A DNA stretch of 64,000 nt from Candidatus Obscuribacteraceae bacterium (GCA_044226015.1 JBGAHS010000006.1:128001-192000); one strand, 5' to 3'. Counted from the stretch's first letter, positions 1 through 64,000 are shown. The notes: generated by a model from the letters alone, not told the origin. A program made the numbers and translations.

Positions 1-561
1 CCACAATTCTGGGAGTGAATGCTTCCTGGCGTTTCCTTCAATTTCCAGGTCGTCGTCCGAATAGAAGGTGATTGCCCCTGAATAACTTGCGTCTGGTTCA
101 TTCTCTGCGGTAATTGTTGCCGTTGCTGCATCTACCTTACAGTCACTCACAGCACCACATTCAGCGGCAACAGCATGTTGCCCGGAATAAGCTGCTTCAA
201 GGTTGCTCAAAACTGTCGCTGGACTTGCTTGCTCGTCCGACTCCGCTGTGGGGAAAGTCTCAACAGCTGAACCGGCTGGAAGTCGGCATTGTGTGAGAGA
301 CGCTCTGGTAATTGGACTCAGTGAATAAATTTGTCGAGGATGCACACCGACTTCAGAAACTATAGCTTGAATTTCGTTGACTTGCTCTGGAGTGAAAACC
401 AATGGTCCCAGGTTGAGGTCTACAGTTAACCCCTCCCAGAACTGGCTTGAGACCTGCAAGGTCGAAGTCAGATACTGCTTCGCTTCTTGCAAGGAAGAGC
501 ATCCACTAATATCAATTAAGACACCTTGCTCTGCCTGACTTATGATTGCAATTTTCGACAT
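1..561 (-). CDS. minC: Septum site-determining protein MinC, 5' part (runs off window start)
   Basis: Not in the ORF track; translated by hand from ATG at 561: MSKIAIISQAEQGVLIDISGCSSLQEAKQYLTSTLQVSSQFWEGLTVDLNLG..., open to base 1. Resembles the MinC N-terminal domain followed by a long linker; the C-terminal beta-helix is outside the window. Confidence 0.7.
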   Translation of the reverse strand, partial: MSKIAIISQAEQGVLIDISGCSSLQEAKQYLTSTLQVSSQFWEGLTVDLNLGPLVFTPEQVNEIQAIVSEVGVHPRQIYSLSPITRASLTQCRLPAGSAVETFPTAESDEQASPATVLSNLEAAYSGQHAVAAECGAVSDCKVDAATATITAENEPDASYSGAITFYSDDDLEIEGNARKHSLPELW

Positions 562-973
562 GCGGTTGCTCTTTAGCCCCTACTAGGTATACAAACGATA
601 TAGCTGGAGGCGGACGCAATGACGTTCGCCACCTGATTTCTGAGACATGTAAATCGTATGTTTTGCAAAAAATAGTGTCAAGGCGCAGATATGGCGTGCG
701 CATATCGAACTGATGTGTAACACACCCGTTGCTCAAAAGTTTTAATATTACGTGTTTTTGCGATATTACAAAGCTAGATAAGATCGGCATCCAAGAAGAT
801 ATCTATCAGGAAGCAGTGGTGTAAATCTTTGCTTGGGAAGTTTTTTTCTATGACACCAGAATTAGTGCCTTTGAATTTTGCCTTCAATTGGAAACCTTGC
901 TTACTAAGAGCTAAGAATTCGCTGGACTAGCTTCTGATATAAGAGTCTTAGAACACTACAGCACAAAGAATCT

Positions 974-1762
974 ATGTACCTCAGGTCAAGAGAATACGAA
1001 GAAAAAGGAGCGAAAAGCAAATTGTCGGCGTTCAAGCTCAGACTGCCGGCAATCAGCAAGGCTTTTATCGCGAGTGTTTGCCTATTCGCTTCATGCCTGT
1101 CTGTAAGTGCTGAGGCACTTCTTGATTCAAACTATAAAGACGCAGCTGGGCATGACTTTATTTCCTACTTTGGTTTCAAACTAAAGGAGAAGCATGACAC
1201 TCAATCTGGTACCACAGAATACTCATTTTACAGCGAATCTTTTACTGCTCATTTGATTCTAAGCGTGAGCAAAAAGAATGGCAAAATCATTCATATGCGA
1301 TTGAGTCTGCCTCGTCCGCTGATAGACGATGAGAAGGTAACGACTCGTGGTCGCGATCTAGTTAAGAGCTTTGTTTTGGCTTCCGCAAAAGGCGCTGACA
1401 TTTCTCCAATGAAAGAGTTGGCTGATGAAATATACGTTAGAGGTTTGATACTCAGTCCAATTCAAGACCCTCAAACAACAGCTCATTCTTCACAGTCCGT
1501 TCCTAGTCTGAAAGCATACAAGGTCGGAAAGGGACCGGTGAGCGATGGTGATAATGCTATTTTCCTGCCTCAATTACCTCGATTAGCAAAGACAGCATCT
1601 CCTCTCTTTCTTGTATTTAACGGAAAACTTGATAGCCTCGGAAGGGCTTACAAGAACTGTAAGATTGTCTTTGTGAACGAGAATCTAAAAGCCAACAATG
1701 CAGCCATTCCGGTATTCTCGTGTGAATCTTGGGATGCACAGATCAACGGTGCGAAGCATTAG
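974..1762 (+). CDS. Hypothetical secreted protein
   Basis: 262-aa ORF with a signal-peptide-like segment (AFIASVCLFASCLSVSAEA); no recognisable domain. Confidence 0.6.
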   Translation: MYLRSREYEEKGAKSKLSAFKLRLPAISKAFIASVCLFASCLSVSAEALLDSNYKDAAGHDFISYFGFKLKEKHDTQSGTTEYSFYSESFTAHLILSVSKKNGKIIHMRLSLPRPLIDDEKVTTRGRDLVKSFVLASAKGADISPMKELADEIYVRGLILSPIQDPQTTAHSSQSVPSLKAYKVGKGPVSDGDNAIFLPQLPRLAKTASPLFLVFNGKLDSLGRAYKNCKIVFVNENLKANNAAIPVFSCESWDAQINGAKH

Positions 1763-1780
1763 CGTTACGTAACTGCAAGC

Positions 1781-1864
1781 GCTGATTCGCTGCATGTGCT
1801 GATTCGCTGCATGCGCTTATTCGCTGCATGGGCTGTTCACTGTATGCGCTGATTTGCTGCATGC
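1781..1864. repeat. Tandem repeat, 5 x ~17 bp (GCTGATTCGCTGCATGC)
   Basis: Units start at 1781, 1798, 1815, 1832 (16 bp) and 1848, between convergent genes. Confidence 0.9.
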
Positions 1865-1918
1865 GTTGCCCTGATATTAGTATTGAGTTTGTACTAGTCT
1901 AAGTTCGGCTCTAGCGGA

Positions 1919-3742
1919 TTACAAGCTAGCTACACTTGCCCGCTTTTTAACTGGCAGCGATAGCCAAAACGTGCTTCCTTTTCCGAGCTCCGATTCAACG
2001 CCGATTTTGCCGCCATGTGCAAGAACAATCTCCTTGCTAATCCATAAGCCCAAGCCCGTGCTGACTCTCTTCGAGCTAACAAGTTTTGCAGTTTTATATC
2101 GTTCAAAAATCATCTGTTGATAGTCAGGATGAATGCCAGGACCACTATCTATGATTCTGACTATGGCTGCATCGCTTGATTCAATTACCTCGACTCTAAC
2201 TTTGCTGCCCGCCGGCGAGAAACTCATCGCATTACTGAGCAGATTTGAAAACACTCTAGTCATTAAATTGAAGTCTGCAGGAACTTGCATGTTTTTTCCG
2301 CTGAGTTCGAACCCAACCTTTTTCTCTACTGAAATTGCTTGGAGTTCAGAGAAAACACGTTCGCAAAGTTCGAATAGATCGACATTAACGGCGTCGATTA
2401 CATGTAAGCTGTGATGAAGTTTTTCGGTATCGAGAATGTCGTTAATCAGGTCGAGCACGCGACTCAGACCTGACTGTGCTCGGTCGATAGACTCATAAAC
2501 CTTGGTCGGAAGCTCGCCAAAGACTTTTTCTGAAAACAAAGCTAGGGTCATGACCACGGCAGCGATCGGTGACCTCATGTCGTGAGTTAACTGGGCTATA
2601 AAATCATTCCTTGCTCTTTCCAGCATCATGCGATCTGTTACATCATCACAAGCTACGAAAAATCGATCAAGCCGCGGTGACCAATCAACATACCAGTTGT
2701 AATCAGCAATTGTGTTATCCTTCCGCCTGATTCTCGCAACCAGTTCGAAAGTTCCCTTTTCTTTCGCTTTTCCCAGCCCGTCATCGACCTGTCCGAGATC
2801 TTCCTGGAACACAAAATCCGCGAAATTTTTATGCAGCATTTCGTACTGGTAATAGCCCCATTGCATGAGCGCAGATGGGCTAACCGCATCAATCTTCATG
2901 TTCTTATCAAAGCTAACTATCACAGTTTTGGAAAAATCTGCAATTGCACGTTCTCTTTGAATAAGCTCGCGCATCGAAAGCTCAAGTTTCTCGATCGAAA
3001 AGAGAGAAATGCCGTTGCTTCCTTTTCGCTCTTCTCCGGAAATTTCCTTTTGAATCTGGTCAAGCTTGGAATCAAGAACCTCACGTTGTGAAAAAGTGAA
3101 GCGCAAAGCAAAAATAGCGATACTCAATGCACCGAGACTGATACCAAGAACAGTGAATGCTAGAGTTTTGCAAGACTCAGTGCTTTCGGGCTTTAACACT
3201 ATGAAGCTAAAAGTGCTGACAAGTACAAGAGCGCTGAGTAAGAATCCAATCTTTTTCTGGCTTGAAAAAAAACGTTGAAGTTCTGAGAGCAACCCCGTGG
3301 AACGAGGGCTATGCAATGGTTGGAAAGACGCCGAAGGTGTCAGCAATAGCAAAACTGATGGCAAAATAAAAAACGCAGCAAAAGCAAACCGTTCTCCCAA
3401 CGTAATGAAATCTCCACGGCATTGCCCTATTAGACAAGCTAGCGTCGAGTTGTAATAGCCGATTATCGGGTTGTCCCCGCTTTGAGCGTAGAGTCCTGCT
3501 AGAGCCAAAACTTGGGCTAGGAACCAGAAGATCGGCAGCGACGTTATCTTTAACCTAGAGGTCGGCTGCTGCTTCGCGGCTGGCTGTGAAGCCGACTTTA
3601 TAAGTTCTCTAATTGCTTCTTTGTCTGATGCAATCAGGCTGGCGGGAGTAGTTGCAGTTTTTTCTGCCCCTTCTTTTGCGATATTCCGAAGCCGTGCTAA
3701 CTGCCATTCTCGGAGCTTGTTGTAAACTTCAGATGAATCCAC
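1919..3742 (-). CDS. Membrane PAS-domain sensor histidine kinase
   Basis: TM segments, PAS-like region, H-box THDMRSP, N-box NLLSNA, G1 DSGPGI, G2 GLGL. Confidence 0.9.
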   Translation of the reverse strand: MDSSEVYNKLREWQLARLRNIAKEGAEKTATTPASLIASDKEAIRELIKSASQPAAKQQPTSRLKITSLPIFWFLAQVLALAGLYAQSGDNPIIGYYNSTLACLIGQCRGDFITLGERFAFAAFFILPSVLLLLTPSASFQPLHSPRSTGLLSELQRFFSSQKKIGFLLSALVLVSTFSFIVLKPESTESCKTLAFTVLGISLGALSIAIFALRFTFSQREVLDSKLDQIQKEISGEERKGSNGISLFSIEKLELSMRELIQRERAIADFSKTVIVSFDKNMKIDAVSPSALMQWGYYQYEMLHKNFADFVFQEDLGQVDDGLGKAKEKGTFELVARIRRKDNTIADYNWYVDWSPRLDRFFVACDDVTDRMMLERARNDFIAQLTHDMRSPIAAVVMTLALFSEKVFGELPTKVYESIDRAQSGLSRVLDLINDILDTEKLHHSLHVIDAVNVDLFELCERVFSELQAISVEKKVGFELSGKNMQVPADFNLMTRVFSNLLSNAMSFSPAGSKVRVEVIESSDAAIVRIIDSGPGIHPDYQQMIFERYKTAKLVSSKRVSTGLGLWISKEIVLAHGGKIGVESELGKGSTFWLSLPVKKRASVASL

Positions 3743-3763
3743 AAAACCTCGAGATCAACTTTC

Positions 3764-5005
3764 TTAGAGCGAACGAAGTTCAGCTTCCAATTGGTCTGCA
3801 ATTTTTGCATCTTTGTCTTTTTGAGAGAAAGACCAGAGAGATATTAGAACCCACATTATTCCGATAACACGGGCAACGATGCGCTTCCCATCCTCGGGGT
3901 CTGTCAGAAAATTGCCGCTAAATGACGAGAGCAGCAATGTTATAGGGTCGTTGTTCTCTGGTGTCGCACTTCTGATCCATGTGAGCATCGTGATTGCAGC
4001 AAGCGAGTAAGTTGCCCAAACTGACAGCGCAATCCATCTAGAACTCAATGTTACGAAGTAGACTTTTAAGCTCGAATCTTGACGTGTTAGAAGAACAAAA
4101 GGTTTTGCAAAATAGCAAGCAGCGAATGTTGCCAGAGCGCCGCTGATGCAAGCTGGTATTGAGTTTGTCATCCAGGCTGTTGTCCCGTAGGAAACTGCAA
4201 TTAAACCCCAGGCAAGAACCAGCGACAAGCGAATAGTCTCAAATCTTTTTGATCTCGATGAGAGTGTTATCGCAGCAATAGAGCTAAGTAAACTTGCACC
4301 CCAAGCCGCTGTCCAGAGCAAAATATCGATTGCGCCTTTTGCTCGGTCCGATTGATATCTCGCTAGCAATGTTGCAGCTTCGCCGTCCTCACCGTACAAC
4401 TCGAAAAAGGAGTCAGCAAAGCTCTTGTAAGCTGCTTCATCATGGAAGTCCGCTATACGAGTCTGCAAAATGCCTCCAACCACGCTCTCCATTGCATAGC
4501 GAACACTTGCAAAAAGATTGTATCCAAAGGCACCGATTATGGTGTCATTTGGTTCGTCCTCTTGTTTGATACTCACTGGGTGGAGAAAATCTGGAGAAGC
4601 CTGAAATCTGTTTTGCGCCCAACTGCGAACATGCTCAAGTGCTTCGGCATTTTTGGCTGTGTAAGGACTTCCCATAAGGACAAAAGCAATACTGTAAGAG
4701 CTTGCAACCTTCTGGGCGAGATTGTTGTTGCCCGGCAACCCAGCCTCATAGCCTTGCAATTCTTGCGACGGTGTTACGAGTTGTGCGTTGGGTGCTTTTG
4801 GCTTAACGAAAAATGCGAGCAAAGAAGCCGTCAGCAAAGCAATCACAGCGAAATTCACAATCTTCTTGCGATTACGAAGTAGCATCCCCTTTGTGATGAA
4901 CTGTTCTCCGGGCGGCAGATTGAGCGGTTCCTCAAATGCACCTGGTTCGAGCGTAGTTTTCATACGTTCGCTAGTAGCTGTTTTGCTTCGATTGTCCCGT
5001 CCCAT
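3764..5005 (-). CDS. Hypothetical polytopic membrane protein
   Basis: N-terminal TM, soluble domain, several C-terminal TM helices; 21 bp from the kinase gene. Confidence 0.7.
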   Translation of the reverse strand: MGRDNRSKTATSERMKTTLEPGAFEEPLNLPPGEQFITKGMLLRNRKKIVNFAVIALLTASLLAFFVKPKAPNAQLVTPSQELQGYEAGLPGNNNLAQKVASSYSIAFVLMGSPYTAKNAEALEHVRSWAQNRFQASPDFLHPVSIKQEDEPNDTIIGAFGYNLFASVRYAMESVVGGILQTRIADFHDEAAYKSFADSFFELYGEDGEAATLLARYQSDRAKGAIDILLWTAAWGASLLSSIAAITLSSRSKRFETIRLSLVLAWGLIAVSYGTTAWMTNSIPACISGALATFAACYFAKPFVLLTRQDSSLKVYFVTLSSRWIALSVWATYSLAAITMLTWIRSATPENNDPITLLLSSFSGNFLTDPEDGKRIVARVIGIMWVLISLWSFSQKDKDAKIADQLEAELRSL

Positions 5006-5147
5006 GGGTGACCTCTCGCTCCATGACAGCTAGTAAGGTTACATCAAACTGCGCTTTGAAACATTCAAAGAAGCTCAGATAAGCCATGGACGAAGGATAT
5101 CCATCAGGCAATGTCTGAGCATATTTGCGAAATTGGCAGGATGTGAA

Positions 5148-5552
5148 CTATGGTTTCTTGTTCTTTTCGTCCCAAACCATCGGTTCCCACAATGTTACTT
5201 TGTTTCCTTCAAGATCAAGTAACTCCAGGAACTTACCGTTCTCATGGCATTCAGGACCTTTTGTGATTGTCACATTATTTTGCTTAAGCTGAGCCACCAT
5301 ATCGTCCATGTTGTCGATTCGATAGTTGATCATGAAGTTTGATTGGCTGGGACTGAATAAGTCGCTATCTTTTTCGGTGACTTTCCAGGCTGTGCCCATG
5401 CCTCGAGCAGATTGTTCTGCTCCGTCTCTGATTATCGTCCCGCCCCATGATTCGACAGGCATTCCAAGGTTCTTGTGGTACCACTCAGAAAGGGCTTTGG
5501 GATCTTTCTGTGATTTGAAAAACACACCGCCGATTCCTGTAATTTTCGCCAT
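5148..5552 (-). CDS. VOC/glyoxalase family protein
   Basis: MAKITGIGGVFFKS...FMINYRIDN...DLEGNKVTLWEP; the ORF extends upstream to 5696 with a signal-like leader. Confidence 0.85.
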   Translation of the reverse strand: MAKITGIGGVFFKSQKDPKALSEWYHKNLGMPVESWGGTIIRDGAEQSARGMGTAWKVTEKDSDLFSPSQSNFMINYRIDNMDDMVAQLKQNNVTITKGPECHENGKFLELLDLEGNKVTLWEPMVWDEKNKKP

Positions 5553-5984
5553 ATGTTCACCCTTCTTTAGTTGTTTATCATTGTCCTGTCTACGTTCTGC
5601 ACTCGCGCTCTGCATAAGCAGTCCTGTGCTCAAAAGCATGAGAAGTCGGGCTTCTCTTCTGTGCCATCGAAACATGATATCGCCTCTCTGACTCACCTAT
5701 TGGTGGGAAAAGTATATTTGTGTTGAGTATGTCTATTATTGGGTTCGTAGCTTAGTCAGTACTATGTTCTACCTGTTAAAGATTTGACTGTTCGATGGTT
5801 ATTATTGTGCACTATACGAAAGTTCGACTGGTCGTATTGTCGTACAGTGGTATTAGGCAAGGAATTCGCTCTCGGGCATCTTACACTCATCCGCTCCTCC
5901 AGCTCCGTATCCTGATCCCCTCCCCATGGCTCTAGTTACAATTTTGTGTTGCAGCACGAAAAATGATCGCAGTAAAAATTTTTA

Positions 5985-7487
5985 CTAGTGGAGAGATGTA
6001 GTTTGCTTTGAAAAAAATTTCTCCCATCCGCCTGATGCTCTACTCCATCTAGGGTCGAACTTAAATAAATCGGCTTTGAAGCCAGCGTTCATGCTGTCAT
6101 ATCGGGCAAGCCACTCGCGAATGCGTGGAGTTGCGTTCTCTTTTTTCGATTGAGGAAAACATATTAGTCCAAGTATTGATGGACTCTTGCAGCCCGTTGT
6201 TTCGGGACGGCTGAAAGGTTCTGCCATTATTCTTTTTACGGCAGCATCAGCAAACAACCGAGCTTCCATGAACTGCCCACTAAAACCAAATTCGTCTGCC
6301 ATGCCAATTTCAATTGCCGATGGTTCTGCCGAAATACGTTTTTGAATTGAACAAAAGAGTTCACTATGCTCATCGAGAATCACAGCGTCAGCTTGATTCC
6401 CTCGCAATAGTTTTTCAAATTGCCCTCGCGCTACAGGATTGTTCCAGCCACCACCACACAAGGCAAAAGTGCGAGGCATTCTGTGTTCATCAGGGATCCA
6501 CTTCAGTGAATAGAAGAAGACATATGCTGCAAAATATTCTGCAGCGTGAATGCGATCCTCAAATGAAAAAGGATTTCCTGACTGCCCTGCGAGAGCTGGA
6601 ATAATCCGATACCATTGTGGGTCAGACGATTTGGGTGGCGCTTGAAGTAGGAAATTCTCACCTGAGTCTGTTAATGCTGACTTGTCGAAAAGCAATCGCA
6701 ACAGTTCTTTTTTGACTGAACCCTTTTTGCCAATGTTTCCATCCAAGTCGCATGGTAAGCCTCTTTCAGCTTGCATCAATTTGTCGGGGAAGTCATTGAA
6801 CGGACCAACGTCCCATCCAGATACGCGAATATTCTTAGCTGAATCTTCAGTTATAACGCTGATGTTTCCAGTGTTTCCTGCATTGCAAAATGCTATTGGA
6901 AAGCGACCTGCATGTGCCAGACTGTGGGCCAAATGCTCGTGATGAACAGGAGCCAACGGCGCTGCCTCGCCGCCATTCATGAGGTCATCCGAGCGAAAAT
7001 CGTACACAACTGTGGTGTTTGTAAGATCTGCCAGGAGCTGTCCGTTGCCGATTTGTATGGTGTATGTGCTGCCGCTTCCTGCGATGGATGGTGGCTGATG
7101 TGCGCAGGTTTGCCCATGAAAGCCTATCAGATCGACTGGCTCTTCTATGCGTTTCTCAGTTACTAGCTTATCCTTCAACTGATTAACTGTGTCTGCCGCA
7201 AAAACGGTGAACGCCGTAATGAGCTGGTCGGCATGAGCCCATTTGAGACCCAGCGAGGAGGACCGATTGTCATAATGCAGAATAGCCGCAGGCATGTCAC
7301 CACGTTTTTCCATAATCGAAGTCCGGAACGCACGCAAAGCCTCTGCAAGTTCTCCTGGCATTGGCTGGCTCACTGAATCAATGTCCCTAATTGAGCCATC
7401 CAAACCAAAACAAGTAAGCACCGCATCTGCCGCGTCAAGCGAGTTGCCTGTGTTTACGCCAATTGAGTAAATGTAATCACTTGCCAT
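5985..7487 (-). CDS. anmK: Anhydro-N-acetylmuramic acid kinase
   Basis: GxxxGxSLD, IGFHGQT, TIQIGNG, DFRSDD..GGEAAPLAP, DVGPFN, PPKS, LCGGG motifs. Confidence 0.85.
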   Translation of the reverse strand: MASDYIYSIGVNTGNSLDAADAVLTCFGLDGSIRDIDSVSQPMPGELAEALRAFRTSIMEKRGDMPAAILHYDNRSSSLGLKWAHADQLITAFTVFAADTVNQLKDKLVTEKRIEEPVDLIGFHGQTCAHQPPSIAGSGSTYTIQIGNGQLLADLTNTTVVYDFRSDDLMNGGEAAPLAPVHHEHLAHSLAHAGRFPIAFCNAGNTGNISVITEDSAKNIRVSGWDVGPFNDFPDKLMQAERGLPCDLDGNIGKKGSVKKELLRLLFDKSALTDSGENFLLQAPPKSSDPQWYRIIPALAGQSGNPFSFEDRIHAAEYFAAYVFFYSLKWIPDEHRMPRTFALCGGGWNNPVARGQFEKLLRGNQADAVILDEHSELFCSIQKRISAEPSAIEIGMADEFGFSGQFMEARLFADAAVKRIMAEPFSRPETTGCKSPSILGLICFPQSKKENATPRIREWLARYDSMNAGFKADLFKFDPRWSRASGGWEKFFSKQTTSLH

Positions 7488-7813
7488 ACTGAAACCGCCA
7501 AAGTTAGAAGCATACCAGAGTGAGAGTAGCTGACAGTCTTGAGCCTGATGCGACGGGTGTTGCTTTGTGTAATCATTGCCTGTTAAGCATGCGGAAAGAG
7601 CTATTGGAACAGTGAGTCTGATGAATTCGGAGTCTGTAGTTTAGGTTCTGGATGTCATACGGTTTTTTTGGCTTCCGATAAACCCGTCGTAGGACGATCG
7701 ACTGTTTGAACATATCAACATACGTCTTGTCGACAAAATTTCACGGCGCTCAACTTGCAAATTGCCACTAACAGTTGACCGTGCGTGATAACCAATATTG
7801 CGGTATGCTAGCC

Positions 7814-8434
7814 ATGGATACTATGGCGAACACAAATTATTTTCTAGTTTTAGGTACCTCCATCGATGCGGACGAATCCGTTATCGACAGTGCCTTTTTG
7901 CGTTTATCCGAGGCTTTGAAACCTTCGAACTTTATGGAAAATTTCAAAGCGCTCGAACAGGCGTCGAAAATCACCGCGAAGGCAAGAGAAGCCCACACGG
8001 CGTTAAAAGATAAGGTCTTCCGAGAGAAATTGAGCTCGGAGTTGAAGGGTGCAGCAGAACCTTATTCGCCTGATCAGCTCAAACCATTCCTCGGGCACGT
8101 TTGTGTCGCAGCTGGAATTATTTCCTACGAAGAGCTAATGGAAGCTGTAAGGAAACAAACAGACATTGATTTACCTCTAGGTCAAATTTTGCAGGATAAG
8201 AGACTCATTTCACAGACAGAACTTGAGGGAATGCTTATGGGGCAAAAGCTTTACGGAGCGCCAATGCGTCCACTAGAGTCAAATGCAAAACGTCTTCTTT
8301 TGCTTGAGTTGGTGACACTAGATATGGTGAAAATTGCACTGATTGACCAGCGAACCTCTCAATCTCAACTTGACGAACTGCTTTGCAGGCGAGGCTGGGT
8401 TGAGTCCGCCATCTTGCGTTCACTCGCCGCCTAA
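7814..8434 (+). CDS. J-domain-like protein with MshEN-like repeats
   Basis: NYFLVLG...AFLRLSEALKPS (HPD replaced), then LGHVCVAAGIISYEEL and LPLGQILQDKRLISQTEL repeats; start codon uncertain (7805/7814/7823). Confidence 0.65.
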   Translation: MDTMANTNYFLVLGTSIDADESVIDSAFLRLSEALKPSNFMENFKALEQASKITAKAREAHTALKDKVFREKLSSELKGAAEPYSPDQLKPFLGHVCVAAGIISYEELMEAVRKQTDIDLPLGQILQDKRLISQTELEGMLMGQKLYGAPMRPLESNAKRLLLLELVTLDMVKIALIDQRTSQSQLDELLCRRGWVESAILRSLAA

Positions 8435-8449
8435 CCTTCGGTAGCATTT

Positions 8450-9418
8450 GTGAGTGTCGCTGAGAGTTCGATGGATGCCACCAATTCCGGTGCTGTTCGC
8501 ATAGCGATAGCAGTTGATCAGATCAGCAAGCGTTATCACGGCAATAAGAACAAAAGCCTCGACGAAATGAGTTTCAACGTCAAAGAAGGCGAAACTATTG
8601 GCATTATAGGACCCAACGGTGCTGGCAAAACAACTCTCATCATGTGTCTTCTCGGCTTGCACCGTCCAGACACAGGAAAAATTGATATCTTTGGCTTCAA
8701 ACCGGGTGATGTAAAATTGAACTCGCTGATTGGGTATATGCCTGAGCGGCTTAATTTTGAGCCCTGGCTCAGTGGTCGTGAGTTCATTAGTTATCATTGC
8801 GAATTGGCTTGTATCCCAAAACGCGATGTCGCCGATGAAACTCGAAATCAACTTCGAGCAGCCGGTCTAGCTGAAGGTGCATGGGATAGGCAAATCAGAA
8901 CATATTCTCGCGGCATGTTACAACGGGTCGGCATTGCTCAAGCGTTGATTAACAGCCCTCGTCTACTATTGCTAGATGAGCCCACATCGGGCATCGACCC
9001 AGTTGGTGCTATGGAAATTCTTGAAACAATTGATAGCAACAAAAGCGCAGGTAAGACGATTTTGATCAACTCTCATCAACTGGATCACCTTGAGCGTATT
9101 TGCGATCGAGTCATTTTTGTGCAAGACGGGAAGGTCGCCGGTGAAGACGTTCTCTGTGAAGAGAACAGCAAAACCTACAGACTGGTTATTCGTTGGCTTC
9201 AGTGCGAGTTGAGCTCTGAGGGAATCGATGCAATAGCGTTGCAGTCTGGCGCTAGGGTTATCTCTCAAAGTGAACAACAAGCGATGTTTTTGGTTCGTGG
9301 TGACAAGGGCGCCAGTGCGATACTGAAAAATCTTGCCATGGCTGGTTTACCAGTCTATAGTGCACAAGCGGAGCAACGGCTCGAGGCGTTTTTTAGAAAC
9401 GAGGAAATAGCAGACTGA
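8450..9418 (+). CDS. ABC transporter ATP-binding protein
   Basis: Walker A GPNGAGKT, signature YSRGM, Walker B LLLLDEP, H-loop SH. Confidence 0.95.
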   Translation: MSVAESSMDATNSGAVRIAIAVDQISKRYHGNKNKSLDEMSFNVKEGETIGIIGPNGAGKTTLIMCLLGLHRPDTGKIDIFGFKPGDVKLNSLIGYMPERLNFEPWLSGREFISYHCELACIPKRDVADETRNQLRAAGLAEGAWDRQIRTYSRGMLQRVGIAQALINSPRLLLLDEPTSGIDPVGAMEILETIDSNKSAGKTILINSHQLDHLERICDRVIFVQDGKVAGEDVLCEENSKTYRLVIRWLQCELSSEGIDAIALQSGARVISQSEQQAMFLVRGDKGASAILKNLAMAGLPVYSAQAEQRLEAFFRNEEIAD

Positions 9419-10095
9419 TGTACGTCTCGTTACCAATCATAAAAACGACCCTGACCTGGTTGTTCAGAGTTAGTAATACAAAAGTGATGCTAGCTTGCTT
9501 CTTCCTCGCTACTCTTCTACCCTCTTCCACGCAGCTGCAGGGAGTAGCTGTAATGATGCCGTTGATGATGGGGGCGCAGGGCGTGAGTACTGGGATAAGG
9601 CAAGATTGCCTTGAGCTTTTGTTTTGTCGCCCAATTTCAAAGTCTTGCTTTGTGTTCAGCAAATGGTTGGCGTATATGTTAACTATGTGGGCTATTCTGC
9701 CTTGTCATATTCCAATTCTGCTGGTGATGCGTGATTCGTTTCAGGCTATAGCAGTGAAATTGCTTGCCTTATTCTTAAGCACTTGTATCGCTTCTGCGGC
9801 TGGGGCTCTAATCAGGGTGCTGATAATTGATCCGAAACGGCAGGGAATATGCCTTATGATCAGTCTGGTAACTGGTTTTCTCTTTGGTGTGGACATTGAT
9901 CCTAAAGCAATGCCCTACCTGCCCGAAATCAAGAAATTTCTTTGCCCAACACTCATTCATGATGTTTTTGGCCAAGCTACTTGTTCTGTCGGTTTAACAG
10001 ATATTTGTCTTGCGATCTTAAATACTGCATTTTTTCTATCAATTGCGATTTTAGTAATGAAGCGACAACAGATGTCTTATTCGTTTGATACTTAG
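9418..10095 (+). CDS. ABC-2-type permease
   Basis: About 6 TM helices, LFCRPISK motif, stop/start overlap with the ATPase gene. Confidence 0.8.
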   Translation: MYVSLPIIKTTLTWLFRVSNTKVMLACFFLATLLPSSTQLQGVAVMMPLMMGAQGVSTGIRQDCLELLFCRPISKSCFVFSKWLAYMLTMWAILPCHIPILLVMRDSFQAIAVKLLALFLSTCIASAAGALIRVLIIDPKRQGICLMISLVTGFLFGVDIDPKAMPYLPEIKKFLCPTLIHDVFGQATCSVGLTDICLAILNTAFFLSIAILVMKRQQMSYSFDT

Positions 10096-10182
10096 TTCAT
10101 GAACCTATTACAGTGCGTGGGACCAATTCCGTTAGAACAGACATTTTGCGGTTGATAGCAGAATCCGTACCGGTGGTCGATT

Positions 10183-10578
10183 TCACCTGGTTTGTTTGGG
10201 AACCAAAGTGGCTCTTGTCCGTTGCTCTTTGATCAATTTCTCCAGTCTTTTTGCTTGTTTAAGACAGTCTGCACACTTCAATTTGGATTTGTATTTTTTG
10301 CAGAGTGCTAGCTCTCTGTCAGCCTGAAGTGCTTTACCTTGAGCCATGAAGACATTAGCCAGAACCCAATGCGCCTCATGATTTCTTGGGTCCTGCTTCA
10401 GTGATTTATTTGCATTTGCTATTGCTGCTTCATATTGGCCAGCAAACATGTCTTTCATTGCCCTTTCTGCAAGGAGCTTTGCGTTGCTTTCAGAACGCGC
10501 TGCCAGCGTCGCCGGTTCAGCCACCAGTACAGCGAAGAGAATATAGAATAAGAGCATTTTTCTATTGAGGGAAATCAA
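10183..10578 (-). CDS. Secreted TPR protein
   Basis: Signal peptide plus TPR pattern (GQYEAAIANANKSLKQDPRNHEAHWVLANVFMAQGK). Confidence 0.75.
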   Translation of the reverse strand: MISLNRKMLLFYILFAVLVAEPATLAARSESNAKLLAERAMKDMFAGQYEAAIANANKSLKQDPRNHEAHWVLANVFMAQGKALQADRELALCKKYKSKLKCADCLKQAKRLEKLIKEQRTRATLVPKQTR

Positions 10579-10722
10579 GTTGAACTCGATGAAACTCGAT
10601 GATTAGGAGGCTGGCTGTGGTGTGGACTCCACATCTTCAATAATGATAAGTTGAGCAGACTCTCCACACAAGAAAAGGTAGACTGAATCAAAAATTGTAA
10701 TGTCAGTTGCGGGAGAATTTCA

Positions 10723-11253
10723 TTGTTTCAAGAAATAGAAACAGAGCGCTTGCTCCTACGCCGACTGCGTTCGGCTGATGCCGCTCCGATGTTTGAGTAC
10801 CGGGTAAGTCCGGACGTATGTCTGTACCAATCTTGGTTGCCGGAGTCGATTGAGGAAGTTCTATCACTTATTCGTCTTATGGAAGCACGAGAAATAAGTG
10901 AAGGATGGTTTCAGCTTGGCATTGCTCTGAAGGATGGAACCTTGATTGGTGACCTGGGCATTCACGTGCTTGAATCTGAACCCCGTATCTGCGAGTTGGG
11001 TGTTACCTTAAACCCGTTGTTTCAATCAAATGGATATGCCCTTGAAGCGCTAAGAGCCGTAATCGATTTTCTCTTTAAAAGTTGTGGAAAGCATCGAATT
11101 TACGCATCCATAGATCCACGCAATCAAAAGTCACTCATGTTGTTTGAACGATTAGGTCTGCGTAAGGAGGCTCACCATTCCAAAAGCCTCTGGTTTAAAA
11201 ATGAATGGGTTGATGACGTCATTTTTGCAATACTCGACGAGGAATGGAAATGA
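10723..11253 (+). CDS. GNAT acetyltransferase (RimJ/RimL family)
   Basis: IETERLLLRR, FQSNGYALEA, DPRNQKS..LFERLG. Confidence 0.9.
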   Translation: MFQEIETERLLLRRLRSADAAPMFEYRVSPDVCLYQSWLPESIEEVLSLIRLMEAREISEGWFQLGIALKDGTLIGDLGIHVLESEPRICELGVTLNPLFQSNGYALEALRAVIDFLFKSCGKHRIYASIDPRNQKSLMLFERLGLRKEAHHSKSLWFKNEWVDDVIFAILDEEWK

Positions 11254-11431
11254 ACCATTCCTCTGTAAACGCATCACGTTTTGAGTGTCACACTTTATCA
11301 CTGAAATTTCGTCGATTTAATTTTCCAGGTAGAAATCTGAACTGAAAAATCATTTTCGCTCTAAAAACGGCAGAAAAATTCGAGCCTGAAAATGATTTAC
11401 CGGTAATGCTTTTCGGCTTATTTGAGCGTCG

Positions 11432-11459
11432 ATGAAACATAATATACATTATGAGAAAC
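11432..11459 (-). other. XerCD dif-like recombination site
   Basis: Minus strand reads GTTTCTCATAA-TGTATA-TTATGTTTCAT versus E. coli dif GGTGCGCATAA-TGTATA-TTATGTTAAAT; lies in an AT-rich gap between convergent genes. Confidence 0.75.
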
Positions 11460-11506
11460 TGGACTAGATTCCATCTTATAGATATGAACAAGAAGTAGTT
11501 CGACTT

Positions 11507-12292
11507 CTAGTCTTCGTTTTTGTTCTGCTTCTCTTCTTCGTCCTTGCGGCGCTGTTCAGCTTCCTCTTCGGCACGCCTATCCGCATCGGCTGAGCTCTTA
11601 TAAGCAGGAATCATGTACAGAAGGCGCTTATCAACTTCACCAGGTTTTTGAATATCGACCTGCCAATTATCACGAACCCAATTCAGCCAGGGACGATGGA
11701 TCTTTGCAATCGTCTCGCCGTTGTTGTTGGTTAGCGTAAAGTCAGTTGCAAGAAACTCGACCTTTTCAGAGGTGGCAATCTTGTTTCCTTTGTCATCTAC
11801 TATTGAATAGATGGTGTGTGGATGCCACCATGATTTGAAAACCTCTTCCTGGATGCCTCCGATTGATTTGCCATTTGCATCTGTGACATCAATTTTGGTG
11901 CCCCAACTGAATATGCGTTCTTTGCCAGTGGCTTGTGTTGCACCCGCAGCATCCTTATATTCAAATGTCTTGTGCAAATGGAGCATCTTTTGATCGACAA
12001 CACCTTCCGGTTTTCCATGCTCATCTTTTATGTCGAAGGTCCATCCCCAGGAAAAAACTCGGGATGACATTGTGTGATGTTCGGGAGCTTGAGCATCCGG
12101 TTGGGACCCAGCGACTGCTTGCTTTGGCTGCTTGTCAGCTACGAGAGTGAGCTCAGGCAATGACTGTGCACTTGCGCTGCGATGTCTATCGCGCCATTCA
12201 TCAAAAGATCTACCCGCATCAGGATCCAAATGTAGAAGTGCTTGTGTACCAGCTTTCTCTGTTCTGCTCGTATCCAATGCGCGGTCGCTCAT
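11507..12292 (-). CDS. LURP-one/scramblase (tubby C-terminal-like) protein with N-terminal extension
   Basis: Repeated FSWG..F.I.D..G...G beta-strand pattern; about 70-aa disordered leader. Confidence 0.75.
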   Translation of the reverse strand: MSDRALDTSRTEKAGTQALLHLDPDAGRSFDEWRDRHRSASAQSLPELTLVADKQPKQAVAGSQPDAQAPEHHTMSSRVFSWGWTFDIKDEHGKPEGVVDQKMLHLHKTFEYKDAAGATQATGKERIFSWGTKIDVTDANGKSIGGIQEEVFKSWWHPHTIYSIVDDKGNKIATSEKVEFLATDFTLTNNNGETIAKIHRPWLNWVRDNWQVDIQKPGEVDKRLLYMIPAYKSSADADRRAEEEAEQRRKDEEEKQNKNED

Positions 12293-12510
12293 ATCCAACC
12301 CCCTATCACAATCACAACTGTCACCCACCGCTATGATTTTCGATTATCGGAAGTCGGTCTATCAAGGCGCTAATTGGGAGGAATACCATGGCCGGTGGCT
12401 TAGCTTTGTCTCAGAGAAGTTAGGCTTAATGTTTCTCTGTCCTTTCCGATTTCAACGCTATTTGGTTTAACACTGCAGAGGAATAGCTATTCGTACCCAA
12501 TTGCTTCTCA

Positions 12511-13566
12511 TCAGGTGCTTCGACTAATGTGGGTTAGGACACCACCAATGGTGATCAGACCGATGCCTATGGCTCTGGTGTTGTTGAACTTTTCTTTCAA
12601 AACAAACAGCGCCAAAAGGTACATAACAATGGGATAAATGCCTGTGATTGCGATTACATATGATGCACTGGTCTTCGACAAAGCTACGAAATATGCAGCA
12701 CCACCACCGGCGAGGCATAGTGCCGATCGACTAGCCCAAGTCCATAATCCCATATTAGTGAAATGAAGAACATTACGTTTGTAGATCGCCCATGACACAA
12801 CCAAAAAACCAACACAAGAATCGCACAGATCCTTAGTGAGATTCACAACCAGCGGGTGAGCGTCTCCAAAACAAGCAAGCTTGTCAAATATGCCTCGGCT
12901 AGCCCAGCCGATTGATGCTACGGTCACACATAGGATAGTGAGTGCGACGCTCAGTCTGGCTTTAGTTTTTTCGTCGTGGTTTACACCATGAAGCCTTTCA
13001 ATCCTCTCTGCGGAAAGATCTGATTTATTTTCCGCCATCGCTTGAAAGCTTGATTCTTCAGTCGTGATGCTTGTTGGAACGCTGGATGTCTCTGCTGCTG
13101 CCGTTTCCATTGAATCAAATTCATGACTCGATTTTCCAAGTACAAAAATTCCGACCACAGCTACGCAGCAACCCATAAGGCGAATCGGACTCAGTGGTTC
13201 GTTCAGGAAGAGCATTGCCAATATTTGGGCGATTACCGGATAACTCGCTGTTGCACCGAGAATGAGGCTCGCCTCGGCTCTGGACAATGCAAATAGATAG
13301 GAAATGGTGGAAACAAAATAGACGACTGCGCCCATGCTCTCATAAAGAATCATTTCCCGGCTTATTTTCCAGCCAGGCGAAGTAAGCGTTAGCACTACGG
13401 ACAGTGTCAAAGCAATTAGAGGTGCAAAGCAATAAACTGCAGCCATTTGACCGACAGGAGATGTATAGCCAAGAGCCTTTTTATCGCAGATTCCCCACGC
13501 TCCCCAAAAGAAGAGACAAATGACGATCATCGAATTCAATAAGATTTCGTCCGAAATGCTCGTCAT
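12511..13566 (-). CDS. EamA/DMT family transporter
   Basis: Two 5-TM repeats (WGAWGICDK / WASRGIFDK; LFLNEPLS / FVLKEKF). Confidence 0.85.
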   Translation of the reverse strand: MTSISDEILLNSMIVICLFFWGAWGICDKKALGYTSPVGQMAAVYCFAPLIALTLSVVLTLTSPGWKISREMILYESMGAVVYFVSTISYLFALSRAEASLILGATASYPVIAQILAMLFLNEPLSPIRLMGCCVAVVGIFVLGKSSHEFDSMETAAAETSSVPTSITTEESSFQAMAENKSDLSAERIERLHGVNHDEKTKARLSVALTILCVTVASIGWASRGIFDKLACFGDAHPLVVNLTKDLCDSCVGFLVVSWAIYKRNVLHFTNMGLWTWASRSALCLAGGGAAYFVALSKTSASYVIAITGIYPIVMYLLALFVLKEKFNNTRAIGIGLITIGGVLTHISRST

Positions 13567-14327
13567 TTGATCTGAGTGCTGTTAGGTTTTGGCATTGTTT
13601 TGTTTGCATGCTTGTACAAGCTCCATATGCCTTTCAATGTAAGATGAGGATCTGTCCTTTCTATGGATTTACATAAAGGTGCAAGGTATTCAGACCAACC
13701 CCCAGTAGCAATCACAGCAAGGTCGTCGCCTAATTCTGTCTTGAATATTGATATCCAGTTTTCAACAATTCCAACATGGGCTGTAACAGTGCCCCTGCAA
13801 ATTGCCCCGTAAGAGTCATAAGCTGGTTCGAGTGATTTTGCCTGTCTCGGGTCGATTATCGGAAGTTCGGGAAGTGCCTCACTTAATTTGGCACAAATTG
13901 TTCCAAGACCTAGTGTAATGAAGCCACCTTTGAATTTGCCAGCGCGAGAAGCCGCTGTGATAGTGGTGGCAGTTCCGAAATCAATCGCCACGACTGGTCT
14001 ATCTCCTTCAAACATTTCCCAGGCTGCGGCTACATCAGCAATGCGGTCTGCCCCAATTCCCTCATAAAAACCTGAGACAGGCTCATGTATTTTTGCGCTT
14101 AACTCAAGGGCAACTTGTTTGGAATTCGACTCAAGCGCAGTCCTGATATTACGACTCACATGGCTTCGTACTGAGCAGAGCACCAGCGGAAACTCCGAAC
14201 TAGCAAGCTCTTTCAGGATGCTTTCGCTATCTCTTGTTGAGCTTCTCTCGACTTGTCCGACGTCTCCCTTTTCTATTACGGCGCGCTTTATTTCACTGTT
14301 TCCGACATCAACTGCGAGAATCTTCAT
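13563..14327 (-). CDS. coaX: Type III pantothenate kinase
   Basis: AVDVGNS, GADR, IDFGTATT, IATGG, PHLTLKG motifs. Confidence 0.92.
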   Translation of the reverse strand: MKILAVDVGNSEIKRAVIEKGDVGQVERSSTRDSESILKELASSEFPLVLCSVRSHVSRNIRTALESNSKQVALELSAKIHEPVSGFYEGIGADRIADVAAAWEMFEGDRPVVAIDFGTATTITAASRAGKFKGGFITLGLGTICAKLSEALPELPIIDPRQAKSLEPAYDSYGAICRGTVTAHVGIVENWISIFKTELGDDLAVIATGGWSEYLAPLCKSIERTDPHLTLKGIWSLYKHANKTMPKPNSTQIK

Positions 14328-15562
14328 TTTGATTGTTCCGGTCCCAACTTTTGGATTGCTCCCAGAAATAGAATACTGTCCGTGGTGTCGTCAGCAATAG
14401 CGAAAATAAACGGTCTGTCAACCGTCATACTAAACTTGTCGGGAATAAATCTTGCTGTTTCAGCCTGCATCACTACAGCGGTTACGGCAGCAGCTTCCGT
14501 GCCTTCTTCGTTGACCTGTACGTATGTTTTGTGCAAGACATCTGCGATGCGAATTTTTTGTGCAGTTTCAAACATAGGTGAAAAATCAGCCTGTTCGAAA
14601 GTGAATGCACGTGTTACTCCAAGCGATTTTAGTGCATCAACCAGCCCTTTGGAATACTCAAGCGTAAACCGAGGTAAGCCCAAATAGGCTTCTGGTTTAG
14701 TGGAGAATGAACTTTTCCACTTCTTCCAATTCGCAGCGGAAAACTGCTTTATGAGCTCATCCAATGCAGTTCCGGAATCTGGAAGAAAAATGTATGCCTT
14801 GAGTCTTTTTCCAGCGTAAGGAAGTGCTACTGCCTTGAAACCTTGCCCGACATATGCACTGAGATCACCTGATAGCGACATCATTTTTACGTTATTTTTG
14901 CTGCCGTCAGCGTTATGGAAAGGCGCGTCTGAACTAAGTTCTTTCTTAAAAGGAGTATTCCATTTGCCTTTGAAATAAACAGCATTTGCGAGAATACCAG
15001 CCAGGTCGCCTGGTGGCTTGTCAATAATAGATTTGATTTTCCCTTCCGTTTTCTCTTTTGCCCAATCGTTTACAGACTGGATTCCTTCAGGCTTATTGAG
15101 GGAAACAGTCTTGCATTCTGCAGAGAAATTACTCTTGCAATCGTTGATAAAAGCCGCTTTGAACTTGAATTGAGTGTCTGCAAAAATGGCATTGGCATTG
15201 GTGAATTTGCAAACATTTGATAATGACGCGATCGATTTGTTCAATTCGGCAAAGTTATTGCTATCAGCTTTGACGCCCAAATGAAGAGCTTTCCCTAATT
15301 CAGACTTGGTATCGCCATGTGCACCATACCAGGCCATCGAGCATGCGGTAGCAATGCTGTAAGGCGAAATGAATATGTTTTTCGTCTTAGCTTCGCTTTT
15401 CTGGAGGTAATGCAAAAGGTCAAATCCAAAAGAATTTTCTGCTGTTGCGAGCTGTGATGACTCATGCGAAACGTCAGCTGACGCCATTTGTACGGCACCT
15501 CCACCGAGAAGCAAACCAGCGATCAAACAGAAAATATGCTTTGTCGCGCCCACTTTCTTCAT
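14324..15562 (-). CDS. Secreted serpin (serine protease inhibitor)
   Basis: Signal peptide, NIFISPYSI, NAVYFKGKW, hinge EEGTEAAAVT, DRPFIFAI. Confidence 0.95.
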   Translation of the reverse strand: MKKVGATKHIFCLIAGLLLGGGAVQMASADVSHESSQLATAENSFGFDLLHYLQKSEAKTKNIFISPYSIATACSMAWYGAHGDTKSELGKALHLGVKADSNNFAELNKSIASLSNVCKFTNANAIFADTQFKFKAAFINDCKSNFSAECKTVSLNKPEGIQSVNDWAKEKTEGKIKSIIDKPPGDLAGILANAVYFKGKWNTPFKKELSSDAPFHNADGSKNNVKMMSLSGDLSAYVGQGFKAVALPYAGKRLKAYIFLPDSGTALDELIKQFSAANWKKWKSSFSTKPEAYLGLPRFTLEYSKGLVDALKSLGVTRAFTFEQADFSPMFETAQKIRIADVLHKTYVQVNEEGTEAAAVTAVVMQAETARFIPDKFSMTVDRPFIFAIADDTTDSILFLGAIQKLGPEQSK

Positions 15563-16012
15563 CTAAATTCCTCTGGCATTCACCTGGAGAGTATTTTGAC
15601 GCAAATCAATTTGTTTGTAATTACATTTGTCTCTTGAAACGCTAGAAGAGGGGTGGCGTTTGCATTGGTTAACAGGATGAATTTACGTCCTGTCGTATTG
15701 TCGAGTAGTCGTCAAATCAAACCTCAAGAGTAGGAATTGTCTCCTTTTCGGATTTAAATTTTGTTTCGATCCCAGGGTAGTGCTCAGCACTATGTCTCCT
15801 TGCGGACTTCCTCAGGGTTTTGAGAAGAGCGAGGACTGCTTGGTACCTGTCTACAGAGAGATCTGTCCCAGCTTGTCGACAATACGACCATACGACATGA
15901 CGAGTGGTTAAACATAGAACAATTTGACAGTTCAATCGTTCGTATTATTGTCTAGTTCAACATACGAACAGTCATTCATTCGTGAACTCGGCAAGACCGC
16001 GTTTGAGTAGCT

Positions 16013-17524
16013 TCAACCTGAGAGCCCTTTGCCCATCCAATGTGGTCCCTTGAACCTGTTCTTCTCTCGCAACGTGTACCAGAGACTGAGCAGAAAGATC
16101 AACGCAAGCATAGTCTTTCCGGCAGTGCCACCATTGGCGATACTAATGACGGAACAGATGAAGATAGTCCAAAGTATTGCGAGCGAGTTGATAATGTGAC
16201 TGTATTTTCCGAGGTGCCATGGACCCTGCACAATTGGTGTGTCGTGACGTCCAGCCCATGAAAGGTAGACTGGTAAGGTGTATGCTAAGTAAAGGCAAAT
16301 TGTGCTTATCGATGTGACCACCGCATAAGCAGTTCCTGTCACTTCTGTTTTGTTGATAGCTGCAAGCGCCTGGTCAATACCTACTGCTCCAAGAATAGCA
16401 GCGCAAGCGATTCCAACACATCCCCAAATAGCAGCAACGGGAACATGGTGCTTCTCCTCAACTCGTTTAAAGATGTTAGAAAAGGGCAAGCCCTCATCAC
16501 GAGCGAAAGCATAAATAACTCGCGAGCATCCTGTAACTGCACCAAGCCCACAGAACCACATAGCCATTGCTGTCAAAACAGATACTATCTTGCCCATCAG
16601 AGGTCCGAGTGACTGCACCAAAATAGCGACAACAGCAGGAATACTATGACCAGCTTCGTCTGTCGCTGTAAGAACTTTGTCGAGGTCCTTTATAGACAGG
16701 GTTAATGCCAGAAGCATGATGTAACCCACGACAGTGGACACAACCACTGCAATGACCATGCCCCATGGAGCTGTGGTGCGAGCATCTACAGTTTCTTCCG
16801 AAACACTGGCACATGAGTCATAACCAGCAAGTGTCCACTGAGCTTGCAACAAACCAAGAATGAACAATCCCCAGTAAGGCAGTTTGTCACTGCTGCGTGT
16901 AACAGCTGTCGTCAAATAACTTATGTCCTGCTTGGGTGCAAACATCAACAGTGCGCCGATTATTATGACTAATCCAACGATGTGAACGGTCACACTGAAA
17001 TCATTCAGCCAGGAAACAAGCTTAATGCCATATTGATTGATTAATGCATGTGATCCCAGTAGCACCACATACAGTATCAATAAGTTCACCTGACTAGCGG
17101 GCAGCCCTATCATGGGCATTAAGAACTGTGCGCAGCCATAATCAATTCCAGCAAGCGCAGTTGTGTATCCCAGAATAATAAACCAAGCCGTAAACCAGCC
17201 CCAACCTTTCCCTCCAAGCTCGCAAGACCAGTGATACATCGAGCCCGATGTAGGTAGCGATGATGCCAGCTCTGCCATACTCAAGACAACAAACATAGTG
17301 AAGAAGGCTACGATCGGCCAACCAAGCGTCATCTCAAGCGGTCCACCCATTCGCAAACCGTAATCGTAAAGAGTGACTGCGCCTGTCAGTACGGAAACAA
17401 CAGAAAAACCAATTGCGAAATTCGAAAATCCTCCCATTGAGCGGAAGAGTTCTTGCGCATAACCAAGTTTGCCAAGCTCTGTGTCATGCATGACAGTATT
17501 GTTTTCTGGTGCCGTTTCAGTCAT
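16013..17524 (-). CDS. APC-family amino acid permease
   Basis: LGYAQELFR..GGFSNFAIGFS, AELASSLPTSG, GYDSCASVSEET; about 12 TM helices. Confidence 0.92.
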   Translation of the reverse strand: MTETAPENNTVMHDTELGKLGYAQELFRSMGGFSNFAIGFSVVSVLTGAVTLYDYGLRMGGPLEMTLGWPIVAFFTMFVVLSMAELASSLPTSGSMYHWSCELGGKGWGWFTAWFIILGYTTALAGIDYGCAQFLMPMIGLPASQVNLLILYVVLLGSHALINQYGIKLVSWLNDFSVTVHIVGLVIIIGALLMFAPKQDISYLTTAVTRSSDKLPYWGLFILGLLQAQWTLAGYDSCASVSEETVDARTTAPWGMVIAVVVSTVVGYIMLLALTLSIKDLDKVLTATDEAGHSIPAVVAILVQSLGPLMGKIVSVLTAMAMWFCGLGAVTGCSRVIYAFARDEGLPFSNIFKRVEEKHHVPVAAIWGCVGIACAAILGAVGIDQALAAINKTEVTGTAYAVVTSISTICLYLAYTLPVYLSWAGRHDTPIVQGPWHLGKYSHIINSLAILWTIFICSVISIANGGTAGKTMLALIFLLSLWYTLREKNRFKGPHWMGKGLSG

Positions 17525-17674
17525 CTTTTTTCCGCAGAAGGATTGAGTACCTATCTTAAGACAGGAGCCGTGAAAATCACTGGCTTCGCGGCGATTATCA
17601 GAAAGAAATCACATAAGAGAAAACTGCTTGTTGAAATTCCAACAAGCAGTCTAGCTAGTAATTATCAAAAACAA

Positions 17675-18385
17675 CTAGAAAGCTCTTGCGATATAGTCGC
17701 TAAGCTCCCTGTCAATTGCATTTTGACTAGCTCGCTCAGAGCCCTCGTTTTCGTACATTCGCTGAAGTGAGGCTGAAATACCGGGGGCTCCCCCTGTAAA
17801 CATGTTTATTAGAGACTTCCACTCATTGGCAAGAGTTCTGACTTTCTCACTGCTAGGGTCAGTGCCAGCAGCCATTTCGCAGCGAACTTTGTCGATGAGC
17901 ACTCTCCATTTCAGCTGAACATCAATCATTCCATCTTCACCTAATGTCTGGGCACGGCGCGAAAGCTGCTCGAGTTGTTCTTTCGAATAGTACTTCTCAA
18001 TCATATTTGTATCCTCAATTAAATCCAGTAAGTCCTCGACGTCCGGCTCTTCGCCTTTTTTCAGTACTCCAACGATTCTTTCCAATTGTGAAAGAGTCTT
18101 TTCCTTTTCCATCAACTCTGTTTTTAAGACTTTGAGATGAAGTTCCAGCGCATTCAATGGTGAACGCTCTGGAGTCTCTATCCATTGCTGGATCTGGGAA
18201 AGTGAAAATCCAAAGAGTTTCAGCGAGAGAATCTGCTGAAGCCGTAATGCGTCTTCGCTTGTGTACAAACGGTGTCCAGATTCGGTTCTGAAGGATGGCG
18301 AAAGCAGTCCGATTTCGTCATAATGATGCAGTGTTCTAACCGATATTCCCGTTCGTTTAGCCAGGTCACCAATCTTGATTTCCAT
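17675..18385 (-). CDS. MerR-family regulator with TipAS-like C-terminal domain
   Basis: IGDLAKRTGISVRTLHHYDEIGLL HTH; C-terminal GTDPSSEKVRTLANEW..FTGG. Confidence 0.9.
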   Translation of the reverse strand: MEIKIGDLAKRTGISVRTLHHYDEIGLLSPSFRTESGHRLYTSEDALRLQQILSLKLFGFSLSQIQQWIETPERSPLNALELHLKVLKTELMEKEKTLSQLERIVGVLKKGEEPDVEDLLDLIEDTNMIEKYYSKEQLEQLSRRAQTLGEDGMIDVQLKWRVLIDKVRCEMAAGTDPSSEKVRTLANEWKSLINMFTGGAPGISASLQRMYENEGSERASQNAIDRELSDYIARAF

Positions 18386-18406
18386 ACTCTGTTCTCCTTC
18401 AGTTGA

Positions 18407-18437
18407 ATCATAGAACCTGACGTAAGGTGAGGATCAA
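18407..18437 (-). promoter_or_regulatory. MerR-type promoter with 19-bp spacer and TipA-like dyad
   Basis: Minus strand: TTGATC-N19-TATGAT, with dyad CCTCACCT-T-ACGTCAGG starting at the 3' end of the -35 box, directly upstream of the merR gene. Confidence 0.85.
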
Positions 18438-18499
18438 GTAGATTTTGAATGGTCTAGCTAATTTTGGGAATATGTTTTAAAGGGTTATGAGGGAAGGCT

Positions 18500-21400
18500 T
18501 TGCAGCGACTCCATCTTACGTTAGCAGTCCTATTGTTATCACAGCTTCTGCAATCGTTGCCAGCAGAAGCTTTGACCTATGACGAAATTGTCTTATTAAC
18601 GCAGGCAGAACGAAAAGTATTCGGTTCCGTAGACAATTCTCATTCATTTGATGAACGTATAAAAGCACTAGAGTCGAACACCGGAGCCCATGCTGCAGGC
18701 TCTGAATCGAAGCGAATTCGAGCCGTTTGTGCAAAATTAGGATTGATAGCCCCTGAGCCAGTTACTCCCGCGCCGATTGCCGCAGTTACTAAGGACAAGG
18801 CTCAGAAGGAGAAAGCTCAGAAAGAGAGAGCATTGAAGGCGGAAGCCTTGCGTGCCAAAGCTAGCGAAGCTAAGGACCAGCATAGGCAAGCATTCTTAGC
18901 CATGGAACAGCACCCGAGTCAAACGACCGAAGCAAAGGCTCTTGAGCTGAAGCAGAAAAATGAACTAAGGCAAAAAATTGCAGAAGAGAACAAACGGAAA
19001 GCTGATGAAGCAAGAAAAGCTCAAGAAGCGCGAAAGGCAGAAGAACGAAAGGCTCAAGAAGCAAGAAAGGCAGAAGAGCTGAGAGTAGCTCAAGAGCAAC
19101 GAAGAGTTGAAGAACAACGGAAGGCGAGCGCTCGCGCAAAAGTCGAAGCGGCAAAATCTAAGGGGAGTGCGGGGCAGCATGCAGCGACTCCAAAGACAAC
19201 GAGCAGCGCTACAGCCAGTGCACCCGCCCTTTTGCCTGACTCAGTTACCGGTGATTCAAACCAGTCATCAACTACAACTGATGCGAGTAGGACTTCTGGA
19301 GTCAGTGAGAACCAGAATTCTGCTGGGAACCAGTCGACAGCCGCTGAGATCGGACAGAACGGGCAATCAAGCATTGGTGTCATCATTGCTGCAGTTGTGG
19401 TAGTTCTCGTTTTAGGATGCATGGGAACAGTGGTTTTCTTGTTTCTCAAAGCCGCTGGAAACAATCCGAAGGAAACAAGTTTTACCGGGGATGAGGATCC
19501 CCAAGATGAACAGTTTCCTCATAGGAGCAGACCTACTATTGATAGTGGACGAAGCCCATCTGCAAGGGCTTCAAGTTCAAAGAAGAGATTGGCATCAGAT
19601 TTTGATTCAGCTAATGATGATACTGTCAGCAGTGGCACTGCTGAGTCGCAGCTGAGTGCTGGTGTGCCTGTATTAGTTCCGCCGTCAAGCGAAGAGCTCC
19701 TGCCCGCGACTGATACCAGTCAAAGGGAAAAATTCCCGTTGTCTGCACAAGATCATTCTAGTCCCGAAAGGAATTCGTTTCCTCAGGAGGAGTTTCCTTC
19801 AGCTCAAGAACCTACGCATCCAGGTCAGTCAGCCTTCCCAGCCACACAAGGGTTCTCAGCTTCAGCACAAGGTGGGTTCTCTGCTCCGTCGCAGGGTGGT
19901 TTTCCACCAGCACAAGGGTACTCTGCTCCAGCACAGGGATTCTCTGCTTCAGCACAGGGGTTCTCTGCTCCAGCACGAGGCATGCCGGAGAGCTCTGCCT
20001 CTATGCCCGCAGTACCTGTGCACATACCTCAGGCTCAGAGCCAGACCTCCGATCCTTCATTTGATAGCGGGTTTGAAACACCTACGCCCGTTCAGCGCAA
20101 GGGCTCTGAGACCTTTTCTGTAATCGAAAGTTTGTTATCCCGAGAGAAGCAAGCTATTGACGCTAAGAAAAGTCTCGAAGAAGCAGATGTGTATGTTCCC
20201 GATAGTGCCAGTACAGAATCCATTTCTAGCTTCAAGAGCCTAAATTCTTCAACGCTTCCCGAAGAGTCCTCTGACCGCACTCCAGACCATGATTCTTCTC
20301 TGTCTTCAGCGGCAATGTCTTCTGCACCTCAGTCCATACCTACAGAAGTGATTGCTGGCGTAATGGATGCTCTGGACTCTTTGCCTGTGGCTTCGACCAG
20401 TCATCCCGCCCCCAAACATGCTGCAGGTTTCACATCAATGCAGACCGGAGCTGCATCAACAACCCACGCTACACATTCGACGCCTGAAGCCCTAGCAGCA
20501 GCTACGGAAGCGGCTAAAGCAGCGTCTACAGAAAACACACAACAGGAACAGGCGGCGCAAGCAGCCGATACCGGCAGCGGAGCAAAGGAGAAGCGTCCAT
20601 TTCCATTTGGCACTCCGAAAAATACACAGAATCCGTCTTCACGCAAAGCAGCATCGCAAGAAGACACTATCACTCTGTCTGCAGAGGAAGTAAGTGTAAG
20701 CTTGGCCGGATTAGGCGCAAAATCTGAATTCCTTGATGATATGCATAACGCCATTGGTGATGCGGAATCAGATGAACAGTTAGCCGCTTTTGCAGATGCA
20801 ATTTTGAGTACTGCTGAATCTAGTTCGCAAGTCGTTCAGAATACTATCGTTGCTTCACAGCATGAGGCAGGACAAAGCAGCTCAGTCTTGAGTGAGCAAT
20901 CTTCATCCACTTCTGGTTCTACTTCTGCTTCTGCTGCCGTAGTCGGCAATTTACGCACACCGCCGGTGCCACCAACCTCTCTGTCGAACAGTGTGCCAAG
21001 TCAAACTCCTGGTGTCGCACAGGCTCCAGCCTACGTTCCCCCACAACCAGCTAACACGCCACCGGTGCCACCAACGCCGCCTGTTCCTCCGATGCCGCCC
21101 ACACCACCAGGGTCTAGTGCGCATGCCTACCCACATGAAAGTCCTGCACATAAACCTACAAACAAGGACTTGCGAGGACTTTTCAGTGGACCTGTGAGCG
21201 AAGCAGAAACAACCTCAAATTATCAGCCCGTTGCAGAAGAACTGTTTTCTCAATCTAATGAAATGGTCAACACAGTATCGCTTGCAGAGGTCGGTAACAC
21301 CGACGCCGTCACGAATTATGCTGCCGCATCTGCTGAGACAGTGCAACCACAATTTAAAACAGTACACGATTTCATGTACGAGCAGAAAAAGCCAATTCTG

Positions 21401-22336
21401 TACAAAAAATGTCCGCGCTGCTCGTTCTCTTTTGCAATGGACACAAGAAATTGCATAAATGATGGAGAAGTGCTTCAAACGGTCGAACTAGATCCCGCAA
21501 TAATTTTCTCTTTCGGTGATAGGTATGAAATTGAATCTGTCATCGCCAGTGGTGGCATGAGTATTCTTTATCAAGCCCGCCATAAAATGTTAAATAGAAG
21601 TGTTGCCATAAAAGTCATGGACGCACAAATGGCAAAGAATCATGCCGCGGTGAAGCGCTTCCAGCAAGAGGCTCAGCTAATCTGTCAGATGAGTCATCCG
21701 AATGTGGTAATTGTGCATGATTTTGGTTCTAACAGCACAGGACAACCATTTATCGTGATGGACTACCTGACAGGCAAAACTATTTGCCAGCTTTTGGATG
21801 AAGAAGGTCATCTCCCCTGGGAGCGTGCAAAAAATATATTTCTACAAGTCTCTTCTGGCTTGAGTCATGCTCACAAACTTGGAGTTATCCACCGCGACAT
21901 TAAGCCCACCAATATTGTCGTTACCGTTAACGAATTTGGTGGAGAGCAGGCAACTATCGTTGATTTCGGCATCGCGAAAATGACTAACGATGACGCCAAA
22001 GAGAAGTTCACAATACATGGTGAAACCGTTGGTACGCCAATGTATATGAGCCCAGAGCAATGCAGAGGTTCCCTGGTTGATTATCGTACCGACATTTACT
22101 CGCTTGGCACTTTAATGTTTGAAGTGCTGACAGGTAAAACACCATTTATAGCGTCGAGTGCCTTTGATATGCGGCAAATGATTGTAACTGCGCCTCCGCC
22201 CAGGTTGGCAGATATTCGTCCAGACCTCATCATTCCGCCGGTTTGTGAAACTATAGTGAAGAGATGTCTTCAAAAAGACCCGTCAATGCGCTTTCAAAAT
22301 CTGGACGAATTGATTGCGGAGCTTTCGCAGTCCTGA
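18500..22336 (+). CDS. Receptor-like Ser/Thr protein kinase with a long low-complexity region
   Basis: Signal peptide, coiled coil, one TM, long S/A/P-rich linker, CPRC..C motif, kinase motifs VAIK, HRDIKPTN, DFG, GTPMYMSPE. Confidence 0.92.
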   Translation: MQRLHLTLAVLLLSQLLQSLPAEALTYDEIVLLTQAERKVFGSVDNSHSFDERIKALESNTGAHAAGSESKRIRAVCAKLGLIAPEPVTPAPIAAVTKDKAQKEKAQKERALKAEALRAKASEAKDQHRQAFLAMEQHPSQTTEAKALELKQKNELRQKIAEENKRKADEARKAQEARKAEERKAQEARKAEELRVAQEQRRVEEQRKASARAKVEAAKSKGSAGQHAATPKTTSSATASAPALLPDSVTGDSNQSSTTTDASRTSGVSENQNSAGNQSTAAEIGQNGQSSIGVIIAAVVVVLVLGCMGTVVFLFLKAAGNNPKETSFTGDEDPQDEQFPHRSRPTIDSGRSPSARASSSKKRLASDFDSANDDTVSSGTAESQLSAGVPVLVPPSSEELLPATDTSQREKFPLSAQDHSSPERNSFPQEEFPSAQEPTHPGQSAFPATQGFSASAQGGFSAPSQGGFPPAQGYSAPAQGFSASAQGFSAPARGMPESSASMPAVPVHIPQAQSQTSDPSFDSGFETPTPVQRKGSETFSVIESLLSREKQAIDAKKSLEEADVYVPDSASTESISSFKSLNSSTLPEESSDRTPDHDSSLSSAAMSSAPQSIPTEVIAGVMDALDSLPVASTSHPAPKHAAGFTSMQTGAASTTHATHSTPEALAAATEAAKAASTENTQQEQAAQAADTGSGAKEKRPFPFGTPKNTQNPSSRKAASQEDTITLSAEEVSVSLAGLGAKSEFLDDMHNAIGDAESDEQLAAFADAILSTAESSSQVVQNTIVASQHEAGQSSSVLSEQSSSTSGSTSASAAVVGNLRTPPVPPTSLSNSVPSQTPGVAQAPAYVPPQPANTPPVPPTPPVPPMPPTPPGSSAHAYPHESPAHKPTNKDLRGLFSGPVSEAETTSNYQPVAEELFSQSNEMVNTVSLAEVGNTDAVTNYAAASAETVQPQFKTVHDFMYEQKKPILYKKCPRCSFSFAMDTRNCINDGEVLQTVELDPAIIFSFGDRYEIESVIASGGMSILYQARHKMLNRSVAIKVMDAQMAKNHAAVKRFQQEAQLICQMSHPNVVIVHDFGSNSTGQPFIVMDYLTGKTICQLLDEEGHLPWERAKNIFLQVSSGLSHAHKLGVIHRDIKPTNIVVTVNEFGGEQATIVDFGIAKMTNDDAKEKFTIHGETVGTPMYMSPEQCRGSLVDYRTDIYSLGTLMFEVLTGKTPFIASSAFDMRQMIVTAPPPRLADIRPDLIIPPVCETIVKRCLQKDPSMRFQNLDELIAELSQS

Positions 22337-22453
22337 GTTCCAGACCCAAAGCGAAAGCAAAGGTCTCATGCTAAGATGTATTTAACAAGTCGGGCGTGAA
22401 CACCGCAAATGCTTACGAATCCGGCGATACAGGTGAATGCACCAGAGGTATAG

Positions 22454-22885
22454 ATGGAATTCCACAGGCTCGACGACAAACATATTGAGATTTTGGCTGG
22501 TGACTTGGCCCGCGGTGTTTGGAATTTTGCCAATCAGCAGATTAGCCGAGACGGCGAAAAAAGCATAGGTTTAGAGAGAAATACAAAGTCTCTCGAAATC
22601 CGAATGAAACGGCAGGTCAGCAAGATGGATACTCTGAGTGAATTACCCGTCGGAAATCTTGTTGGTATGGCGCTTGGAACTGCTTTCGGTCCCCTCGGGG
22701 GGCTCGCAAGTCAGGCTGTTGGTTTTGCAGTAGGTAAAAGCGACTTTCTTTGCATTGGCTGCCAGCTGCTCGACGGTCGAAAATTCATCGCATGGATGAG
22801 CAAAAGCGTTCTGGAGCAATGGGAGAAAGCAAGCAATATCTCCGCAGTTGACCTTAAAGAAAAGGAGTCCAAAGAAAAGAAATAG
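22454..22885 (+). CDS. Hypothetical protein
   Basis: 143-aa ORF with RBS (GAGG) and a Gly-rich hydrophobic segment. Confidence 0.65.
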   Translation: MEFHRLDDKHIEILAGDLARGVWNFANQQISRDGEKSIGLERNTKSLEIRMKRQVSKMDTLSELPVGNLVGMALGTAFGPLGGLASQAVGFAVGKSDFLCIGCQLLDGRKFIAWMSKSVLEQWEKASNISAVDLKEKESKEKK

Positions 22886-22891
22886 GCTCGC

Positions 22892-23971
22892 CTATTTCTT
22901 CTTGTCCGAAGGTGCCAGGCTTCTGGCGGCTCCCTTCAATTCCGGTGGAAGGTGATAATTCATCGAAACCAGTTCGCCCACAACTCGACGAGCTTCTTTC
23001 ACATTCGGGTCAGCCTCTAAAGCTTTAGCATCAACGCCGGCTTTGTCGTTCAAGTTCAAATATTTCTTGACGCTGTCTTGCTGAACAAGTTTGCCTAAAT
23101 ATGCTGCACGTGTGTCAGCAGAACTTACCAGGAGTCGTCCAGATTCCGCGTCGCTTGCATTGGCTTCTCTCATTTTTGAAACCTGATCTTTCAGCGACGG
23201 CTTCGCTGCAAGTTCGGCTTCTTTCGCCGCTAGCGCTGTTTCTTTTGCAGTTATCTCAGCCTGCCTTTCAGCGCTAGCAGATTTGCTTTGCTCAGCTCTT
23301 AACGTGGCTAATTCAGTCTGTGCCTGCTGATAGCCAGTCTCCCACAGGAATGCAGTTGTGTGACTCGACACAAACTTTTCGTTCTTCTCGATTTGCTGAG
23401 CCATTGCAACACGATCAAGTTTGTCGGCGCTTTCAATTGCTCGATTGAACTGCGCTCGGCTTGTGTCATCCAGAGTTGAGGTGGACTCGAGTTTCTTTAC
23501 CATTTCTGTAGGGTCACTTGATTCGAGTTTGTTCGCGACCGGTGAACCATTTTCGTAGCGCCTCAGCCCTGAACTGTCGTAAACAGCTTTGCCATCTGCT
23601 CCCAGCACTCTGCCTGCGCTATCTGTTTCAGCGTTGAGTTTGCCATCTTTTCTCACACTGCCATCATCATTTCTGAAAGGAGTGGCGCTTGAGCCATCAG
23701 GGTTTTTGCCCGACCAGGTGGGCAGGTGCAGCCCATGGTACTTAAGGTAACCATCTGCACCGATACTTGCTCCCGGAACGCCTTTGACAGGTCGGTCCGA
23801 GTCGCGCGATTCTTGCACCATTTTCTGAGGCGCTGTTGTGTCTTTGACTAGCGTGAGTTTTGGACCGCTAAAGACATCGTCCAGGAAGCGTTGCGCTGCA
23901 TTGTTTCCTTCGCTATTACTGTTATTCTCAAATTGATTTGCCAATTTGCTAGCTGGAATTACGTCAACCAT
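22892..23971 (-). CDS. Hypothetical protein (DG-rich beta repeats plus coiled coil)
   Basis: 359-aa ORF with RBS GGAGG; no Sec signal. Confidence 0.7.
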   Translation of the reverse strand: MVDVIPASKLANQFENNSNSEGNNAAQRFLDDVFSGPKLTLVKDTTAPQKMVQESRDSDRPVKGVPGASIGADGYLKYHGLHLPTWSGKNPDGSSATPFRNDDGSVRKDGKLNAETDSAGRVLGADGKAVYDSSGLRRYENGSPVANKLESSDPTEMVKKLESTSTLDDTSRAQFNRAIESADKLDRVAMAQQIEKNEKFVSSHTTAFLWETGYQQAQTELATLRAEQSKSASAERQAEITAKETALAAKEAELAAKPSLKDQVSKMREANASDAESGRLLVSSADTRAAYLGKLVQQDSVKKYLNLNDKAGVDAKALEADPNVKEARRVVGELVSMNYHLPPELKGAARSLAPSDKKK

Positions 23972-24246
23972 GTGGACCCTCCTGGGTGTGCAGAAACTAC
24001 ATCTACAGCGCTAACTGAGATGTTCAATATCACAACCCGGATGCCAATCCCTCTTTCATATTTATACGCACAAGACTTGATTCTGACAAAGTTAAAGTAG
24101 ATTCAGGCTTTTCTCATAGCTTCTAGATGACTATTAACAGTAGGTTTTGAGTCGTGACGTTTTTTGCTGAGATGAGTTCTAACTCATAGGCAGCTCTGGA
24201 GCAGTTTTAGTTATACTCAATTATTGGCAGTTGAGAGCGCAGATCA

Positions 24247-24615
24247 TTGAAAATTGGAACTGACATTTGTTCTATCAGTCGCATTCGAGCTGCCTACGGG
24301 AGATTTGGCGAGCGTTTCTTGCGGCGCATTCTAACTGAGAGTGAACGTCATTATGTGCTGAGCAACTCGAAGCATGTTTGTTCTCGTTTAGCCGGGCGGT
24401 TTGCTGCCAAAGAGGCGGCAGCAAAAGCACTAGGTACCGGATGGTATGGTCTTGATTGGAAAGAGATTGAAGTAACAAGGTTGAATTCTGGAGAGCCGCA
24501 ATTAAAGCTTCATGGTCGCGCAGTTGCTCTTGCAGCCAGGCGAGGGCTTAGTCGCTTTGAACTCAGCATCAGCCATGAAAGAGAATATGCTGTTGCAACG
24601 GTTGTTGCTCATTAA
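24247..24615 (+). CDS. acpS: Holo-[acyl-carrier-protein] synthase
   Basis: IGTDI, AGRFAAKEAAAKALGTG, LSISHE. Confidence 0.95.
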   Translation: MKIGTDICSISRIRAAYGRFGERFLRRILTESERHYVLSNSKHVCSRLAGRFAAKEAAAKALGTGWYGLDWKEIEVTRLNSGEPQLKLHGRAVALAARRGLSRFELSISHEREYAVATVVAH

Positions 24616-24730
24616 CTCTGAATTGTCTACAAACTGCGTAAAATACGAAGGACTTGCTGTCGAAAAGGGGAACAGTTCGGATAGTTCTTTGCGGAACGAT
24701 TTGATTGGCGAGGCTGTCCGGAGACATGTT

Positions 24731-25360
24731 ATGTTCGAGAGTGAGAATGTGAAACCAGGCTTTTCCTCAGCGTCCGACTCGCTACGCGACCATCTGCAAA
24801 GCGAGAATTTCCTTGGCGCTAGAGGACTATCACACAGAGCTGCTGACCTGGATGAAGTTGATGACCTTCGCTCTGGTCACACAGAGCGCCATGCGGTGGA
24901 AAGGTTGTCTTTCACCCCTGATGAGCGTCCAAGAAAAGGTCTGGATGCTGATGCCGAATCAATCGCAAATCACCTCAATGAAGGGCGTTCAGATCTTGCT
25001 GTTAGCAAGTTGAGCCATGACATGATGCATTTGAGCGTTGATGATAGCAATCGATTGCTCGTAAAAGTCAGTCAAAATGAGTTTCCTGAAATCGAAAATG
25101 ATGACAGAGGACACCTGCTTCTGAGTGATTGGAATGAGAAATACAATACATGGACACAAGTTTATGTAAGTGAGAGAGACCAGCTTTATCGATTTGTACA
25201 ACCTGGTAACACACTTTCTTCTATTGCATCAGATAGGCTTGGCACAAACGATAAGGATGCAGTGGATAAATACGTGCAAAATATTGCAGCAGTTAACCAT
25301 ATTCCTGCTCCAGACCTCATTCTTCGTGGGCAGGCGCTCAGGCTTCCTTATCCCGCTTAG
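24731..25360 (+). CDS. LysM-domain protein
   Basis: C-terminal VQPGNTLSSIA...IAAVNHIPAPDLILRGQALRLP; start re-called to ATG 24731 (GGAG RBS). Confidence 0.8.
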   Translation: MFESENVKPGFSSASDSLRDHLQSENFLGARGLSHRAADLDEVDDLRSGHTERHAVERLSFTPDERPRKGLDADAESIANHLNEGRSDLAVSKLSHDMMHLSVDDSNRLLVKVSQNEFPEIENDDRGHLLLSDWNEKYNTWTQVYVSERDQLYRFVQPGNTLSSIASDRLGTNDKDAVDKYVQNIAAVNHIPAPDLILRGQALRLPYPA

Positions 25361-25379
25361 TCTTCTTACTTTTCGTCTT

Positions 25380-27434
25380 TCAATGTGAATCTTTATTCTT
25401 TTTTGCTGGTTTCTTAGAGCTGCTGTGTTTGCCTTTTGAGTTCATCGTGTCATTAGACGTATCGCTTTTCTTCGATTGCTCTGTTGCTGGAGCTACCGCA
25501 GGTGGAGGATTATTTCGCAATGACTCGTATCTGGTTGCTTCATCCTGTTTGTTTTGAAAGCGTAAAATCTTGATGAGAGAATCAAGCACCTCTTGGTACC
25601 CAGAATCTGTTGTCTCTATGCCATTTTGGGACATGGATTCGATTGCTTTCCTATACCATCGCTCTGCAACAGGGTAATTCAACAAGGTTTCGTATGCTTT
25701 TCCTAATTCGATCAAAATGTCAGAATACTCAATTGAAAAGGTGCCACTATCAACCTTTTTCATCAAAGATTCAGCCGTCATGAGTGCGCTTACGGCAGGG
25801 CTCGCGTCAGCAAGCGCATTATCAACCCGACCCAAATTGTAGTAGAGTCTTACTCGGCTCATATCTGCGCGCTCGTCTGTTGAGTTTTGCAATTCACTTA
25901 TGCCATTTTTGAATAGAGTCCGAGCCTTTTCAATCTCACCATTCTCCTCAAGCTTCAATCCCTCGGTAAGAGCATAGTATTGGTCATCGCTCCATTTGCC
26001 ATCGTGATGGGAATTTACTCTAGAACTACCATACAAAAGACCTAGCATGATTACGACGGTAAAGAGCACGATTATTGGCTTTATAAGGTATTTGATATCG
26101 GAAATGTCGAAAAGGTTGTTTTCAGAGTCAACATAGTGCTCATAGGACTGCTCGAAATGATCAAGCATCGGGCTATGAAGTGTGCCATTTATTTTCCTGT
26201 AGGGAGCTGGAGACTTGCTCCTATTCACTAGTGCAGTGTTGAAATTTCCGCTAGCTCCCGGTGATTGATTTGCGGACTCCTGCGGATTAAAGGCTAGCCC
26301 GTTTTCGTCGTATTCCCAACAACCGCTTATAGCTCCTTCTTTCTGTTCAGGTGGTAAAGGAACTCCTCGTTGTCGTCGCCGTTTTAGAAATCTCCTGCCC
26401 TCAGGAATCGCAGCGGAGCCGCCACTGGTTTCGCTTTGACTGCACAACCACTCCGGTAAATCACTGATAACGCCGTCCAAAATTGGTAAGTTTTCTGGTA
26501 CTACGATCGGATCATCGAGACTGGGTATTTGCGCAAGAGGCAAACTAAGCAAATAACGAAGTGTGCGCGATGCTTCTCTGATTTGAGGATTGAAGTGATG
26601 CTCTAAGACGTGAAAGAGTTCGGACTGCTGCGGGTCTTCGAGATCTTCACGACGAAACAGTAGACACTCATCTCCGCCTTCAAAGTCATACCAAATGTGT
26701 GGATCGCAACCGGAAATCAACACGGAAAGATAGATCAGCCATGCAGAAAAATTGTCCAGATAAGGTCCGAAATCATGCTGCGTTCTCTGGGGATGTTGAT
26801 AGTTTGGATGACCTAGCTCATTGCTGGGCTTGCCTGCAAAGGCTGGTAGGAACATTCCGTCATAGTCAACGAGCTTGATTTGCCCGTCTCTTACAATGAT
26901 GTTACCGTGTTGCAGGTCACCGTGGGCGATACCATGGGTTTTTAGTTCAAGAACTGTGTTGCGCCATGACTCAAGAAACGATTCCAGGATTTCTTTCTCG
27001 CGTAGATTTGCCTGAAGCCAGCGGTTTAGTGTGATTCCCTCACACCATTCCATCTTAAGCATGGGTAAGATTCGGCTATCAACTCGAATACCTTCCTCCT
27101 GAAACTCGAACTTCACAGTGCAGGGCAACTGCAAAGACTCAAGAGATTGGTGTATTTCGCGATATCTTTCGACAATGTCTTGCTTTGACTGAAGAATGCA
27201 TCTGACCGCCCAACTGCTTTCCGGGCATTGCATTCGGTAGACGCTGGCAAACATTCCGCTTGTTGGCTTAGGTAAGCCAAGTACGTCGGTTTCCGGTGTA
27301 CCGTCTGCCAATTCGGGATCTAGAAAGCTAAAGCGAGGATTTTGAACCGCTTCATTATAATCTTGCGGTCCAGGCCAGGCCGCAACAATCAACTGTTTTG
27401 AGTCAATTTGCTCTTGTAGATGCAAACTAAACAC
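25380..27434 (-). CDS. Atypical protein kinase with TM helix and C-terminal TPRs
   Basis: SGMFASVY, WAVRC, HGDLQHGN, DYDG; one TM; TPR-like helices. Confidence 0.8.
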   Translation of the reverse strand: MFSLHLQEQIDSKQLIVAAWPGPQDYNEAVQNPRFSFLDPELADGTPETDVLGLPKPTSGMFASVYRMQCPESSWAVRCILQSKQDIVERYREIHQSLESLQLPCTVKFEFQEEGIRVDSRILPMLKMEWCEGITLNRWLQANLREKEILESFLESWRNTVLELKTHGIAHGDLQHGNIIVRDGQIKLVDYDGMFLPAFAGKPSNELGHPNYQHPQRTQHDFGPYLDNFSAWLIYLSVLISGCDPHIWYDFEGGDECLLFRREDLEDPQQSELFHVLEHHFNPQIREASRTLRYLLSLPLAQIPSLDDPIVVPENLPILDGVISDLPEWLCSQSETSGGSAAIPEGRRFLKRRRQRGVPLPPEQKEGAISGCWEYDENGLAFNPQESANQSPGASGNFNTALVNRSKSPAPYRKINGTLHSPMLDHFEQSYEHYVDSENNLFDISDIKYLIKPIIVLFTVVIMLGLLYGSSRVNSHHDGKWSDDQYYALTEGLKLEENGEIEKARTLFKNGISELQNSTDERADMSRVRLYYNLGRVDNALADASPAVSALMTAESLMKKVDSGTFSIEYSDILIELGKAYETLLNYPVAERWYRKAIESMSQNGIETTDSGYQEVLDSLIKILRFQNKQDEATRYESLRNNPPPAVAPATEQSKKSDTSNDTMNSKGKHSSSKKPAKKNKDSH

Positions 27435-27527
27435 CCGGTTCGTTTCTCAACTACATAATACCCCTAATTTCGAAGCAAGAGCAACCTTAAATAAGCCTGC
27501 CATAGCTGCATCGAACGTTTTGACCGC

Positions 27528-30065
27528 TTAAGACGAACCTTCTTGCTTGCTTACTGATTTTGCCAGAATTGCATTTGCAATGAGATAGATCAACGAAATT
27601 AGCGCAATCAGAAGACCTGCATAGAAAGGTTTGGGTACAAAGGTGAATCTTACTTCGTGCTTGCCAGGCAACAGGGAAACAGCACGGAAGAAGCTATTCG
27701 CACGGTATATCGGAGTGGTTACGCCGTCAATGGCGGCATTCCAGCCCTCATAATACTGATCGCTTAGTACGAGGTAGCCTGCTTGCTCGGAATTGACAGT
27801 TACAAGAACTGTGTTATTGCTGGAAGAGACAATTTGTGAAATATTTTCAGATGACTTCGACGGCAGCTTTTGAGCACTAGTTGCTGTATCAAGCTCGATA
27901 ATGGGCTGAGCTATAGGTTCGAATCTGTTTTTCCCAGCCTCAAACATCATGGATAGTGCTTCATCGTGTGATGCTGCTCTTCGCAAATTAGAGCAAAAAT
28001 AGGCACGCGGAGCTACCGACTTTAATTCGTAAAGCCGAATGTTGAGCCTTCGGTCCTCATTTATTAGTTGAAAATAGCGTGAGTCTAGCATTGGTACTAG
28101 CTCTAGTTGTGACGGAGTTTCGCTAAAACGAGTCGACTGAGTCAAAATAAACCGAGTAGCTGTTGCAAGGCAAAGTTTCGCTATCGGCTCGTCATCAGCC
28201 TGAGTACTGCTGATTCCCCTAGCCTGGCTTGATTTGGCATAACAGTTTTGCAGAAAATTGAAGTAGTCGCCTGTGCAGCTTGCTTCGAAACCGAAAGAGG
28301 AAAGCAGGCCAAAATCCATATTTGTATTTGGTCTGAGGATTTGACGACTGTACTGATATGCATTGATGGTAGCTTTTAGATTGTCATGCTCAGGGTTATT
28401 TTCATCGAGCACAGTGTTTGGAATGGTGAAATGTTCAAGATACAGACCCAGTACCCTGTATTCGTCTTTTTTATTTGCAGCAGTTCTTGCCAAGTACTTT
28501 TCTATCATTTGGGCAACAGCTGAACTCTTTTGGAAATAATTTCCATCCGCCGACTGTTCAGCTCTATGCATAAAAGGGTAAAGGAATAGACTCAGTGAAG
28601 CGGAAACCAGCACGCAGATCTTAAAACACTTTAGTGAGAGTTTTCTCCAAACGAAAGCAATACCGAGCAGGTTAAGTACGAGTCCGCCAATACCGTAAAT
28701 CAGGCATGATTTTGACATTTGTGAATTTGCTAGTGCCACCGCGTCTGGTGCAAAATTCAGGTACGCGTAGGGCAAGATTGGGACATTAGAACTCAGAAGT
28801 AAACCTGAAATGATCAGCACGAGCCAAACTGCAGCAGCTGCAAGAAAAGGACGAAACCCAGAGAGTGTGTCATCAATACCCTTTGCGGCGAACACTGCAA
28901 GAAATCCGACAAAGAAGAACATATGCTTTACAGGAAATCTGATTGGCAGATTGATAATGCTCAAAACTGCAGGCATTACGATCGTATTTTGACCCAGTGC
29001 TAAAAAGCCAAGCAAAACAAGCAACATGGCGAGCAGCGTTTTGCTTTTCCAGTTTTTATCAAATAAGCTCCAAATTGCAGCACTTATTAAGACGGGTCCC
29101 AAAAAGCAAGAACCCACATAGGGCAGCATTTGTCCTTGCATCACAAGGTTTCTAAACTCGGAATAGCGCAACTGTAAATTGCCCAGGGGTTGTGGCAAAA
29201 TTACACCAAGCAGGTCATACCAATTTGCGCTCAGCGTAAGAGTTTCATTCACGCTCAATCCGCTCTGTCTTCGTGATTGAGCAAGCCATTCTGCCGTTGG
29301 TAGCAACATGGGAGTCGCCAGCATGAAACCAAAGAAGAGAGATCTTACCTGGGTAAGCAGTGTCTGCTGAGCAGCTAGTGGATTGTCTTTTCGCCGCCTA
29401 ACGTAAGAGTGAAGAATCAAAAGTGTCAGCAATGCTATCTGCACCATGCTTATATCGGGCGACCCTGCAAGTATTTGCAACGCCACGAACACAGAGCTGA
29501 TTAATACTTCCCAGCTGCATTTTTTGTTTCTGTCTGAAATCTTGAGTTCGATCAGGCGCATCCCCCAAGCAGACAAAGGGCACCATGCCGCACTTTGAAT
29601 AATTTGAAATTCGGTGCACATCGAGAATGCGTAACCAGACATTGCAAAGGAAATAGCCGCAAGAAGAGCTGCTGCTGTTCCAAGCTCATAGCTGCTTAAC
29701 AACAAAAATGCACCAATTCCGAGCAAAAGCTGGTGAAAAATCATCGAAAGGGCTAAAGTGCAGTTGAAGGGTAAAATGGAAAAAATCCATGTGAACGGAT
29801 AGCAAATTCCCTGCAACGGAATGGCAGTTTGAGGCATGCCGCAGTAATTTAGCGGGTTCCATAAAGGGAAGTCGAGCCTGCGGATAGACTCTCCGACGAA
29901 TTTAGCCAATGGCTCAACGAAGTGAGTACCGTCTAGGTGAAAGATAGAACAGCTGCCATTTAGCCAGGGAAAATAGAAAGCAATCAAAACTAACGTTTGA
30001 AAAATTGCATAAAGAAGAAGCGAACGCGCTCTGCCACCTTTTGCAATTACGTTATCTGATTTCAA
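27528..30065 (-). CDS. YfhO-family membrane protein (GT-C glycosyltransferase-like)
   Basis: PLWNPLNYCGMP, many TM helices, C-terminal LVLSDQYYEGWNAAIDG...GKHEVRFTF. Confidence 0.85.
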   Translation of the reverse strand: MKSDNVIAKGGRARSLLLYAIFQTLVLIAFYFPWLNGSCSIFHLDGTHFVEPLAKFVGESIRRLDFPLWNPLNYCGMPQTAIPLQGICYPFTWIFSILPFNCTLALSMIFHQLLLGIGAFLLLSSYELGTAAALLAAISFAMSGYAFSMCTEFQIIQSAAWCPLSAWGMRLIELKISDRNKKCSWEVLISSVFVALQILAGSPDISMVQIALLTLLILHSYVRRRKDNPLAAQQTLLTQVRSLFFGFMLATPMLLPTAEWLAQSRRQSGLSVNETLTLSANWYDLLGVILPQPLGNLQLRYSEFRNLVMQGQMLPYVGSCFLGPVLISAAIWSLFDKNWKSKTLLAMLLVLLGFLALGQNTIVMPAVLSIINLPIRFPVKHMFFFVGFLAVFAAKGIDDTLSGFRPFLAAAAVWLVLIISGLLLSSNVPILPYAYLNFAPDAVALANSQMSKSCLIYGIGGLVLNLLGIAFVWRKLSLKCFKICVLVSASLSLFLYPFMHRAEQSADGNYFQKSSAVAQMIEKYLARTAANKKDEYRVLGLYLEHFTIPNTVLDENNPEHDNLKATINAYQYSRQILRPNTNMDFGLLSSFGFEASCTGDYFNFLQNCYAKSSQARGISSTQADDEPIAKLCLATATRFILTQSTRFSETPSQLELVPMLDSRYFQLINEDRRLNIRLYELKSVAPRAYFCSNLRRAASHDEALSMMFEAGKNRFEPIAQPIIELDTATSAQKLPSKSSENISQIVSSSNNTVLVTVNSEQAGYLVLSDQYYEGWNAAIDGVTTPIYRANSFFRAVSLLPGKHEVRFTFVPKPFYAGLLIALISLIYLIANAILAKSVSKQEGSS

Positions 30066-31152
30066 AAAGGTTTTCTCCTGGAGCAGAGATTGCTGTAGTC
30101 ACAGGCTCTCGAGCGAACGAAACAAACACCGATTCATTCACGATTTGCGCTTTTTGACTTTGTACTGTTATGCACGAGTTGAAAAAATCATCTATTCGAG
30201 TTGCTAGCGAAGAATTTTTCTCAACATGTCTAGCATAATAAATGAGTGATGAGACCGCAGTTCGCTGCTTGAGGGGGTCCCACAACTCCACTATGCGAAG
30301 TAAGTCATCAGCGTCTAATGCTTTCAATCCGAGTTGTTGAATCATTTTACGCGCTTCAGCCTTGAATGACTTCGCTACAACAATTCCAAGGGTGCCACGA
30401 ATACCAGTGGCATTAGCGAACGCCTCAAGGTCGACGACATCGTCCGGTTTTAATTCAAACTGTTTGACCTCAGCTGATATTGCTAGTTGTGCTCCGTCCC
30501 AGCCGTCTATGTCACCTACACGTTGCAATCGCTTAGAACCAGTTCTGACTTTATCTATTTCTATTTGCAAATGTGGGTTATCAGCTCTCAGAAATCCAAA
30601 TACAATTCCCTGGAAGGCTGCACCTGTAGGTTCATTTTTTCTGGCGGTGAGATCAAAACTCTCAAGCAACAATCGAAACAAGGCTGGTTCTGTTCGCACA
30701 GTGGACGGGTCAAAGCTCTGGTCTTGCAAGGTTCGAAGAACATAGTCGGCGACAAGTGCGCGCAATTCGTTCAGTTCATTTTTAGTGAATGCTGCCAGTC
30801 CGTCTAGCCAAGGAATGTAATCTATCCAGGCTTGTGTTGCGTGCGGCGCACAGCTAGGATAGTCAAATCGACTGTTCTCTGCACGGAAATATCTTTCAAT
30901 TTGGTTGTAGAAAGGACGCAAGCTCAATGTTCCGCCTTCTGGCAATGCCAGAATCAGAGTGTTAGCTCTTGCACCGCTCGCGGTGGCATCCTGTTTTGGG
31001 AATATTTTCAGTACGTCATCGAAACAACTACAGTTCAACTCTGGTATTCCGAGTTCATAGTAAAAATCAATGAAGGCTATTAAAAGCCCAGCTGAGAATT
31101 TCCGCTTAGAAAAGCCGGTGGTAAACTCCGTGAAAATGTCGTCAACAAGCAT
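30052..31152 (-). CDS. Putative restriction endonuclease (PD-(D/E)xK-like)
   Basis: GDIDG...AEVK motif; coupled to the MTase stop codon (TAATG overlap). Confidence 0.6.
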   Translation of the reverse strand: MLVDDIFTEFTTGFSKRKFSAGLLIAFIDFYYELGIPELNCSCFDDVLKIFPKQDATASGARANTLILALPEGGTLSLRPFYNQIERYFRAENSRFDYPSCAPHATQAWIDYIPWLDGLAAFTKNELNELRALVADYVLRTLQDQSFDPSTVRTEPALFRLLLESFDLTARKNEPTGAAFQGIVFGFLRADNPHLQIEIDKVRTGSKRLQRVGDIDGWDGAQLAISAEVKQFELKPDDVVDLEAFANATGIRGTLGIVVAKSFKAEARKMIQQLGLKALDADDLLRIVELWDPLKQRTAVSSLIYYARHVEKNSSLATRIDDFFNSCITVQSQKAQIVNESVFVSFAREPVTTAISAPGENLFEIR

Positions 31153-32159
31153 TATTGATCAATCTTTGGTTGAAGGGACGAAAGAGCTGAAAAGGCTTTT
31201 GCAGCCATTTTGAAGTACTGCACGTCGCGGTCTGTTCCAATAGAGCTATAACCAACAGCTTCACATGCTGCAAGTGTTGAGCCACTGCCGGCGAAGGGGT
31301 CATAGACTATTCCGATACCCAGTGGCAGAGCGGCTCTCACAAGTTGCCTCATGAAACGCTGTGGCTTCAACGAAGGATGCGGAGCGATCTCTTTTTCAAT
31401 ACCTCGTGTCGGAGAGCAGACAATCACATCTTTGAACGGCTCCTGGTCCGAAATTCTGCGCAATCCACCTGTACCCCATTTGCGTAGATTCTCAGCTGCG
31501 GTGCCTTCCATGGGTTTGCGAAATATTCCCCAAGGCTCCCAACAAGAACGTGCCATCATGGAGACGTCTGCAAATTCCTTCTCTGCACCTTTGGGGCGGT
31601 CACCGCCGCGAAGTGTCTGTACAAGCCTAATTATCTCGCCGCGCTTTTCAAAACCTGCAGCCATGAATGATTGAAACGTGAATGTCGAAAGAAGAGGATT
31701 CGAAGCGATGAAAATGTGACCGCCTGGAGTTAGAACTCTCTTAAGTTCATCTGCGACTGTAAAGAAGAACTCTTGTAGTTCAATAGTCTCTAGATCTGAG
31801 AGCACAGTGAATCTAGGCAGTGGTTTCCGTTTTGCTCCATCGAAGGATGGCGGAATACGCCAGACTCCGCCTTTACCATCGCGCAGCTTGGTTTGATGCT
31901 TATTGCTGTATTCAATCATGCCGTATGGAGGGTCCGTCACCACTGCATGAATGGAATTATCAGGAATGGATTTTATCCAATCTAAGGCATCTGCTAGATA
32001 GTATGCTGATGAGCGGCTGAGTTCATGCCTGCGAAATTCCACAGTCGACTTAATCAGCTCAAAAGACGCATGTTGATTCCTCAGCAGTGCTTTGCGAACC
32101 GGGTCTTTCGCAGCATCTACACCGGCGGATTGTGTATTTGGCGTAAGCTGACGGCGCAT
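31152..32159 (-). CDS. DNA amino-methyltransferase (N4-C/N6-A, beta class)
   Basis: Motif IV TDPPY precedes HPSLKP and motif I DPFAGSGST. Confidence 0.92.
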   Translation of the reverse strand: MRRQLTPNTQSAGVDAAKDPVRKALLRNQHASFELIKSTVEFRRHELSRSSAYYLADALDWIKSIPDNSIHAVVTDPPYGMIEYSNKHQTKLRDGKGGVWRIPPSFDGAKRKPLPRFTVLSDLETIELQEFFFTVADELKRVLTPGGHIFIASNPLLSTFTFQSFMAAGFEKRGEIIRLVQTLRGGDRPKGAEKEFADVSMMARSCWEPWGIFRKPMEGTAAENLRKWGTGGLRRISDQEPFKDVIVCSPTRGIEKEIAPHPSLKPQRFMRQLVRAALPLGIGIVYDPFAGSGSTLAACEAVGYSSIGTDRDVQYFKMAAKAFSALSSLQPKIDQ

Positions 32160-32344
32160 GGACACTCCAACGATTCTATACAGCAGAGTATTTCCTAATA
32201 CTCTTCGCATATCTTGTCGGCAGGCATTTCTTATTCAATAGATATAAATGCTACTGCTCAGAATTGGCTATACAAGCCAGTTTTGACCGACTGAATGATT
32301 ATGAATCGAAAGCGAGTTCTTGTCCACTGAGATAAACAAAACAA

Positions 32345-32377
32345 AAACACCATCCGAACTAAATCGCGATGGTGTTT
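32345..32377 (-). terminator. Rho-independent terminator-like hairpin
   Basis: AAACACCATC...GATGGTGTTT stem followed by a T-rich run on the minus strand. Confidence 0.55.
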
Positions 32378-32839
32378 AAGCTATTGCTTGGCTGCCTCTT
32401 GCTGGAGGCTCAATATTTCTCTACGCTTCAGCCAATCCTTCACGTAAAGCGGGCTCTGCTGCTGATGTTTCCGGAATGCGCATCCCTGAAGTTTCTACAT
32501 CGCCCCTCGGCTCAAAGTGGTTGCTTGTTTCAACCGCTCACCGAATATGCATACTAATATAGCAGTGCTTCTGAGAATGGGGAACTACCCCAGATTGTTT
32601 CTGCAGAACATAAATTTGCGTCATAGAATTGGCTTGCTTGCGGGAAAAAATATGAGATTCAATTTGTCAGGCGCTCGTTCTGCGCCACCACATTTGGTGG
32701 AGCAAGGAAAGCTCACTTCTATATACGTTGAATGTCGAATAGACAGCATGCATCCATATAAGTGGTATCGTGTGTATATTTTACTTACTAGGTATCGGAG
32801 GAAACTAACTAGCTTTAATAATCTAAGCGCTGATTTTCC

Positions 32840-34705
32840 TCAGTGATTCACTCGGTTGAAGGTTCTTTGGAACTCCTCAAATGACATAGTAAACGTTCCA
32901 TCATCCACCCCATCTCTTGGGTGACCTAAACCACCTGGTTCGCCTGCTCCCCATGGATTGCGTAGTGTCACTCGATGGGTAACGGGGTCATATCCCACAA
33001 CTGAATAGGCATGACCTCTCTCCAGTCCAGTCTCGGAATCAATTCCATTCCCGTTCATGAGAACCGTGGTAGGTGTTCTGTCTGAGTTCGCCAGAATTCC
33101 TTGCAATCTCTCGTCGGACATCCAAATGATATCTTCGTCATGAGCTGGTCGTCCTGTCAGAAGTTCCATGGTTCGCGACGCACTTTCTCTTGAATCACCT
33201 GCATGAGACGCGACGTCGCCAGGAACTCTATTTCCATTGCGATTCTCATGAACGCCATAAGCTCTTTCTATGATGGCCGGCCAGATTCCATATTCTGAGC
33301 CGCCACCGAAGCTAGCCAATTCTGAATCGGTTGGTCTATCGACAGTTACAGGATGCTGTGGATCTCCAGGAAAAGTTACTGTGTAGGTTCCGTTTCCATT
33401 GTCATGAATCATGTCCCGAATTGCTTGCGGGTTTGTGTGGGCCAGAGAAGCTAAATCAGCTTGTAGAACACAATCTCCCTCGGACCCCTGCCTGCAAGCT
33501 TCAGGTCTTATGCTCTCCAAAGGGTTGGCATGATTTGCAAAGACATCATGGTTGGTGCGACGGAGTCGTTCTCCACTCTGGTGAAATTCGTTATCGACAA
33601 TCGATGCAGCCCTGGCATCTCTTGTCTCCCGCACATTATCTACATATGCCTGTATGTCGTCCCTGGACATACCGGAATTTTGCCTTCCAAACTCGTCATA
33701 ACGTGAATATGCAATCTCGTCAGATCTGGTTCTCATGGTACGAAGAGTAGCCCTATCCTGTGGAGACACCGATGAGTTGTTGAGTTCGTCATCAATTTCA
33801 TGGTTACTCAGAAAGCCATTATGGTCTCTGTCCAGTCTTTCAAAATTTGCATTTGTATATGTCTCGATTGCATTTGCTTCATTCAGTGCGCTGCGACCAC
33901 GTCTTTGTCTCGCGTCATATTCGGCGATATCGTTTCCAGTGATGCCTTGCGATTCTTCTGCAGCAGCATCTGAGTACATTCCTGCAAACTGAGGATAGCC
34001 ATTTCGTAGTAACGAGACAAATTGTGCATCTTCTCCTTGAATGGCTGGATTGAGCATCGCTTGGTCCAGCTCAGCCTGACTGAGCGCACCATCATGGTTC
34101 AGGTCGATGCGTTCCCTGTTTCTTTCGTAAAGCCTGCCCAAGTCACCTGAATGCAAGTCAGGATTCGCAGGTGCAGACGGTCCCACATTGTTGCGCTCAG
34201 GGCTTCGATGGGCAGTAGCATCCATGCCACCAGTCTGATTCTGGTTGGAGCCGCCGTCCATGCCACCAGTCGAATTCTGGTTGAAGCCACCATCCATACT
34301 ACCAGTCGGATTCTGGTTGGAGCCGCCATCCATGCCACCAGTCGGATTCTGGTTGGAGCCGCCGTCCATGCCACCAGTCGGATTCTGGTTGGAGCCGCCG
34401 TCCATGCCACCAGTCGAATTCTGGTTGGAGCCACCATCCATACCACCATCAGAATACTGTTTACTCTGTGAATTAGCTTGGGACAAAATGCTCAGTAAAT
34501 CGTCTGGCATTTGCGGTAGAAATTGATTTGCCCCTAAGTCCATTTGCTTTCGGTCGAGTGCGAAGACCTGCCTTGTTTGATCCAGATCTGAACAGATGTC
34601 CTTTATATGAGGGGTCCTGATTGACTTGTCTAACTTCTCTATTTGCCTATTTGAATCATCTGATCTGTTTGATTCCTCGTTCATTTCTTCAAACTCCCTT
34701 GCCAT
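32840..34705 (-). CDS. Calpain-like (peptidase C2) cysteine protease with EF-hands and tandem repeat
   Basis: QGSEGDC, GHAYSV, LRNPWG triad motifs; EF-hands DLNHDGALSQAE and DRDHNGFLSNHE. Confidence 0.9.
   Translation of the reverse strand: MAREFEEMNEESNRSDDSNRQIEKLDKSIRTPHIKDICSDLDQTRQVFALDRKQMDLGANQFLPQMPDDLLSILSQANSQSKQYSDGGMDGGSNQNSTGGMDGGSNQNPTGGMDGGSNQNPTGGMDGGSNQNPTGSMDGGFNQNSTGGMDGGSNQNQTGGMDATAHRSPERNNVGPSAPANPDLHSGDLGRLYERNRERIDLNHDGALSQAELDQAMLNPAIQGEDAQFVSLLRNGYPQFAGMYSDAAAEESQGITGNDIAEYDARQRRGRSALNEANAIETYTNANFERLDRDHNGFLSNHEIDDELNNSSVSPQDRATLRTMRTRSDEIAYSRYDEFGRQNSGMSRDDIQAYVDNVRETRDARAASIVDNEFHQSGERLRRTNHDVFANHANPLESIRPEACRQGSEGDCVLQADLASLAHTNPQAIRDMIHDNGNGTYTVTFPGDPQHPVTVDRPTDSELASFGGGSEYGIWPAIIERAYGVHENRNGNRVPGDVASHAGDSRESASRTMELLTGRPAHDEDIIWMSDERLQGILANSDRTPTTVLMNGNGIDSETGLERGHAYSVVGYDPVTHRVTLRNPWGAGEPGGLGHPRDGVDDGTFTMSFEEFQRTFNRVNH
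34221..34447 (-). repeat. In-frame 36-bp tandem repeat (GGMDGGSNQNPT x6 plus partial)
   Basis: Directly visible in the DNA and the translation. Confidence 0.95.
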
Positions 34706-34906
34706 TCGCCTTTTAAAGCTACTGACATCCAGTTCGAATTAGGAGCATTTTGTCGACAGCATCAGAACAGCTTGAAGCGCAAGCCTTTTAGGTCTACGGA
34801 GAAGAATATTTCGATGGGGACAATTTGGGGACAAACTCAGGACAAAGCAGGACCAATTCAACTCTATTCTTGTTCTCATAGACAACGTTAAGTGAGGTTT
34901 TTGATT

Positions 34907-35482
34907 ATGTCGTTCCTAGATGATATTGGTGATGCAGTTAAAGATGTAGCAGGCACAATCGGCGATGGCGCTGGCGCGGTGACTGAAGCATTCTCAACGG
35001 TTCTTTCACCTGTTGAAGAATTCTCCATGAAAGGCTTAGGAGCTGCAGCATCGACCGTGACCGAACTTTTCGGAGATATCGAAATAATGGATGTCTGCAA
35101 GGGAATGGCTAGCGTGGCCAATGTGACATTGATTCCATTGCTGACAATGGAAGGTGCTGTGGCTCGGGAAGCTGCCTCAAATGTTTTGGATGGTAACCCG
35201 ATGGTAAACGCACTTGGTGGCAGCTTGAGAGACCACGATAGCTTGATCGGCGGATTTGCAGATCACTTCGACCTGAGTGCCGGTGACGAAGGTTCAGCAA
35301 AAGAATTCGACGAGGGCTTGGCTGAAATTGCTACGGCCAATCAGCCGAAAGCTGAAAACCGTCAGGAGCAAGTTGCACATCAACAAGATGGGGAATTCGA
35401 TAAGTCTGCTCTTGAAAAAATGGGAATCACATTTGGCAAAAAGAACGGCCGTGTATCTAAGGCGGCAAGCCGCTTCATTTAG
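34907..35482 (+). CDS. Hypothetical acidic protein
   Basis: MSFLDDIGDAVKDV...; GAGG RBS. Confidence 0.7.
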   Translation: MSFLDDIGDAVKDVAGTIGDGAGAVTEAFSTVLSPVEEFSMKGLGAAASTVTELFGDIEIMDVCKGMASVANVTLIPLLTMEGAVAREAASNVLDGNPMVNALGGSLRDHDSLIGGFADHFDLSAGDEGSAKEFDEGLAEIATANQPKAENRQEQVAHQQDGEFDKSALEKMGITFGKKNGRVSKAASRFI

Positions 35483-35524
35483 TTAGAGATCTGGAATGCT
35501 TGAGTCTTTTGTAGAGGTTTAGTC

Positions 35525-35711
35525 ATGTGGATTTTTGATAGCTCCGATGCAGTTAAGGAAACAAGAAGTGCAACTGGCGCAGGAATTGTAGACGAAGCAT
35601 TCTCCAATGTTCTTTCCCAAGCAGAGGAATTCTCGATGAAGGGTTTGGGCAGCAGGTTTGGCTGTCGATGAAGTATTCGGCAGCGTTGAAATAGATGACA
35701 TTTGCTGCTAG
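35525..35711 (+). pseudogene. Truncated, frameshifted paralog of 34907..35482
   Basis: Same RBS context; MWIFDSSDAVKE...EAFSNVLSQAEEFSMKGLG, then a frameshift to AAGLAVDEVFGSVEIDDIC, matching DAVKD...EAFSTVLSPVEEFSMKGLGAAASTVTELFGDIEIMDVC. Confidence 0.8.
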
Positions 35712-36344
35712 CTATTTATACCAACGTTTGCGAGCGGTTTCGTAATCGTCAGGCAGCATCGAAAACTGAAGAGTATCCTGCAGGTGTCCGGTCGCATCAC
35801 GACGTTCATTCCGCAATACGCCCTCCCGATTAAACCCGAGCCGATGTGCTACCTGTGCACTTCTGGCATTTATAGAATCGCATTCAATGTGCACTCTCTG
35901 TGCACCCAAAGATTCAAACGCAACTCTACAAACCAGTTTCGCTGCATGAGACATGTAGCCGTTGCCCTGTGCACTTGCGCGCAGCCAGTAGCCAACACCA
36001 AAAGATGGCGTGTGCCAATCAATATTTTCGAGTTGTATGTGACCTAAAAATCTCTGGGTAGCATGCTCTTGAATGCACCATGCCAAGCGCGTTCTAAGCT
36101 GCCAATCTGCTTGCCATTTGCGTACCGCTAGTTCGCAATCAGCAGAAGTCTCCATGCGAGCTAACCAATCTTGCCATCGAGCAAGATGTTGCCGTGACTC
36201 CTGGACAGCCTCGTAGACAAGAGCCCCATCACCATTCTTATAGCGACGTAGAACCACCTTGTCTCCAGCAATTTCAGGAGACACATGCAAAAGCATGGGG
36301 TTTACAATACCGGGTCCGGTTCTCTGGGTTTCGGTGTGATGCAT
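35712..36344 (-). CDS. GNAT acetyltransferase (RimL-like)
   Basis: VGYWLRASAQGNGYM, NARSAQVAHRLGFNREG. Confidence 0.9.
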   Translation of the reverse strand: MHHTETQRTGPGIVNPMLLHVSPEIAGDKVVLRRYKNGDGALVYEAVQESRQHLARWQDWLARMETSADCELAVRKWQADWQLRTRLAWCIQEHATQRFLGHIQLENIDWHTPSFGVGYWLRASAQGNGYMSHAAKLVCRVAFESLGAQRVHIECDSINARSAQVAHRLGFNREGVLRNERRDATGHLQDTLQFSMLPDDYETARKRWYK

Positions 36345-36419
36345 AACGAAATTATTTCAGCTTGAATTGCATAGATCTACTGCTAAGTTTAGACACTTAA
36401 TTACTCAGTGAAAGACCGT

Positions 36420-37628
36420 CTAGTACTCATAACCGCCGAAGTACTTTGACATATGAACTCCATGCCACGCTTTGACAGGGTCCTTATACGCTTTCCATTC
36501 GGCAACAAGGTCTGCACTGATATGAAGATATTGGTAGAACTGATTTATTGCCTTAATAGCCTTATCTTTGGCGTGGTTTTCGGCGTATGCATTCAACTCT
36601 TTGAAACGAGGAACACAGTCATCAACATTTCTGTGAAGGTTATCTCGTTTATAAATAATCACTCGACTAATTAGCGAGCGCTCGTTCTCGAAATCGCCGG
36701 GAGATGCGGCAAGGTCACCGTAATGCGCTTTGCCCATTGTGTATAGTATTTGTTTTTGATCTAAAGCACTGCCTCCACCCAGCACTAATTCCATCATCTG
36801 CTTCATTTTTAGTGCTCTTGGGTCGGTGTCAGCAGGCGATGTGTCTGTGCTAGTGTTTACTGAACTAGAGCTGGGCGCGCTAGAAGTAGAGGTCTGGTGA
36901 GCTAGCGGCACACGTTTTGAACGATTTGCAATTGCTTTCAGTTGATCTGAAACGCTCAAGTTTAGCCTGTCCAGGAGGTCTCTCGTTCCTTCTTTGTCAT
37001 TTTTCTTGGCTAAGTCTTCCAGTCGAGCAAATTCGCTCTTGTATGCCGTGATATTGACCTTCTGCAATTCGAGCGAGTGAATTTCGTTTTGTAAGGCAGC
37101 ACGCTCAGCTTGTAGTGGTCCCTCTAGCACAGAAGATACAGCAGGATCACTGCCACCATTAGTAGTACCAGCAGCGAATGGTGCAGGTGGTTTAGGCTCT
37201 TCCCCGCGTAACATATCAAGCTCTTTGAAAAGTTGCTCTTGAGTGATGGTTCCGCTAGAAAAGCTCTGAAGAACACTGAATCCAACAGCTATCTCTGTAT
37301 ACTTCGTGAAATCGGAAAGGTCGACAAATCTCACTCTTACTTTGCTTGCCTGAGGGAAAGCAGAAATAACAATCTTGCTTATCAAGACGGCATCAATTTT
37401 GCAGTCCTGCTCTGGATTCAAAGACGCTTTAGGATAGAACTTATAAACGATGACCTGGTCGCCATTAAGCACTGTTGCAAGCTTTTCACTAGCAGGCAAA
37501 ATTTTTGCTTCGCGCAGTTTGCTCTCAATCTCACGCGGACCTACGCTGCCCTCGGAAATCTGAGGAAAGGCTAGCAAGCAAACTAGCAGTGTCAAAGTAG
37601 CGACTTTGATTTGGTCTCGAACAGCCAC
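36420..37628 (-). CDS. Secreted hypothetical protein (DCKIDA N-terminal domain)
   Basis: Signal peptide; N-terminal domain alignable to 62873..64000. Confidence 0.7.
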   Translation of the reverse strand: MAVRDQIKVATLTLLVCLLAFPQISEGSVGPREIESKLREAKILPASEKLATVLNGDQVIVYKFYPKASLNPEQDCKIDAVLISKIVISAFPQASKVRVRFVDLSDFTKYTEIAVGFSVLQSFSSGTITQEQLFKELDMLRGEEPKPPAPFAAGTTNGGSDPAVSSVLEGPLQAERAALQNEIHSLELQKVNITAYKSEFARLEDLAKKNDKEGTRDLLDRLNLSVSDQLKAIANRSKRVPLAHQTSTSSAPSSSSVNTSTDTSPADTDPRALKMKQMMELVLGGGSALDQKQILYTMGKAHYGDLAASPGDFENERSLISRVIIYKRDNLHRNVDDCVPRFKELNAYAENHAKDKAIKAINQFYQYLHISADLVAEWKAYKDPVKAWHGVHMSKYFGGYEY

Positions 37629-37778
37629 TGAACTTACTCCTCAACTATTTCCATGATAAGGCATGCTATTGCCAGCTGCCAACCACCCGATGCCCGAAAT
37701 CTGTTCTTTTGCATACAATGTAAGGCTCAGCCATTTTACCGAGATGGGCTCGATGAATCCAAGTTCAAAAAAGCAAAC

Positions 37779-37810
37779 AAAAGAGGAACGCCTTTCGACG
37801 TTCCTCTTTT
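37779..37810 (-). terminator. Rho-independent terminator of the four-paralog cluster
   Basis: AAAAGAGGAACG-cctttcga-CGTTCCTCTTTT perfect stem, T-rich tail, 25 bp past the last stop. Confidence 0.8.
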
Positions 37811-37835
37811 TAGTAACCAAGCTTATCGCAGGATT

Positions 37836-38282
37836 TTAGTAGTTGCCATCATAAGGAACAACATACTGACGACCCTGGAATAGGGAGCAGTGGCTTCCGC
37901 TGTGTGGGCTGTCATAGCCAACAAAACCGTGCCAAGCGCCATATCCGAAGCCGTGCAACACGCCGTAGGCAGCTCCGCCGACTAGTCCAACTGGACCGCC
38001 AACTAGACCACCTGCAACCTTGTCATAAGGTCCATCTTCGTTACCAAGGTTGCGAGCAACCATTTTGGTACCGCCGATAGCGCCTTTAACTCCATCTTGG
38101 AATGCTCCTGTTGGAACGTCCCAGATGATGCCGGTCAACATACTAATTACGCGAACTGGAAAATAGTAGGCTTCGTACTGAACGCGCCAATCTTGTGGAC
38201 GCTCAGGATAAGCCAACGCGGCTGTAGGCAGAATGGCTGCTGCAGCGGCTAGAACCGAACTAATTACTCTCTTTTTCAGCAT
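37836..38282 (-). CDS. Secreted glycine-zipper hairpin protein, paralog D
   Basis: Signal peptide (AALA); FPVR...VPTG...GNEDG...GGPVG..GG..YG. Confidence 0.8.
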   Translation of the reverse strand: MLKKRVISSVLAAAAAILPTAALAYPERPQDWRVQYEAYYFPVRVISMLTGIIWDVPTGAFQDGVKGAIGGTKMVARNLGNEDGPYDKVAGGLVGGPVGLVGGAAYGVLHGFGYGAWHGFVGYDSPHSGSHCSLFQGRQYVVPYDGNY

Positions 38283-38338
38283 ACTCCTCACCAACTTTCT
38301 AGGGGGTTAAGACAAACTTGACTTATGTCCAGCAGTCT

Positions 38339-38743
38339 TTACTTCTCTTCCATCGTGATGTAGGACCAGCGGCTGAACGGCTTGCTCCAACCAGTCTTGA
38401 AGCCGTGAATCGCTCCATCGAGAACACCATATCCACCGCCGAGCACAAGCCCGACAGACCCACCGGTTGGGACACCTGCTGCGATCTGTCCTGCGCCTTT
38501 TTCATCGCCGAACTTTCCTGCAACATGCTTTGTTCCTTTGAGGAACCAGTGGTAACCATCGTCTACGGGACCACAAAATGCCCCGTTCACTACAGCACCG
38601 CTAACTCCGCCAACCAGTCTGATAGGTGCTTTAACACACCAGTTGATTGGTTTCGCCTCGTAATCGAGGGCAAGCGCTGGAGCGACGGACGATGCAAGCG
38701 CCAAAGTTACTAAAACTTTTTGCATAACCGTCAATTTACTCAT
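38339..38743 (-). CDS. Secreted glycine-zipper hairpin protein, paralog C
   Basis: Signal peptide (PALA); PIR...GKFGDEKG...HGFKTGWSKPFS. Confidence 0.8.
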   Translation of the reverse strand: MSKLTVMQKVLVTLALASSVAPALALDYEAKPINWCVKAPIRLVGGVSGAVVNGAFCGPVDDGYHWFLKGTKHVAGKFGDEKGAGQIAAGVPTGGSVGLVLGGGYGVLDGAIHGFKTGWSKPFSRWSYITMEEK

Positions 38744-38798
38744 TTACCTCACCGTTCTTTCTATTAGAGTGCAGGCGAGCCTGCAGGACCAGGTACCG

Positions 38799-39185
38799 TT
38801 ACTTGTCCTCTCCCATTCCTACGAGGAAGGATTCTGTGCTGAAAGGTTTTTCCCAGCCAGTTCCCATCCCATGCTTAGCGCCACGAAGTGCGCCAGCTGG
38901 AACTCCCCAAACCATACCAACCGGCACTCCGATGAGTGTGGCAGCTACGTTTTGTTGGAATCCCTTTTCGTCGCCGAACTTCTCTGCAAGAGTACGTTCG
39001 GTTTTCTTCGGGCTTCTCCACAGTGAGTCGACGACGATACCGGTTGGTACGTCAACGATTACTGCTGCTGTTGAGCCAAAGAAGCTCGCGATTTTGCCAA
39101 GTCCATTATCATCAGCGAACGACGGAGCGCTCACACCGATTGATAGTGCACTTGCCATTGTCAATACTAAACCTAATTTGCGCAT
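38799..39185 (-). CDS. Secreted glycine-zipper hairpin protein, paralog B
   Basis: Signal peptide (PSFA); VPTG...EKFGDEKG...HGMGTGWEKPFS. Confidence 0.8.
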   Translation of the reverse strand: MRKLGLVLTMASALSIGVSAPSFADDNGLGKIASFFGSTAAVIVDVPTGIVVDSLWRSPKKTERTLAEKFGDEKGFQQNVAATLIGVPVGMVWGVPAGALRGAKHGMGTGWEKPFSTESFLVGMGEDK

Positions 39186-39266
39186 TTGCTCTTACCACCT
39201 TGGAACCGAGGATGGGAATAACCATCCTCGGTCGAGTTAACTACAATCCTTGTGGGACCATCCCAA

Positions 39267-39656
39267 TTACTCTTCCTTGAATGTGAAAGAGTCTTTAGAG
39301 AACGGTTTTTCGTAGCCGGTCTTCACACCATGCCATCCACCGTCAAACAAGCCATAAGCAGCACCGCCAGCGATACCAAATGGAGCTGCGAGAATTGCAC
39401 CGCCCCAAGTTTGATAAGTACCGTCTTCGTCGCCGAGCTTACCAGCCATCCATTTTGTTGACATCATTGCGCCCTTGACACCATCTCTCACAGCGCCTTC
39501 CGGTACTCCGATTACAGCGCCAACGCCGGAACCGACAACTCGTACTGGGAAGAAGCAAATTGATTGAAAGGTATCATCCGAAGCGAATGAAGGAGCAACC
39601 GTGGCGCCGACAATTGTCGAGGCTAGTAAAAAAGAGGTCGCTAATTTCCTTACCAT
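39267..39656 (-). CDS. Secreted glycine-zipper hairpin protein, paralog A
   Basis: Signal peptide (PSFA); FPVR...VPEG...GKLGDEDG...HGVKTGYEKPFS. Confidence 0.8.
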   Translation of the reverse strand: MVRKLATSFLLASTIVGATVAPSFASDDTFQSICFFPVRVVGSGVGAVIGVPEGAVRDGVKGAMMSTKWMAGKLGDEDGTYQTWGGAILAAPFGIAGGAAYGLFDGGWHGVKTGYEKPFSKDSFTFKEE

Positions 39657-40338
39657 GAAAATCTCCATCTCTTAGCAATCTTCAGAACAATCCTGGACCA
39701 CCCCGGCCTCAAGACAGCACCATTGTACCTATTTTCTGCATTTGGTCCATATTTTGTTTTCAATCTAAGATCAAGCAAAGAGGTGCTTTTTCTACGCCTG
39801 CTAAGCCTTTTCACCATTTAAACAAGAAAGAAAAAGATTTTCTGTTTTCGCAACTTTTCGATCGAAATTGCGTCGGAGATATCTCATTTATATTGAATGT
39901 CACTTGTCATGTGAATGACAGCCTATATGTCAATATACTGGAAACTGTCATCTTGTGAGCATTATCAGACTGCTTTAGGCTAAGAAGGAGTAAATTTCCT
40001 GGTATCAAAGGCAGTGCCATTCCATTTGGAACAGAAGCAGAACTGTTGCCGGATCTGACACCAAATATGGTTTTATTCAAAAAACAACTATATAAGAAGA
40101 GTCTTGAGGGAAAGCGCGTCCTAGATCGCACTGGAAGAATCTCTTCCTATTTATATGAATAAGCATAAGCCAAATTTCGGAGCTTGACTCTTATCCTGGG
40201 GCTGCCGTAAGCGTACTAATCGTACTAAGCCTGCTGACCGCAAGCAAAGCCAAATAGCTCAGCTTGCAAAAGGTACCTAAAGTAAAAACAGACTCGTTCT
40301 ATCTAATGAACCGTGCCACCGCACAAGCCACCACTGCA

Positions 40339-41652
40339 TCAGGCGGATTCCAGCGACTCTCCCAAGTGCTCCGTTCTGTGCCAGGTGGAAGCCTGTCTGC
40401 GAAACGCAATATGAACGAATGAAATCACGATACAGGGAACCCAGTGTGCATACACGTAGGTATTAACTTCAAAGGTATGGATGAAAGCTTCCAAGAAATT
40501 GAGTTCTTTCCTGTAAGTGCGAATAGCAATGAAGAAATTAACGAGTGAAATAACGAAGGTCATTGTTGCGACCATGAAAAGGAACTTCGGATAAATCGGT
40601 TCGCCAATCATGAAATCGATTGTTTCCAGAATTATCTCAAGCAGTAGAAAACCGGGAATCGCAAATTCGGAAAGGAAAGCGAGAATGTCCAGTCGCTCGA
40701 CAATCGAGAGACTCTTGGGGGAGTTTAACGGAAAAATGTAGTCCAGGTAGCGGCGAATACTGCCCTCAGCCCAACGACGTCTTTGACGAATCAAACCTTT
40801 CCAGGTTGTAACAGCCTCTTCAAACACATGGGTGTCGTCAGAGAAGCGAATTCCCCATTTTGACAGAAGGAGTCGCATCGTCAAATCCAGGTCATCGGTG
40901 ATGGCTTTATTGTTCCATCCGCCAACATCTATGAGTGCTTCGCGCTTCATCAGCTCGCCATTTCCGCGAAGCTCAACTGCACCACCTATGAGGTCACGAC
41001 CGACCTGGAAGTAGGAGTCGAGAGCATACTCTGAAGCCTGGCAGGCCGGCAGAAAGGAATTTTTCTGGTGCTCGTAAATGCGTTTTTGTGATTGAACTGC
41101 ACCAACATTTTCGGGCTCAAGCAAGGGAAGAATACGAGTCAGAAAGTCTGGAGCAACATAAGCATCAGCGTCGAATACTGCAATGACCTCAGCTCTGCAA
41201 TGGGGCAAAGCATCATTGAGTCCCGCAGACTTTCCAGGGTACGAACCTTGTGGTCTGATGATGTAATCGAATTGCGGAAGTTCGTTTTTTAGACGTTCCA
41301 AAATTTGTGGAGTTGAATCATTTGAAGCATCATCGATGACCCATACTTTGTAGTTTGGATAATCGAGTTGGCAGAACTGGCGAACAGTCTTTTCGATTAC
41401 TCTGGACTCGTTTTTGGCAGGAATCAGAATGTCTACACTTGGGACCCAACTGGATTGAAGGTTGTCATCTTCTTTGACTTTCCGCTTGTCGGTTGTCTGC
41501 GCATGCAGCATCCAAATCGAATGACATGTCATCGAAACGAGGATGAGACTAAGCAGAACACAGATTGCTGGCCACGGAAGCAAGTGGTCGACTACGAGAA
41601 GAACCACAGCAGAAGTAACCGTCAAACCGAACAGTAATAAGCGATTTCGCAT
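40339..41652 (-). CDS. mgdA: GT2 glycosyltransferase, cyanobacterial monoglucosyl-diacylglycerol synthase-like
   Basis: PAKNE, DDAS, FDAD, ELRGNG, TDDLDL, QRRRWAEG..RYLDY resemble cyanobacterial MgdA. Confidence 0.65.
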   Translation of the reverse strand: MRNRLLLFGLTVTSAVVLLVVDHLLPWPAICVLLSLILVSMTCHSIWMLHAQTTDKRKVKEDDNLQSSWVPSVDILIPAKNESRVIEKTVRQFCQLDYPNYKVWVIDDASNDSTPQILERLKNELPQFDYIIRPQGSYPGKSAGLNDALPHCRAEVIAVFDADAYVAPDFLTRILPLLEPENVGAVQSQKRIYEHQKNSFLPACQASEYALDSYFQVGRDLIGGAVELRGNGELMKREALIDVGGWNNKAITDDLDLTMRLLLSKWGIRFSDDTHVFEEAVTTWKGLIRQRRRWAEGSIRRYLDYIFPLNSPKSLSIVERLDILAFLSEFAIPGFLLLEIILETIDFMIGEPIYPKFLFMVATMTFVISLVNFFIAIRTYRKELNFLEAFIHTFEVNTYVYAHWVPCIVISFVHIAFRRQASTWHRTEHLGESLESA

Positions 41653-41788
41653 TTATGGATGATACCCCAAGACGTATATAAGTCTAAAGGAAATCAGGTG
41701 TTAGCAGTCCCTTTTCCTTAGTAATATAAGGAACTCCAACATTAAATTATCTTGACATAACAGTGTTTTCGGGAAATCTGAAATGTTC

Positions 41789-43111
41789 TTAAGCACTTGA
41801 GTTCAGTTCTTTATGCAACGCACGATTCAAATGGTAAAGACTGGTCGCAACTGTTGGGACGCCTATCAAGAGTAATGTCGTGAATACTCCACCCGGAACG
41901 TTATCGATTAATTGACCTGCAAGCACCACCGGTATAGTGGATGCTGCAGACATCGCCGTGTTTTGTGCACCAAAAACTTTTCCGCGCAACTCTTCAGGAA
42001 CAACCGCTTGCAGTGCAGCTTGAGTAGGAACTGCAACACAAGCGCAAGAGAAGCCAATACAAGCGGAGAAAAATAATGGCACCGCCATTAGTGCAGCTTC
42101 CCAGGAACCCGCAAACCCCAGAGCGCCTAGAAGGCTGAGAAATAGCCCTAATCCGGAAAATCCGGAATAAACAAGTATGTTAGGATGCAGCTTGTGCCCG
42201 TGGTGAGCAACCCAGAAATTTCCGATTCCCATTCCCAGTCCAGCTGCGGCCACGACAATACCGAACTGAAACGCTTTCAAATGCATCATTTGCTGCGCTA
42301 GTCCCACAGCTATGATATTCATAGTAATAATGGTACTGAACAAGATTGTGATTTTGAAAATGGCGCGAAACACCAGGGCATTGCCTGAGATGTAGGCAAG
42401 TCCAAAGCGCAATTCCTCAAACCAGGGTTCTCGTTCTGCATTTGAACGCTTATTGTCCCCAACGTTAATCAATAAGGCCGATGCGATAAGAAACAAACCG
42501 GCGATAACCCAGGGTGAGTTATCGAGTCCGATATGGGAAATAATTGGCTCGCCGATTGCAAATCCGAAGCCCAGCGCAATCATCATAGTCGTGAAAAAGA
42601 GTGAGTTCGCTGCATACAATTCGTGCTTTTTGACCAACCTTGGAATAGACGAACTCTCCGCAGGAGCAAAAAATTGGCAGCCTATCGAACTCAGGAAAGC
42701 TAATGCAAAGTCTAGTTTCAGCGATTGATTTACCTGTGGCAAAACCACCAGGGCAACACAGGCGGCTCTTACAACGTTTGATAAAACGAGGACCCAGCGA
42801 TGTGACCACCTATCTACGTAGACACCCGCAAGGGGGCTCAGCAAAACTGCAGGTATAGTAAATGCAACGTATAACCAGCTTGTGAGTTCCGCACCACCGA
42901 TTTGAGTCTTGTGTGCGCTTGATTGAGTTTGAGTCAATATCGCAACAAACAAGACAAAAACAGCTCGATCTGCAAACTGCGAAAAAACTTGCGCAATCCA
43001 CAAAGACATGAACTGGCGATTTTTAAACAGAGAGCCGAAGCCAGACTGCCCTAATAAGACTTCTTCGGAAGTCTCATCTGTAGAACTTAAGTTGCCTGCC
43101 TGACCGCTCAC
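41789..43111 (-). CDS. MFS transporter
   Basis: About 12 TM helices, motif A GVYVDRWSHR, VPEELRGKVFG. Confidence 0.9.
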   Translation of the reverse strand: MSGQAGNLSSTDETSEEVLLGQSGFGSLFKNRQFMSLWIAQVFSQFADRAVFVLFVAILTQTQSSAHKTQIGGAELTSWLYVAFTIPAVLLSPLAGVYVDRWSHRWVLVLSNVVRAACVALVVLPQVNQSLKLDFALAFLSSIGCQFFAPAESSSIPRLVKKHELYAANSLFFTTMMIALGFGFAIGEPIISHIGLDNSPWVIAGLFLIASALLINVGDNKRSNAEREPWFEELRFGLAYISGNALVFRAIFKITILFSTIITMNIIAVGLAQQMMHLKAFQFGIVVAAAGLGMGIGNFWVAHHGHKLHPNILVYSGFSGLGLFLSLLGALGFAGSWEAALMAVPLFFSACIGFSCACVAVPTQAALQAVVPEELRGKVFGAQNTAMSAASTIPVVLAGQLIDNVPGGVFTTLLLIGVPTVATSLYHLNRALHKELNSSA

Positions 43112-43187
43112 GGAAATAGCCTGAACCTATACTTCAGTTACTCTAGCACTTAGCCCGCAAGATTGCTCTGCGCGAACACCCGGCTAG

Positions 43188-44024
43188 TTAGAATTCCTCA
43201 GCACCTTCAAGTGATTCTCCGAGTTCACGTCCGCCACCTTTGACGTCGCCAAAGAATGGTGCTACACCACGCTTGCTCGTAGCAAAGAAATTGCAAATTT
43301 CGTCGAGTTCCTCAAAATTGGGCAACTCTTCTTTGATTTTGGCTACTGCCTGGGTGTGGTTTAAACCAGATCGGTAGAGCAATTTGTAAGCTTGCTTTAT
43401 AGCACCTCTTTTATCTGGACCGAGCTTGTTTCGGCGCAGACCTATCACATTCAAACCGCGCACCATGGCTGGGCGTCCATCGCACAACGTAAACGGTGGC
43501 AGGTCAACTCGAGAGCCTGTCATTCCGCCCAACATGCAGTAGCGACCAACTTTGATGAACTGGTGCAAGATAACCATTCCAGCAAAAACGGCACCGTCGC
43601 CTACTTCGACATATCCAGCCAGAGTGGTGTTGTTTGCCATGATGACACCGTTTCCAACTTTGCAGTTGTGTGCAATATGCGAATAGTTCATCAAGAAGCA
43701 ATTGTCACCGAGTGTGGTGTAGCCTTCTTGAGTTGCACGGTGAATTGTGACGTACTCACGAATAACACAGCTGTTGCCGATTATGACTCCAGTAGGTTCG
43801 TCCTTATATTTTAGGTCTTGTGGCTCTAGCCCAATTGCAGCGCCTGCAAATATATGGCAGTTGTCTCCAATGGTGGTGTCACCATCGATAACGCAATGTG
43901 CACCAATCTTAGTGCCAGCTCCAATCTTCACATTTGGACCAATCACCGCAAAAGGACCAATGTCCGCTGTCTCGTGAACTTTGGCTCCATCTGCGATGAC
44001 TGCAGTTCGGTGAACAGTCATCAT
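43188..44024 (-). CDS. lpxA: Acyl-ACP--UDP-N-acetylglucosamine O-acyltransferase
   Basis: Hexapeptide repeats, PQDLKY, IREYVTIHRAT, HIAHNC, GLNVIGLRR. Confidence 0.95.
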   Translation of the reverse strand: MMTVHRTAVIADGAKVHETADIGPFAVIGPNVKIGAGTKIGAHCVIDGDTTIGDNCHIFAGAAIGLEPQDLKYKDEPTGVIIGNSCVIREYVTIHRATQEGYTTLGDNCFLMNYSHIAHNCKVGNGVIMANNTTLAGYVEVGDGAVFAGMVILHQFIKVGRYCMLGGMTGSRVDLPPFTLCDGRPAMVRGLNVIGLRRNKLGPDKRGAIKQAYKLLYRSGLNHTQAVAKIKEELPNFEELDEICNFFATSKRGVAPFFGDVKGGGRELGESLEGAEEF

Positions 44025-44488
44025 TATTCTTCTCTCTTAACCATTGCAAATGAGATTTCTCCCTCGCAAGCAATTTTGTCTCCAACTTTTGCAGTCGCTT
44101 TTAATTTACCAAGCGGACCTTTCATCTTAAGAAGTTCAACTTCGAGGTCGAGTCGATCGCCTGGAATAACCATCTGACGGAACTTGAACCCATCAATTCC
44201 TGTGAAGACGCCAAGCTTATCCTTAAATTCGTCTTTCATCAAAATAGCTATACAGCCGAGCTGAGCAAGAGCTTCAACCATCAAAACTCCTGGCATGATG
44301 GGCTTGAAGGGGAAGTGTCCTTCAAAAAATTGCTCGTTAGCAGTCATATTTTTGTAGCCTTTGGCACTCTGTCCAGGCACACAATGAGTGACTCGGTCAA
44401 CCAACAAAAATGGATAACGGTGAGGAATCAACTTCTTGATTTCGTTGATATCCAGATTTTCGACAGCTTCAGGTGCACTTGCGGTCAT
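44024..44488 (-). CDS. fabZ: 3-hydroxyacyl-ACP dehydratase
   Basis: PHRYPFLLVDRV, GHFP, PGVLMVEALAQ. Confidence 0.97.
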   Translation of the reverse strand: MTASAPEAVENLDINEIKKLIPHRYPFLLVDRVTHCVPGQSAKGYKNMTANEQFFEGHFPFKPIMPGVLMVEALAQLGCIAILMKDEFKDKLGVFTGIDGFKFRQMVIPGDRLDLEVELLKMKGPLGKLKATAKVGDKIACEGEISFAMVKREE

Positions 44489-44859
44489 TTCTAATACCTT
44501 TATTTGCGTGAAAGTTTGCTGAGTATATCGCTTCAGCCAGGGGAGCGTCATGTTGCAAACAAGATTTATAAACCTGGTTCACACAAGATTCATGCAAAAC
44601 CTGTTAGAGTTCAAATCGTGGAAAGCCCGCACGCGCCGGTTTCCGGCAGACCAGTGCGTGTCTTTCGAGTTTTGTAGCGACTCGGGCAGTGTGACGAAAT
44701 CAAGATCGGCGGATAGGTTCATCTGCACGTATTTTTCAGTTCCAATTTTGGAAGCAACCCAAACGCCAAGTGGCTAATTGATTATAGGAATGTAAGCTAG
44801 TCAATTTTGAGTTTGCGAAATGGCGAAGAAATGAAAATTCAGGGAGTAGAAGGAATCAT

Positions 44860-45522
44860 ATGGAAACCGGAATAAAGAACATCAGCTATTACAAGCCAGC
44901 AGCTGAGTCGGCCACTCGAAACTGCGGAAGCAACTCGTTCTCACCGTCAAACTCAAATATTGTTGACATGGAGAAGGTCGCACTTGGGGTCAGAATGATT
45001 CTCGAAGGTCTCGGTGAAGATCCAGAGAGAGAGGGGCTTCTCGACACTCCAGCCCGGGTTGCAAGAATGTATCAAGAGCTGGTCTACGGACTGAATATAG
45101 ACCCTGCATCCGAAATCACTTGCACTTTCAACGAAACCAGCGAAGACTTTGTGCTTGTCAAAGACATTTTGTTTTCGAGCGTTTGCGAACACCATATGCT
45201 TCCCTTCTTTGGGACAGCCAGCATTGCGTACATACCCTCGGAAGGCAAGATAACCGGTCTTTCGAAGATCGCACGACTTGTTGAGCTATGCTCCAGAAAA
45301 CTTCAGGTGCAAGAGAGAATGACTTCGCAAATTGCTGATGCCATCTGCACTAAACTCTCCCCTTCTGGAGTACTTGTCATGCTGGAAGCCGAGCACATGT
45401 GCATGTCTGTACGCGGTATTAAGAAGCCCGGAAGCAAAACTATCACCACTGCCAGCAGGGGCGTTCTCAAAACCAATGCTAGCAATAGACAAGAGCTTAT
45501 GTCGTTATTGACAAGAGCGTAA
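44860..45522 (+). CDS. folE: GTP cyclohydrolase I
   Basis: REGLLDTPARV, CEHHMLPF, GLSKIAR, LQVQE, HMCMSVRG. Confidence 0.97.
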   Translation: METGIKNISYYKPAAESATRNCGSNSFSPSNSNIVDMEKVALGVRMILEGLGEDPEREGLLDTPARVARMYQELVYGLNIDPASEITCTFNETSEDFVLVKDILFSSVCEHHMLPFFGTASIAYIPSEGKITGLSKIARLVELCSRKLQVQERMTSQIADAICTKLSPSGVLVMLEAEHMCMSVRGIKKPGSKTITTASRGVLKTNASNRQELMSLLTRA

Positions 45523-45571
45523 TACAGAATTTCCGAGTACCATAGTTGTATCTCGGAGGTCACAGCAGCTA

Positions 45572-46891
45572 ATGGCAAGGATTCTTATTGTCGATGACAA
45601 TTTAGACCTGGCCGAAAATATGAATGCGTATTTGAAAGCGCGATCGCATGATGTCACAGAAGTGCATTCGGTGACAGAGGCTTTTGATGAACTCTCTGCC
45701 GGCGATTTCGACCTGCTTTTGTTAGACTGGGAACTACCTGATGGAGACGGTATTCAGGTTTGCAAGGCTTATCGAGATCGAGATGGACGTGGTGGCATTT
45801 TGATGTTAACCGGTCGTGCTTCGGCCGAAGATAAAGTTACAGGGCTTACAGCAGGGGCTGATGATTATCTTGCAAAGCCCTTTAACATAGCTGAGTTCGG
45901 GGCTCGTGTCGATGCGGTTCTTCGCCGTGCAAATGCACAAAAAGCCCTTGAACCCATTGCTTTTGATGAGTCTCTTGTCGGAAAAACGTTGGCGAATGCT
46001 TATGAGATCGAAAGTGTTTTGGGCAAAGGTGCAATGGGCTTTGTGTATAAAGCCACACACAAAACGCTGAAGCGCGTGGTGGCAATTAAAGTTCTTTCTG
46101 AAACAAATATTGGTGTGGGCGCAAGGAAGAGATTTGAACGCGAAGCCCAAGCTATGAGTGTTCTGGAACACCCAAACCTTGTTCGAATTTACGAATTCGG
46201 ATTTGCTGAAAAAAAGGTTCCGTACATCGTCATGGAATTTTCTGAGGGACAGGCGCTCAATTTGCGAATCAGGCGAGATGGTCCCATTCCACTTACAGAA
46301 GCCTTTCCTCTGTTTATTCAAATATGCAATGGACTTGAACATGCTCATGAACATGGCGTTATTCACCGAGATCTCAAACCTGCAAACATTATTGCCAGTC
46401 CCGACAAGAAGCTAAAAGTAGTCGACCTTGGCTTGGCTAAATTTACACAAGTTCTCGATGAAGATATGGCAAGAAATAACGAGCTGACTTTTGCCGGTGA
46501 GGTTTTCGGCAGCCCTGCATACATGAGTCCAGAACAAGGTACCAACCGTCCATTGGACCAGCGTTCAGACGTATATGCTCTTGGCTGTGTAATGTACGAA
46601 ATGCTGTGTGGTAAGTTAGCATTCTCTGCTATTTCATTTATTGAAGTAATGAATGAAAAAATGAATTCGAAGCCACCATCTTTGTGTGAGCGGTTTCCTG
46701 AACTCAAGATTCCGCCAGAACTAGATCGTTGCATCAGAAAAGCTATGGATCCATCGCCAACAAAACGATACGGATCTATGGCGGAATTACGCGCCGAACT
46801 GCTTCGAATTCAAGAATCACTTAATGATCAATCCCGTGGTGGTTCTAAAATACTGAGCTATGTGCGCCACCTATTTGGAAAGAAAAAATAG
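45572..46891 (+). CDS. Response-regulator receiver fused to Ser/Thr kinase
   Basis: REC (VDD, LLDWELP, LTG, KPF) plus kinase (GKGAMG, VAIK, HRDLKPAN, DLG, SPE). Confidence 0.93.
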   Translation: MARILIVDDNLDLAENMNAYLKARSHDVTEVHSVTEAFDELSAGDFDLLLLDWELPDGDGIQVCKAYRDRDGRGGILMLTGRASAEDKVTGLTAGADDYLAKPFNIAEFGARVDAVLRRANAQKALEPIAFDESLVGKTLANAYEIESVLGKGAMGFVYKATHKTLKRVVAIKVLSETNIGVGARKRFEREAQAMSVLEHPNLVRIYEFGFAEKKVPYIVMEFSEGQALNLRIRRDGPIPLTEAFPLFIQICNGLEHAHEHGVIHRDLKPANIIASPDKKLKVVDLGLAKFTQVLDEDMARNNELTFAGEVFGSPAYMSPEQGTNRPLDQRSDVYALGCVMYEMLCGKLAFSAISFIEVMNEKMNSKPPSLCERFPELKIPPELDRCIRKAMDPSPTKRYGSMAELRAELLRIQESLNDQSRGGSKILSYVRHLFGKKK

Positions 46892-46939
46892 TTGCTCGAC
46901 TGAGCAGAAGCATTGGAAGAGGTTGAGAGGAGAAACGGA

Positions 46940-48460
46940 GTGCAAGAAGAAAATAGAACGAAGCGAGGCATAAGCAGAAGAGCATTTGTTACTGCGCTTG
47001 CGAGTTTGCCATTGATCAACCTGGCGACTTTCGAAACGGCTGAGGCAGCGTCTACGATAAAACCTTTCTCCTTCGTTTACCTCTCCGACTCACATCTATG
47101 CAATGGCAAACCTGATAACGCCTACAAAATGTTGCAGGAAAGTCAATTGTTCCTGCAAGAAAGCATCAAGGGAATCAACGCGCTGAAACCAGATTTCGTG
47201 GTCTTTGGTGGTGACCAGGTTGAGACAGTTGGTAAGAATGAAGCTAACTGGAACTTTTTTCTGGATGTCGCACAAGGATTGAAATGTCCCTGGTATTTCG
47301 TTTTAGGTGAAGACGATGTTGTTTCTGAGCGAATACCAGTCGATAAAGCACGACAGTTTGGTCCAGACTTTAAAGGTCGTGGTATCACAGGTAACGACAC
47401 GTGGTGGTCGCTTGACCCAGTTGATGGAGTCCACTTAATTGGACTGGACACAAGCATCGCAAATTCCACGGGTGGCGACATTTCAAGCCAGCAGCTAGAT
47501 TGGCTAAAAAATGACCTCGCAGCCAACCGCGGCAAATTCATAATAATAGTTACTCATCATCCATTGCTTCCACCTGCACCATATGATGGTGGACCACCAT
47601 TTGATGAATACATTCTGCCAGACGGTGCCGATGTTAGAGAGATACTCACATCAGATGTAAAACTTGTACTCAGCGGACATTTATACATAAACAAAGCACA
47701 GCTGGAACGATACACATACCATGTTTCTTGTGCAGGGCTAGACATTTACCCCTGCCAATATAAATACTTCCGCGTTAGCAAAGATAGCATCTTAATGGAA
47801 TCGTTCGAGGTTCCTATGCCTAAATTAGTAAAGCGAGCAGAAGAAGCGCTCGTAGCGTCGTCTCTGGCTAGCAAGATAAATCAGCGTAAACCAGCAGAAG
47901 TCGTAGAACTATTTCGAGGGCAGGATGAAGATCAAAACGCAATTCTTTCTCTTGGTGCGAACAAATCGATTCAAGCTTTGTCTAAAAAGCAGATAAAAGA
48001 GGATCAAGAAAGGCGAGATACCGAGCTGGAAAAGCAAGCTGAACAGGCACGAACCGGCAAGGTCAAAGAGAAAGACAACGGTAAAGACAAGAAAAAGTCT
48101 GACGAAAAAGAGGACAAGAAGACTCGAGTTAAAAAAGAGCCCGAGCCAGATTCGAAGGACAGCAAGGAGTCTAAAAAAGCAGGAAAGGGAGATAAGAAAC
48201 AAGCCCCTGATGCCAGTGACGGCACTTCTAAGAGCAAAAAGTCCGATAGCAAAAAATCCTCCAAATCTGACAAGAGCGGAACCGCCGGAAAGAACCCAAG
48301 CACTACCGATGGTGCTGCAGATGCTAGCGCAAAAGGTAAAACTGAAGAACTTCAACCTCAAACAACCGATCAGCAATCAAATCCGGCGCAAACAAAAGAG
48401 TCGGCAACTCCTACTGAATCCGACAGTTCAGCTCAGCCTGAAGGCTCGAAAGACAAGTAG
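46940..48460 (+). CDS. Tat-exported calcineurin-like metallophosphoesterase with Lys/Asp-rich tail
   Basis: SRRAFV Tat motif; DSH, GGDQV, HHP, GH motifs; charged low-complexity C-terminus. Confidence 0.8.
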   Translation: MQEENRTKRGISRRAFVTALASLPLINLATFETAEAASTIKPFSFVYLSDSHLCNGKPDNAYKMLQESQLFLQESIKGINALKPDFVVFGGDQVETVGKNEANWNFFLDVAQGLKCPWYFVLGEDDVVSERIPVDKARQFGPDFKGRGITGNDTWWSLDPVDGVHLIGLDTSIANSTGGDISSQQLDWLKNDLAANRGKFIIIVTHHPLLPPAPYDGGPPFDEYILPDGADVREILTSDVKLVLSGHLYINKAQLERYTYHVSCAGLDIYPCQYKYFRVSKDSILMESFEVPMPKLVKRAEEALVASSLASKINQRKPAEVVELFRGQDEDQNAILSLGANKSIQALSKKQIKEDQERRDTELEKQAEQARTGKVKEKDNGKDKKKSDEKEDKKTRVKKEPEPDSKDSKESKKAGKGDKKQAPDASDGTSKSKKSDSKKSSKSDKSGTAGKNPSTTDGAADASAKGKTEELQPQTTDQQSNPAQTKESATPTESDSSAQPEGSKDK

Positions 48461-48587
48461 GACAATGATCTCTGCTTAATCATTCGTAGTTTGCACATAG
48501 GCAAATCATATATACCAGCACAAAATTAGAGTCGGGCAAGGCAGATAGGCATACGGGTAGGTCGGAACTTTCGCTGGGGGTTTTAAC

Positions 48588-49574
48588 TTGACCGAAACAT
48601 TTGAACTTTCCGCAAAATCAGCGGAGCGCCACAATTTGTCCAAAAACGTAATCGAGCAGGAAGATTCGCATCTTCGCCTTCTGAGTGATGTCTTTGCGCC
48701 GCCCTCGATGTTGAAAAAAGTAGAAATTTGCCAAGCCGATGATGGCAAACTGAACTTTCCGCCGCTAGTAGCTGAGAACTCAGAACAAAATAGTTGGCGA
48801 TGGAAACCTCCTCAAGGCATTTTGATGGAGCGCTCTCTAAACTTGAACCTTACGAAGGAAGAAAAAGAAAGAATCGGAAAGAAGATCTGGCAGAACGAAT
48901 CCAGCGGAACATTCGAAGGACTCACAGCCTGGAACAAGGGAGAAGAGTTTCCTTCACTTGGAATAGGACACTTCATTTGGATGCCCAAGAATGTCGATTT
49001 GCCCTTTGGCAATAGCTTTCCTGAAATGATCAAATCAATGCGAGATGCAGGTTCAACCCCTCCAGCATGGCTTAAGGAAAATGACCCGTGCCCATGGGAC
49101 ACGCGCAAGGAGTTCATGCGTGATTTCAACGGCAAGAAGCTTACTGAATTGAGACAGTACCTCAATGACACAGTCGGACTTCAGACCGACTTCATCATCA
49201 ATAGGCTGGAAGTTTCCCTTCCCAAAATACTTGACACGATTAGCGACCCGGCCGAAAAACAAAAGGTTCAAGATCGCTTCTATAAAGTGTTGAATAGCGG
49301 TCCGGCTGGGGTATTCTGTCTGGTCGATTACGTCAATTTCAAAGGCGAAGGGCTAGAGCCCGTTCCCGAATACAACAATCTTTCCTGGGGACTGAAGCAA
49401 GTTCTTCAGGGAATGACTGACACTGATAATCCAATCAAAGACTTTTCCGATTCTGCCAAAGCAACACTGAGTAACAGAGTCAAGAATGCTCCAAAGCATC
49501 GGCATGAGGAGCAATGGCTCAAGGGTTGGCATAATAGAGTCGACAGATATGTCACTGATCCACCACTTAGGTAG
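48588..49574 (+). CDS. Hypothetical protein, possibly lysozyme-like fold
   Basis: IWQNES...WNKGEEFPSLGIGHFIW, DYVNFKGEG, WLKGWHNRV; fold assignment is inference. Confidence 0.55.
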   Translation: MTETFELSAKSAERHNLSKNVIEQEDSHLRLLSDVFAPPSMLKKVEICQADDGKLNFPPLVAENSEQNSWRWKPPQGILMERSLNLNLTKEEKERIGKKIWQNESSGTFEGLTAWNKGEEFPSLGIGHFIWMPKNVDLPFGNSFPEMIKSMRDAGSTPPAWLKENDPCPWDTRKEFMRDFNGKKLTELRQYLNDTVGLQTDFIINRLEVSLPKILDTISDPAEKQKVQDRFYKVLNSGPAGVFCLVDYVNFKGEGLEPVPEYNNLSWGLKQVLQGMTDTDNPIKDFSDSAKATLSNRVKNAPKHRHEEQWLKGWHNRVDRYVTDPPLR

Positions 49575-49577
49575 GGG

Positions 49578-49608
49578 TTGACAAAGTCCCACTTTAGACT
49601 TATTCTAA
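49578..49608 (+). promoter_or_regulatory. Sigma70 promoter overlapped by a Per/Fur-like box
   Basis: TTGACA-N17-TATTCT; 7-1-7 dyad TTAGACT-T-ATTCTAA at 49594-49608 covers the -10 box. Confidence 0.75.
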
Positions 49609-49640
49609 GTACAGAACTTGTACAAATGAGTGGTCGCATT

Positions 49641-50054
49641 ATGAATACGTCAGAACTTGAAGCATTGCTATTGAAGAAAGGGGTTAAACCCACTCCTCAA
49701 AGAATGGTGATTGCTGACTATCTTTTGCATACGTTTTCTCATCCGACTGCCGATGAAGTGCTCGCTGCTGTGGAGAACAAGCTTCCTTGCGCACTTTCCA
49801 GAGCTACGGTCTACAACACTTTGAATTGCCTGGTTGAAGCTGGCGTGATTCAAGAGGTTTTTACTGAGCCTGGAAAAGCCCGCTACGACGCTAATGTGAG
49901 TGATCATCACCATTTTGTAGACAAGAAATCAGGTCGCATTCTTGATATTCCTGCTGAACTTGTACCGAGACTCAGCGAGCAGCTTGGCGAGAAGTACAAA
50001 ATTCACAGTTATCAAGTAACCTTTTATGGTGAGTTCGACGAAGAAATGCAGTAG
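49641..50054 (+). CDS. Fur-family regulator (PerR-like)
   Basis: TPQR, HPTADEV, SRATVYNTL, RYD....HHHF; upstream of rubrerythrin; no CxxC. Confidence 0.9.
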   Translation: MNTSELEALLLKKGVKPTPQRMVIADYLLHTFSHPTADEVLAAVENKLPCALSRATVYNTLNCLVEAGVIQEVFTEPGKARYDANVSDHHHFVDKKSGRILDIPAELVPRLSEQLGEKYKIHSYQVTFYGEFDEEMQ

Positions 50055-50126
50055 TTAGAAGTCAAAATTTTTTACCCTCTATTTAGAACTGATCTATTTT
50101 TAGATTGGATACAGGAGAACGCGTCA

Positions 50127-50612
50127 ATGAACAATTTCAATAACAAAACAGAAGAAAACCTCCACTCAGCCTTTGCTGGTGAATCCATGGCGAATAGAAA
50201 GTACTTGTATTTCGCAAAGGTTGCCCGCAAGTTAGGAAACGAAGAAATTGCGAAGCTGTTTGAGGAAACTGCGCATCAAGAAACGGGGCATGCTTTCGCT
50301 CACCTTGAATTGATGTATCCATCAAATGAGCTGACGGTGGAGAGAATTCTTGAACTAGCTGTTGAAGGTGAACTCTACGAAACTAATCAGATGTATCCTG
50401 AATTCGAGCGCATCGCTCGCGAAGAAGGAAACGAGGCCGCTGTCGAAGAATTCAAAGAGCAACAAGCTGAATCTCGTGAGCACGCAGAAATTTTCACAAA
50501 AGCAGCAAAAAGGTTCAAAGCCCTCACCCTTGTTGAAAAATACCATGCAGATAGGTACCAGAAGGCTCTGGACAAATTGAACGCGTCCAATAGTTTGGAA
50601 CAGTCAGCTTAG
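50127..50612 (+). CDS. Rubrerythrin family protein (no rubredoxin domain)
   Basis: AFAGESMANRKY, ETGH, GELYE...MYPEF, ESREH di-iron motifs. Confidence 0.92.
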   Translation: MNNFNNKTEENLHSAFAGESMANRKYLYFAKVARKLGNEEIAKLFEETAHQETGHAFAHLELMYPSNELTVERILELAVEGELYETNQMYPEFERIAREEGNEAAVEEFKEQQAESREHAEIFTKAAKRFKALTLVEKYHADRYQKALDKLNASNSLEQSA

Positions 50613-50637
50613 TTCCCTAAGAAGCAGTGCTAAAATC

Positions 50638-50664
50638 AAGGTTGCCGTGTACTGCGGCAACCTT
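50638..50664 (+). terminator. Hairpin downstream of rubrerythrin (terminator or mRNA stabiliser)
   Basis: AAGGTTGCCG-tgtactg-CGGCAACCTT 10-bp stem; weak U-tract. Confidence 0.5.
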
Positions 50665-50669
50665 ATTCC

Positions 50670-51005
50670 ATGCAGGAGGACGTCGTGAGTTCCAGTGCAG
50701 AAAATGATCGAATAGACCACATAGCGATTTCGGTAAAAGACGTGAAAGCAGCGGTTGAATGGTACACGACAAATTTCAGCTGCAGAGTCAAATATCAGGA
50801 CGAGACCTGGGCCTACCTTGCGTTTAACAATATCAATCTAGCCTTGGTGGTGCCTGGGCAACATCCAACCCATGTGGCATTCATTAGAGACGACGCTGAG
50901 AAATATGGTTCACTTAAGACCCACCGTGATGGCACGAAGTCTTGCTATATAGAAGACCCTGCTGGCAACGCGGTCGAAATCATGGAACCATACAAAGATT
51001 ACTAA
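50670..51005 (+). CDS. VOC/glyoxalase family protein
   Basis: IDHIAISV, HVAF, YIEDPAGNAVE. Confidence 0.85.
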   Translation: MQEDVVSSSAENDRIDHIAISVKDVKAAVEWYTTNFSCRVKYQDETWAYLAFNNINLALVVPGQHPTHVAFIRDDAEKYGSLKTHRDGTKSCYIEDPAGNAVEIMEPYKDY

Positions 51006-51195
51006 AGTCGAGTTGCTGCACCAAAGGTAGTGCGCCATTAGGCTCAGCCAAGAGCAGCGAAATTAACTGGACTGTTAAAAGATACAGTTGCGGGTTCACG
51101 CAAATGTACTGTTTTACTGCGCAATAGTGCAGTTTCGAAGTCAGAATTCACGCAACGCCGAATAGATACCCTCTGTAATGTACGAGGGTTGTCTC

Positions 51196-52776
51196 ATGGA
51201 CGATATCACAAATACTCAAAAAAAGGCTTCTGACCACGATTTCAAATCTGTCGCTTGGATTGATTCACCAGTGAATGCCAACAAAAATGAAGAAAAGGCA
51301 GCCCTTGCAAAAATGGAAGACAGGTCGAACGTGGCTCTTGCAAAAATGCTGCCTTCACTTGAGATAATCGGCTTCACTAGAGCAGAAGTTAAGGTTGAAA
51401 ACCGTGCCGCAAAATCAAATGATGCTGGCAACAAAATTCCAGCAGCACCATGTGTCACTACAAATGAATTTGCAGGCATTGCTAAAGGGCTCTTGAAGAA
51501 AGCTGATAAGGATAAAGATGGACACGTTAGTAAAACGGAACTCGCTGCAGCACTGCAAGATCAATCAATCAAAGGAAAGGATGCACAGGTTCTCTCTGCG
51601 CTCTACAATGGTTTTGATAAGATTCACAACCTCAGCAAACATGAATATGTTTGGAACAAAGCGACCATTACCGATGGTGACATAGACCGCTTACAAGAGA
51701 AGATGAGCAAGCGCGATGTGGATGTGCTTGCCGCTCTAAACATGCGAGCTTGGGCACAAACTAATTTGAAGAGCTTTGCCGCAGATGGCGAAAAACTTAC
51801 TATGAATGATCTCAATAATGGACTAGCTCGTAAAAATCTCTCTGAAACTGATAGAGCAACTTTGACTCTCATCAAATCTAGATTCAATGAAATTGCTGAA
51901 AACTATGGGCTTCCGCTGATTGGAACCAAGGGCGCAAAACTTGAAGATTTCAGTTCTTTTGCAGATAAGGTCTGGTCCAATTCCCCAGATGCAAAAATCG
52001 CTATGAATATTCAGGGCGTAATGCGCCGAACCAATTTGGAAGCTCAAACAGGACAAACTTCAAGTGACCTCTTTGCTGACGGGCTCAACAGCGTGAGACC
52101 TGATGCCATCCGGCAAGGTGGCATTGGCGATTGCTATTTTGAGTCAGCACTGGCGGCGGTGGCAGTTGCAAACCCGAAAATCATCAAGGATATGATCAAA
52201 GAGAACAAAGATGGTTCTTTTACTGTCACATTTCCGGGCGCAAACAAGGAAGCAATTACCGTTAGCAAGCCCACTGAAGCGGAACTCGGACTCTACAATG
52301 GAGGAAGCTCGCACGGACTTTGGGCAGCAGTGTTGGAAAAAGCATATGGTCAATATCGAGACAATCACGCCTGGATAGGAAGCTACACGCCGCAAGAGGC
52401 CTCCGACGGGGGCGGGCGCCCTGAACCAGTAATTGAGTTGCTCACAGGTAAGGACGCATCGTGGAAGAGCGTTAGCGATCAAAAGTCGGTCGCACGTGAT
52501 CTTGAGAATGCGTTCAAAACAGGAAAAGCCGTAACAGCTGATATTTATCGCGACCCGTGGGATCTCATAGGCTTGGGCAAGACTGAGACGAACGATAAAT
52601 TCTATAAAGGTCATGCTTACTCAATCACAGCATTTAAACCAGATGGCAAAGGCGGCGGCGTAGTCACGATACGCAACCCATGGGGCGGAGAGCATGGCAG
52701 CACATCAGGTACCATCGATGTTCCTCTAGACAAGTTCATGAAAAACTTTTCGGCTTATTCAATCCAGAACAGATAA
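51196..52776 (+). CDS. Calpain-like (peptidase C2) cysteine protease with EF-hand
   Basis: QGGIGDCYF, GHAYSI, IRNPWG; EF-hand DKDKDGHVSKTE; paralog of 32840..34705. Confidence 0.92.
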   Translation: MDDITNTQKKASDHDFKSVAWIDSPVNANKNEEKAALAKMEDRSNVALAKMLPSLEIIGFTRAEVKVENRAAKSNDAGNKIPAAPCVTTNEFAGIAKGLLKKADKDKDGHVSKTELAAALQDQSIKGKDAQVLSALYNGFDKIHNLSKHEYVWNKATITDGDIDRLQEKMSKRDVDVLAALNMRAWAQTNLKSFAADGEKLTMNDLNNGLARKNLSETDRATLTLIKSRFNEIAENYGLPLIGTKGAKLEDFSSFADKVWSNSPDAKIAMNIQGVMRRTNLEAQTGQTSSDLFADGLNSVRPDAIRQGGIGDCYFESALAAVAVANPKIIKDMIKENKDGSFTVTFPGANKEAITVSKPTEAELGLYNGGSSHGLWAAVLEKAYGQYRDNHAWIGSYTPQEASDGGGRPEPVIELLTGKDASWKSVSDQKSVARDLENAFKTGKAVTADIYRDPWDLIGLGKTETNDKFYKGHAYSITAFKPDGKGGGVVTIRNPWGGEHGSTSGTIDVPLDKFMKNFSAYSIQNR

Positions 52777-52836
52777 GTAGAATGCCTTACCAGCGCATGC
52801 TCTTAGCGCTTTGAGAGCACTGGTCTCAAGTCGGCA

Positions 52837-54717
52837 TCAATCAAAATGAGATGGTCTCTGATAGGGCTGCATAATTAGATAGTCGAACTCAGAAAAGTTA
52901 TTTTTGCCATAGCCGGGTTGATCGGAATGAAGCCAACTCAGCCCTCTGATTGTTGGCGCCTTGTCCAGTGGCACAGCGGTTGCAGCTGAGGGCGTAAACA
53001 GATTTCTCATGGGCTCTTCGCGGAAGAAATTATCATGCTGTCCGTAGAAAGTAGTCAATGGAACTCCGCGGTCGCGCAAGATTTTTGCAACTTGAGGTCC
53101 CTCTGCAGTCGCATCGACCATGTGCAGATGTCTGTTTCCGACCCAGAAAAGAACATTATTGTCTGGATTTTTCAATAATCCTTGCAGCTCCTTCGCCATC
53201 GTTTTGTTTCTCGAAAGCAAATCTGCTTTAGTTCCATCAATGGGCACAACCTGAATGCCCTCTTTCTTCGCCACTTCCAACATTCGTATGTACTCGTAGT
53301 GTTGAAGAAGTACTGGTAGTGAATTCACATCGACGGATCCATCAGGCTTGTAAATTCGCCCCTTAAAAGGTGTTGTATGCTCGATTGCAAGATGCGTCAG
53401 TCCGCCCTCTTTCTTAAGCTGCGGCAAGAGCCTTGCTGCCATATTTCTATGCTCGCTGTCCATAACATGATACTCGCCTACCATGACTAATCGATCTCGC
53501 TTGAGAGCGGATACCAGAGCCATACCAGGATTCTCACCGTGGGACTCAACTTCAGCGCGAATGCTTGCAGTCAGTTCGCGTTGGATATCCCATTTGGACT
53601 TTGCCTCTGCGGGTGGCTGCTCAGTTTGGGCTGCAGCTTTTGGCTGTTCTAAACGTTCTGACGCCGAAGGGACCTTTGAGGCTTTAGAAGCAGAGACTAG
53701 TTCAGTCTTTCCACCATCTTGAGCCGCTGAATCCAGAAGTATTTTCACATCTGGGCGCCTCGCACTTACGATAATGTTCTTACCTTCGTTGAGCCATTTG
53801 GGATCTGTCACCACAATAGTGTGATCTTTCGGAGCTTTGTAGATTGCAGCGCTCAGTTTGTCGTACCAACCACCCGGTGACGAAATTACAGTGACCTTGG
53901 GATCTGAAGCCAAAAGGCGAGGCAAATCTATTTCGGCAGGCGGCGATTTTGTTGCAAAATGTTTGAGTAAAGTTCCGCCACCATCAAATGCGGCACCAAA
54001 AGCAGCATAAGAAAGCGCTGAAGTCAGCAAGTCCTCTTTTGAGGCTTTGAAGCCGGTCTTTAATTCGATATCTGTGACACCAGCGGCAGCTCCGGAAACG
54101 CCACCAATGAGGATTTTCCGAGGCAGTTCAAATGCAAGACCAGTTCCTAGTGAAGGAATTCTGCGCTCGAGTCCAGAAGAAATGCCAGCCATAGTGGCAA
54201 AAGTAGCCGCACTAATAGCTCCCTCTTTTAGCCTGGACGACAAAAGGCTTTCCCCAGGTTTCAACTCGCTGAGGTTCAGAAGAGATCCAGTCAAAAATCC
54301 GGCCGTAGCTTGCTCACCAACAACCCGGTAAATAGAGGGATTTGCAGCTTCACCGAGCAACGCAGTGCCAACACGCCGTGTAGCAAAGCTCGCTGCAACG
54401 AAGGGAACTAGTGAGCCAAGCACCTTTCCAGCTTGCTCTTCGCCACTGACTTTCTTGTTTTCCTCTTTAATCTCAGCGCCTAAGAGCTGCTGAACGGCTT
54501 GTGCAGGGCGTTTGAAAGCACCATCTGCAACGCCATTAAAGAAAGCCTCATAACCTCTCTGAGCCTCCTTTTGAAGCAACGAACTTGTTTGCAACCGTGC
54601 TTCTGTGAACGATAGCCCAGATAGCCCTAACGTGTTTAATTCAGAGTCTCGTCCAAATGCGGACGCAGCACTTTCTACTTCTCTCACCAGCCCGCGTACT
54701 CCCGTCTCTGCACACAT
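52837..54717 (-). CDS. Protein with hydrophobic Gly/Ala-rich N-domain and C-terminal ChaN/EreA/Tiki-like domain
   Basis: C-terminal VMVGEYH....H, LAIEH, RNKTMA, FWVGNRHL match the Tiki/EreA/ChaN motif order. Confidence 0.6.
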   Translation of the reverse strand: MCAETGVRGLVREVESAASAFGRDSELNTLGLSGLSFTEARLQTSSLLQKEAQRGYEAFFNGVADGAFKRPAQAVQQLLGAEIKEENKKVSGEEQAGKVLGSLVPFVAASFATRRVGTALLGEAANPSIYRVVGEQATAGFLTGSLLNLSELKPGESLLSSRLKEGAISAATFATMAGISSGLERRIPSLGTGLAFELPRKILIGGVSGAAAGVTDIELKTGFKASKEDLLTSALSYAAFGAAFDGGGTLLKHFATKSPPAEIDLPRLLASDPKVTVISSPGGWYDKLSAAIYKAPKDHTIVVTDPKWLNEGKNIIVSARRPDVKILLDSAAQDGGKTELVSASKASKVPSASERLEQPKAAAQTEQPPAEAKSKWDIQRELTASIRAEVESHGENPGMALVSALKRDRLVMVGEYHVMDSEHRNMAARLLPQLKKEGGLTHLAIEHTTPFKGRIYKPDGSVDVNSLPVLLQHYEYIRMLEVAKKEGIQVVPIDGTKADLLSRNKTMAKELQGLLKNPDNNVLFWVGNRHLHMVDATAEGPQVAKILRDRGVPLTTFYGQHDNFFREEPMRNLFTPSAATAVPLDKAPTIRGLSWLHSDQPGYGKNNFSEFDYLIMQPYQRPSHFD

Positions 54718-54925
54718 ATTAGCGACGGAAGTTCCAGCTCAACATGGGGAAACTGCGAAAGTCCTACGATTTAAGGATTCATAGACAGAATCAAGACTTA
54801 AGCTACGGTTGGATATCGAGTCTGGATCGATACCGACTTCAAGCATCGGCTTCAAGATGCGAAACCTGCAATTGAGCGCTTGAGTCCGATTAAAGTACAA
54901 TGGGCCGACTTTCCGAGATAATTTC

Positions 54926-55723
54926 ATGACAGACCTCTTTGTTTTTTCACTTGCAACTGTTCTCACTACCATAGCTTCTATAGGCGGACTCTTGCTGGTT
55001 CGGCGGCTCGTAACTGTAGAAAAAATGCGAATGAACCACGATGTCGCCGATCCACTGCTATCGGTTGTGGGAACGCTATTTGCAGTCTTGTTGGGGTTCA
55101 TGGTTGCAAACGCGATGCAGCGTTTTGAAGAAGCTCGGTTAACTGCACAGCAAGAAGCAAGTGCAGTAGCAAATGTTTTCAGAGCAGCAGATGGTTTCCC
55201 CGACGGACCCAGAAAGAGGATTCAACACGCTTGCGAGTCCTATGTCGATCAGGTCATCAAAATTGAGTGGCCCGCACTGGCCGAGAAGAAAACAAGTGAG
55301 GTAGCCTGGGAATCCTATGACCAAATTTGGAAAGAGTGCGTCCACTTCATTCCCGAGAATGATGGACAGAGCAATATTCAACAGGGATTGATGGAATACC
55401 TGGGTGAGATGGGGAACTCTCGGAGAATGCGAGTAGGGGCTTTGCACAACGGTTTGCCAAAAGAACTTTGGGTGGTGCTGCTTGCTGGTGGTGCAGCAAC
55501 AATTTGCTTCACCTACTTCTTTGGCGTTGAAAATACTAGATTGCAAGTTTTGATGACGGCTCTCGTTAGCCTTGCTATTTGTCTGAACCTATTCTTGCTC
55601 GCCTGTTTTGATGACCCATTTTCTGGCGACGTAATGGTACGCCCCACAGCCTTCGAGACTGTTCGTAGCAACTTTAATGCTCTGGAACATCCCGGCAATA
55701 CATTTGTCGAAAACGTGCGCTAA
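54926..55723 (+). CDS. Bestrophin-like membrane protein (DUF4239-like)
   Basis: VGTLFAVLLGF, EASA, R.R, DDPFSG; 4 TM helices. Confidence 0.75.
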   Translation: MTDLFVFSLATVLTTIASIGGLLLVRRLVTVEKMRMNHDVADPLLSVVGTLFAVLLGFMVANAMQRFEEARLTAQQEASAVANVFRAADGFPDGPRKRIQHACESYVDQVIKIEWPALAEKKTSEVAWESYDQIWKECVHFIPENDGQSNIQQGLMEYLGEMGNSRRMRVGALHNGLPKELWVVLLAGGAATICFTYFFGVENTRLQVLMTALVSLAICLNLFLLACFDDPFSGDVMVRPTAFETVRSNFNALEHPGNTFVENVR

Positions 55724-55792
55724 CTGCCACAATTCATTTGACGCTTGCCGGCATTTTGCTTAGGATCGTGGCTTCCCTGCCTTTGAGTAGCT

Positions 55793-56866
55793 ATGGTTGA
55801 ACTACCAGGAAGGGTTGAAGCTGGTAAAAACAAAGAAGAATCTTTTGAACCTGCGGAGCTTGCCATTCGCGTTTGGGATTCGATTGCCTCCGAAATTTTC
55901 AAGCCTCATAGCAAATCTACTGCCAAGACAGCAGAAAAAGAATCAAGTAATACCTGGTCGGCTAAAGATAGCAAAGCCACTAGCGAGAAATCAGAGTATA
56001 TTCACAACAAAGCTTCTGTAGATGTCTCAAACGCAGAGTTTATTCGTAGCAATCCTGAATTGAAAGGAAAACCTTCCTCGGAGTGGAGCAAGGACGGAAA
56101 TTACAAGCTCAGGCATGCCACCACGGGTGAAGTCGATTCTGCTTGGAAGCTCACTGGTGTAAAAGGAGATGGAAGTGTTCAGCTTCAGAAGGATTATCGC
56201 TTAGAGGTCGCAAGCAAGAAAGATCATAGTGATTTGATCGAATCTATTCCTGGTGTTCAAGAAAAGCATGTAAAAGCTCTCGAGGCTAAACTAAATGAAC
56301 TTCCAGCGAACGTAAAGACAGCGCTGAAAGATGCTGGCTATAAGATTGTCGCCACCAGATTTAATACCGATGCAATTCCGGAACTCAAAGCACTTCATCC
56401 GAGAGGATGGGATCCCAGCGGTAATTTTGACACATCTGACGGAACACACGATAACGTCAGGCGGCTCATCCTTGCCCCTTACAGTTTCGTAAACAACAGA
56501 AGCGTAGAAGCCGTTTCTCGACCAGATGTTCTGGTTCACCAAATCGGGCATGCACTGGACCACGCGCTCGGAAAGCTATCAAACAAGCCAGAGTTTCAAG
56601 AAGCATTCGCTAAAGACATGCAGCAAATGGCAAAGAAAGAGCTAGATGATCGCGAAGAGGCGATTTTCTCTTATTTCAGCCAGAAGAAAGGTCCTGTTAA
56701 AGGCGAAAATCCTGGAAGTGAAGAGTGCTTTGCATCGTTATTCGGACTCGTGTTGACTGGTCCAGAGAATCCCATCGATAAGAAAGCCTTTGAGAACAAC
56801 TTTCAAAACACAATTCAGGTAGTGAAGCGACAGATTAAAGCACTTGGATCAGAACCAGGCAGATAG
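55793..56866 (+). CDS. Anthrax lethal factor-related (ATLF/PPEP-like) zincin domain protein, HQxxH variant
   Basis: PRGW, VLVHQIGHALDH, F...F..D, YF....EECFASLF. Confidence 0.75.
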   Translation: MVELPGRVEAGKNKEESFEPAELAIRVWDSIASEIFKPHSKSTAKTAEKESSNTWSAKDSKATSEKSEYIHNKASVDVSNAEFIRSNPELKGKPSSEWSKDGNYKLRHATTGEVDSAWKLTGVKGDGSVQLQKDYRLEVASKKDHSDLIESIPGVQEKHVKALEAKLNELPANVKTALKDAGYKIVATRFNTDAIPELKALHPRGWDPSGNFDTSDGTHDNVRRLILAPYSFVNNRSVEAVSRPDVLVHQIGHALDHALGKLSNKPEFQEAFAKDMQQMAKKELDDREEAIFSYFSQKKGPVKGENPGSEECFASLFGLVLTGPENPIDKKAFENNFQNTIQVVKRQIKALGSEPGR

Positions 56867-56999
56867 AGCGTTTTCAGCCCCAGAACATTAACGTCAAAAA
56901 AGACATGCGTGGTTCCCCTTATGGACCGGACTGCGTTTCAAAGAATTTTCAAATTTGGTGAATAGATTTAGCCCATAACTTCTATAGGGCTTGGTCAAA

Positions 57000-57854
57000 A
57001 TGGGAAGACACAGCGCAGTCGAATCACCTGTATATCAGGATAGTTTCACATCTGGCGGTAGAGATAACTTTGATTCACCTATGGCTTACGACAGAAGACC
57101 AGTGGTCGAACGTTGCGCCGATCTAACAGCAAATTCAAGCAATACAAACGCGAGCGATGACTTCTATTCTAATCGCACCCGCGTAACTGCTGAAGATAAA
57201 AGCGGGGTGCTTGTAATGCCGCCCTGCAGTGAATATCAGAAGCAATGCCGCGAACCAGTTGTGGTGATCAACAACTATAACGTTCAAGACGAGTACAATT
57301 CTCGCTATGACACAGGCTATCAGAATGGGCGTGCGCAGTATGCTTGCAATCGCCGCTACTATGAACCGCAATACAACGAGCAATACAATCAGTATCAGAA
57401 CCAGTATCGAGCGCAATACTATAATCAGTACCAGAACGGGTACAACGCACAGTACTACAACCAGTACCAGAACCCGTACCAGAACCCGTACAATGCGCAG
57501 TACTACAACCAGTATCAAAATCCATACAATTACAATCAGTACTATAACCAGTACCAAAATCCGTACAATGCGCAGTACTACAACCAATACCAGTACTACA
57601 ACAACCCCTATCAAAACTACAACTCATGCTACCAGGGACGATACTACCAACCCTACTATTACAATAACTGCCAAGGAAGCACATTCAGCAATCTAGCTGG
57701 CATGGCAATTAGCATGGGACTGGGAATTGCAGGCTCTGCTATTTGGAATCACAGATACAATCGCGGTCACCATAATTACAACAACTACAATAACTACAAC
57801 AATAATTGGTATCGCAATCAGATGCCATTTGCACGAGGACGACACCACTGCTAA
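57000..57854 (+). CDS. Tyr/Asn/Gln-rich low-complexity repeat protein
   Basis: Repeats of NAQYYNQYQNPY; C-terminal hydrophobic helix LAGMAISMGLGIAGSAIW. Confidence 0.75.
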   Translation: MGRHSAVESPVYQDSFTSGGRDNFDSPMAYDRRPVVERCADLTANSSNTNASDDFYSNRTRVTAEDKSGVLVMPPCSEYQKQCREPVVVINNYNVQDEYNSRYDTGYQNGRAQYACNRRYYEPQYNEQYNQYQNQYRAQYYNQYQNGYNAQYYNQYQNPYQNPYNAQYYNQYQNPYNYNQYYNQYQNPYNAQYYNQYQYYNNPYQNYNSCYQGRYYQPYYYNNCQGSTFSNLAGMAISMGLGIAGSAIWNHRYNRGHHNYNNYNNYNNNWYRNQMPFARGRHHC

Positions 57855-57880
57855 AATCGGGATAATAACCTGAGGTAGAA

Positions 57881-58705
57881 GTGGCTAATTTCAGCGAAAT
57901 CCAGAAGCAAATAAACCAGTTGCTTGAATCTCTAAGTGCTGAGGAATTTCCACCCGTCAAACAGTTATTAAAAGCAAATCTAAGAGCCTGTTTTAACGGG
58001 CGTTTAATCGATGAAGACCCCGAACCGCGAAGCTCAAGGCTTGGCGGTTCACCATTTTTGCCGTTTGAAATCGAGCATCCCCGTGAAAAGAGGGGAACAG
58101 CAATGCGGTTTGTGCTGCAGGTAAACTTTGCTGAGCTGCAAAAGCTAACAGATCGCAGTATGCCAGATCTTGTACTGGCTTTGTTTGGAAATTCCGATAA
58201 CGATTACTCCAACGCAAAAGACAAGAATGCATTTCGCTGCGTGCAGATCGCAAACCCATCAGACAAAACATTCATGCCATCTAGTTTCCCTGAGGCTTCC
58301 ATTTCATCCTCTTCCAAGGGAATTATTTTTACTGCTGGATGGGCGCTTCCACGATACGAAAACGACTGGAAGAATACGCAGGGAATTGCACCTGAGATCA
58401 TTCGCCGGCTGTCGGAAATCGCTAATAGCGAAAATCGTGCCGATATACAAATTTTCGGACATTCCCTAACGGCGAGCGCAAAGGAATTGAGAGAGATTGC
58501 TGCGTTTGCCGCAAATGGAGTTTCATGGTCTGAGGCTAGAAGCATGGACTCTTGTTTCAGCCATCTTGTCGAGAATTCACATCACTGGCTGCCTTTAATT
58601 CAAGTAAAAGACAGCTTCATGCCGGATAAAATGCTTGCTTTGCTTATAACAGAAGAATCCCTGGCTCAAGGAGAACTTGATAAATCCTGGCTTCTGTTTG
58701 TCTAA
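57881..58705 (+). CDS. YwqG/DUF1963-like protein
   Basis: SSRLGGSPFLP...P...MRFVLQVNFAEL. Confidence 0.65.
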   Translation: MANFSEIQKQINQLLESLSAEEFPPVKQLLKANLRACFNGRLIDEDPEPRSSRLGGSPFLPFEIEHPREKRGTAMRFVLQVNFAELQKLTDRSMPDLVLALFGNSDNDYSNAKDKNAFRCVQIANPSDKTFMPSSFPEASISSSSKGIIFTAGWALPRYENDWKNTQGIAPEIIRRLSEIANSENRADIQIFGHSLTASAKELREIAAFAANGVSWSEARSMDSCFSHLVENSHHWLPLIQVKDSFMPDKMLALLITEESLAQGELDKSWLLFV

Positions 58706-58718
58706 ATTAAGAACAGTC

Positions 58719-60140
58719 CTAATTCGGATAACCCCAGAGGTAGCCTTGAGCGTACTGGACGCCCATATCGCGAACCACTTCGAGGTCTTCTCTAGACTCG
58801 ATGCCCTCTGCGACTAGTTCAGCGCCAAGAGCTTGAACAACTTTGACCAGTCTTCTGAGCAGACGTTGCTTTTGCTGATCAACAGCTATACCAGCAACGT
58901 ATTTGATATCAACTTTAACCACATCGGGTTCAAGCAAAATCAAACTCTCCAGCGAACTACGTCCAAAGCCCACATCATCAATACCTACAAGAATGCCAGC
59001 CTTCTTGAAGGCAGAGGTATGTTCCTTCAAGTAAGAAGGGTCACCGATGAATTGTTGTTCGCTTATCTCGACGCAAAATTCGCCAATACTCTTATCTTCA
59101 GGAAACAGGGCTACTAAAGTGTCAATAGGAGTATCGAGAATCGTGGAAGGGAAAAGGTTTACGTCAAATCGAGAACCCGGTTCCAAATTCTTAGCTGCCG
59201 CTATACAAGCTGTGAGACAGCGAAGATCTACCCTGGATAGAATATTGTTTTCTATTGCGACTCGGAAAAAGTCATAAGGCATTTCAAAAGCGCCAGCTGG
59301 TCCACGGCTGAGAAGTTCATAGCCAACCTTTTTCTCGTCAGCCAGGCGGTACATCGCATGTTTGACACAACGGAAGCAATCGCCCTGGCGAAGAACCTGA
59401 ACAATTTCGAGGTCACGTTTCGAAACTTCACTGGTGCTGCCTGATGTATGCGCTTCTTCAGCCTGCTCGCCAGTTGAAACGCGGTTCTTACCGGTTTTCT
59501 TCGAAAGCTTGAGTGCATGGCGCATTAATGACAAAAGCTCTTCGACTGAAGCGATCTCATAGGGAAGCGGCGCCACACCGATGCTAGCTGTCATGAAAAT
59601 GTTGTCGTTTGAATTTCTAATTGGACTTTCCGCTACACAGAGCCTGACTCTCTCTGCGATGAGCAAAGCCTCAGCAATTTGCGTGTCAGTCAGCAAAATT
59701 ACAAATTGGTCGCCGCCAATTCTGCCCACGTAATCTGATGGTCGCAATGTGGTCGTTATGCGCATGACCATTTCTTTCAGGACAACATCGCCAACGGCGT
59801 GCCCAAGACCTTCATTGATACGTCCAAAATCATCGCAATCGAGAAGCATGCCGACTATCGGAGATCCCGTCCTCTTTGCGCGGTTGATCTCAGCTGTAAG
59901 TATTCGCTCGAACCCTCTTCTGTTACTCAAATCAGTAAGTGGGTCGATCGTTGCCAGCTCATCAAGTTTTCGCCGCAGCTCGTCAAGTTGTGACTTGACG
60001 CTTTCAAGAGCTTCAGCCGACTCAGCCACCTCTCTCTGATGTTTCCTCACAAGATTGCGCTTAGATTTCAAGCCCGTGAAAGCAAACACGGCCAGGCTAA
60101 TTGCGAGTAAAAGTAGGATGATAGTAATCGGTTCGTTCAA
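58719..60140 (-). CDS. Membrane-anchored GGDEF-EAL protein
   Basis: TM, coiled coil, DPLTDLSNRR, RPSD..RIGGDQF, ELLSR, DDVGFG, AEGIE, QGY. Confidence 0.92.
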   Translation of the reverse strand: MNEPITIILLLLAISLAVFAFTGLKSKRNLVRKHQREVAESAEALESVKSQLDELRRKLDELATIDPLTDLSNRRGFERILTAEINRAKRTGSPIVGMLLDCDDFGRINEGLGHAVGDVVLKEMVMRITTTLRPSDYVGRIGGDQFVILLTDTQIAEALLIAERVRLCVAESPIRNSNDNIFMTASIGVAPLPYEIASVEELLSLMRHALKLSKKTGKNRVSTGEQAEEAHTSGSTSEVSKRDLEIVQVLRQGDCFRCVKHAMYRLADEKKVGYELLSRGPAGAFEMPYDFFRVAIENNILSRVDLRCLTACIAAAKNLEPGSRFDVNLFPSTILDTPIDTLVALFPEDKSIGEFCVEISEQQFIGDPSYLKEHTSAFKKAGILVGIDDVGFGRSSLESLILLEPDVVKVDIKYVAGIAVDQQKQRLLRRLVKVVQALGAELVAEGIESREDLEVVRDMGVQYAQGYLWGYPN

Positions 60141-60281
60141 GCCAGTTCCTGATCGGACTGCGCGACTTCCCTGCTCAAGACGTCATGTGCAGCGGTAAGC
60201 TCATACAGCTTACTGGTATGATTAACGCTTAGCAAAACTGTGTCAAGACGTCTAATTACCGATTATTGTTGATTTTAAGAA

Positions 60282-60497
60282 ATGAGCGACGAACAAGGGT
60301 TTGACTACATCCAACTCGACCAATTTTTGAAGCTGATGAATGTCGTTTCTTCTGGTGGGGAAGCAAAGCATTTCATCAAAGAGGGAAATGTAAGGGTCAA
60401 CGGTGAACCCGAGACTAGACGTGGACGGAAGCTGCGAAAGGGCGACCTGGTCGAGATAGGTGGACAAAAATTTACCGTCCAAGAGCTCGGTAAATAG
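60282..60497 (+). CDS. S4-domain RNA-binding protein (YbcJ/YaaA-like)
   Basis: IQLDQFLK...SGGEAK..I..G.V.VNGE.ETRRGRKL..GD. Confidence 0.92.
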   Translation: MSDEQGFDYIQLDQFLKLMNVVSSGGEAKHFIKEGNVRVNGEPETRRGRKLRKGDLVEIGGQKFTVQELGK

Positions 60498-60591
60498 AGC
60501 GCTTGGAAACACCTTAAAAGAGCTTCAGGCTTTATAGTGCGACAATTTATTAAACTTGTTATAAACCATTAGTGAGTACTCGAGGTTTAGC

Positions 60592-61266
60592 ATGAAGTTT
60601 CACTCAAATATGTTTGGTTGGGAATACGTTTGGCGCGACTTTGCGGATAGCAAGGGTGGCAAAGTCGTTAGCGACGATACCAAAGACGGAGATCCAATCA
60701 GCGCCATGCACTTGCCCGTAGAAGGCACCAGTGCATGGGTCACGATCACTCCAGTCCGCGGCAAAACCAATAAAGCCAGCGGAACAATTGCTTCTATGCA
60801 CTATTCTCCTGCCGAGAATTTTGCATTTCGCATCCGCACCGAAAAAGGTGTGGACCAGCTTGGTAAAGTCTTGGGAATGCAAGACATCCAGCTTGGTGAC
60901 GCTGAATTCGATAAGTCCTATCTGATTCAGGGAACGGACGAAGGCAAGGTCAGAAACCTGTTTTCAGACATGAAGTTGCGCGACTTGATTCTCCAGAATA
61001 AGGTCAGCGAGCTAAGACTGGTTGCAAACAGTGAAGGTCTACCTTCTGAGCATCTTGTGCCAAACGGTCGTCATGCAGTTGTGTACAGTTTTGACCAGAC
61101 TCTCGAAAAATTCGACCAGCTGGAATCTCTGTATGCGATTTTGACATCAGTTGTCCACAGAATTGGAAGTATTCCAGCTCTTGCCGGCGACGATGTTGAA
61201 TGCAGCGAGCCAGTCGAAGAAGTGCATTCAAAGAAACTGCATAGCCCATTGCTCGACATGGCATAG
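60592..61266 (+). CDS. Hypothetical protein
   Basis: 224-aa ORF with RBS; GMQDIQLGDAEFDKSYLI motif. Confidence 0.7.
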   Translation: MKFHSNMFGWEYVWRDFADSKGGKVVSDDTKDGDPISAMHLPVEGTSAWVTITPVRGKTNKASGTIASMHYSPAENFAFRIRTEKGVDQLGKVLGMQDIQLGDAEFDKSYLIQGTDEGKVRNLFSDMKLRDLILQNKVSELRLVANSEGLPSEHLVPNGRHAVVYSFDQTLEKFDQLESLYAILTSVVHRIGSIPALAGDDVECSEPVEEVHSKKLHSPLLDMA

Positions 61267-61293
61267 AAGCTAGAAAATTAAGAGAGTGTGTCG

Positions 61294-61324
61294 GAGTGGG
61301 TCGAATGATCCACTCTCTTTTTTA
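61294..61324 (+). terminator. Rho-independent terminator
   Basis: GAGTGGGTC-gaat-GATCCACTC followed by TCTTTTTT. Confidence 0.65.
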
Positions 61325-62869
61325 TTTCAAAGGTTTGCTTTTTGTTGGAGCAAGTCTAGCGCTGTGAATTTCGTAAATCTTGCCGTTGCTGTTTTTGGCG
61401 GCTTGGACAAGATCCACGTAGGGCACATCGCAGACAGAGACAAATCCATTAAATGAGTTCTCGCCGTCACCTCGTCCAGCAAGTGGCTCATCAATGTATT
61501 GAAAGTAATGAGTTCCAACAATAAAAGGCTTTGAAGCTGCTGTTTCGACATAGTAACTATATGCGATACCACGTTCTTTCTGGCTTTTGACAGGAACGTA
61601 TGCTGCCATAAGACCTTCATCTATACTGTCAAAGGCAAATTCACCTATCAAAATTGGCTTAGCTGTCATTTTATAGTAGCGATCAGAATCCTTGCTAAGC
61701 GAATAATCGTAATGGTTGAAACTGAGCACATCTGTGTACTTTGCACTTGCAATTACAATGTCATCAGACGGTGCAGCTATGCGACTCCCAAGAATCAAGT
61801 GATTAGGATCTGCCGACTTCATTGCTTTGTACCATCCAGAGTAAAAGCGTTCAGCAAAAGTGCGCCGAAACACTTTCATATCAGATTCAGCTTTTTGACT
61901 TGGCTTTAGACTCCAGCGTAGCTCATCAAATGACCGGGCAGAACATTTCCAAGCCTGGCATAGATTTGTGATGTTGCCATATTCTTTTTGCAGATGGGAA
62001 ATCCAGTATTTTCTGCATGGTTGAGATGGCTTAAGAGCTAAGACATCTGACGCAAGATTCCACCAGGGCATTTCGTTGTCGAGAAAATAGCCGACGAGGT
62101 ACTTATCATTCTTGTGTGAAGACATTTTTGATGCGACTCGCAAAGCTTCTGATTCAAAATTAGCCTCGAAGGGATCAGCAATATCACCATCAATGTAAGT
62201 TACATTTTTTAGCTCCCACATGGGTGGACCCATGCTCACATACGGAAAGGACGGAAGTTTTTCAGACCAATTCCCTGTGCCAGTGAAGCTCCAATCAATA
62301 CAACGTCTCAACCCTCTCTCTTCGAATTTTCTCGTCCAATCTTTCTTGTATTTTCGAATCAAATTACAGACATAGAATGACAGCTGCCCGCTTTTGTCGT
62401 AGCCGTCTGCAAATTCGGACTTACTGGCAGGAAGCCACTCGTAGTACTTCCTCTTTGCCTTATCTATGACTGTGTGTGCCCCGGCTCCCAAGCAGTCTAG
62501 CCCCAAGGAATAATACAACCGACCAGTAGGGGCAATAAACCACCATCTATCGCCAATTTTTTCGACCCTAAAAAAGCCCGTTGCCCTCCTCGCCCCCTCT
62601 GCTTTCCATGCTTGAAACTCGTCGCGTGAATAATCTTTCTTGCTTGCGTTAAGAGTCGCTAGCTCTTTGTTTTCCAGCTTAATCAGGCTATTTTCGTCTG
62701 CCACTTTGCCTGACCAGCTCGTATTCTTATTCTGACCAAATTTATCTATCCAAACATGGTCAGGAAACTCCAACTTAATATGGTCAATCTCATTAGCATG
62801 CACCGTATTTAGTGCCCTACTCATGAATAGAATTGCTGTGCAAAGAACCCAGCCATAATTCTTTTGCAT
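61322..62869 (-). CDS. Secreted GH50-like glycoside hydrolase (agarase-like)
   Basis: ATGFFRVEK..RWW, GYFLDNE, DPNHLILGSR, PILIGEF, HYFQYIDEP..GR.DGEN. Confidence 0.8.
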   Translation of the reverse strand: MQKNYGWVLCTAILFMSRALNTVHANEIDHIKLEFPDHVWIDKFGQNKNTSWSGKVADENSLIKLENKELATLNASKKDYSRDEFQAWKAEGARRATGFFRVEKIGDRWWFIAPTGRLYYSLGLDCLGAGAHTVIDKAKRKYYEWLPASKSEFADGYDKSGQLSFYVCNLIRKYKKDWTRKFEERGLRRCIDWSFTGTGNWSEKLPSFPYVSMGPPMWELKNVTYIDGDIADPFEANFESEALRVASKMSSHKNDKYLVGYFLDNEMPWWNLASDVLALKPSQPCRKYWISHLQKEYGNITNLCQAWKCSARSFDELRWSLKPSQKAESDMKVFRRTFAERFYSGWYKAMKSADPNHLILGSRIAAPSDDIVIASAKYTDVLSFNHYDYSLSKDSDRYYKMTAKPILIGEFAFDSIDEGLMAAYVPVKSQKERGIAYSYYVETAASKPFIVGTHYFQYIDEPLAGRGDGENSFNGFVSVCDVPYVDLVQAAKNSNGKIYEIHSARLAPTKSKPLK

Positions 62870-62872
62870 CAG

Positions 62873-64000
62873 CTATTTATTCTTTTGCGCAGCTGCAGCA
62901 GGCTTACTTGTACTGTTTTTTGCAGCCCCAGCAAGATTCGCGACCTTCACAGAGTTCATGATTTGCCAGAACGCTGGTGCGAGCCTGCGGTAATCGTTTT
63001 TAGGGCACCAGCCTCTCAAGTCGTAAACCGCACCGGGGTTACCAAAATAGCAATGCATCTCGTAATAGTCTTCACCGCTTTCATGTGGATAAGAGACTAC
63101 GACTAACGCTCCTCTGTAGCTACCCTGACCAATTTCGGCTTGCTCATATCGTTCAAACTTGCAACCGCCATAATTGAAAGTTTTCCTCTGCCCTAGAGCT
63201 AGCTCGGCCGCTGAAGACTTGCCAGCGTGATAATAAAACTCGATATTATTTTCGAAGCGACTCGCTCTTGAACTCAAGCGCAACAGTTTGCCATCTTTGT
63301 GGATAACATCCTCGTCCACAACCCATCCATTCGGAATGTCGAAGCTATATCCATACTTCACTGAACTGAACCTCGGTCCACATGCCTTAGGTGCATCTTT
63401 CTGCGTTAGCGAGGATGACTTATTTTTGTCAACTGCCTCTTGAATCGACGCAAACGTTGCTGTTGATGTCTTGCTTTCACTCTGGCTAGACTCTACCTTA
63501 GGTTCGACCGGAACAGCTGCTGCCAGTTTATTGTCAGTTTCAGGTGAAGAGCCGGCTGAAGCATCGTTCGTATTGGCGTTGTTTGAACCTTCGTCTCGTT
63601 TGACTATTCTCAATGAATCCAAATACTCTTCCATTGAGATAAGGTTAGATGCAAGAGCTTTGACCTCAGCTCTGGTTACAATTACTTCGTTGAAAGAACC
63701 TTTGCCATCCGGCTCATAGAAGTCCACAGTCAGACGCGCAAGACCAAAATCGTTATTGATAAAGAGCTCTTTTGCCATAAGTGTAGCGTCAATTTTGCAG
63801 TCCTTTTTGCGATCTTTCGACTCCTTAAATCCATATGTCGAAACAACAGCCTCTCCTCCTCCTACTTTTGCCAATATTTTGACGCCAGGAGCAACCAGCT
63901 GTTTCTTCTCGATTGCATCAATCACTTTTTTTTCATCGACTTCAGCAGCAAAGGCAACGCTGGACAGAGCTGACAATACTAGCAAAAGAGTCAGGAGTAT
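62873..64000 (-). CDS. Secreted hypothetical protein (DCKIDA domain plus PsbP-like C-domain); start lies beyond the window
   Basis: Frame is open to 64000 (ILLTLLLVLSALSSVAFA); C-terminal YGYSFDIPNGW...F.QIMNSV. Confidence 0.65.
   Translation of the reverse strand: MLLTLLLVLSALSSVAFAAEVDEKKVIDAIEKKQLVAPGVKILAKVGGGEAVVSTYGFKESKDRKKDCKIDATLMAKELFINNDFGLARLTVDFYEPDGKGSFNEVIVTRAEVKALASNLISMEEYLDSLRIVKRDEGSNNANTNDASAGSSPETDNKLAAAVPVEPKVESSQSESKTSTATFASIQEAVDKNKSSSLTQKDAPKACGPRFSSVKYGYSFDIPNGWVVDEDVIHKDGKLLRLSSRASRFENNIEFYYHAGKSSAAELALGQRKTFNYGGCKFERYEQAEIGQGSYRGALVVVSYPHESGEDYYEMHCYFGNPGAVYDLRGWCPKNDYRRLAPAFWQIMNSVKVANLAGAAKNSTSKPAAAAQKNK

Follow-up and report, generated by a model that had tools for sequence, protein, structure and literature searches.

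About 150 proteins without a signal peptide in the genome of an Obscuribacterales bacterium share a short N-terminal leader which, judged from sequence comparisons, is very probably an export tag. The genome (G000) is 92% complete and has 5657 called proteins. The organism is uncultured, non-photosynthetic and related to cyanobacteria, and the presence of LpxA marks it as a diderm. For Obscuribacterales, the accessible text of PMC4040986 gives sludge and lakes as sources and describes a versatile respirer and fermenter. The window is the whole 64,000-nucleotide stretch of this genome that we analysed. Searching for the leader could bring to light a hidden secretome, which would make up about 2.5-3.5% of the proteome, mostly orphans, and in which new antibacterial hydrolases and toxins might be found.

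A bipartite leader at the N-terminus

The leader starts with an acidic polar tail (net charge -1.9), followed by an amphipathic helix and, in a subset only, by a strand motif. The helix element is A-S-x-[ARK]-L-x-x-[ED]-A, with onset around residue 26, and the optional strand element is [LF][PG]xLx[LIF]x[DG], around residue 56. A single-PWM model was overfitted to its 32 seeds, and we used cross-validated models instead, with the bipartite model cross-validated by contig. At the strict cut-off (helix score of at least 12 or bipartite score of at least 16), 156 of the 5657 proteins carry the leader, about 23 of which are expected to be false. Bipartite scores of at least 16 occur in 75 of 5657 N-termini, as opposed to 7 of 3183 internal segments and 2 of 5657 composition-preserving shuffles; for helix scores of at least 12 the numbers are 113, 6 and 12. 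The two elements go together, as the strand scores at least 12 in 27 of 162 helix-positive proteins and in 16 of 4505 helix-negative ones. Only 2 of 140 core genes, used as a control, score as leader.

The leader differs from Sec and Tat signals. A hydrophobic N-terminus is present in 1/156 leader proteins versus 1727/5501 others, and a transmembrane helix in 5/156 versus 1737/5501. None of the 156 has a Tat motif (RRxF[LIM]) or two or more GGxGxD repeats of the RTX type. Pfam and NCBIfam models do not match the leaders, an ESM Atlas query returned no usable match, and a leader HMM run against 1.84 billion proteins found five matches, all of them kin of its training rows. Among 85 leader proteins tested, 63 have no Pfam match. 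A search of openly accessible papers found no account of the leader or of a T4SS in Obscuribacterales. A strong Shine-Dalgarno (SD) site precedes the called start in 84 of 156 leader genes versus 3 of 132 at the first Met beyond residue 60, a comparison that is partly circular because the gene caller itself uses SD sites. For the majority of the 23 homologues closest to ORF 48588 (ORFs are named as in the list below), the start that is called is the equivalent one. Leader genes do not cluster (26 of 156 grouped together; null mean 17, maximum 31). The RNA run X5 covers only a fur-rubrerythrin stretch, so that leader genes are uncovered, which is no proof of their silence.

Amongst relatives, we find the leader in 15 of 23 genomes of the family and in none of the 97 class genomes outside it. 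All 12 matches in a first search of relatives are N-terminal, as are 17 of the 19 new ones inspected in a later search. An insensitive HMM underlies the term leader-negative, and leader-like proteins can be seen by eye in G080, one such genome. In sampled DNA, helix scores of at least 12 occur in 1/332 genes of G080 (a false positive), 0/136 of G045 and 0/133 of G015.

The first-pass annotation had proposed two alternative motifs for ten ORFs of the window, LPxLx[IL] and GxLxF/M. The motifs it quoted are all present at those ORFs, and the shared leader stands; instead of two motifs, we find one bipartite leader with a helix core and an optional strand. LPxLx[IL] is indeed above chance, present at residues 16-85 in 47 of 4230 proteins versus 23 at residues 126-195, with a peak of 17 at residues 51-60 versus 1-9 in the other ten-residue bins. 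GxLx[FM] is not enriched (122 versus 123 in the same two intervals), and we discarded it as a motif of its own; among the 23 homologues closest to ORF 48588, a single one has it. The RFLDDVF/RLLSDVF similarity, mentioned only as a side remark, is shared as described and is the core helix element itself, with a pattern that 19 of the 23 homologues preserve.

Leader proteins of the window and their cargo

The ten ORFs are as follows, with CV for cross-validated score.

11507..12292, minus strand: scramblase/LURP-like protein with leader (bipartite CV 18.5; LPELTLVAD at nt 12134-12160; Pfam Scramblase E 2e-4, under the cut-off)
22892..23971, minus strand: leader protein of no known family (helix CV 19.8; helix AQRFLDDVF at nt 23870-23896, then directly GPKLTLVKD at nt 23840-23866)
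24731..25360, plus strand: LysM protein (Pfam LysM) with probable leader (helix CV 9.2, in the top 3.4% of N-termini; helix at nt 24770-24796; ERLSFTPD at nt 24899-24922)
32840..34705, minus strand: calpain (PF00648) with EF hands and a polar, signal-less N-terminus; no scorable leader
34907..35482, plus strand: variant-leader member of a five-gene family (bipartite CV 3.9; GAVTEAF, then LFGDIEIMD at nt 35066-35092)
48588..49574, plus strand: predicted GH46 chitosanase/lysozyme-like protein with leader in place of a Sec signal (from homologues, AF2 and Foldseek; HLRLLSDVF helix at nt 48669-48695)
51196..52776, plus strand: calpain (PF00648, E 1e-16) with EF hand and leader (LPSLEIIG at nt 51349-51372)
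52837..54717, minus strand: Tiki/ChaN-fold protein with weak leader (helix 4.4-5.8; Tiki/ChaN under the Pfam cut-off)
55793..56866, plus strand: Pro-Pro endopeptidase/ATLF-like protein with helix-only leader (helix CV 5.1; WDSIASEIF at nt 55874-55900)
57000..57854, plus strand: Tyr/Asn/Gln-rich low-complexity protein (CV 1.0/-6.5; leader unsupported)

None of the ten starts with a signal-peptide-like stretch as read from the sequence, in agreement with the first-pass annotation, which had taken all of them as leader ORFs. ORFs 12292 and 23971 pass the strict cut-off, and 51196 is just under it (bipartite CV 14.6, a score reached by 0.4% of internal controls). ORFs 24731, 55793, 54717 and 34907 are intermediate; the four paralogues of 34907 score 9-21. 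For 34705 and 57000 the leader is unsupported. The FLPQM sequence put forward as the leader of 34705 scores -0.3/-1.3 (CV) from the called start at 34684 and 1.9/1.5 from 34705, and ORF 57000 has neither a Pfam match nor a paralogue. ORF 48588 has a helix score of 14.7 from the TTG start of the first-pass annotation, under the full model, which is not cross-validated. The proposed cargo domains hold for the two calpains and LysM, which are above their Pfam cut-offs; scramblase and Tiki/ChaN fall below, and 55793 has no Pfam match. ORF 55793 does match PDB 6fpc (E 3e-4), a Pro-Pro endopeptidase which we take to be of the ATLF family, and its zincin motif is non-canonical. ORF 23971 has a domain in common with the leader protein at C7:558233. 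In ORF 54717, a Gly/Ala-rich domain of about 200 residues is common to 14 proteins with mostly different C-termini; in a polymorphic toxin test of this shared N-domain, 12 C-termini fall into 10 clusters.

An example that bears on export is ORF 48588, whose AF2 model has a pLDDT of 85.5 (under 55 for residues 1-50) and for which the top 11 Foldseek rows are chitosanases, at E 0.09-0.3. Of its nearest 23 homologues, 16 score as leader; amongst the farther 97, 76 have a hydrophobic signal and one a leader. In this family, the leader occupies the place of the Sec-type signals of distant homologues. Calpains in relatives are also either Sec-type or leader-type. In 16 extracellular-type families, the leader (loose cut-off) is present in 49 of 110 members (34 of 94 with seeds excluded) versus 294 of 5657 proteins genome-wide, while 16 of the 110 have a hydrophobic signal and 31 neither signal. 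The cargos are mostly unrelated to each other, ranging from 66-residue tag-only peptides to giants of 7,700 residues. They include wall-acting proteins (GH25, GH73, lytic transglycolase, LysM), proteases (trypsin, M4, M28, C11, kumamolisin, calpain), and an NS endonuclease, RHS giants and Tiki/HopBA1. One leader protein ends in a deaminase toxin (PF14424), with a SMI1/KNR4 (SUKH) immunity gene directly downstream. In general, small immunity-like genes are not enriched downstream of leader genes (14/162 versus 196/2247). The swap with Sec-type signals, the enrichment on extracellular families and the recurrence across the family support the original proposal of a lineage-specific non-Sec export tag on an effector-like repertoire, which we would retain.

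Candidate machines

The first-pass annotation had attributed the leader to an uncharacterised system. This holds in part, as the leading candidate is a domesticated T4SS of the order, encoded in two operons outside the window.

G000 C10:63035-90085: T4SS operon B, with relaxase-like, VirD4, VirB8-like, VirB4, PrgI/VirB3-like and DUF2225 genes, an extended VirB6-like gene and a VirB2-like pilin
G000 C1:182285-205260: T4SS operon A, with a second VirB4 and VirB8-, PrgI- and VirB6-like genes

The VirB2, VirB3, VirB6 and VirB8 labels, none with a Pfam or NCBIfam match, follow size, membrane helices and gene order; the VirB6-like genes number 3 + 6 in G000. PF03135 missed both VirB4s, which were found by Walker-A listing; they have P-loop_TraG/TraC Pfam matches above cut-off, and their best NCBIfam VirB4 models, CD1110 and TraC, are below it. 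VirD4 is matched by PF02534 (E 2e-15), PF12696 and PF10412, and its homologues are named VirD4 by their sources. VirB4-A has two in-frame stops in the G000 assembly, and the gene is probably intact because neither the contigs of run X1 nor those of X2, from another sample, show them. Operon A also contains TadE/TadG-like genes. We identified no outer-membrane core complex (VirB7/9/10); the search gave a weak TrbI match in a 14-member family, and an operon-A lipoprotein, TolC to some sources, has a predicted fold of a helical hairpin plus an Ig-like domain, with a CusC match at Z 6.5 only.

Two VirB4 paralogues are present in 23/23 family genomes and in one of two sister-family genomes (the other shows one), weak VirB4 matches (25-29%) in 5/95 other class genomes, and a VirD4 ortholog in 0/150 other genomes of the phylum. 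VirB6 of operon B is 68-93% identical to that of G000 in the 15 leader-positive genomes versus 44-60% in 7 of 8 leader-negative ones. These seven fall into three separate nested lineages, and in a tree of two genes their markers show no greater distance. VirB6 is unusually diverged in three of the four lineages without detectable leaders. In G112 (88% complete) and G015, VirB6 is conserved and leaders are not detected.

We give about even chances to a reading, based on these comparisons, in which the leader is recognised by this T4SS and takes hydrolases and toxins to the surface or to neighbouring cells. The unfolded leader would stay uncleaved, its helix docking on the coupling complex (either VirD4 itself or, for instance, the DUF2225 protein as adaptor) and its alternating-hydrophobic strand adding to a sheet there; VirD4 and VirB4 would then drive the cargo through a VirB6/VirB8 channel, for antagonism or predation on bacteria or for release of degradative enzymes. 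Co-folding of the VirD4 core with the leader scored 0.00, a value that does not speak to binding either way. The leader proteins would then be possible substrates of one lineage-wide domesticated T4SS, a kind of system for which no cargo is known. Known T4SS signals are mostly C-terminal in the accessible text of PMC8740702 and PMC10025392, and an uncleaved N-terminal signal, if true, is unusual for a T4SS; the repertoire would also be near that of Legionella in size, in a non-pathogen. A bolder version, which we hold more tentatively, makes Obscuribacterales contact-dependent antagonists or predators, with a Gram-positive-type conjugation machine and two VirB4 motors working as a diderm protein injector, fed 140-200 effectors through an N-terminal T4SS signal new to science.

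Counting against the T4SS as protein exporter, the relaxase-like gene of operon B is kept in 23/25 order genomes, which indicates DNA transfer; leader genes are not concentrated around T4SS loci (flags at 2 of 266 genes); and the T4SS is kept where leaders are not detected, with VirD4 cores 76-83% identical. Weighing against this reading too are the conserved VirB6 of G112 and G015, the failure to identify an outer-membrane core complex, the mostly C-terminal signals of known T4SSs, the lack of immunity-gene enrichment, the FHA and HEAT domains of some giants and the 31 extracellular-family members with neither signal. The same relaxase and the same persistence where leaders are scarce favour an unrecognised machine, such as a translocon not yet described, an exporter of the ABC/type I kind or a route by vesicle loading, with the T4SS moving DNA only. 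Our survey of G000 comprised nine marker families plus Walker-A patterns in a 92% complete genome, which leaves room for such a machine, as do several extra FtsH-like AAA proteins. We consider it unlikely, as VirB6 divergence tracks leader scarcity in three of four lineages, the carriers lack RTX repeats and Tat motifs, and no further translocation ATPase presented itself as a candidate. In G000, the survey found neither the FHIPEP export gate (FlhA/SctV; 0/25 order genomes above cut-off, one weak partial match) nor the YbjN-type class I chaperone PF10722, nor TssC (PF05943) or the contractile sheath PF04984 of T6SS/eCIS, nor WXG100 (PF06013) of T7SS, and no FtsK/EccC-like protein was recognised in the Walker-A lists.

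An exporter of the Tad (Flp-pilus) or type IVa pilus/secretin kind, for which the Kil system of contact-dependent killing by Myxococcus is the model, is improbable. G000 does have two Tad loci along with an RcpA-type secretin and a T4aP locus, one CpaF paralogue is conserved throughout the order, and TadE/TadG-like genes lie within T4SS operon A. However, CpaF is present in 61/120 class genomes and the leader in one family only; searches of leader-positive G067, G033 and G084 did not bring up Tad locus 1, nor did those of leader-positive G076 (87% complete) bring up the locus-2 CpaF or the RcpA secretin. Leader-negative lineages show no extra Tad divergence (TadC 52-63% versus 56-63% in the leader-positive/-negative comparison, and the Tad secretin likewise without a drop), and Tad is not known to have an inner-membrane channel for signal-less proteins.

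Still less probable is a docking, localisation or degradation tag on cytoplasmic proteins. Some carriers, including giants, have usually intracellular FHA or HEAT domains or annexin-like ones, and immunity genes are rare; the swap with Sec-type signals, the enrichment on peptidoglycan and protein hydrolases and the toxin with its adjacent immunity gene all argue for export. It is most improbable that the pattern arises spuriously from polar disordered N-termini, start calls placed too far upstream or the expansion of paralogues, given cross-validation, shuffled and internal controls, unrelated cargos, independent N-terminal matches in other genera and SD sites at leader starts, even though the motifs are short and degenerate with about 23 false carriers expected, and two of the ten original ORFs and one of the two original motifs fail.

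Comparison with known systems

The comparisons below follow the accessible parts of the cited papers. The antibacterial X-T4SS of Xanthomonas and Stenotrophomonas is also chromosomal, with one signal on many unrelated toxic effectors, recognised there by the coupling protein (PMC8740702), as we infer here. Its XVIPCD signal is a folded C-terminal domain of about 120 residues (PMC8740702), whereas the leader is N-terminal, short and predicted disordered; its machine is a class A VirB1-11, whereas the VirB4s here are nearest to the CD1110 and TraC models, below cut-off; and immunity genes are rare in G000. The T4SS of Patescibacteria (CPR) is similarly lineage-wide, with Gram-positive-like VirB3, B4, B6, B8 and D4 plus a VirB2-like pilin, and does not serve ordinary plasmid transfer (PMC12857230). 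The host there is monoderm, and the accessible text of PMC12857230 gives no known cargo, whereas G000 has LpxA, VirB4 in each of two operons, a relaxase-like gene and many tagged proteins. The rvh T4SS of Rickettsiales is order-wide, with duplicated VirB4 and VirB8, multicopy VirB6 and effector secretion (PMC11077975). Unlike our candidate, it has VirB9 and the standard vir-type build, the two being compared here at the level of the VirB4 superfamily, and the accessible text describes no shared N-terminal tag (PMC11077975).

The type III beta-motif is a chaperone-binding element, and the first-pass annotation had drawn an analogy to it. The layout of the analogy holds and the machinery does not, as G000 has no detected export gate or YbjN-type chaperone. 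Type III signals are uncleaved, polar and N-terminal with a docking element within the first 100 residues (PMC10025392), as the leader would be, and are mainly polar and uncharged (PMC10025392), in contrast to the acidic leader tail. Finally, Vampirovibrio chlorellavorus belongs to the same class, and its hydrolases have been proposed to enter prey via a conjugative T4SS (PMC4451040). That T4SS is T-type and partly plasmid-borne, with no substrate signal described in the accessible text (PMC4451040), whereas the VirB4 of G000 has only weak matches outside its own order.

A bipartite N-terminal leader and its distribution

Gene calling with our own caller gives 5661 genes in the Obscuribacteraceae genome (8.19 Mb, 47% GC, completeness 92%; the window is C9:128001-192000), of which 5657 were scored, with approximate start positions. 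The first-pass annotation had proposed that signal-less window proteins share a polar leader ending in one of two motifs. All the motifs it quotes are found in the sequence. LPxLx[IL] is position-specific (47 vs 23 of 4230 proteins, with a maximum at aa 51-60); GxLx[FM] has no positional enrichment (122 vs 123) and is dropped. Ranking the LP-motif proteins by N-terminal polarity reveals dozens with a common layout: an acidic tail (net charge -1.9 vs +0.3), a helix [SDE]-A-S-x-[ARK]-L-x-x-[ED]-[ASL] with median start at aa 26, a polar linker, and an optional strand [LF]-[PG]-x-L-x-[LIF]-x-[DG] at median position aa 56. The strand goes with the helix, being present in 27/162 helix-positive and 16/4505 helix-negative proteins.

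We built two models, bipartite and helix, from 32 seeds picked by hand, all outside the window. The bipartite model, cross-validated by contig, gives 75 of the 5657 N-termini a score of at least 16. After shuffling, 2 of the same 5657 reach that score, and among 3183 internal segments 7 do. The helix model, at 12 or more, finds 113 N-termini, 6 internal segments and 12 shuffled ones. The strict union of the two has 156 proteins (about 23 expected to be false) and the loose union 294 (about 112 expected to be false), from which we estimate a true number of about 135-180 carriers. Conserved-gene controls score as leaders in 2/36 and 2/140 cases, the same two false positives in both sets, and no Pfam or NCBIfam model matches the leader. 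The leader is a real tag. As for the ten window ORFs originally put forward, 12292 and 23971 pass the strict threshold, 51196 and 48588 nearly pass or pass from an upstream start, four are intermediate, and 34705 and 57000 fail. Other loci in the window are:

37836-39668, minus strand: four small paralogue-like genes in tandem, encoding proteins of 128-148 aa that start with a hydrophobic stretch and contain hydrophobic Gly-rich segments; none has a Pfam match
30052-32210, minus strand: a DNA methylase (PF01555), then a 366-aa gene outside Pfam families that may be a restriction enzyme
14324-15562, minus strand: a serpin whose N-terminus resembles a signal; the genome has many proteases of secreted type

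Amongst relatives, a first leader HMM matches 8 of 23 family genomes and none of the 97 other class genomes; all 12 matches are N-terminal, two of them in ORFs that consist of the tag only (66 and 73 aa). Enlarged with training rows from nine relatives, the HMM matches 14/23 family genomes at E <=0.5. Inspection of its 19 new loci gives 17 clear N-terminal leaders, one unclear case and one false match outside the order. Counting G067, which has a leader on its calpain only, 15 of the 23 family genomes are leader-positive. Sampled DNA of G080, G045, G015 and two outgroups has essentially no leaders, with some leader-like proteins seen by eye in G080.

Cargo and exchange of signals

Only one of the 156 strict carriers has a hydrophobic N-terminus, and five have a TM helix. 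The cargos behind the leader are mostly unrelated to one another. We scanned 85 carriers and paralogues chosen by hand, leaving out high scorers that on inspection looked false, a ligase and an epimerase among them, and 22 have Pfam matches: Tiki/HopBA1, trypsin, M4, M28, clostripain, calpain, GH25, GH73, lytic transglycolase, NS endonuclease, LysM, RHS and a few others. Further scans add kumamolisin, HEAT, FHA, annexin and an EDR1-like peptidase. A leader-bearing deaminase toxin is followed directly downstream, with gap zero, by an SMI1/KNR4 gene. A Gly/Ala-rich domain of about 200 aa behind the leader is common to 14 proteins, including window ORF 54717, and 12 of the C-termini form 10 clusters.

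The cleanest test of the leader as an export signal is the family of ORF 48588, which has a predicted GH46/lysozyme-like fold with weak structure-match E-values and low confidence in the first 50 residues. Among its 120 listed homologues, the nearest 23 include 16 with a leader, one with a hydrophobic N-terminus and six with neither; the farther 97 include 76 hydrophobic, one leader and 20 neither. Across 16 carrier-seeded families, the 110 members divide into 49 with the tag, 14 with a weak tag, 16 with a hydrophobic signal and 31 with neither. For the calpains, we compared 30 loci of relatives. They are Sec-type in G002, G009, G027, G080 and G045, and leader-scoring in G108, G051 and G067; many have a polar N-terminus of neither kind. 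We conclude that the leader is very probably an export signal.

In the sister family and in outgroup family f3, too, calpains (L180, L195, L177, L197, L198) are signal-less; their polar N-termini lie outside the leader model, and they may have a different tag. The carriers also include signal-less giants at C12:364671 (7753 aa), C9:323696 (5850 aa), C11:406378 (5065 aa), C3:280331, C3:294415 and C5:113839, several of which combine RHS, FHA, LysM, annexin or ATLF-like domains. At the other extreme are tag-only ORFs of 66-91 aa, hardly more than a leader (L064:1441-1662 and L065:1474-1674; C12:529969, C12:398649 and C10:10217 in the genome under study), possibly decoys, structural substrates or gene-birth intermediates.

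Candidate exporters

In this 92% complete genome we find no FHIPEP, TssC, WXG100, sheath or YbjN, and FHIPEP is over the cut-off in none of 25 order genomes. The machines found are type IVa pili, two Tad loci (Tad occurs in 61/120 genomes across the class), two secretins and two chromosomal T4SS operons. Besides a canonical-looking one, the genome encodes four FtsH-like AAA proteins with a membrane anchor (C11:193789, C6:736424, C6:836288, C9:22868).

The T4SS-like operons A (C1:182285-205260) and B (C10:63035-90085; together L092-L095) behave as order-wide core genes, and merit study irrespective of cargo. Both VirB4 paralogues are in all 23 family genomes and in one of two sister-family genomes, the second having one match. 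For paralogue B, identity is 78-91%; outside the order VirB4 has weak matches alone, in 5 of 95 other class genomes. Across relatives the VirD4 core keeps 76-92% identity, and searches of 150 other phylum genomes find no VirD4 ortholog. Where close homologues of VirD4 and of other proteins bear an organism name, it is Candidatus Obscuribacter or Obscuribacterales. Operon B retains a Replic_Relax gene; its gene order is kept among relatives, with the relaxase-like gene in 23 of 25 order genomes. The stops that the assembly shows in VirB4-A do not appear in contigs from two runs. A same-genus relative has VirB4-A duplicated in tandem (L260, G108:C3). In G084, G092 and G051 (L251, L257 and L264), one shared insertion of about 15 kb separates VirD4 from the relaxase-like gene; it has metabolic-looking genes and two MinD/CooC-like ATPases. 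The plasmid-like contig C2 (2054-6038) carries relaxase-like and coupling-protein-like genes of its own.

VirB6-B is 68-93% identical to that of our genome in all 15 leader-positive genomes and 44-60% identical in 7/8 leader-negative ones, a comparison limited by its small number of independent events, by a tree of two genes and by the insensitivity with which leader-"negative" is defined. In that two-marker FastTree, the leader-negatives fall into four nested lineages; VirB6 is diverged in three of these, whose marker distances are ordinary, and G112 is the exception. Neither TadC, compared in 10 genomes, nor the RcpA secretin, compared in 25 and undetected in leader-positive G076, has a comparable drop in identity. 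The VirB6-B divergence favours the T4SS. Against it count the retention of the T4SS in genomes without detected leaders, the relaxase-like gene in operon B, cargo genes that do not cluster at the operons, the rarity of immunity genes beside carriers, and the lack of an identified outer-membrane channel. On balance, if the carriers are exported, we lean towards the T4SS as their route. Passages of PMC12857230 and PMC8740702 present substrate recruitment by coupling proteins as established. Here, helix and strand of the leader would dock on VirD4 or an adaptor, ATP would drive the cargo through a VirB6/VirB8 channel, and release would follow, either on the cell surface or inside a cell in contact. 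The exporter is probably the domesticated T4SS of the order.

Comparison with known systems

The leader is undescribed in the literature searched. It resembles the type III signal in layout, but falls outside the type III definition. Like the X-T4SS, it places one tag on many hydrolases, but it falls outside that definition too. As for the order's machine, its parts resemble those of the Patescibacteria T4SS in passages of PMC12857230, and its duplications resemble those of the Rickettsiales rvh system as outlined in parts of PMC11077975.
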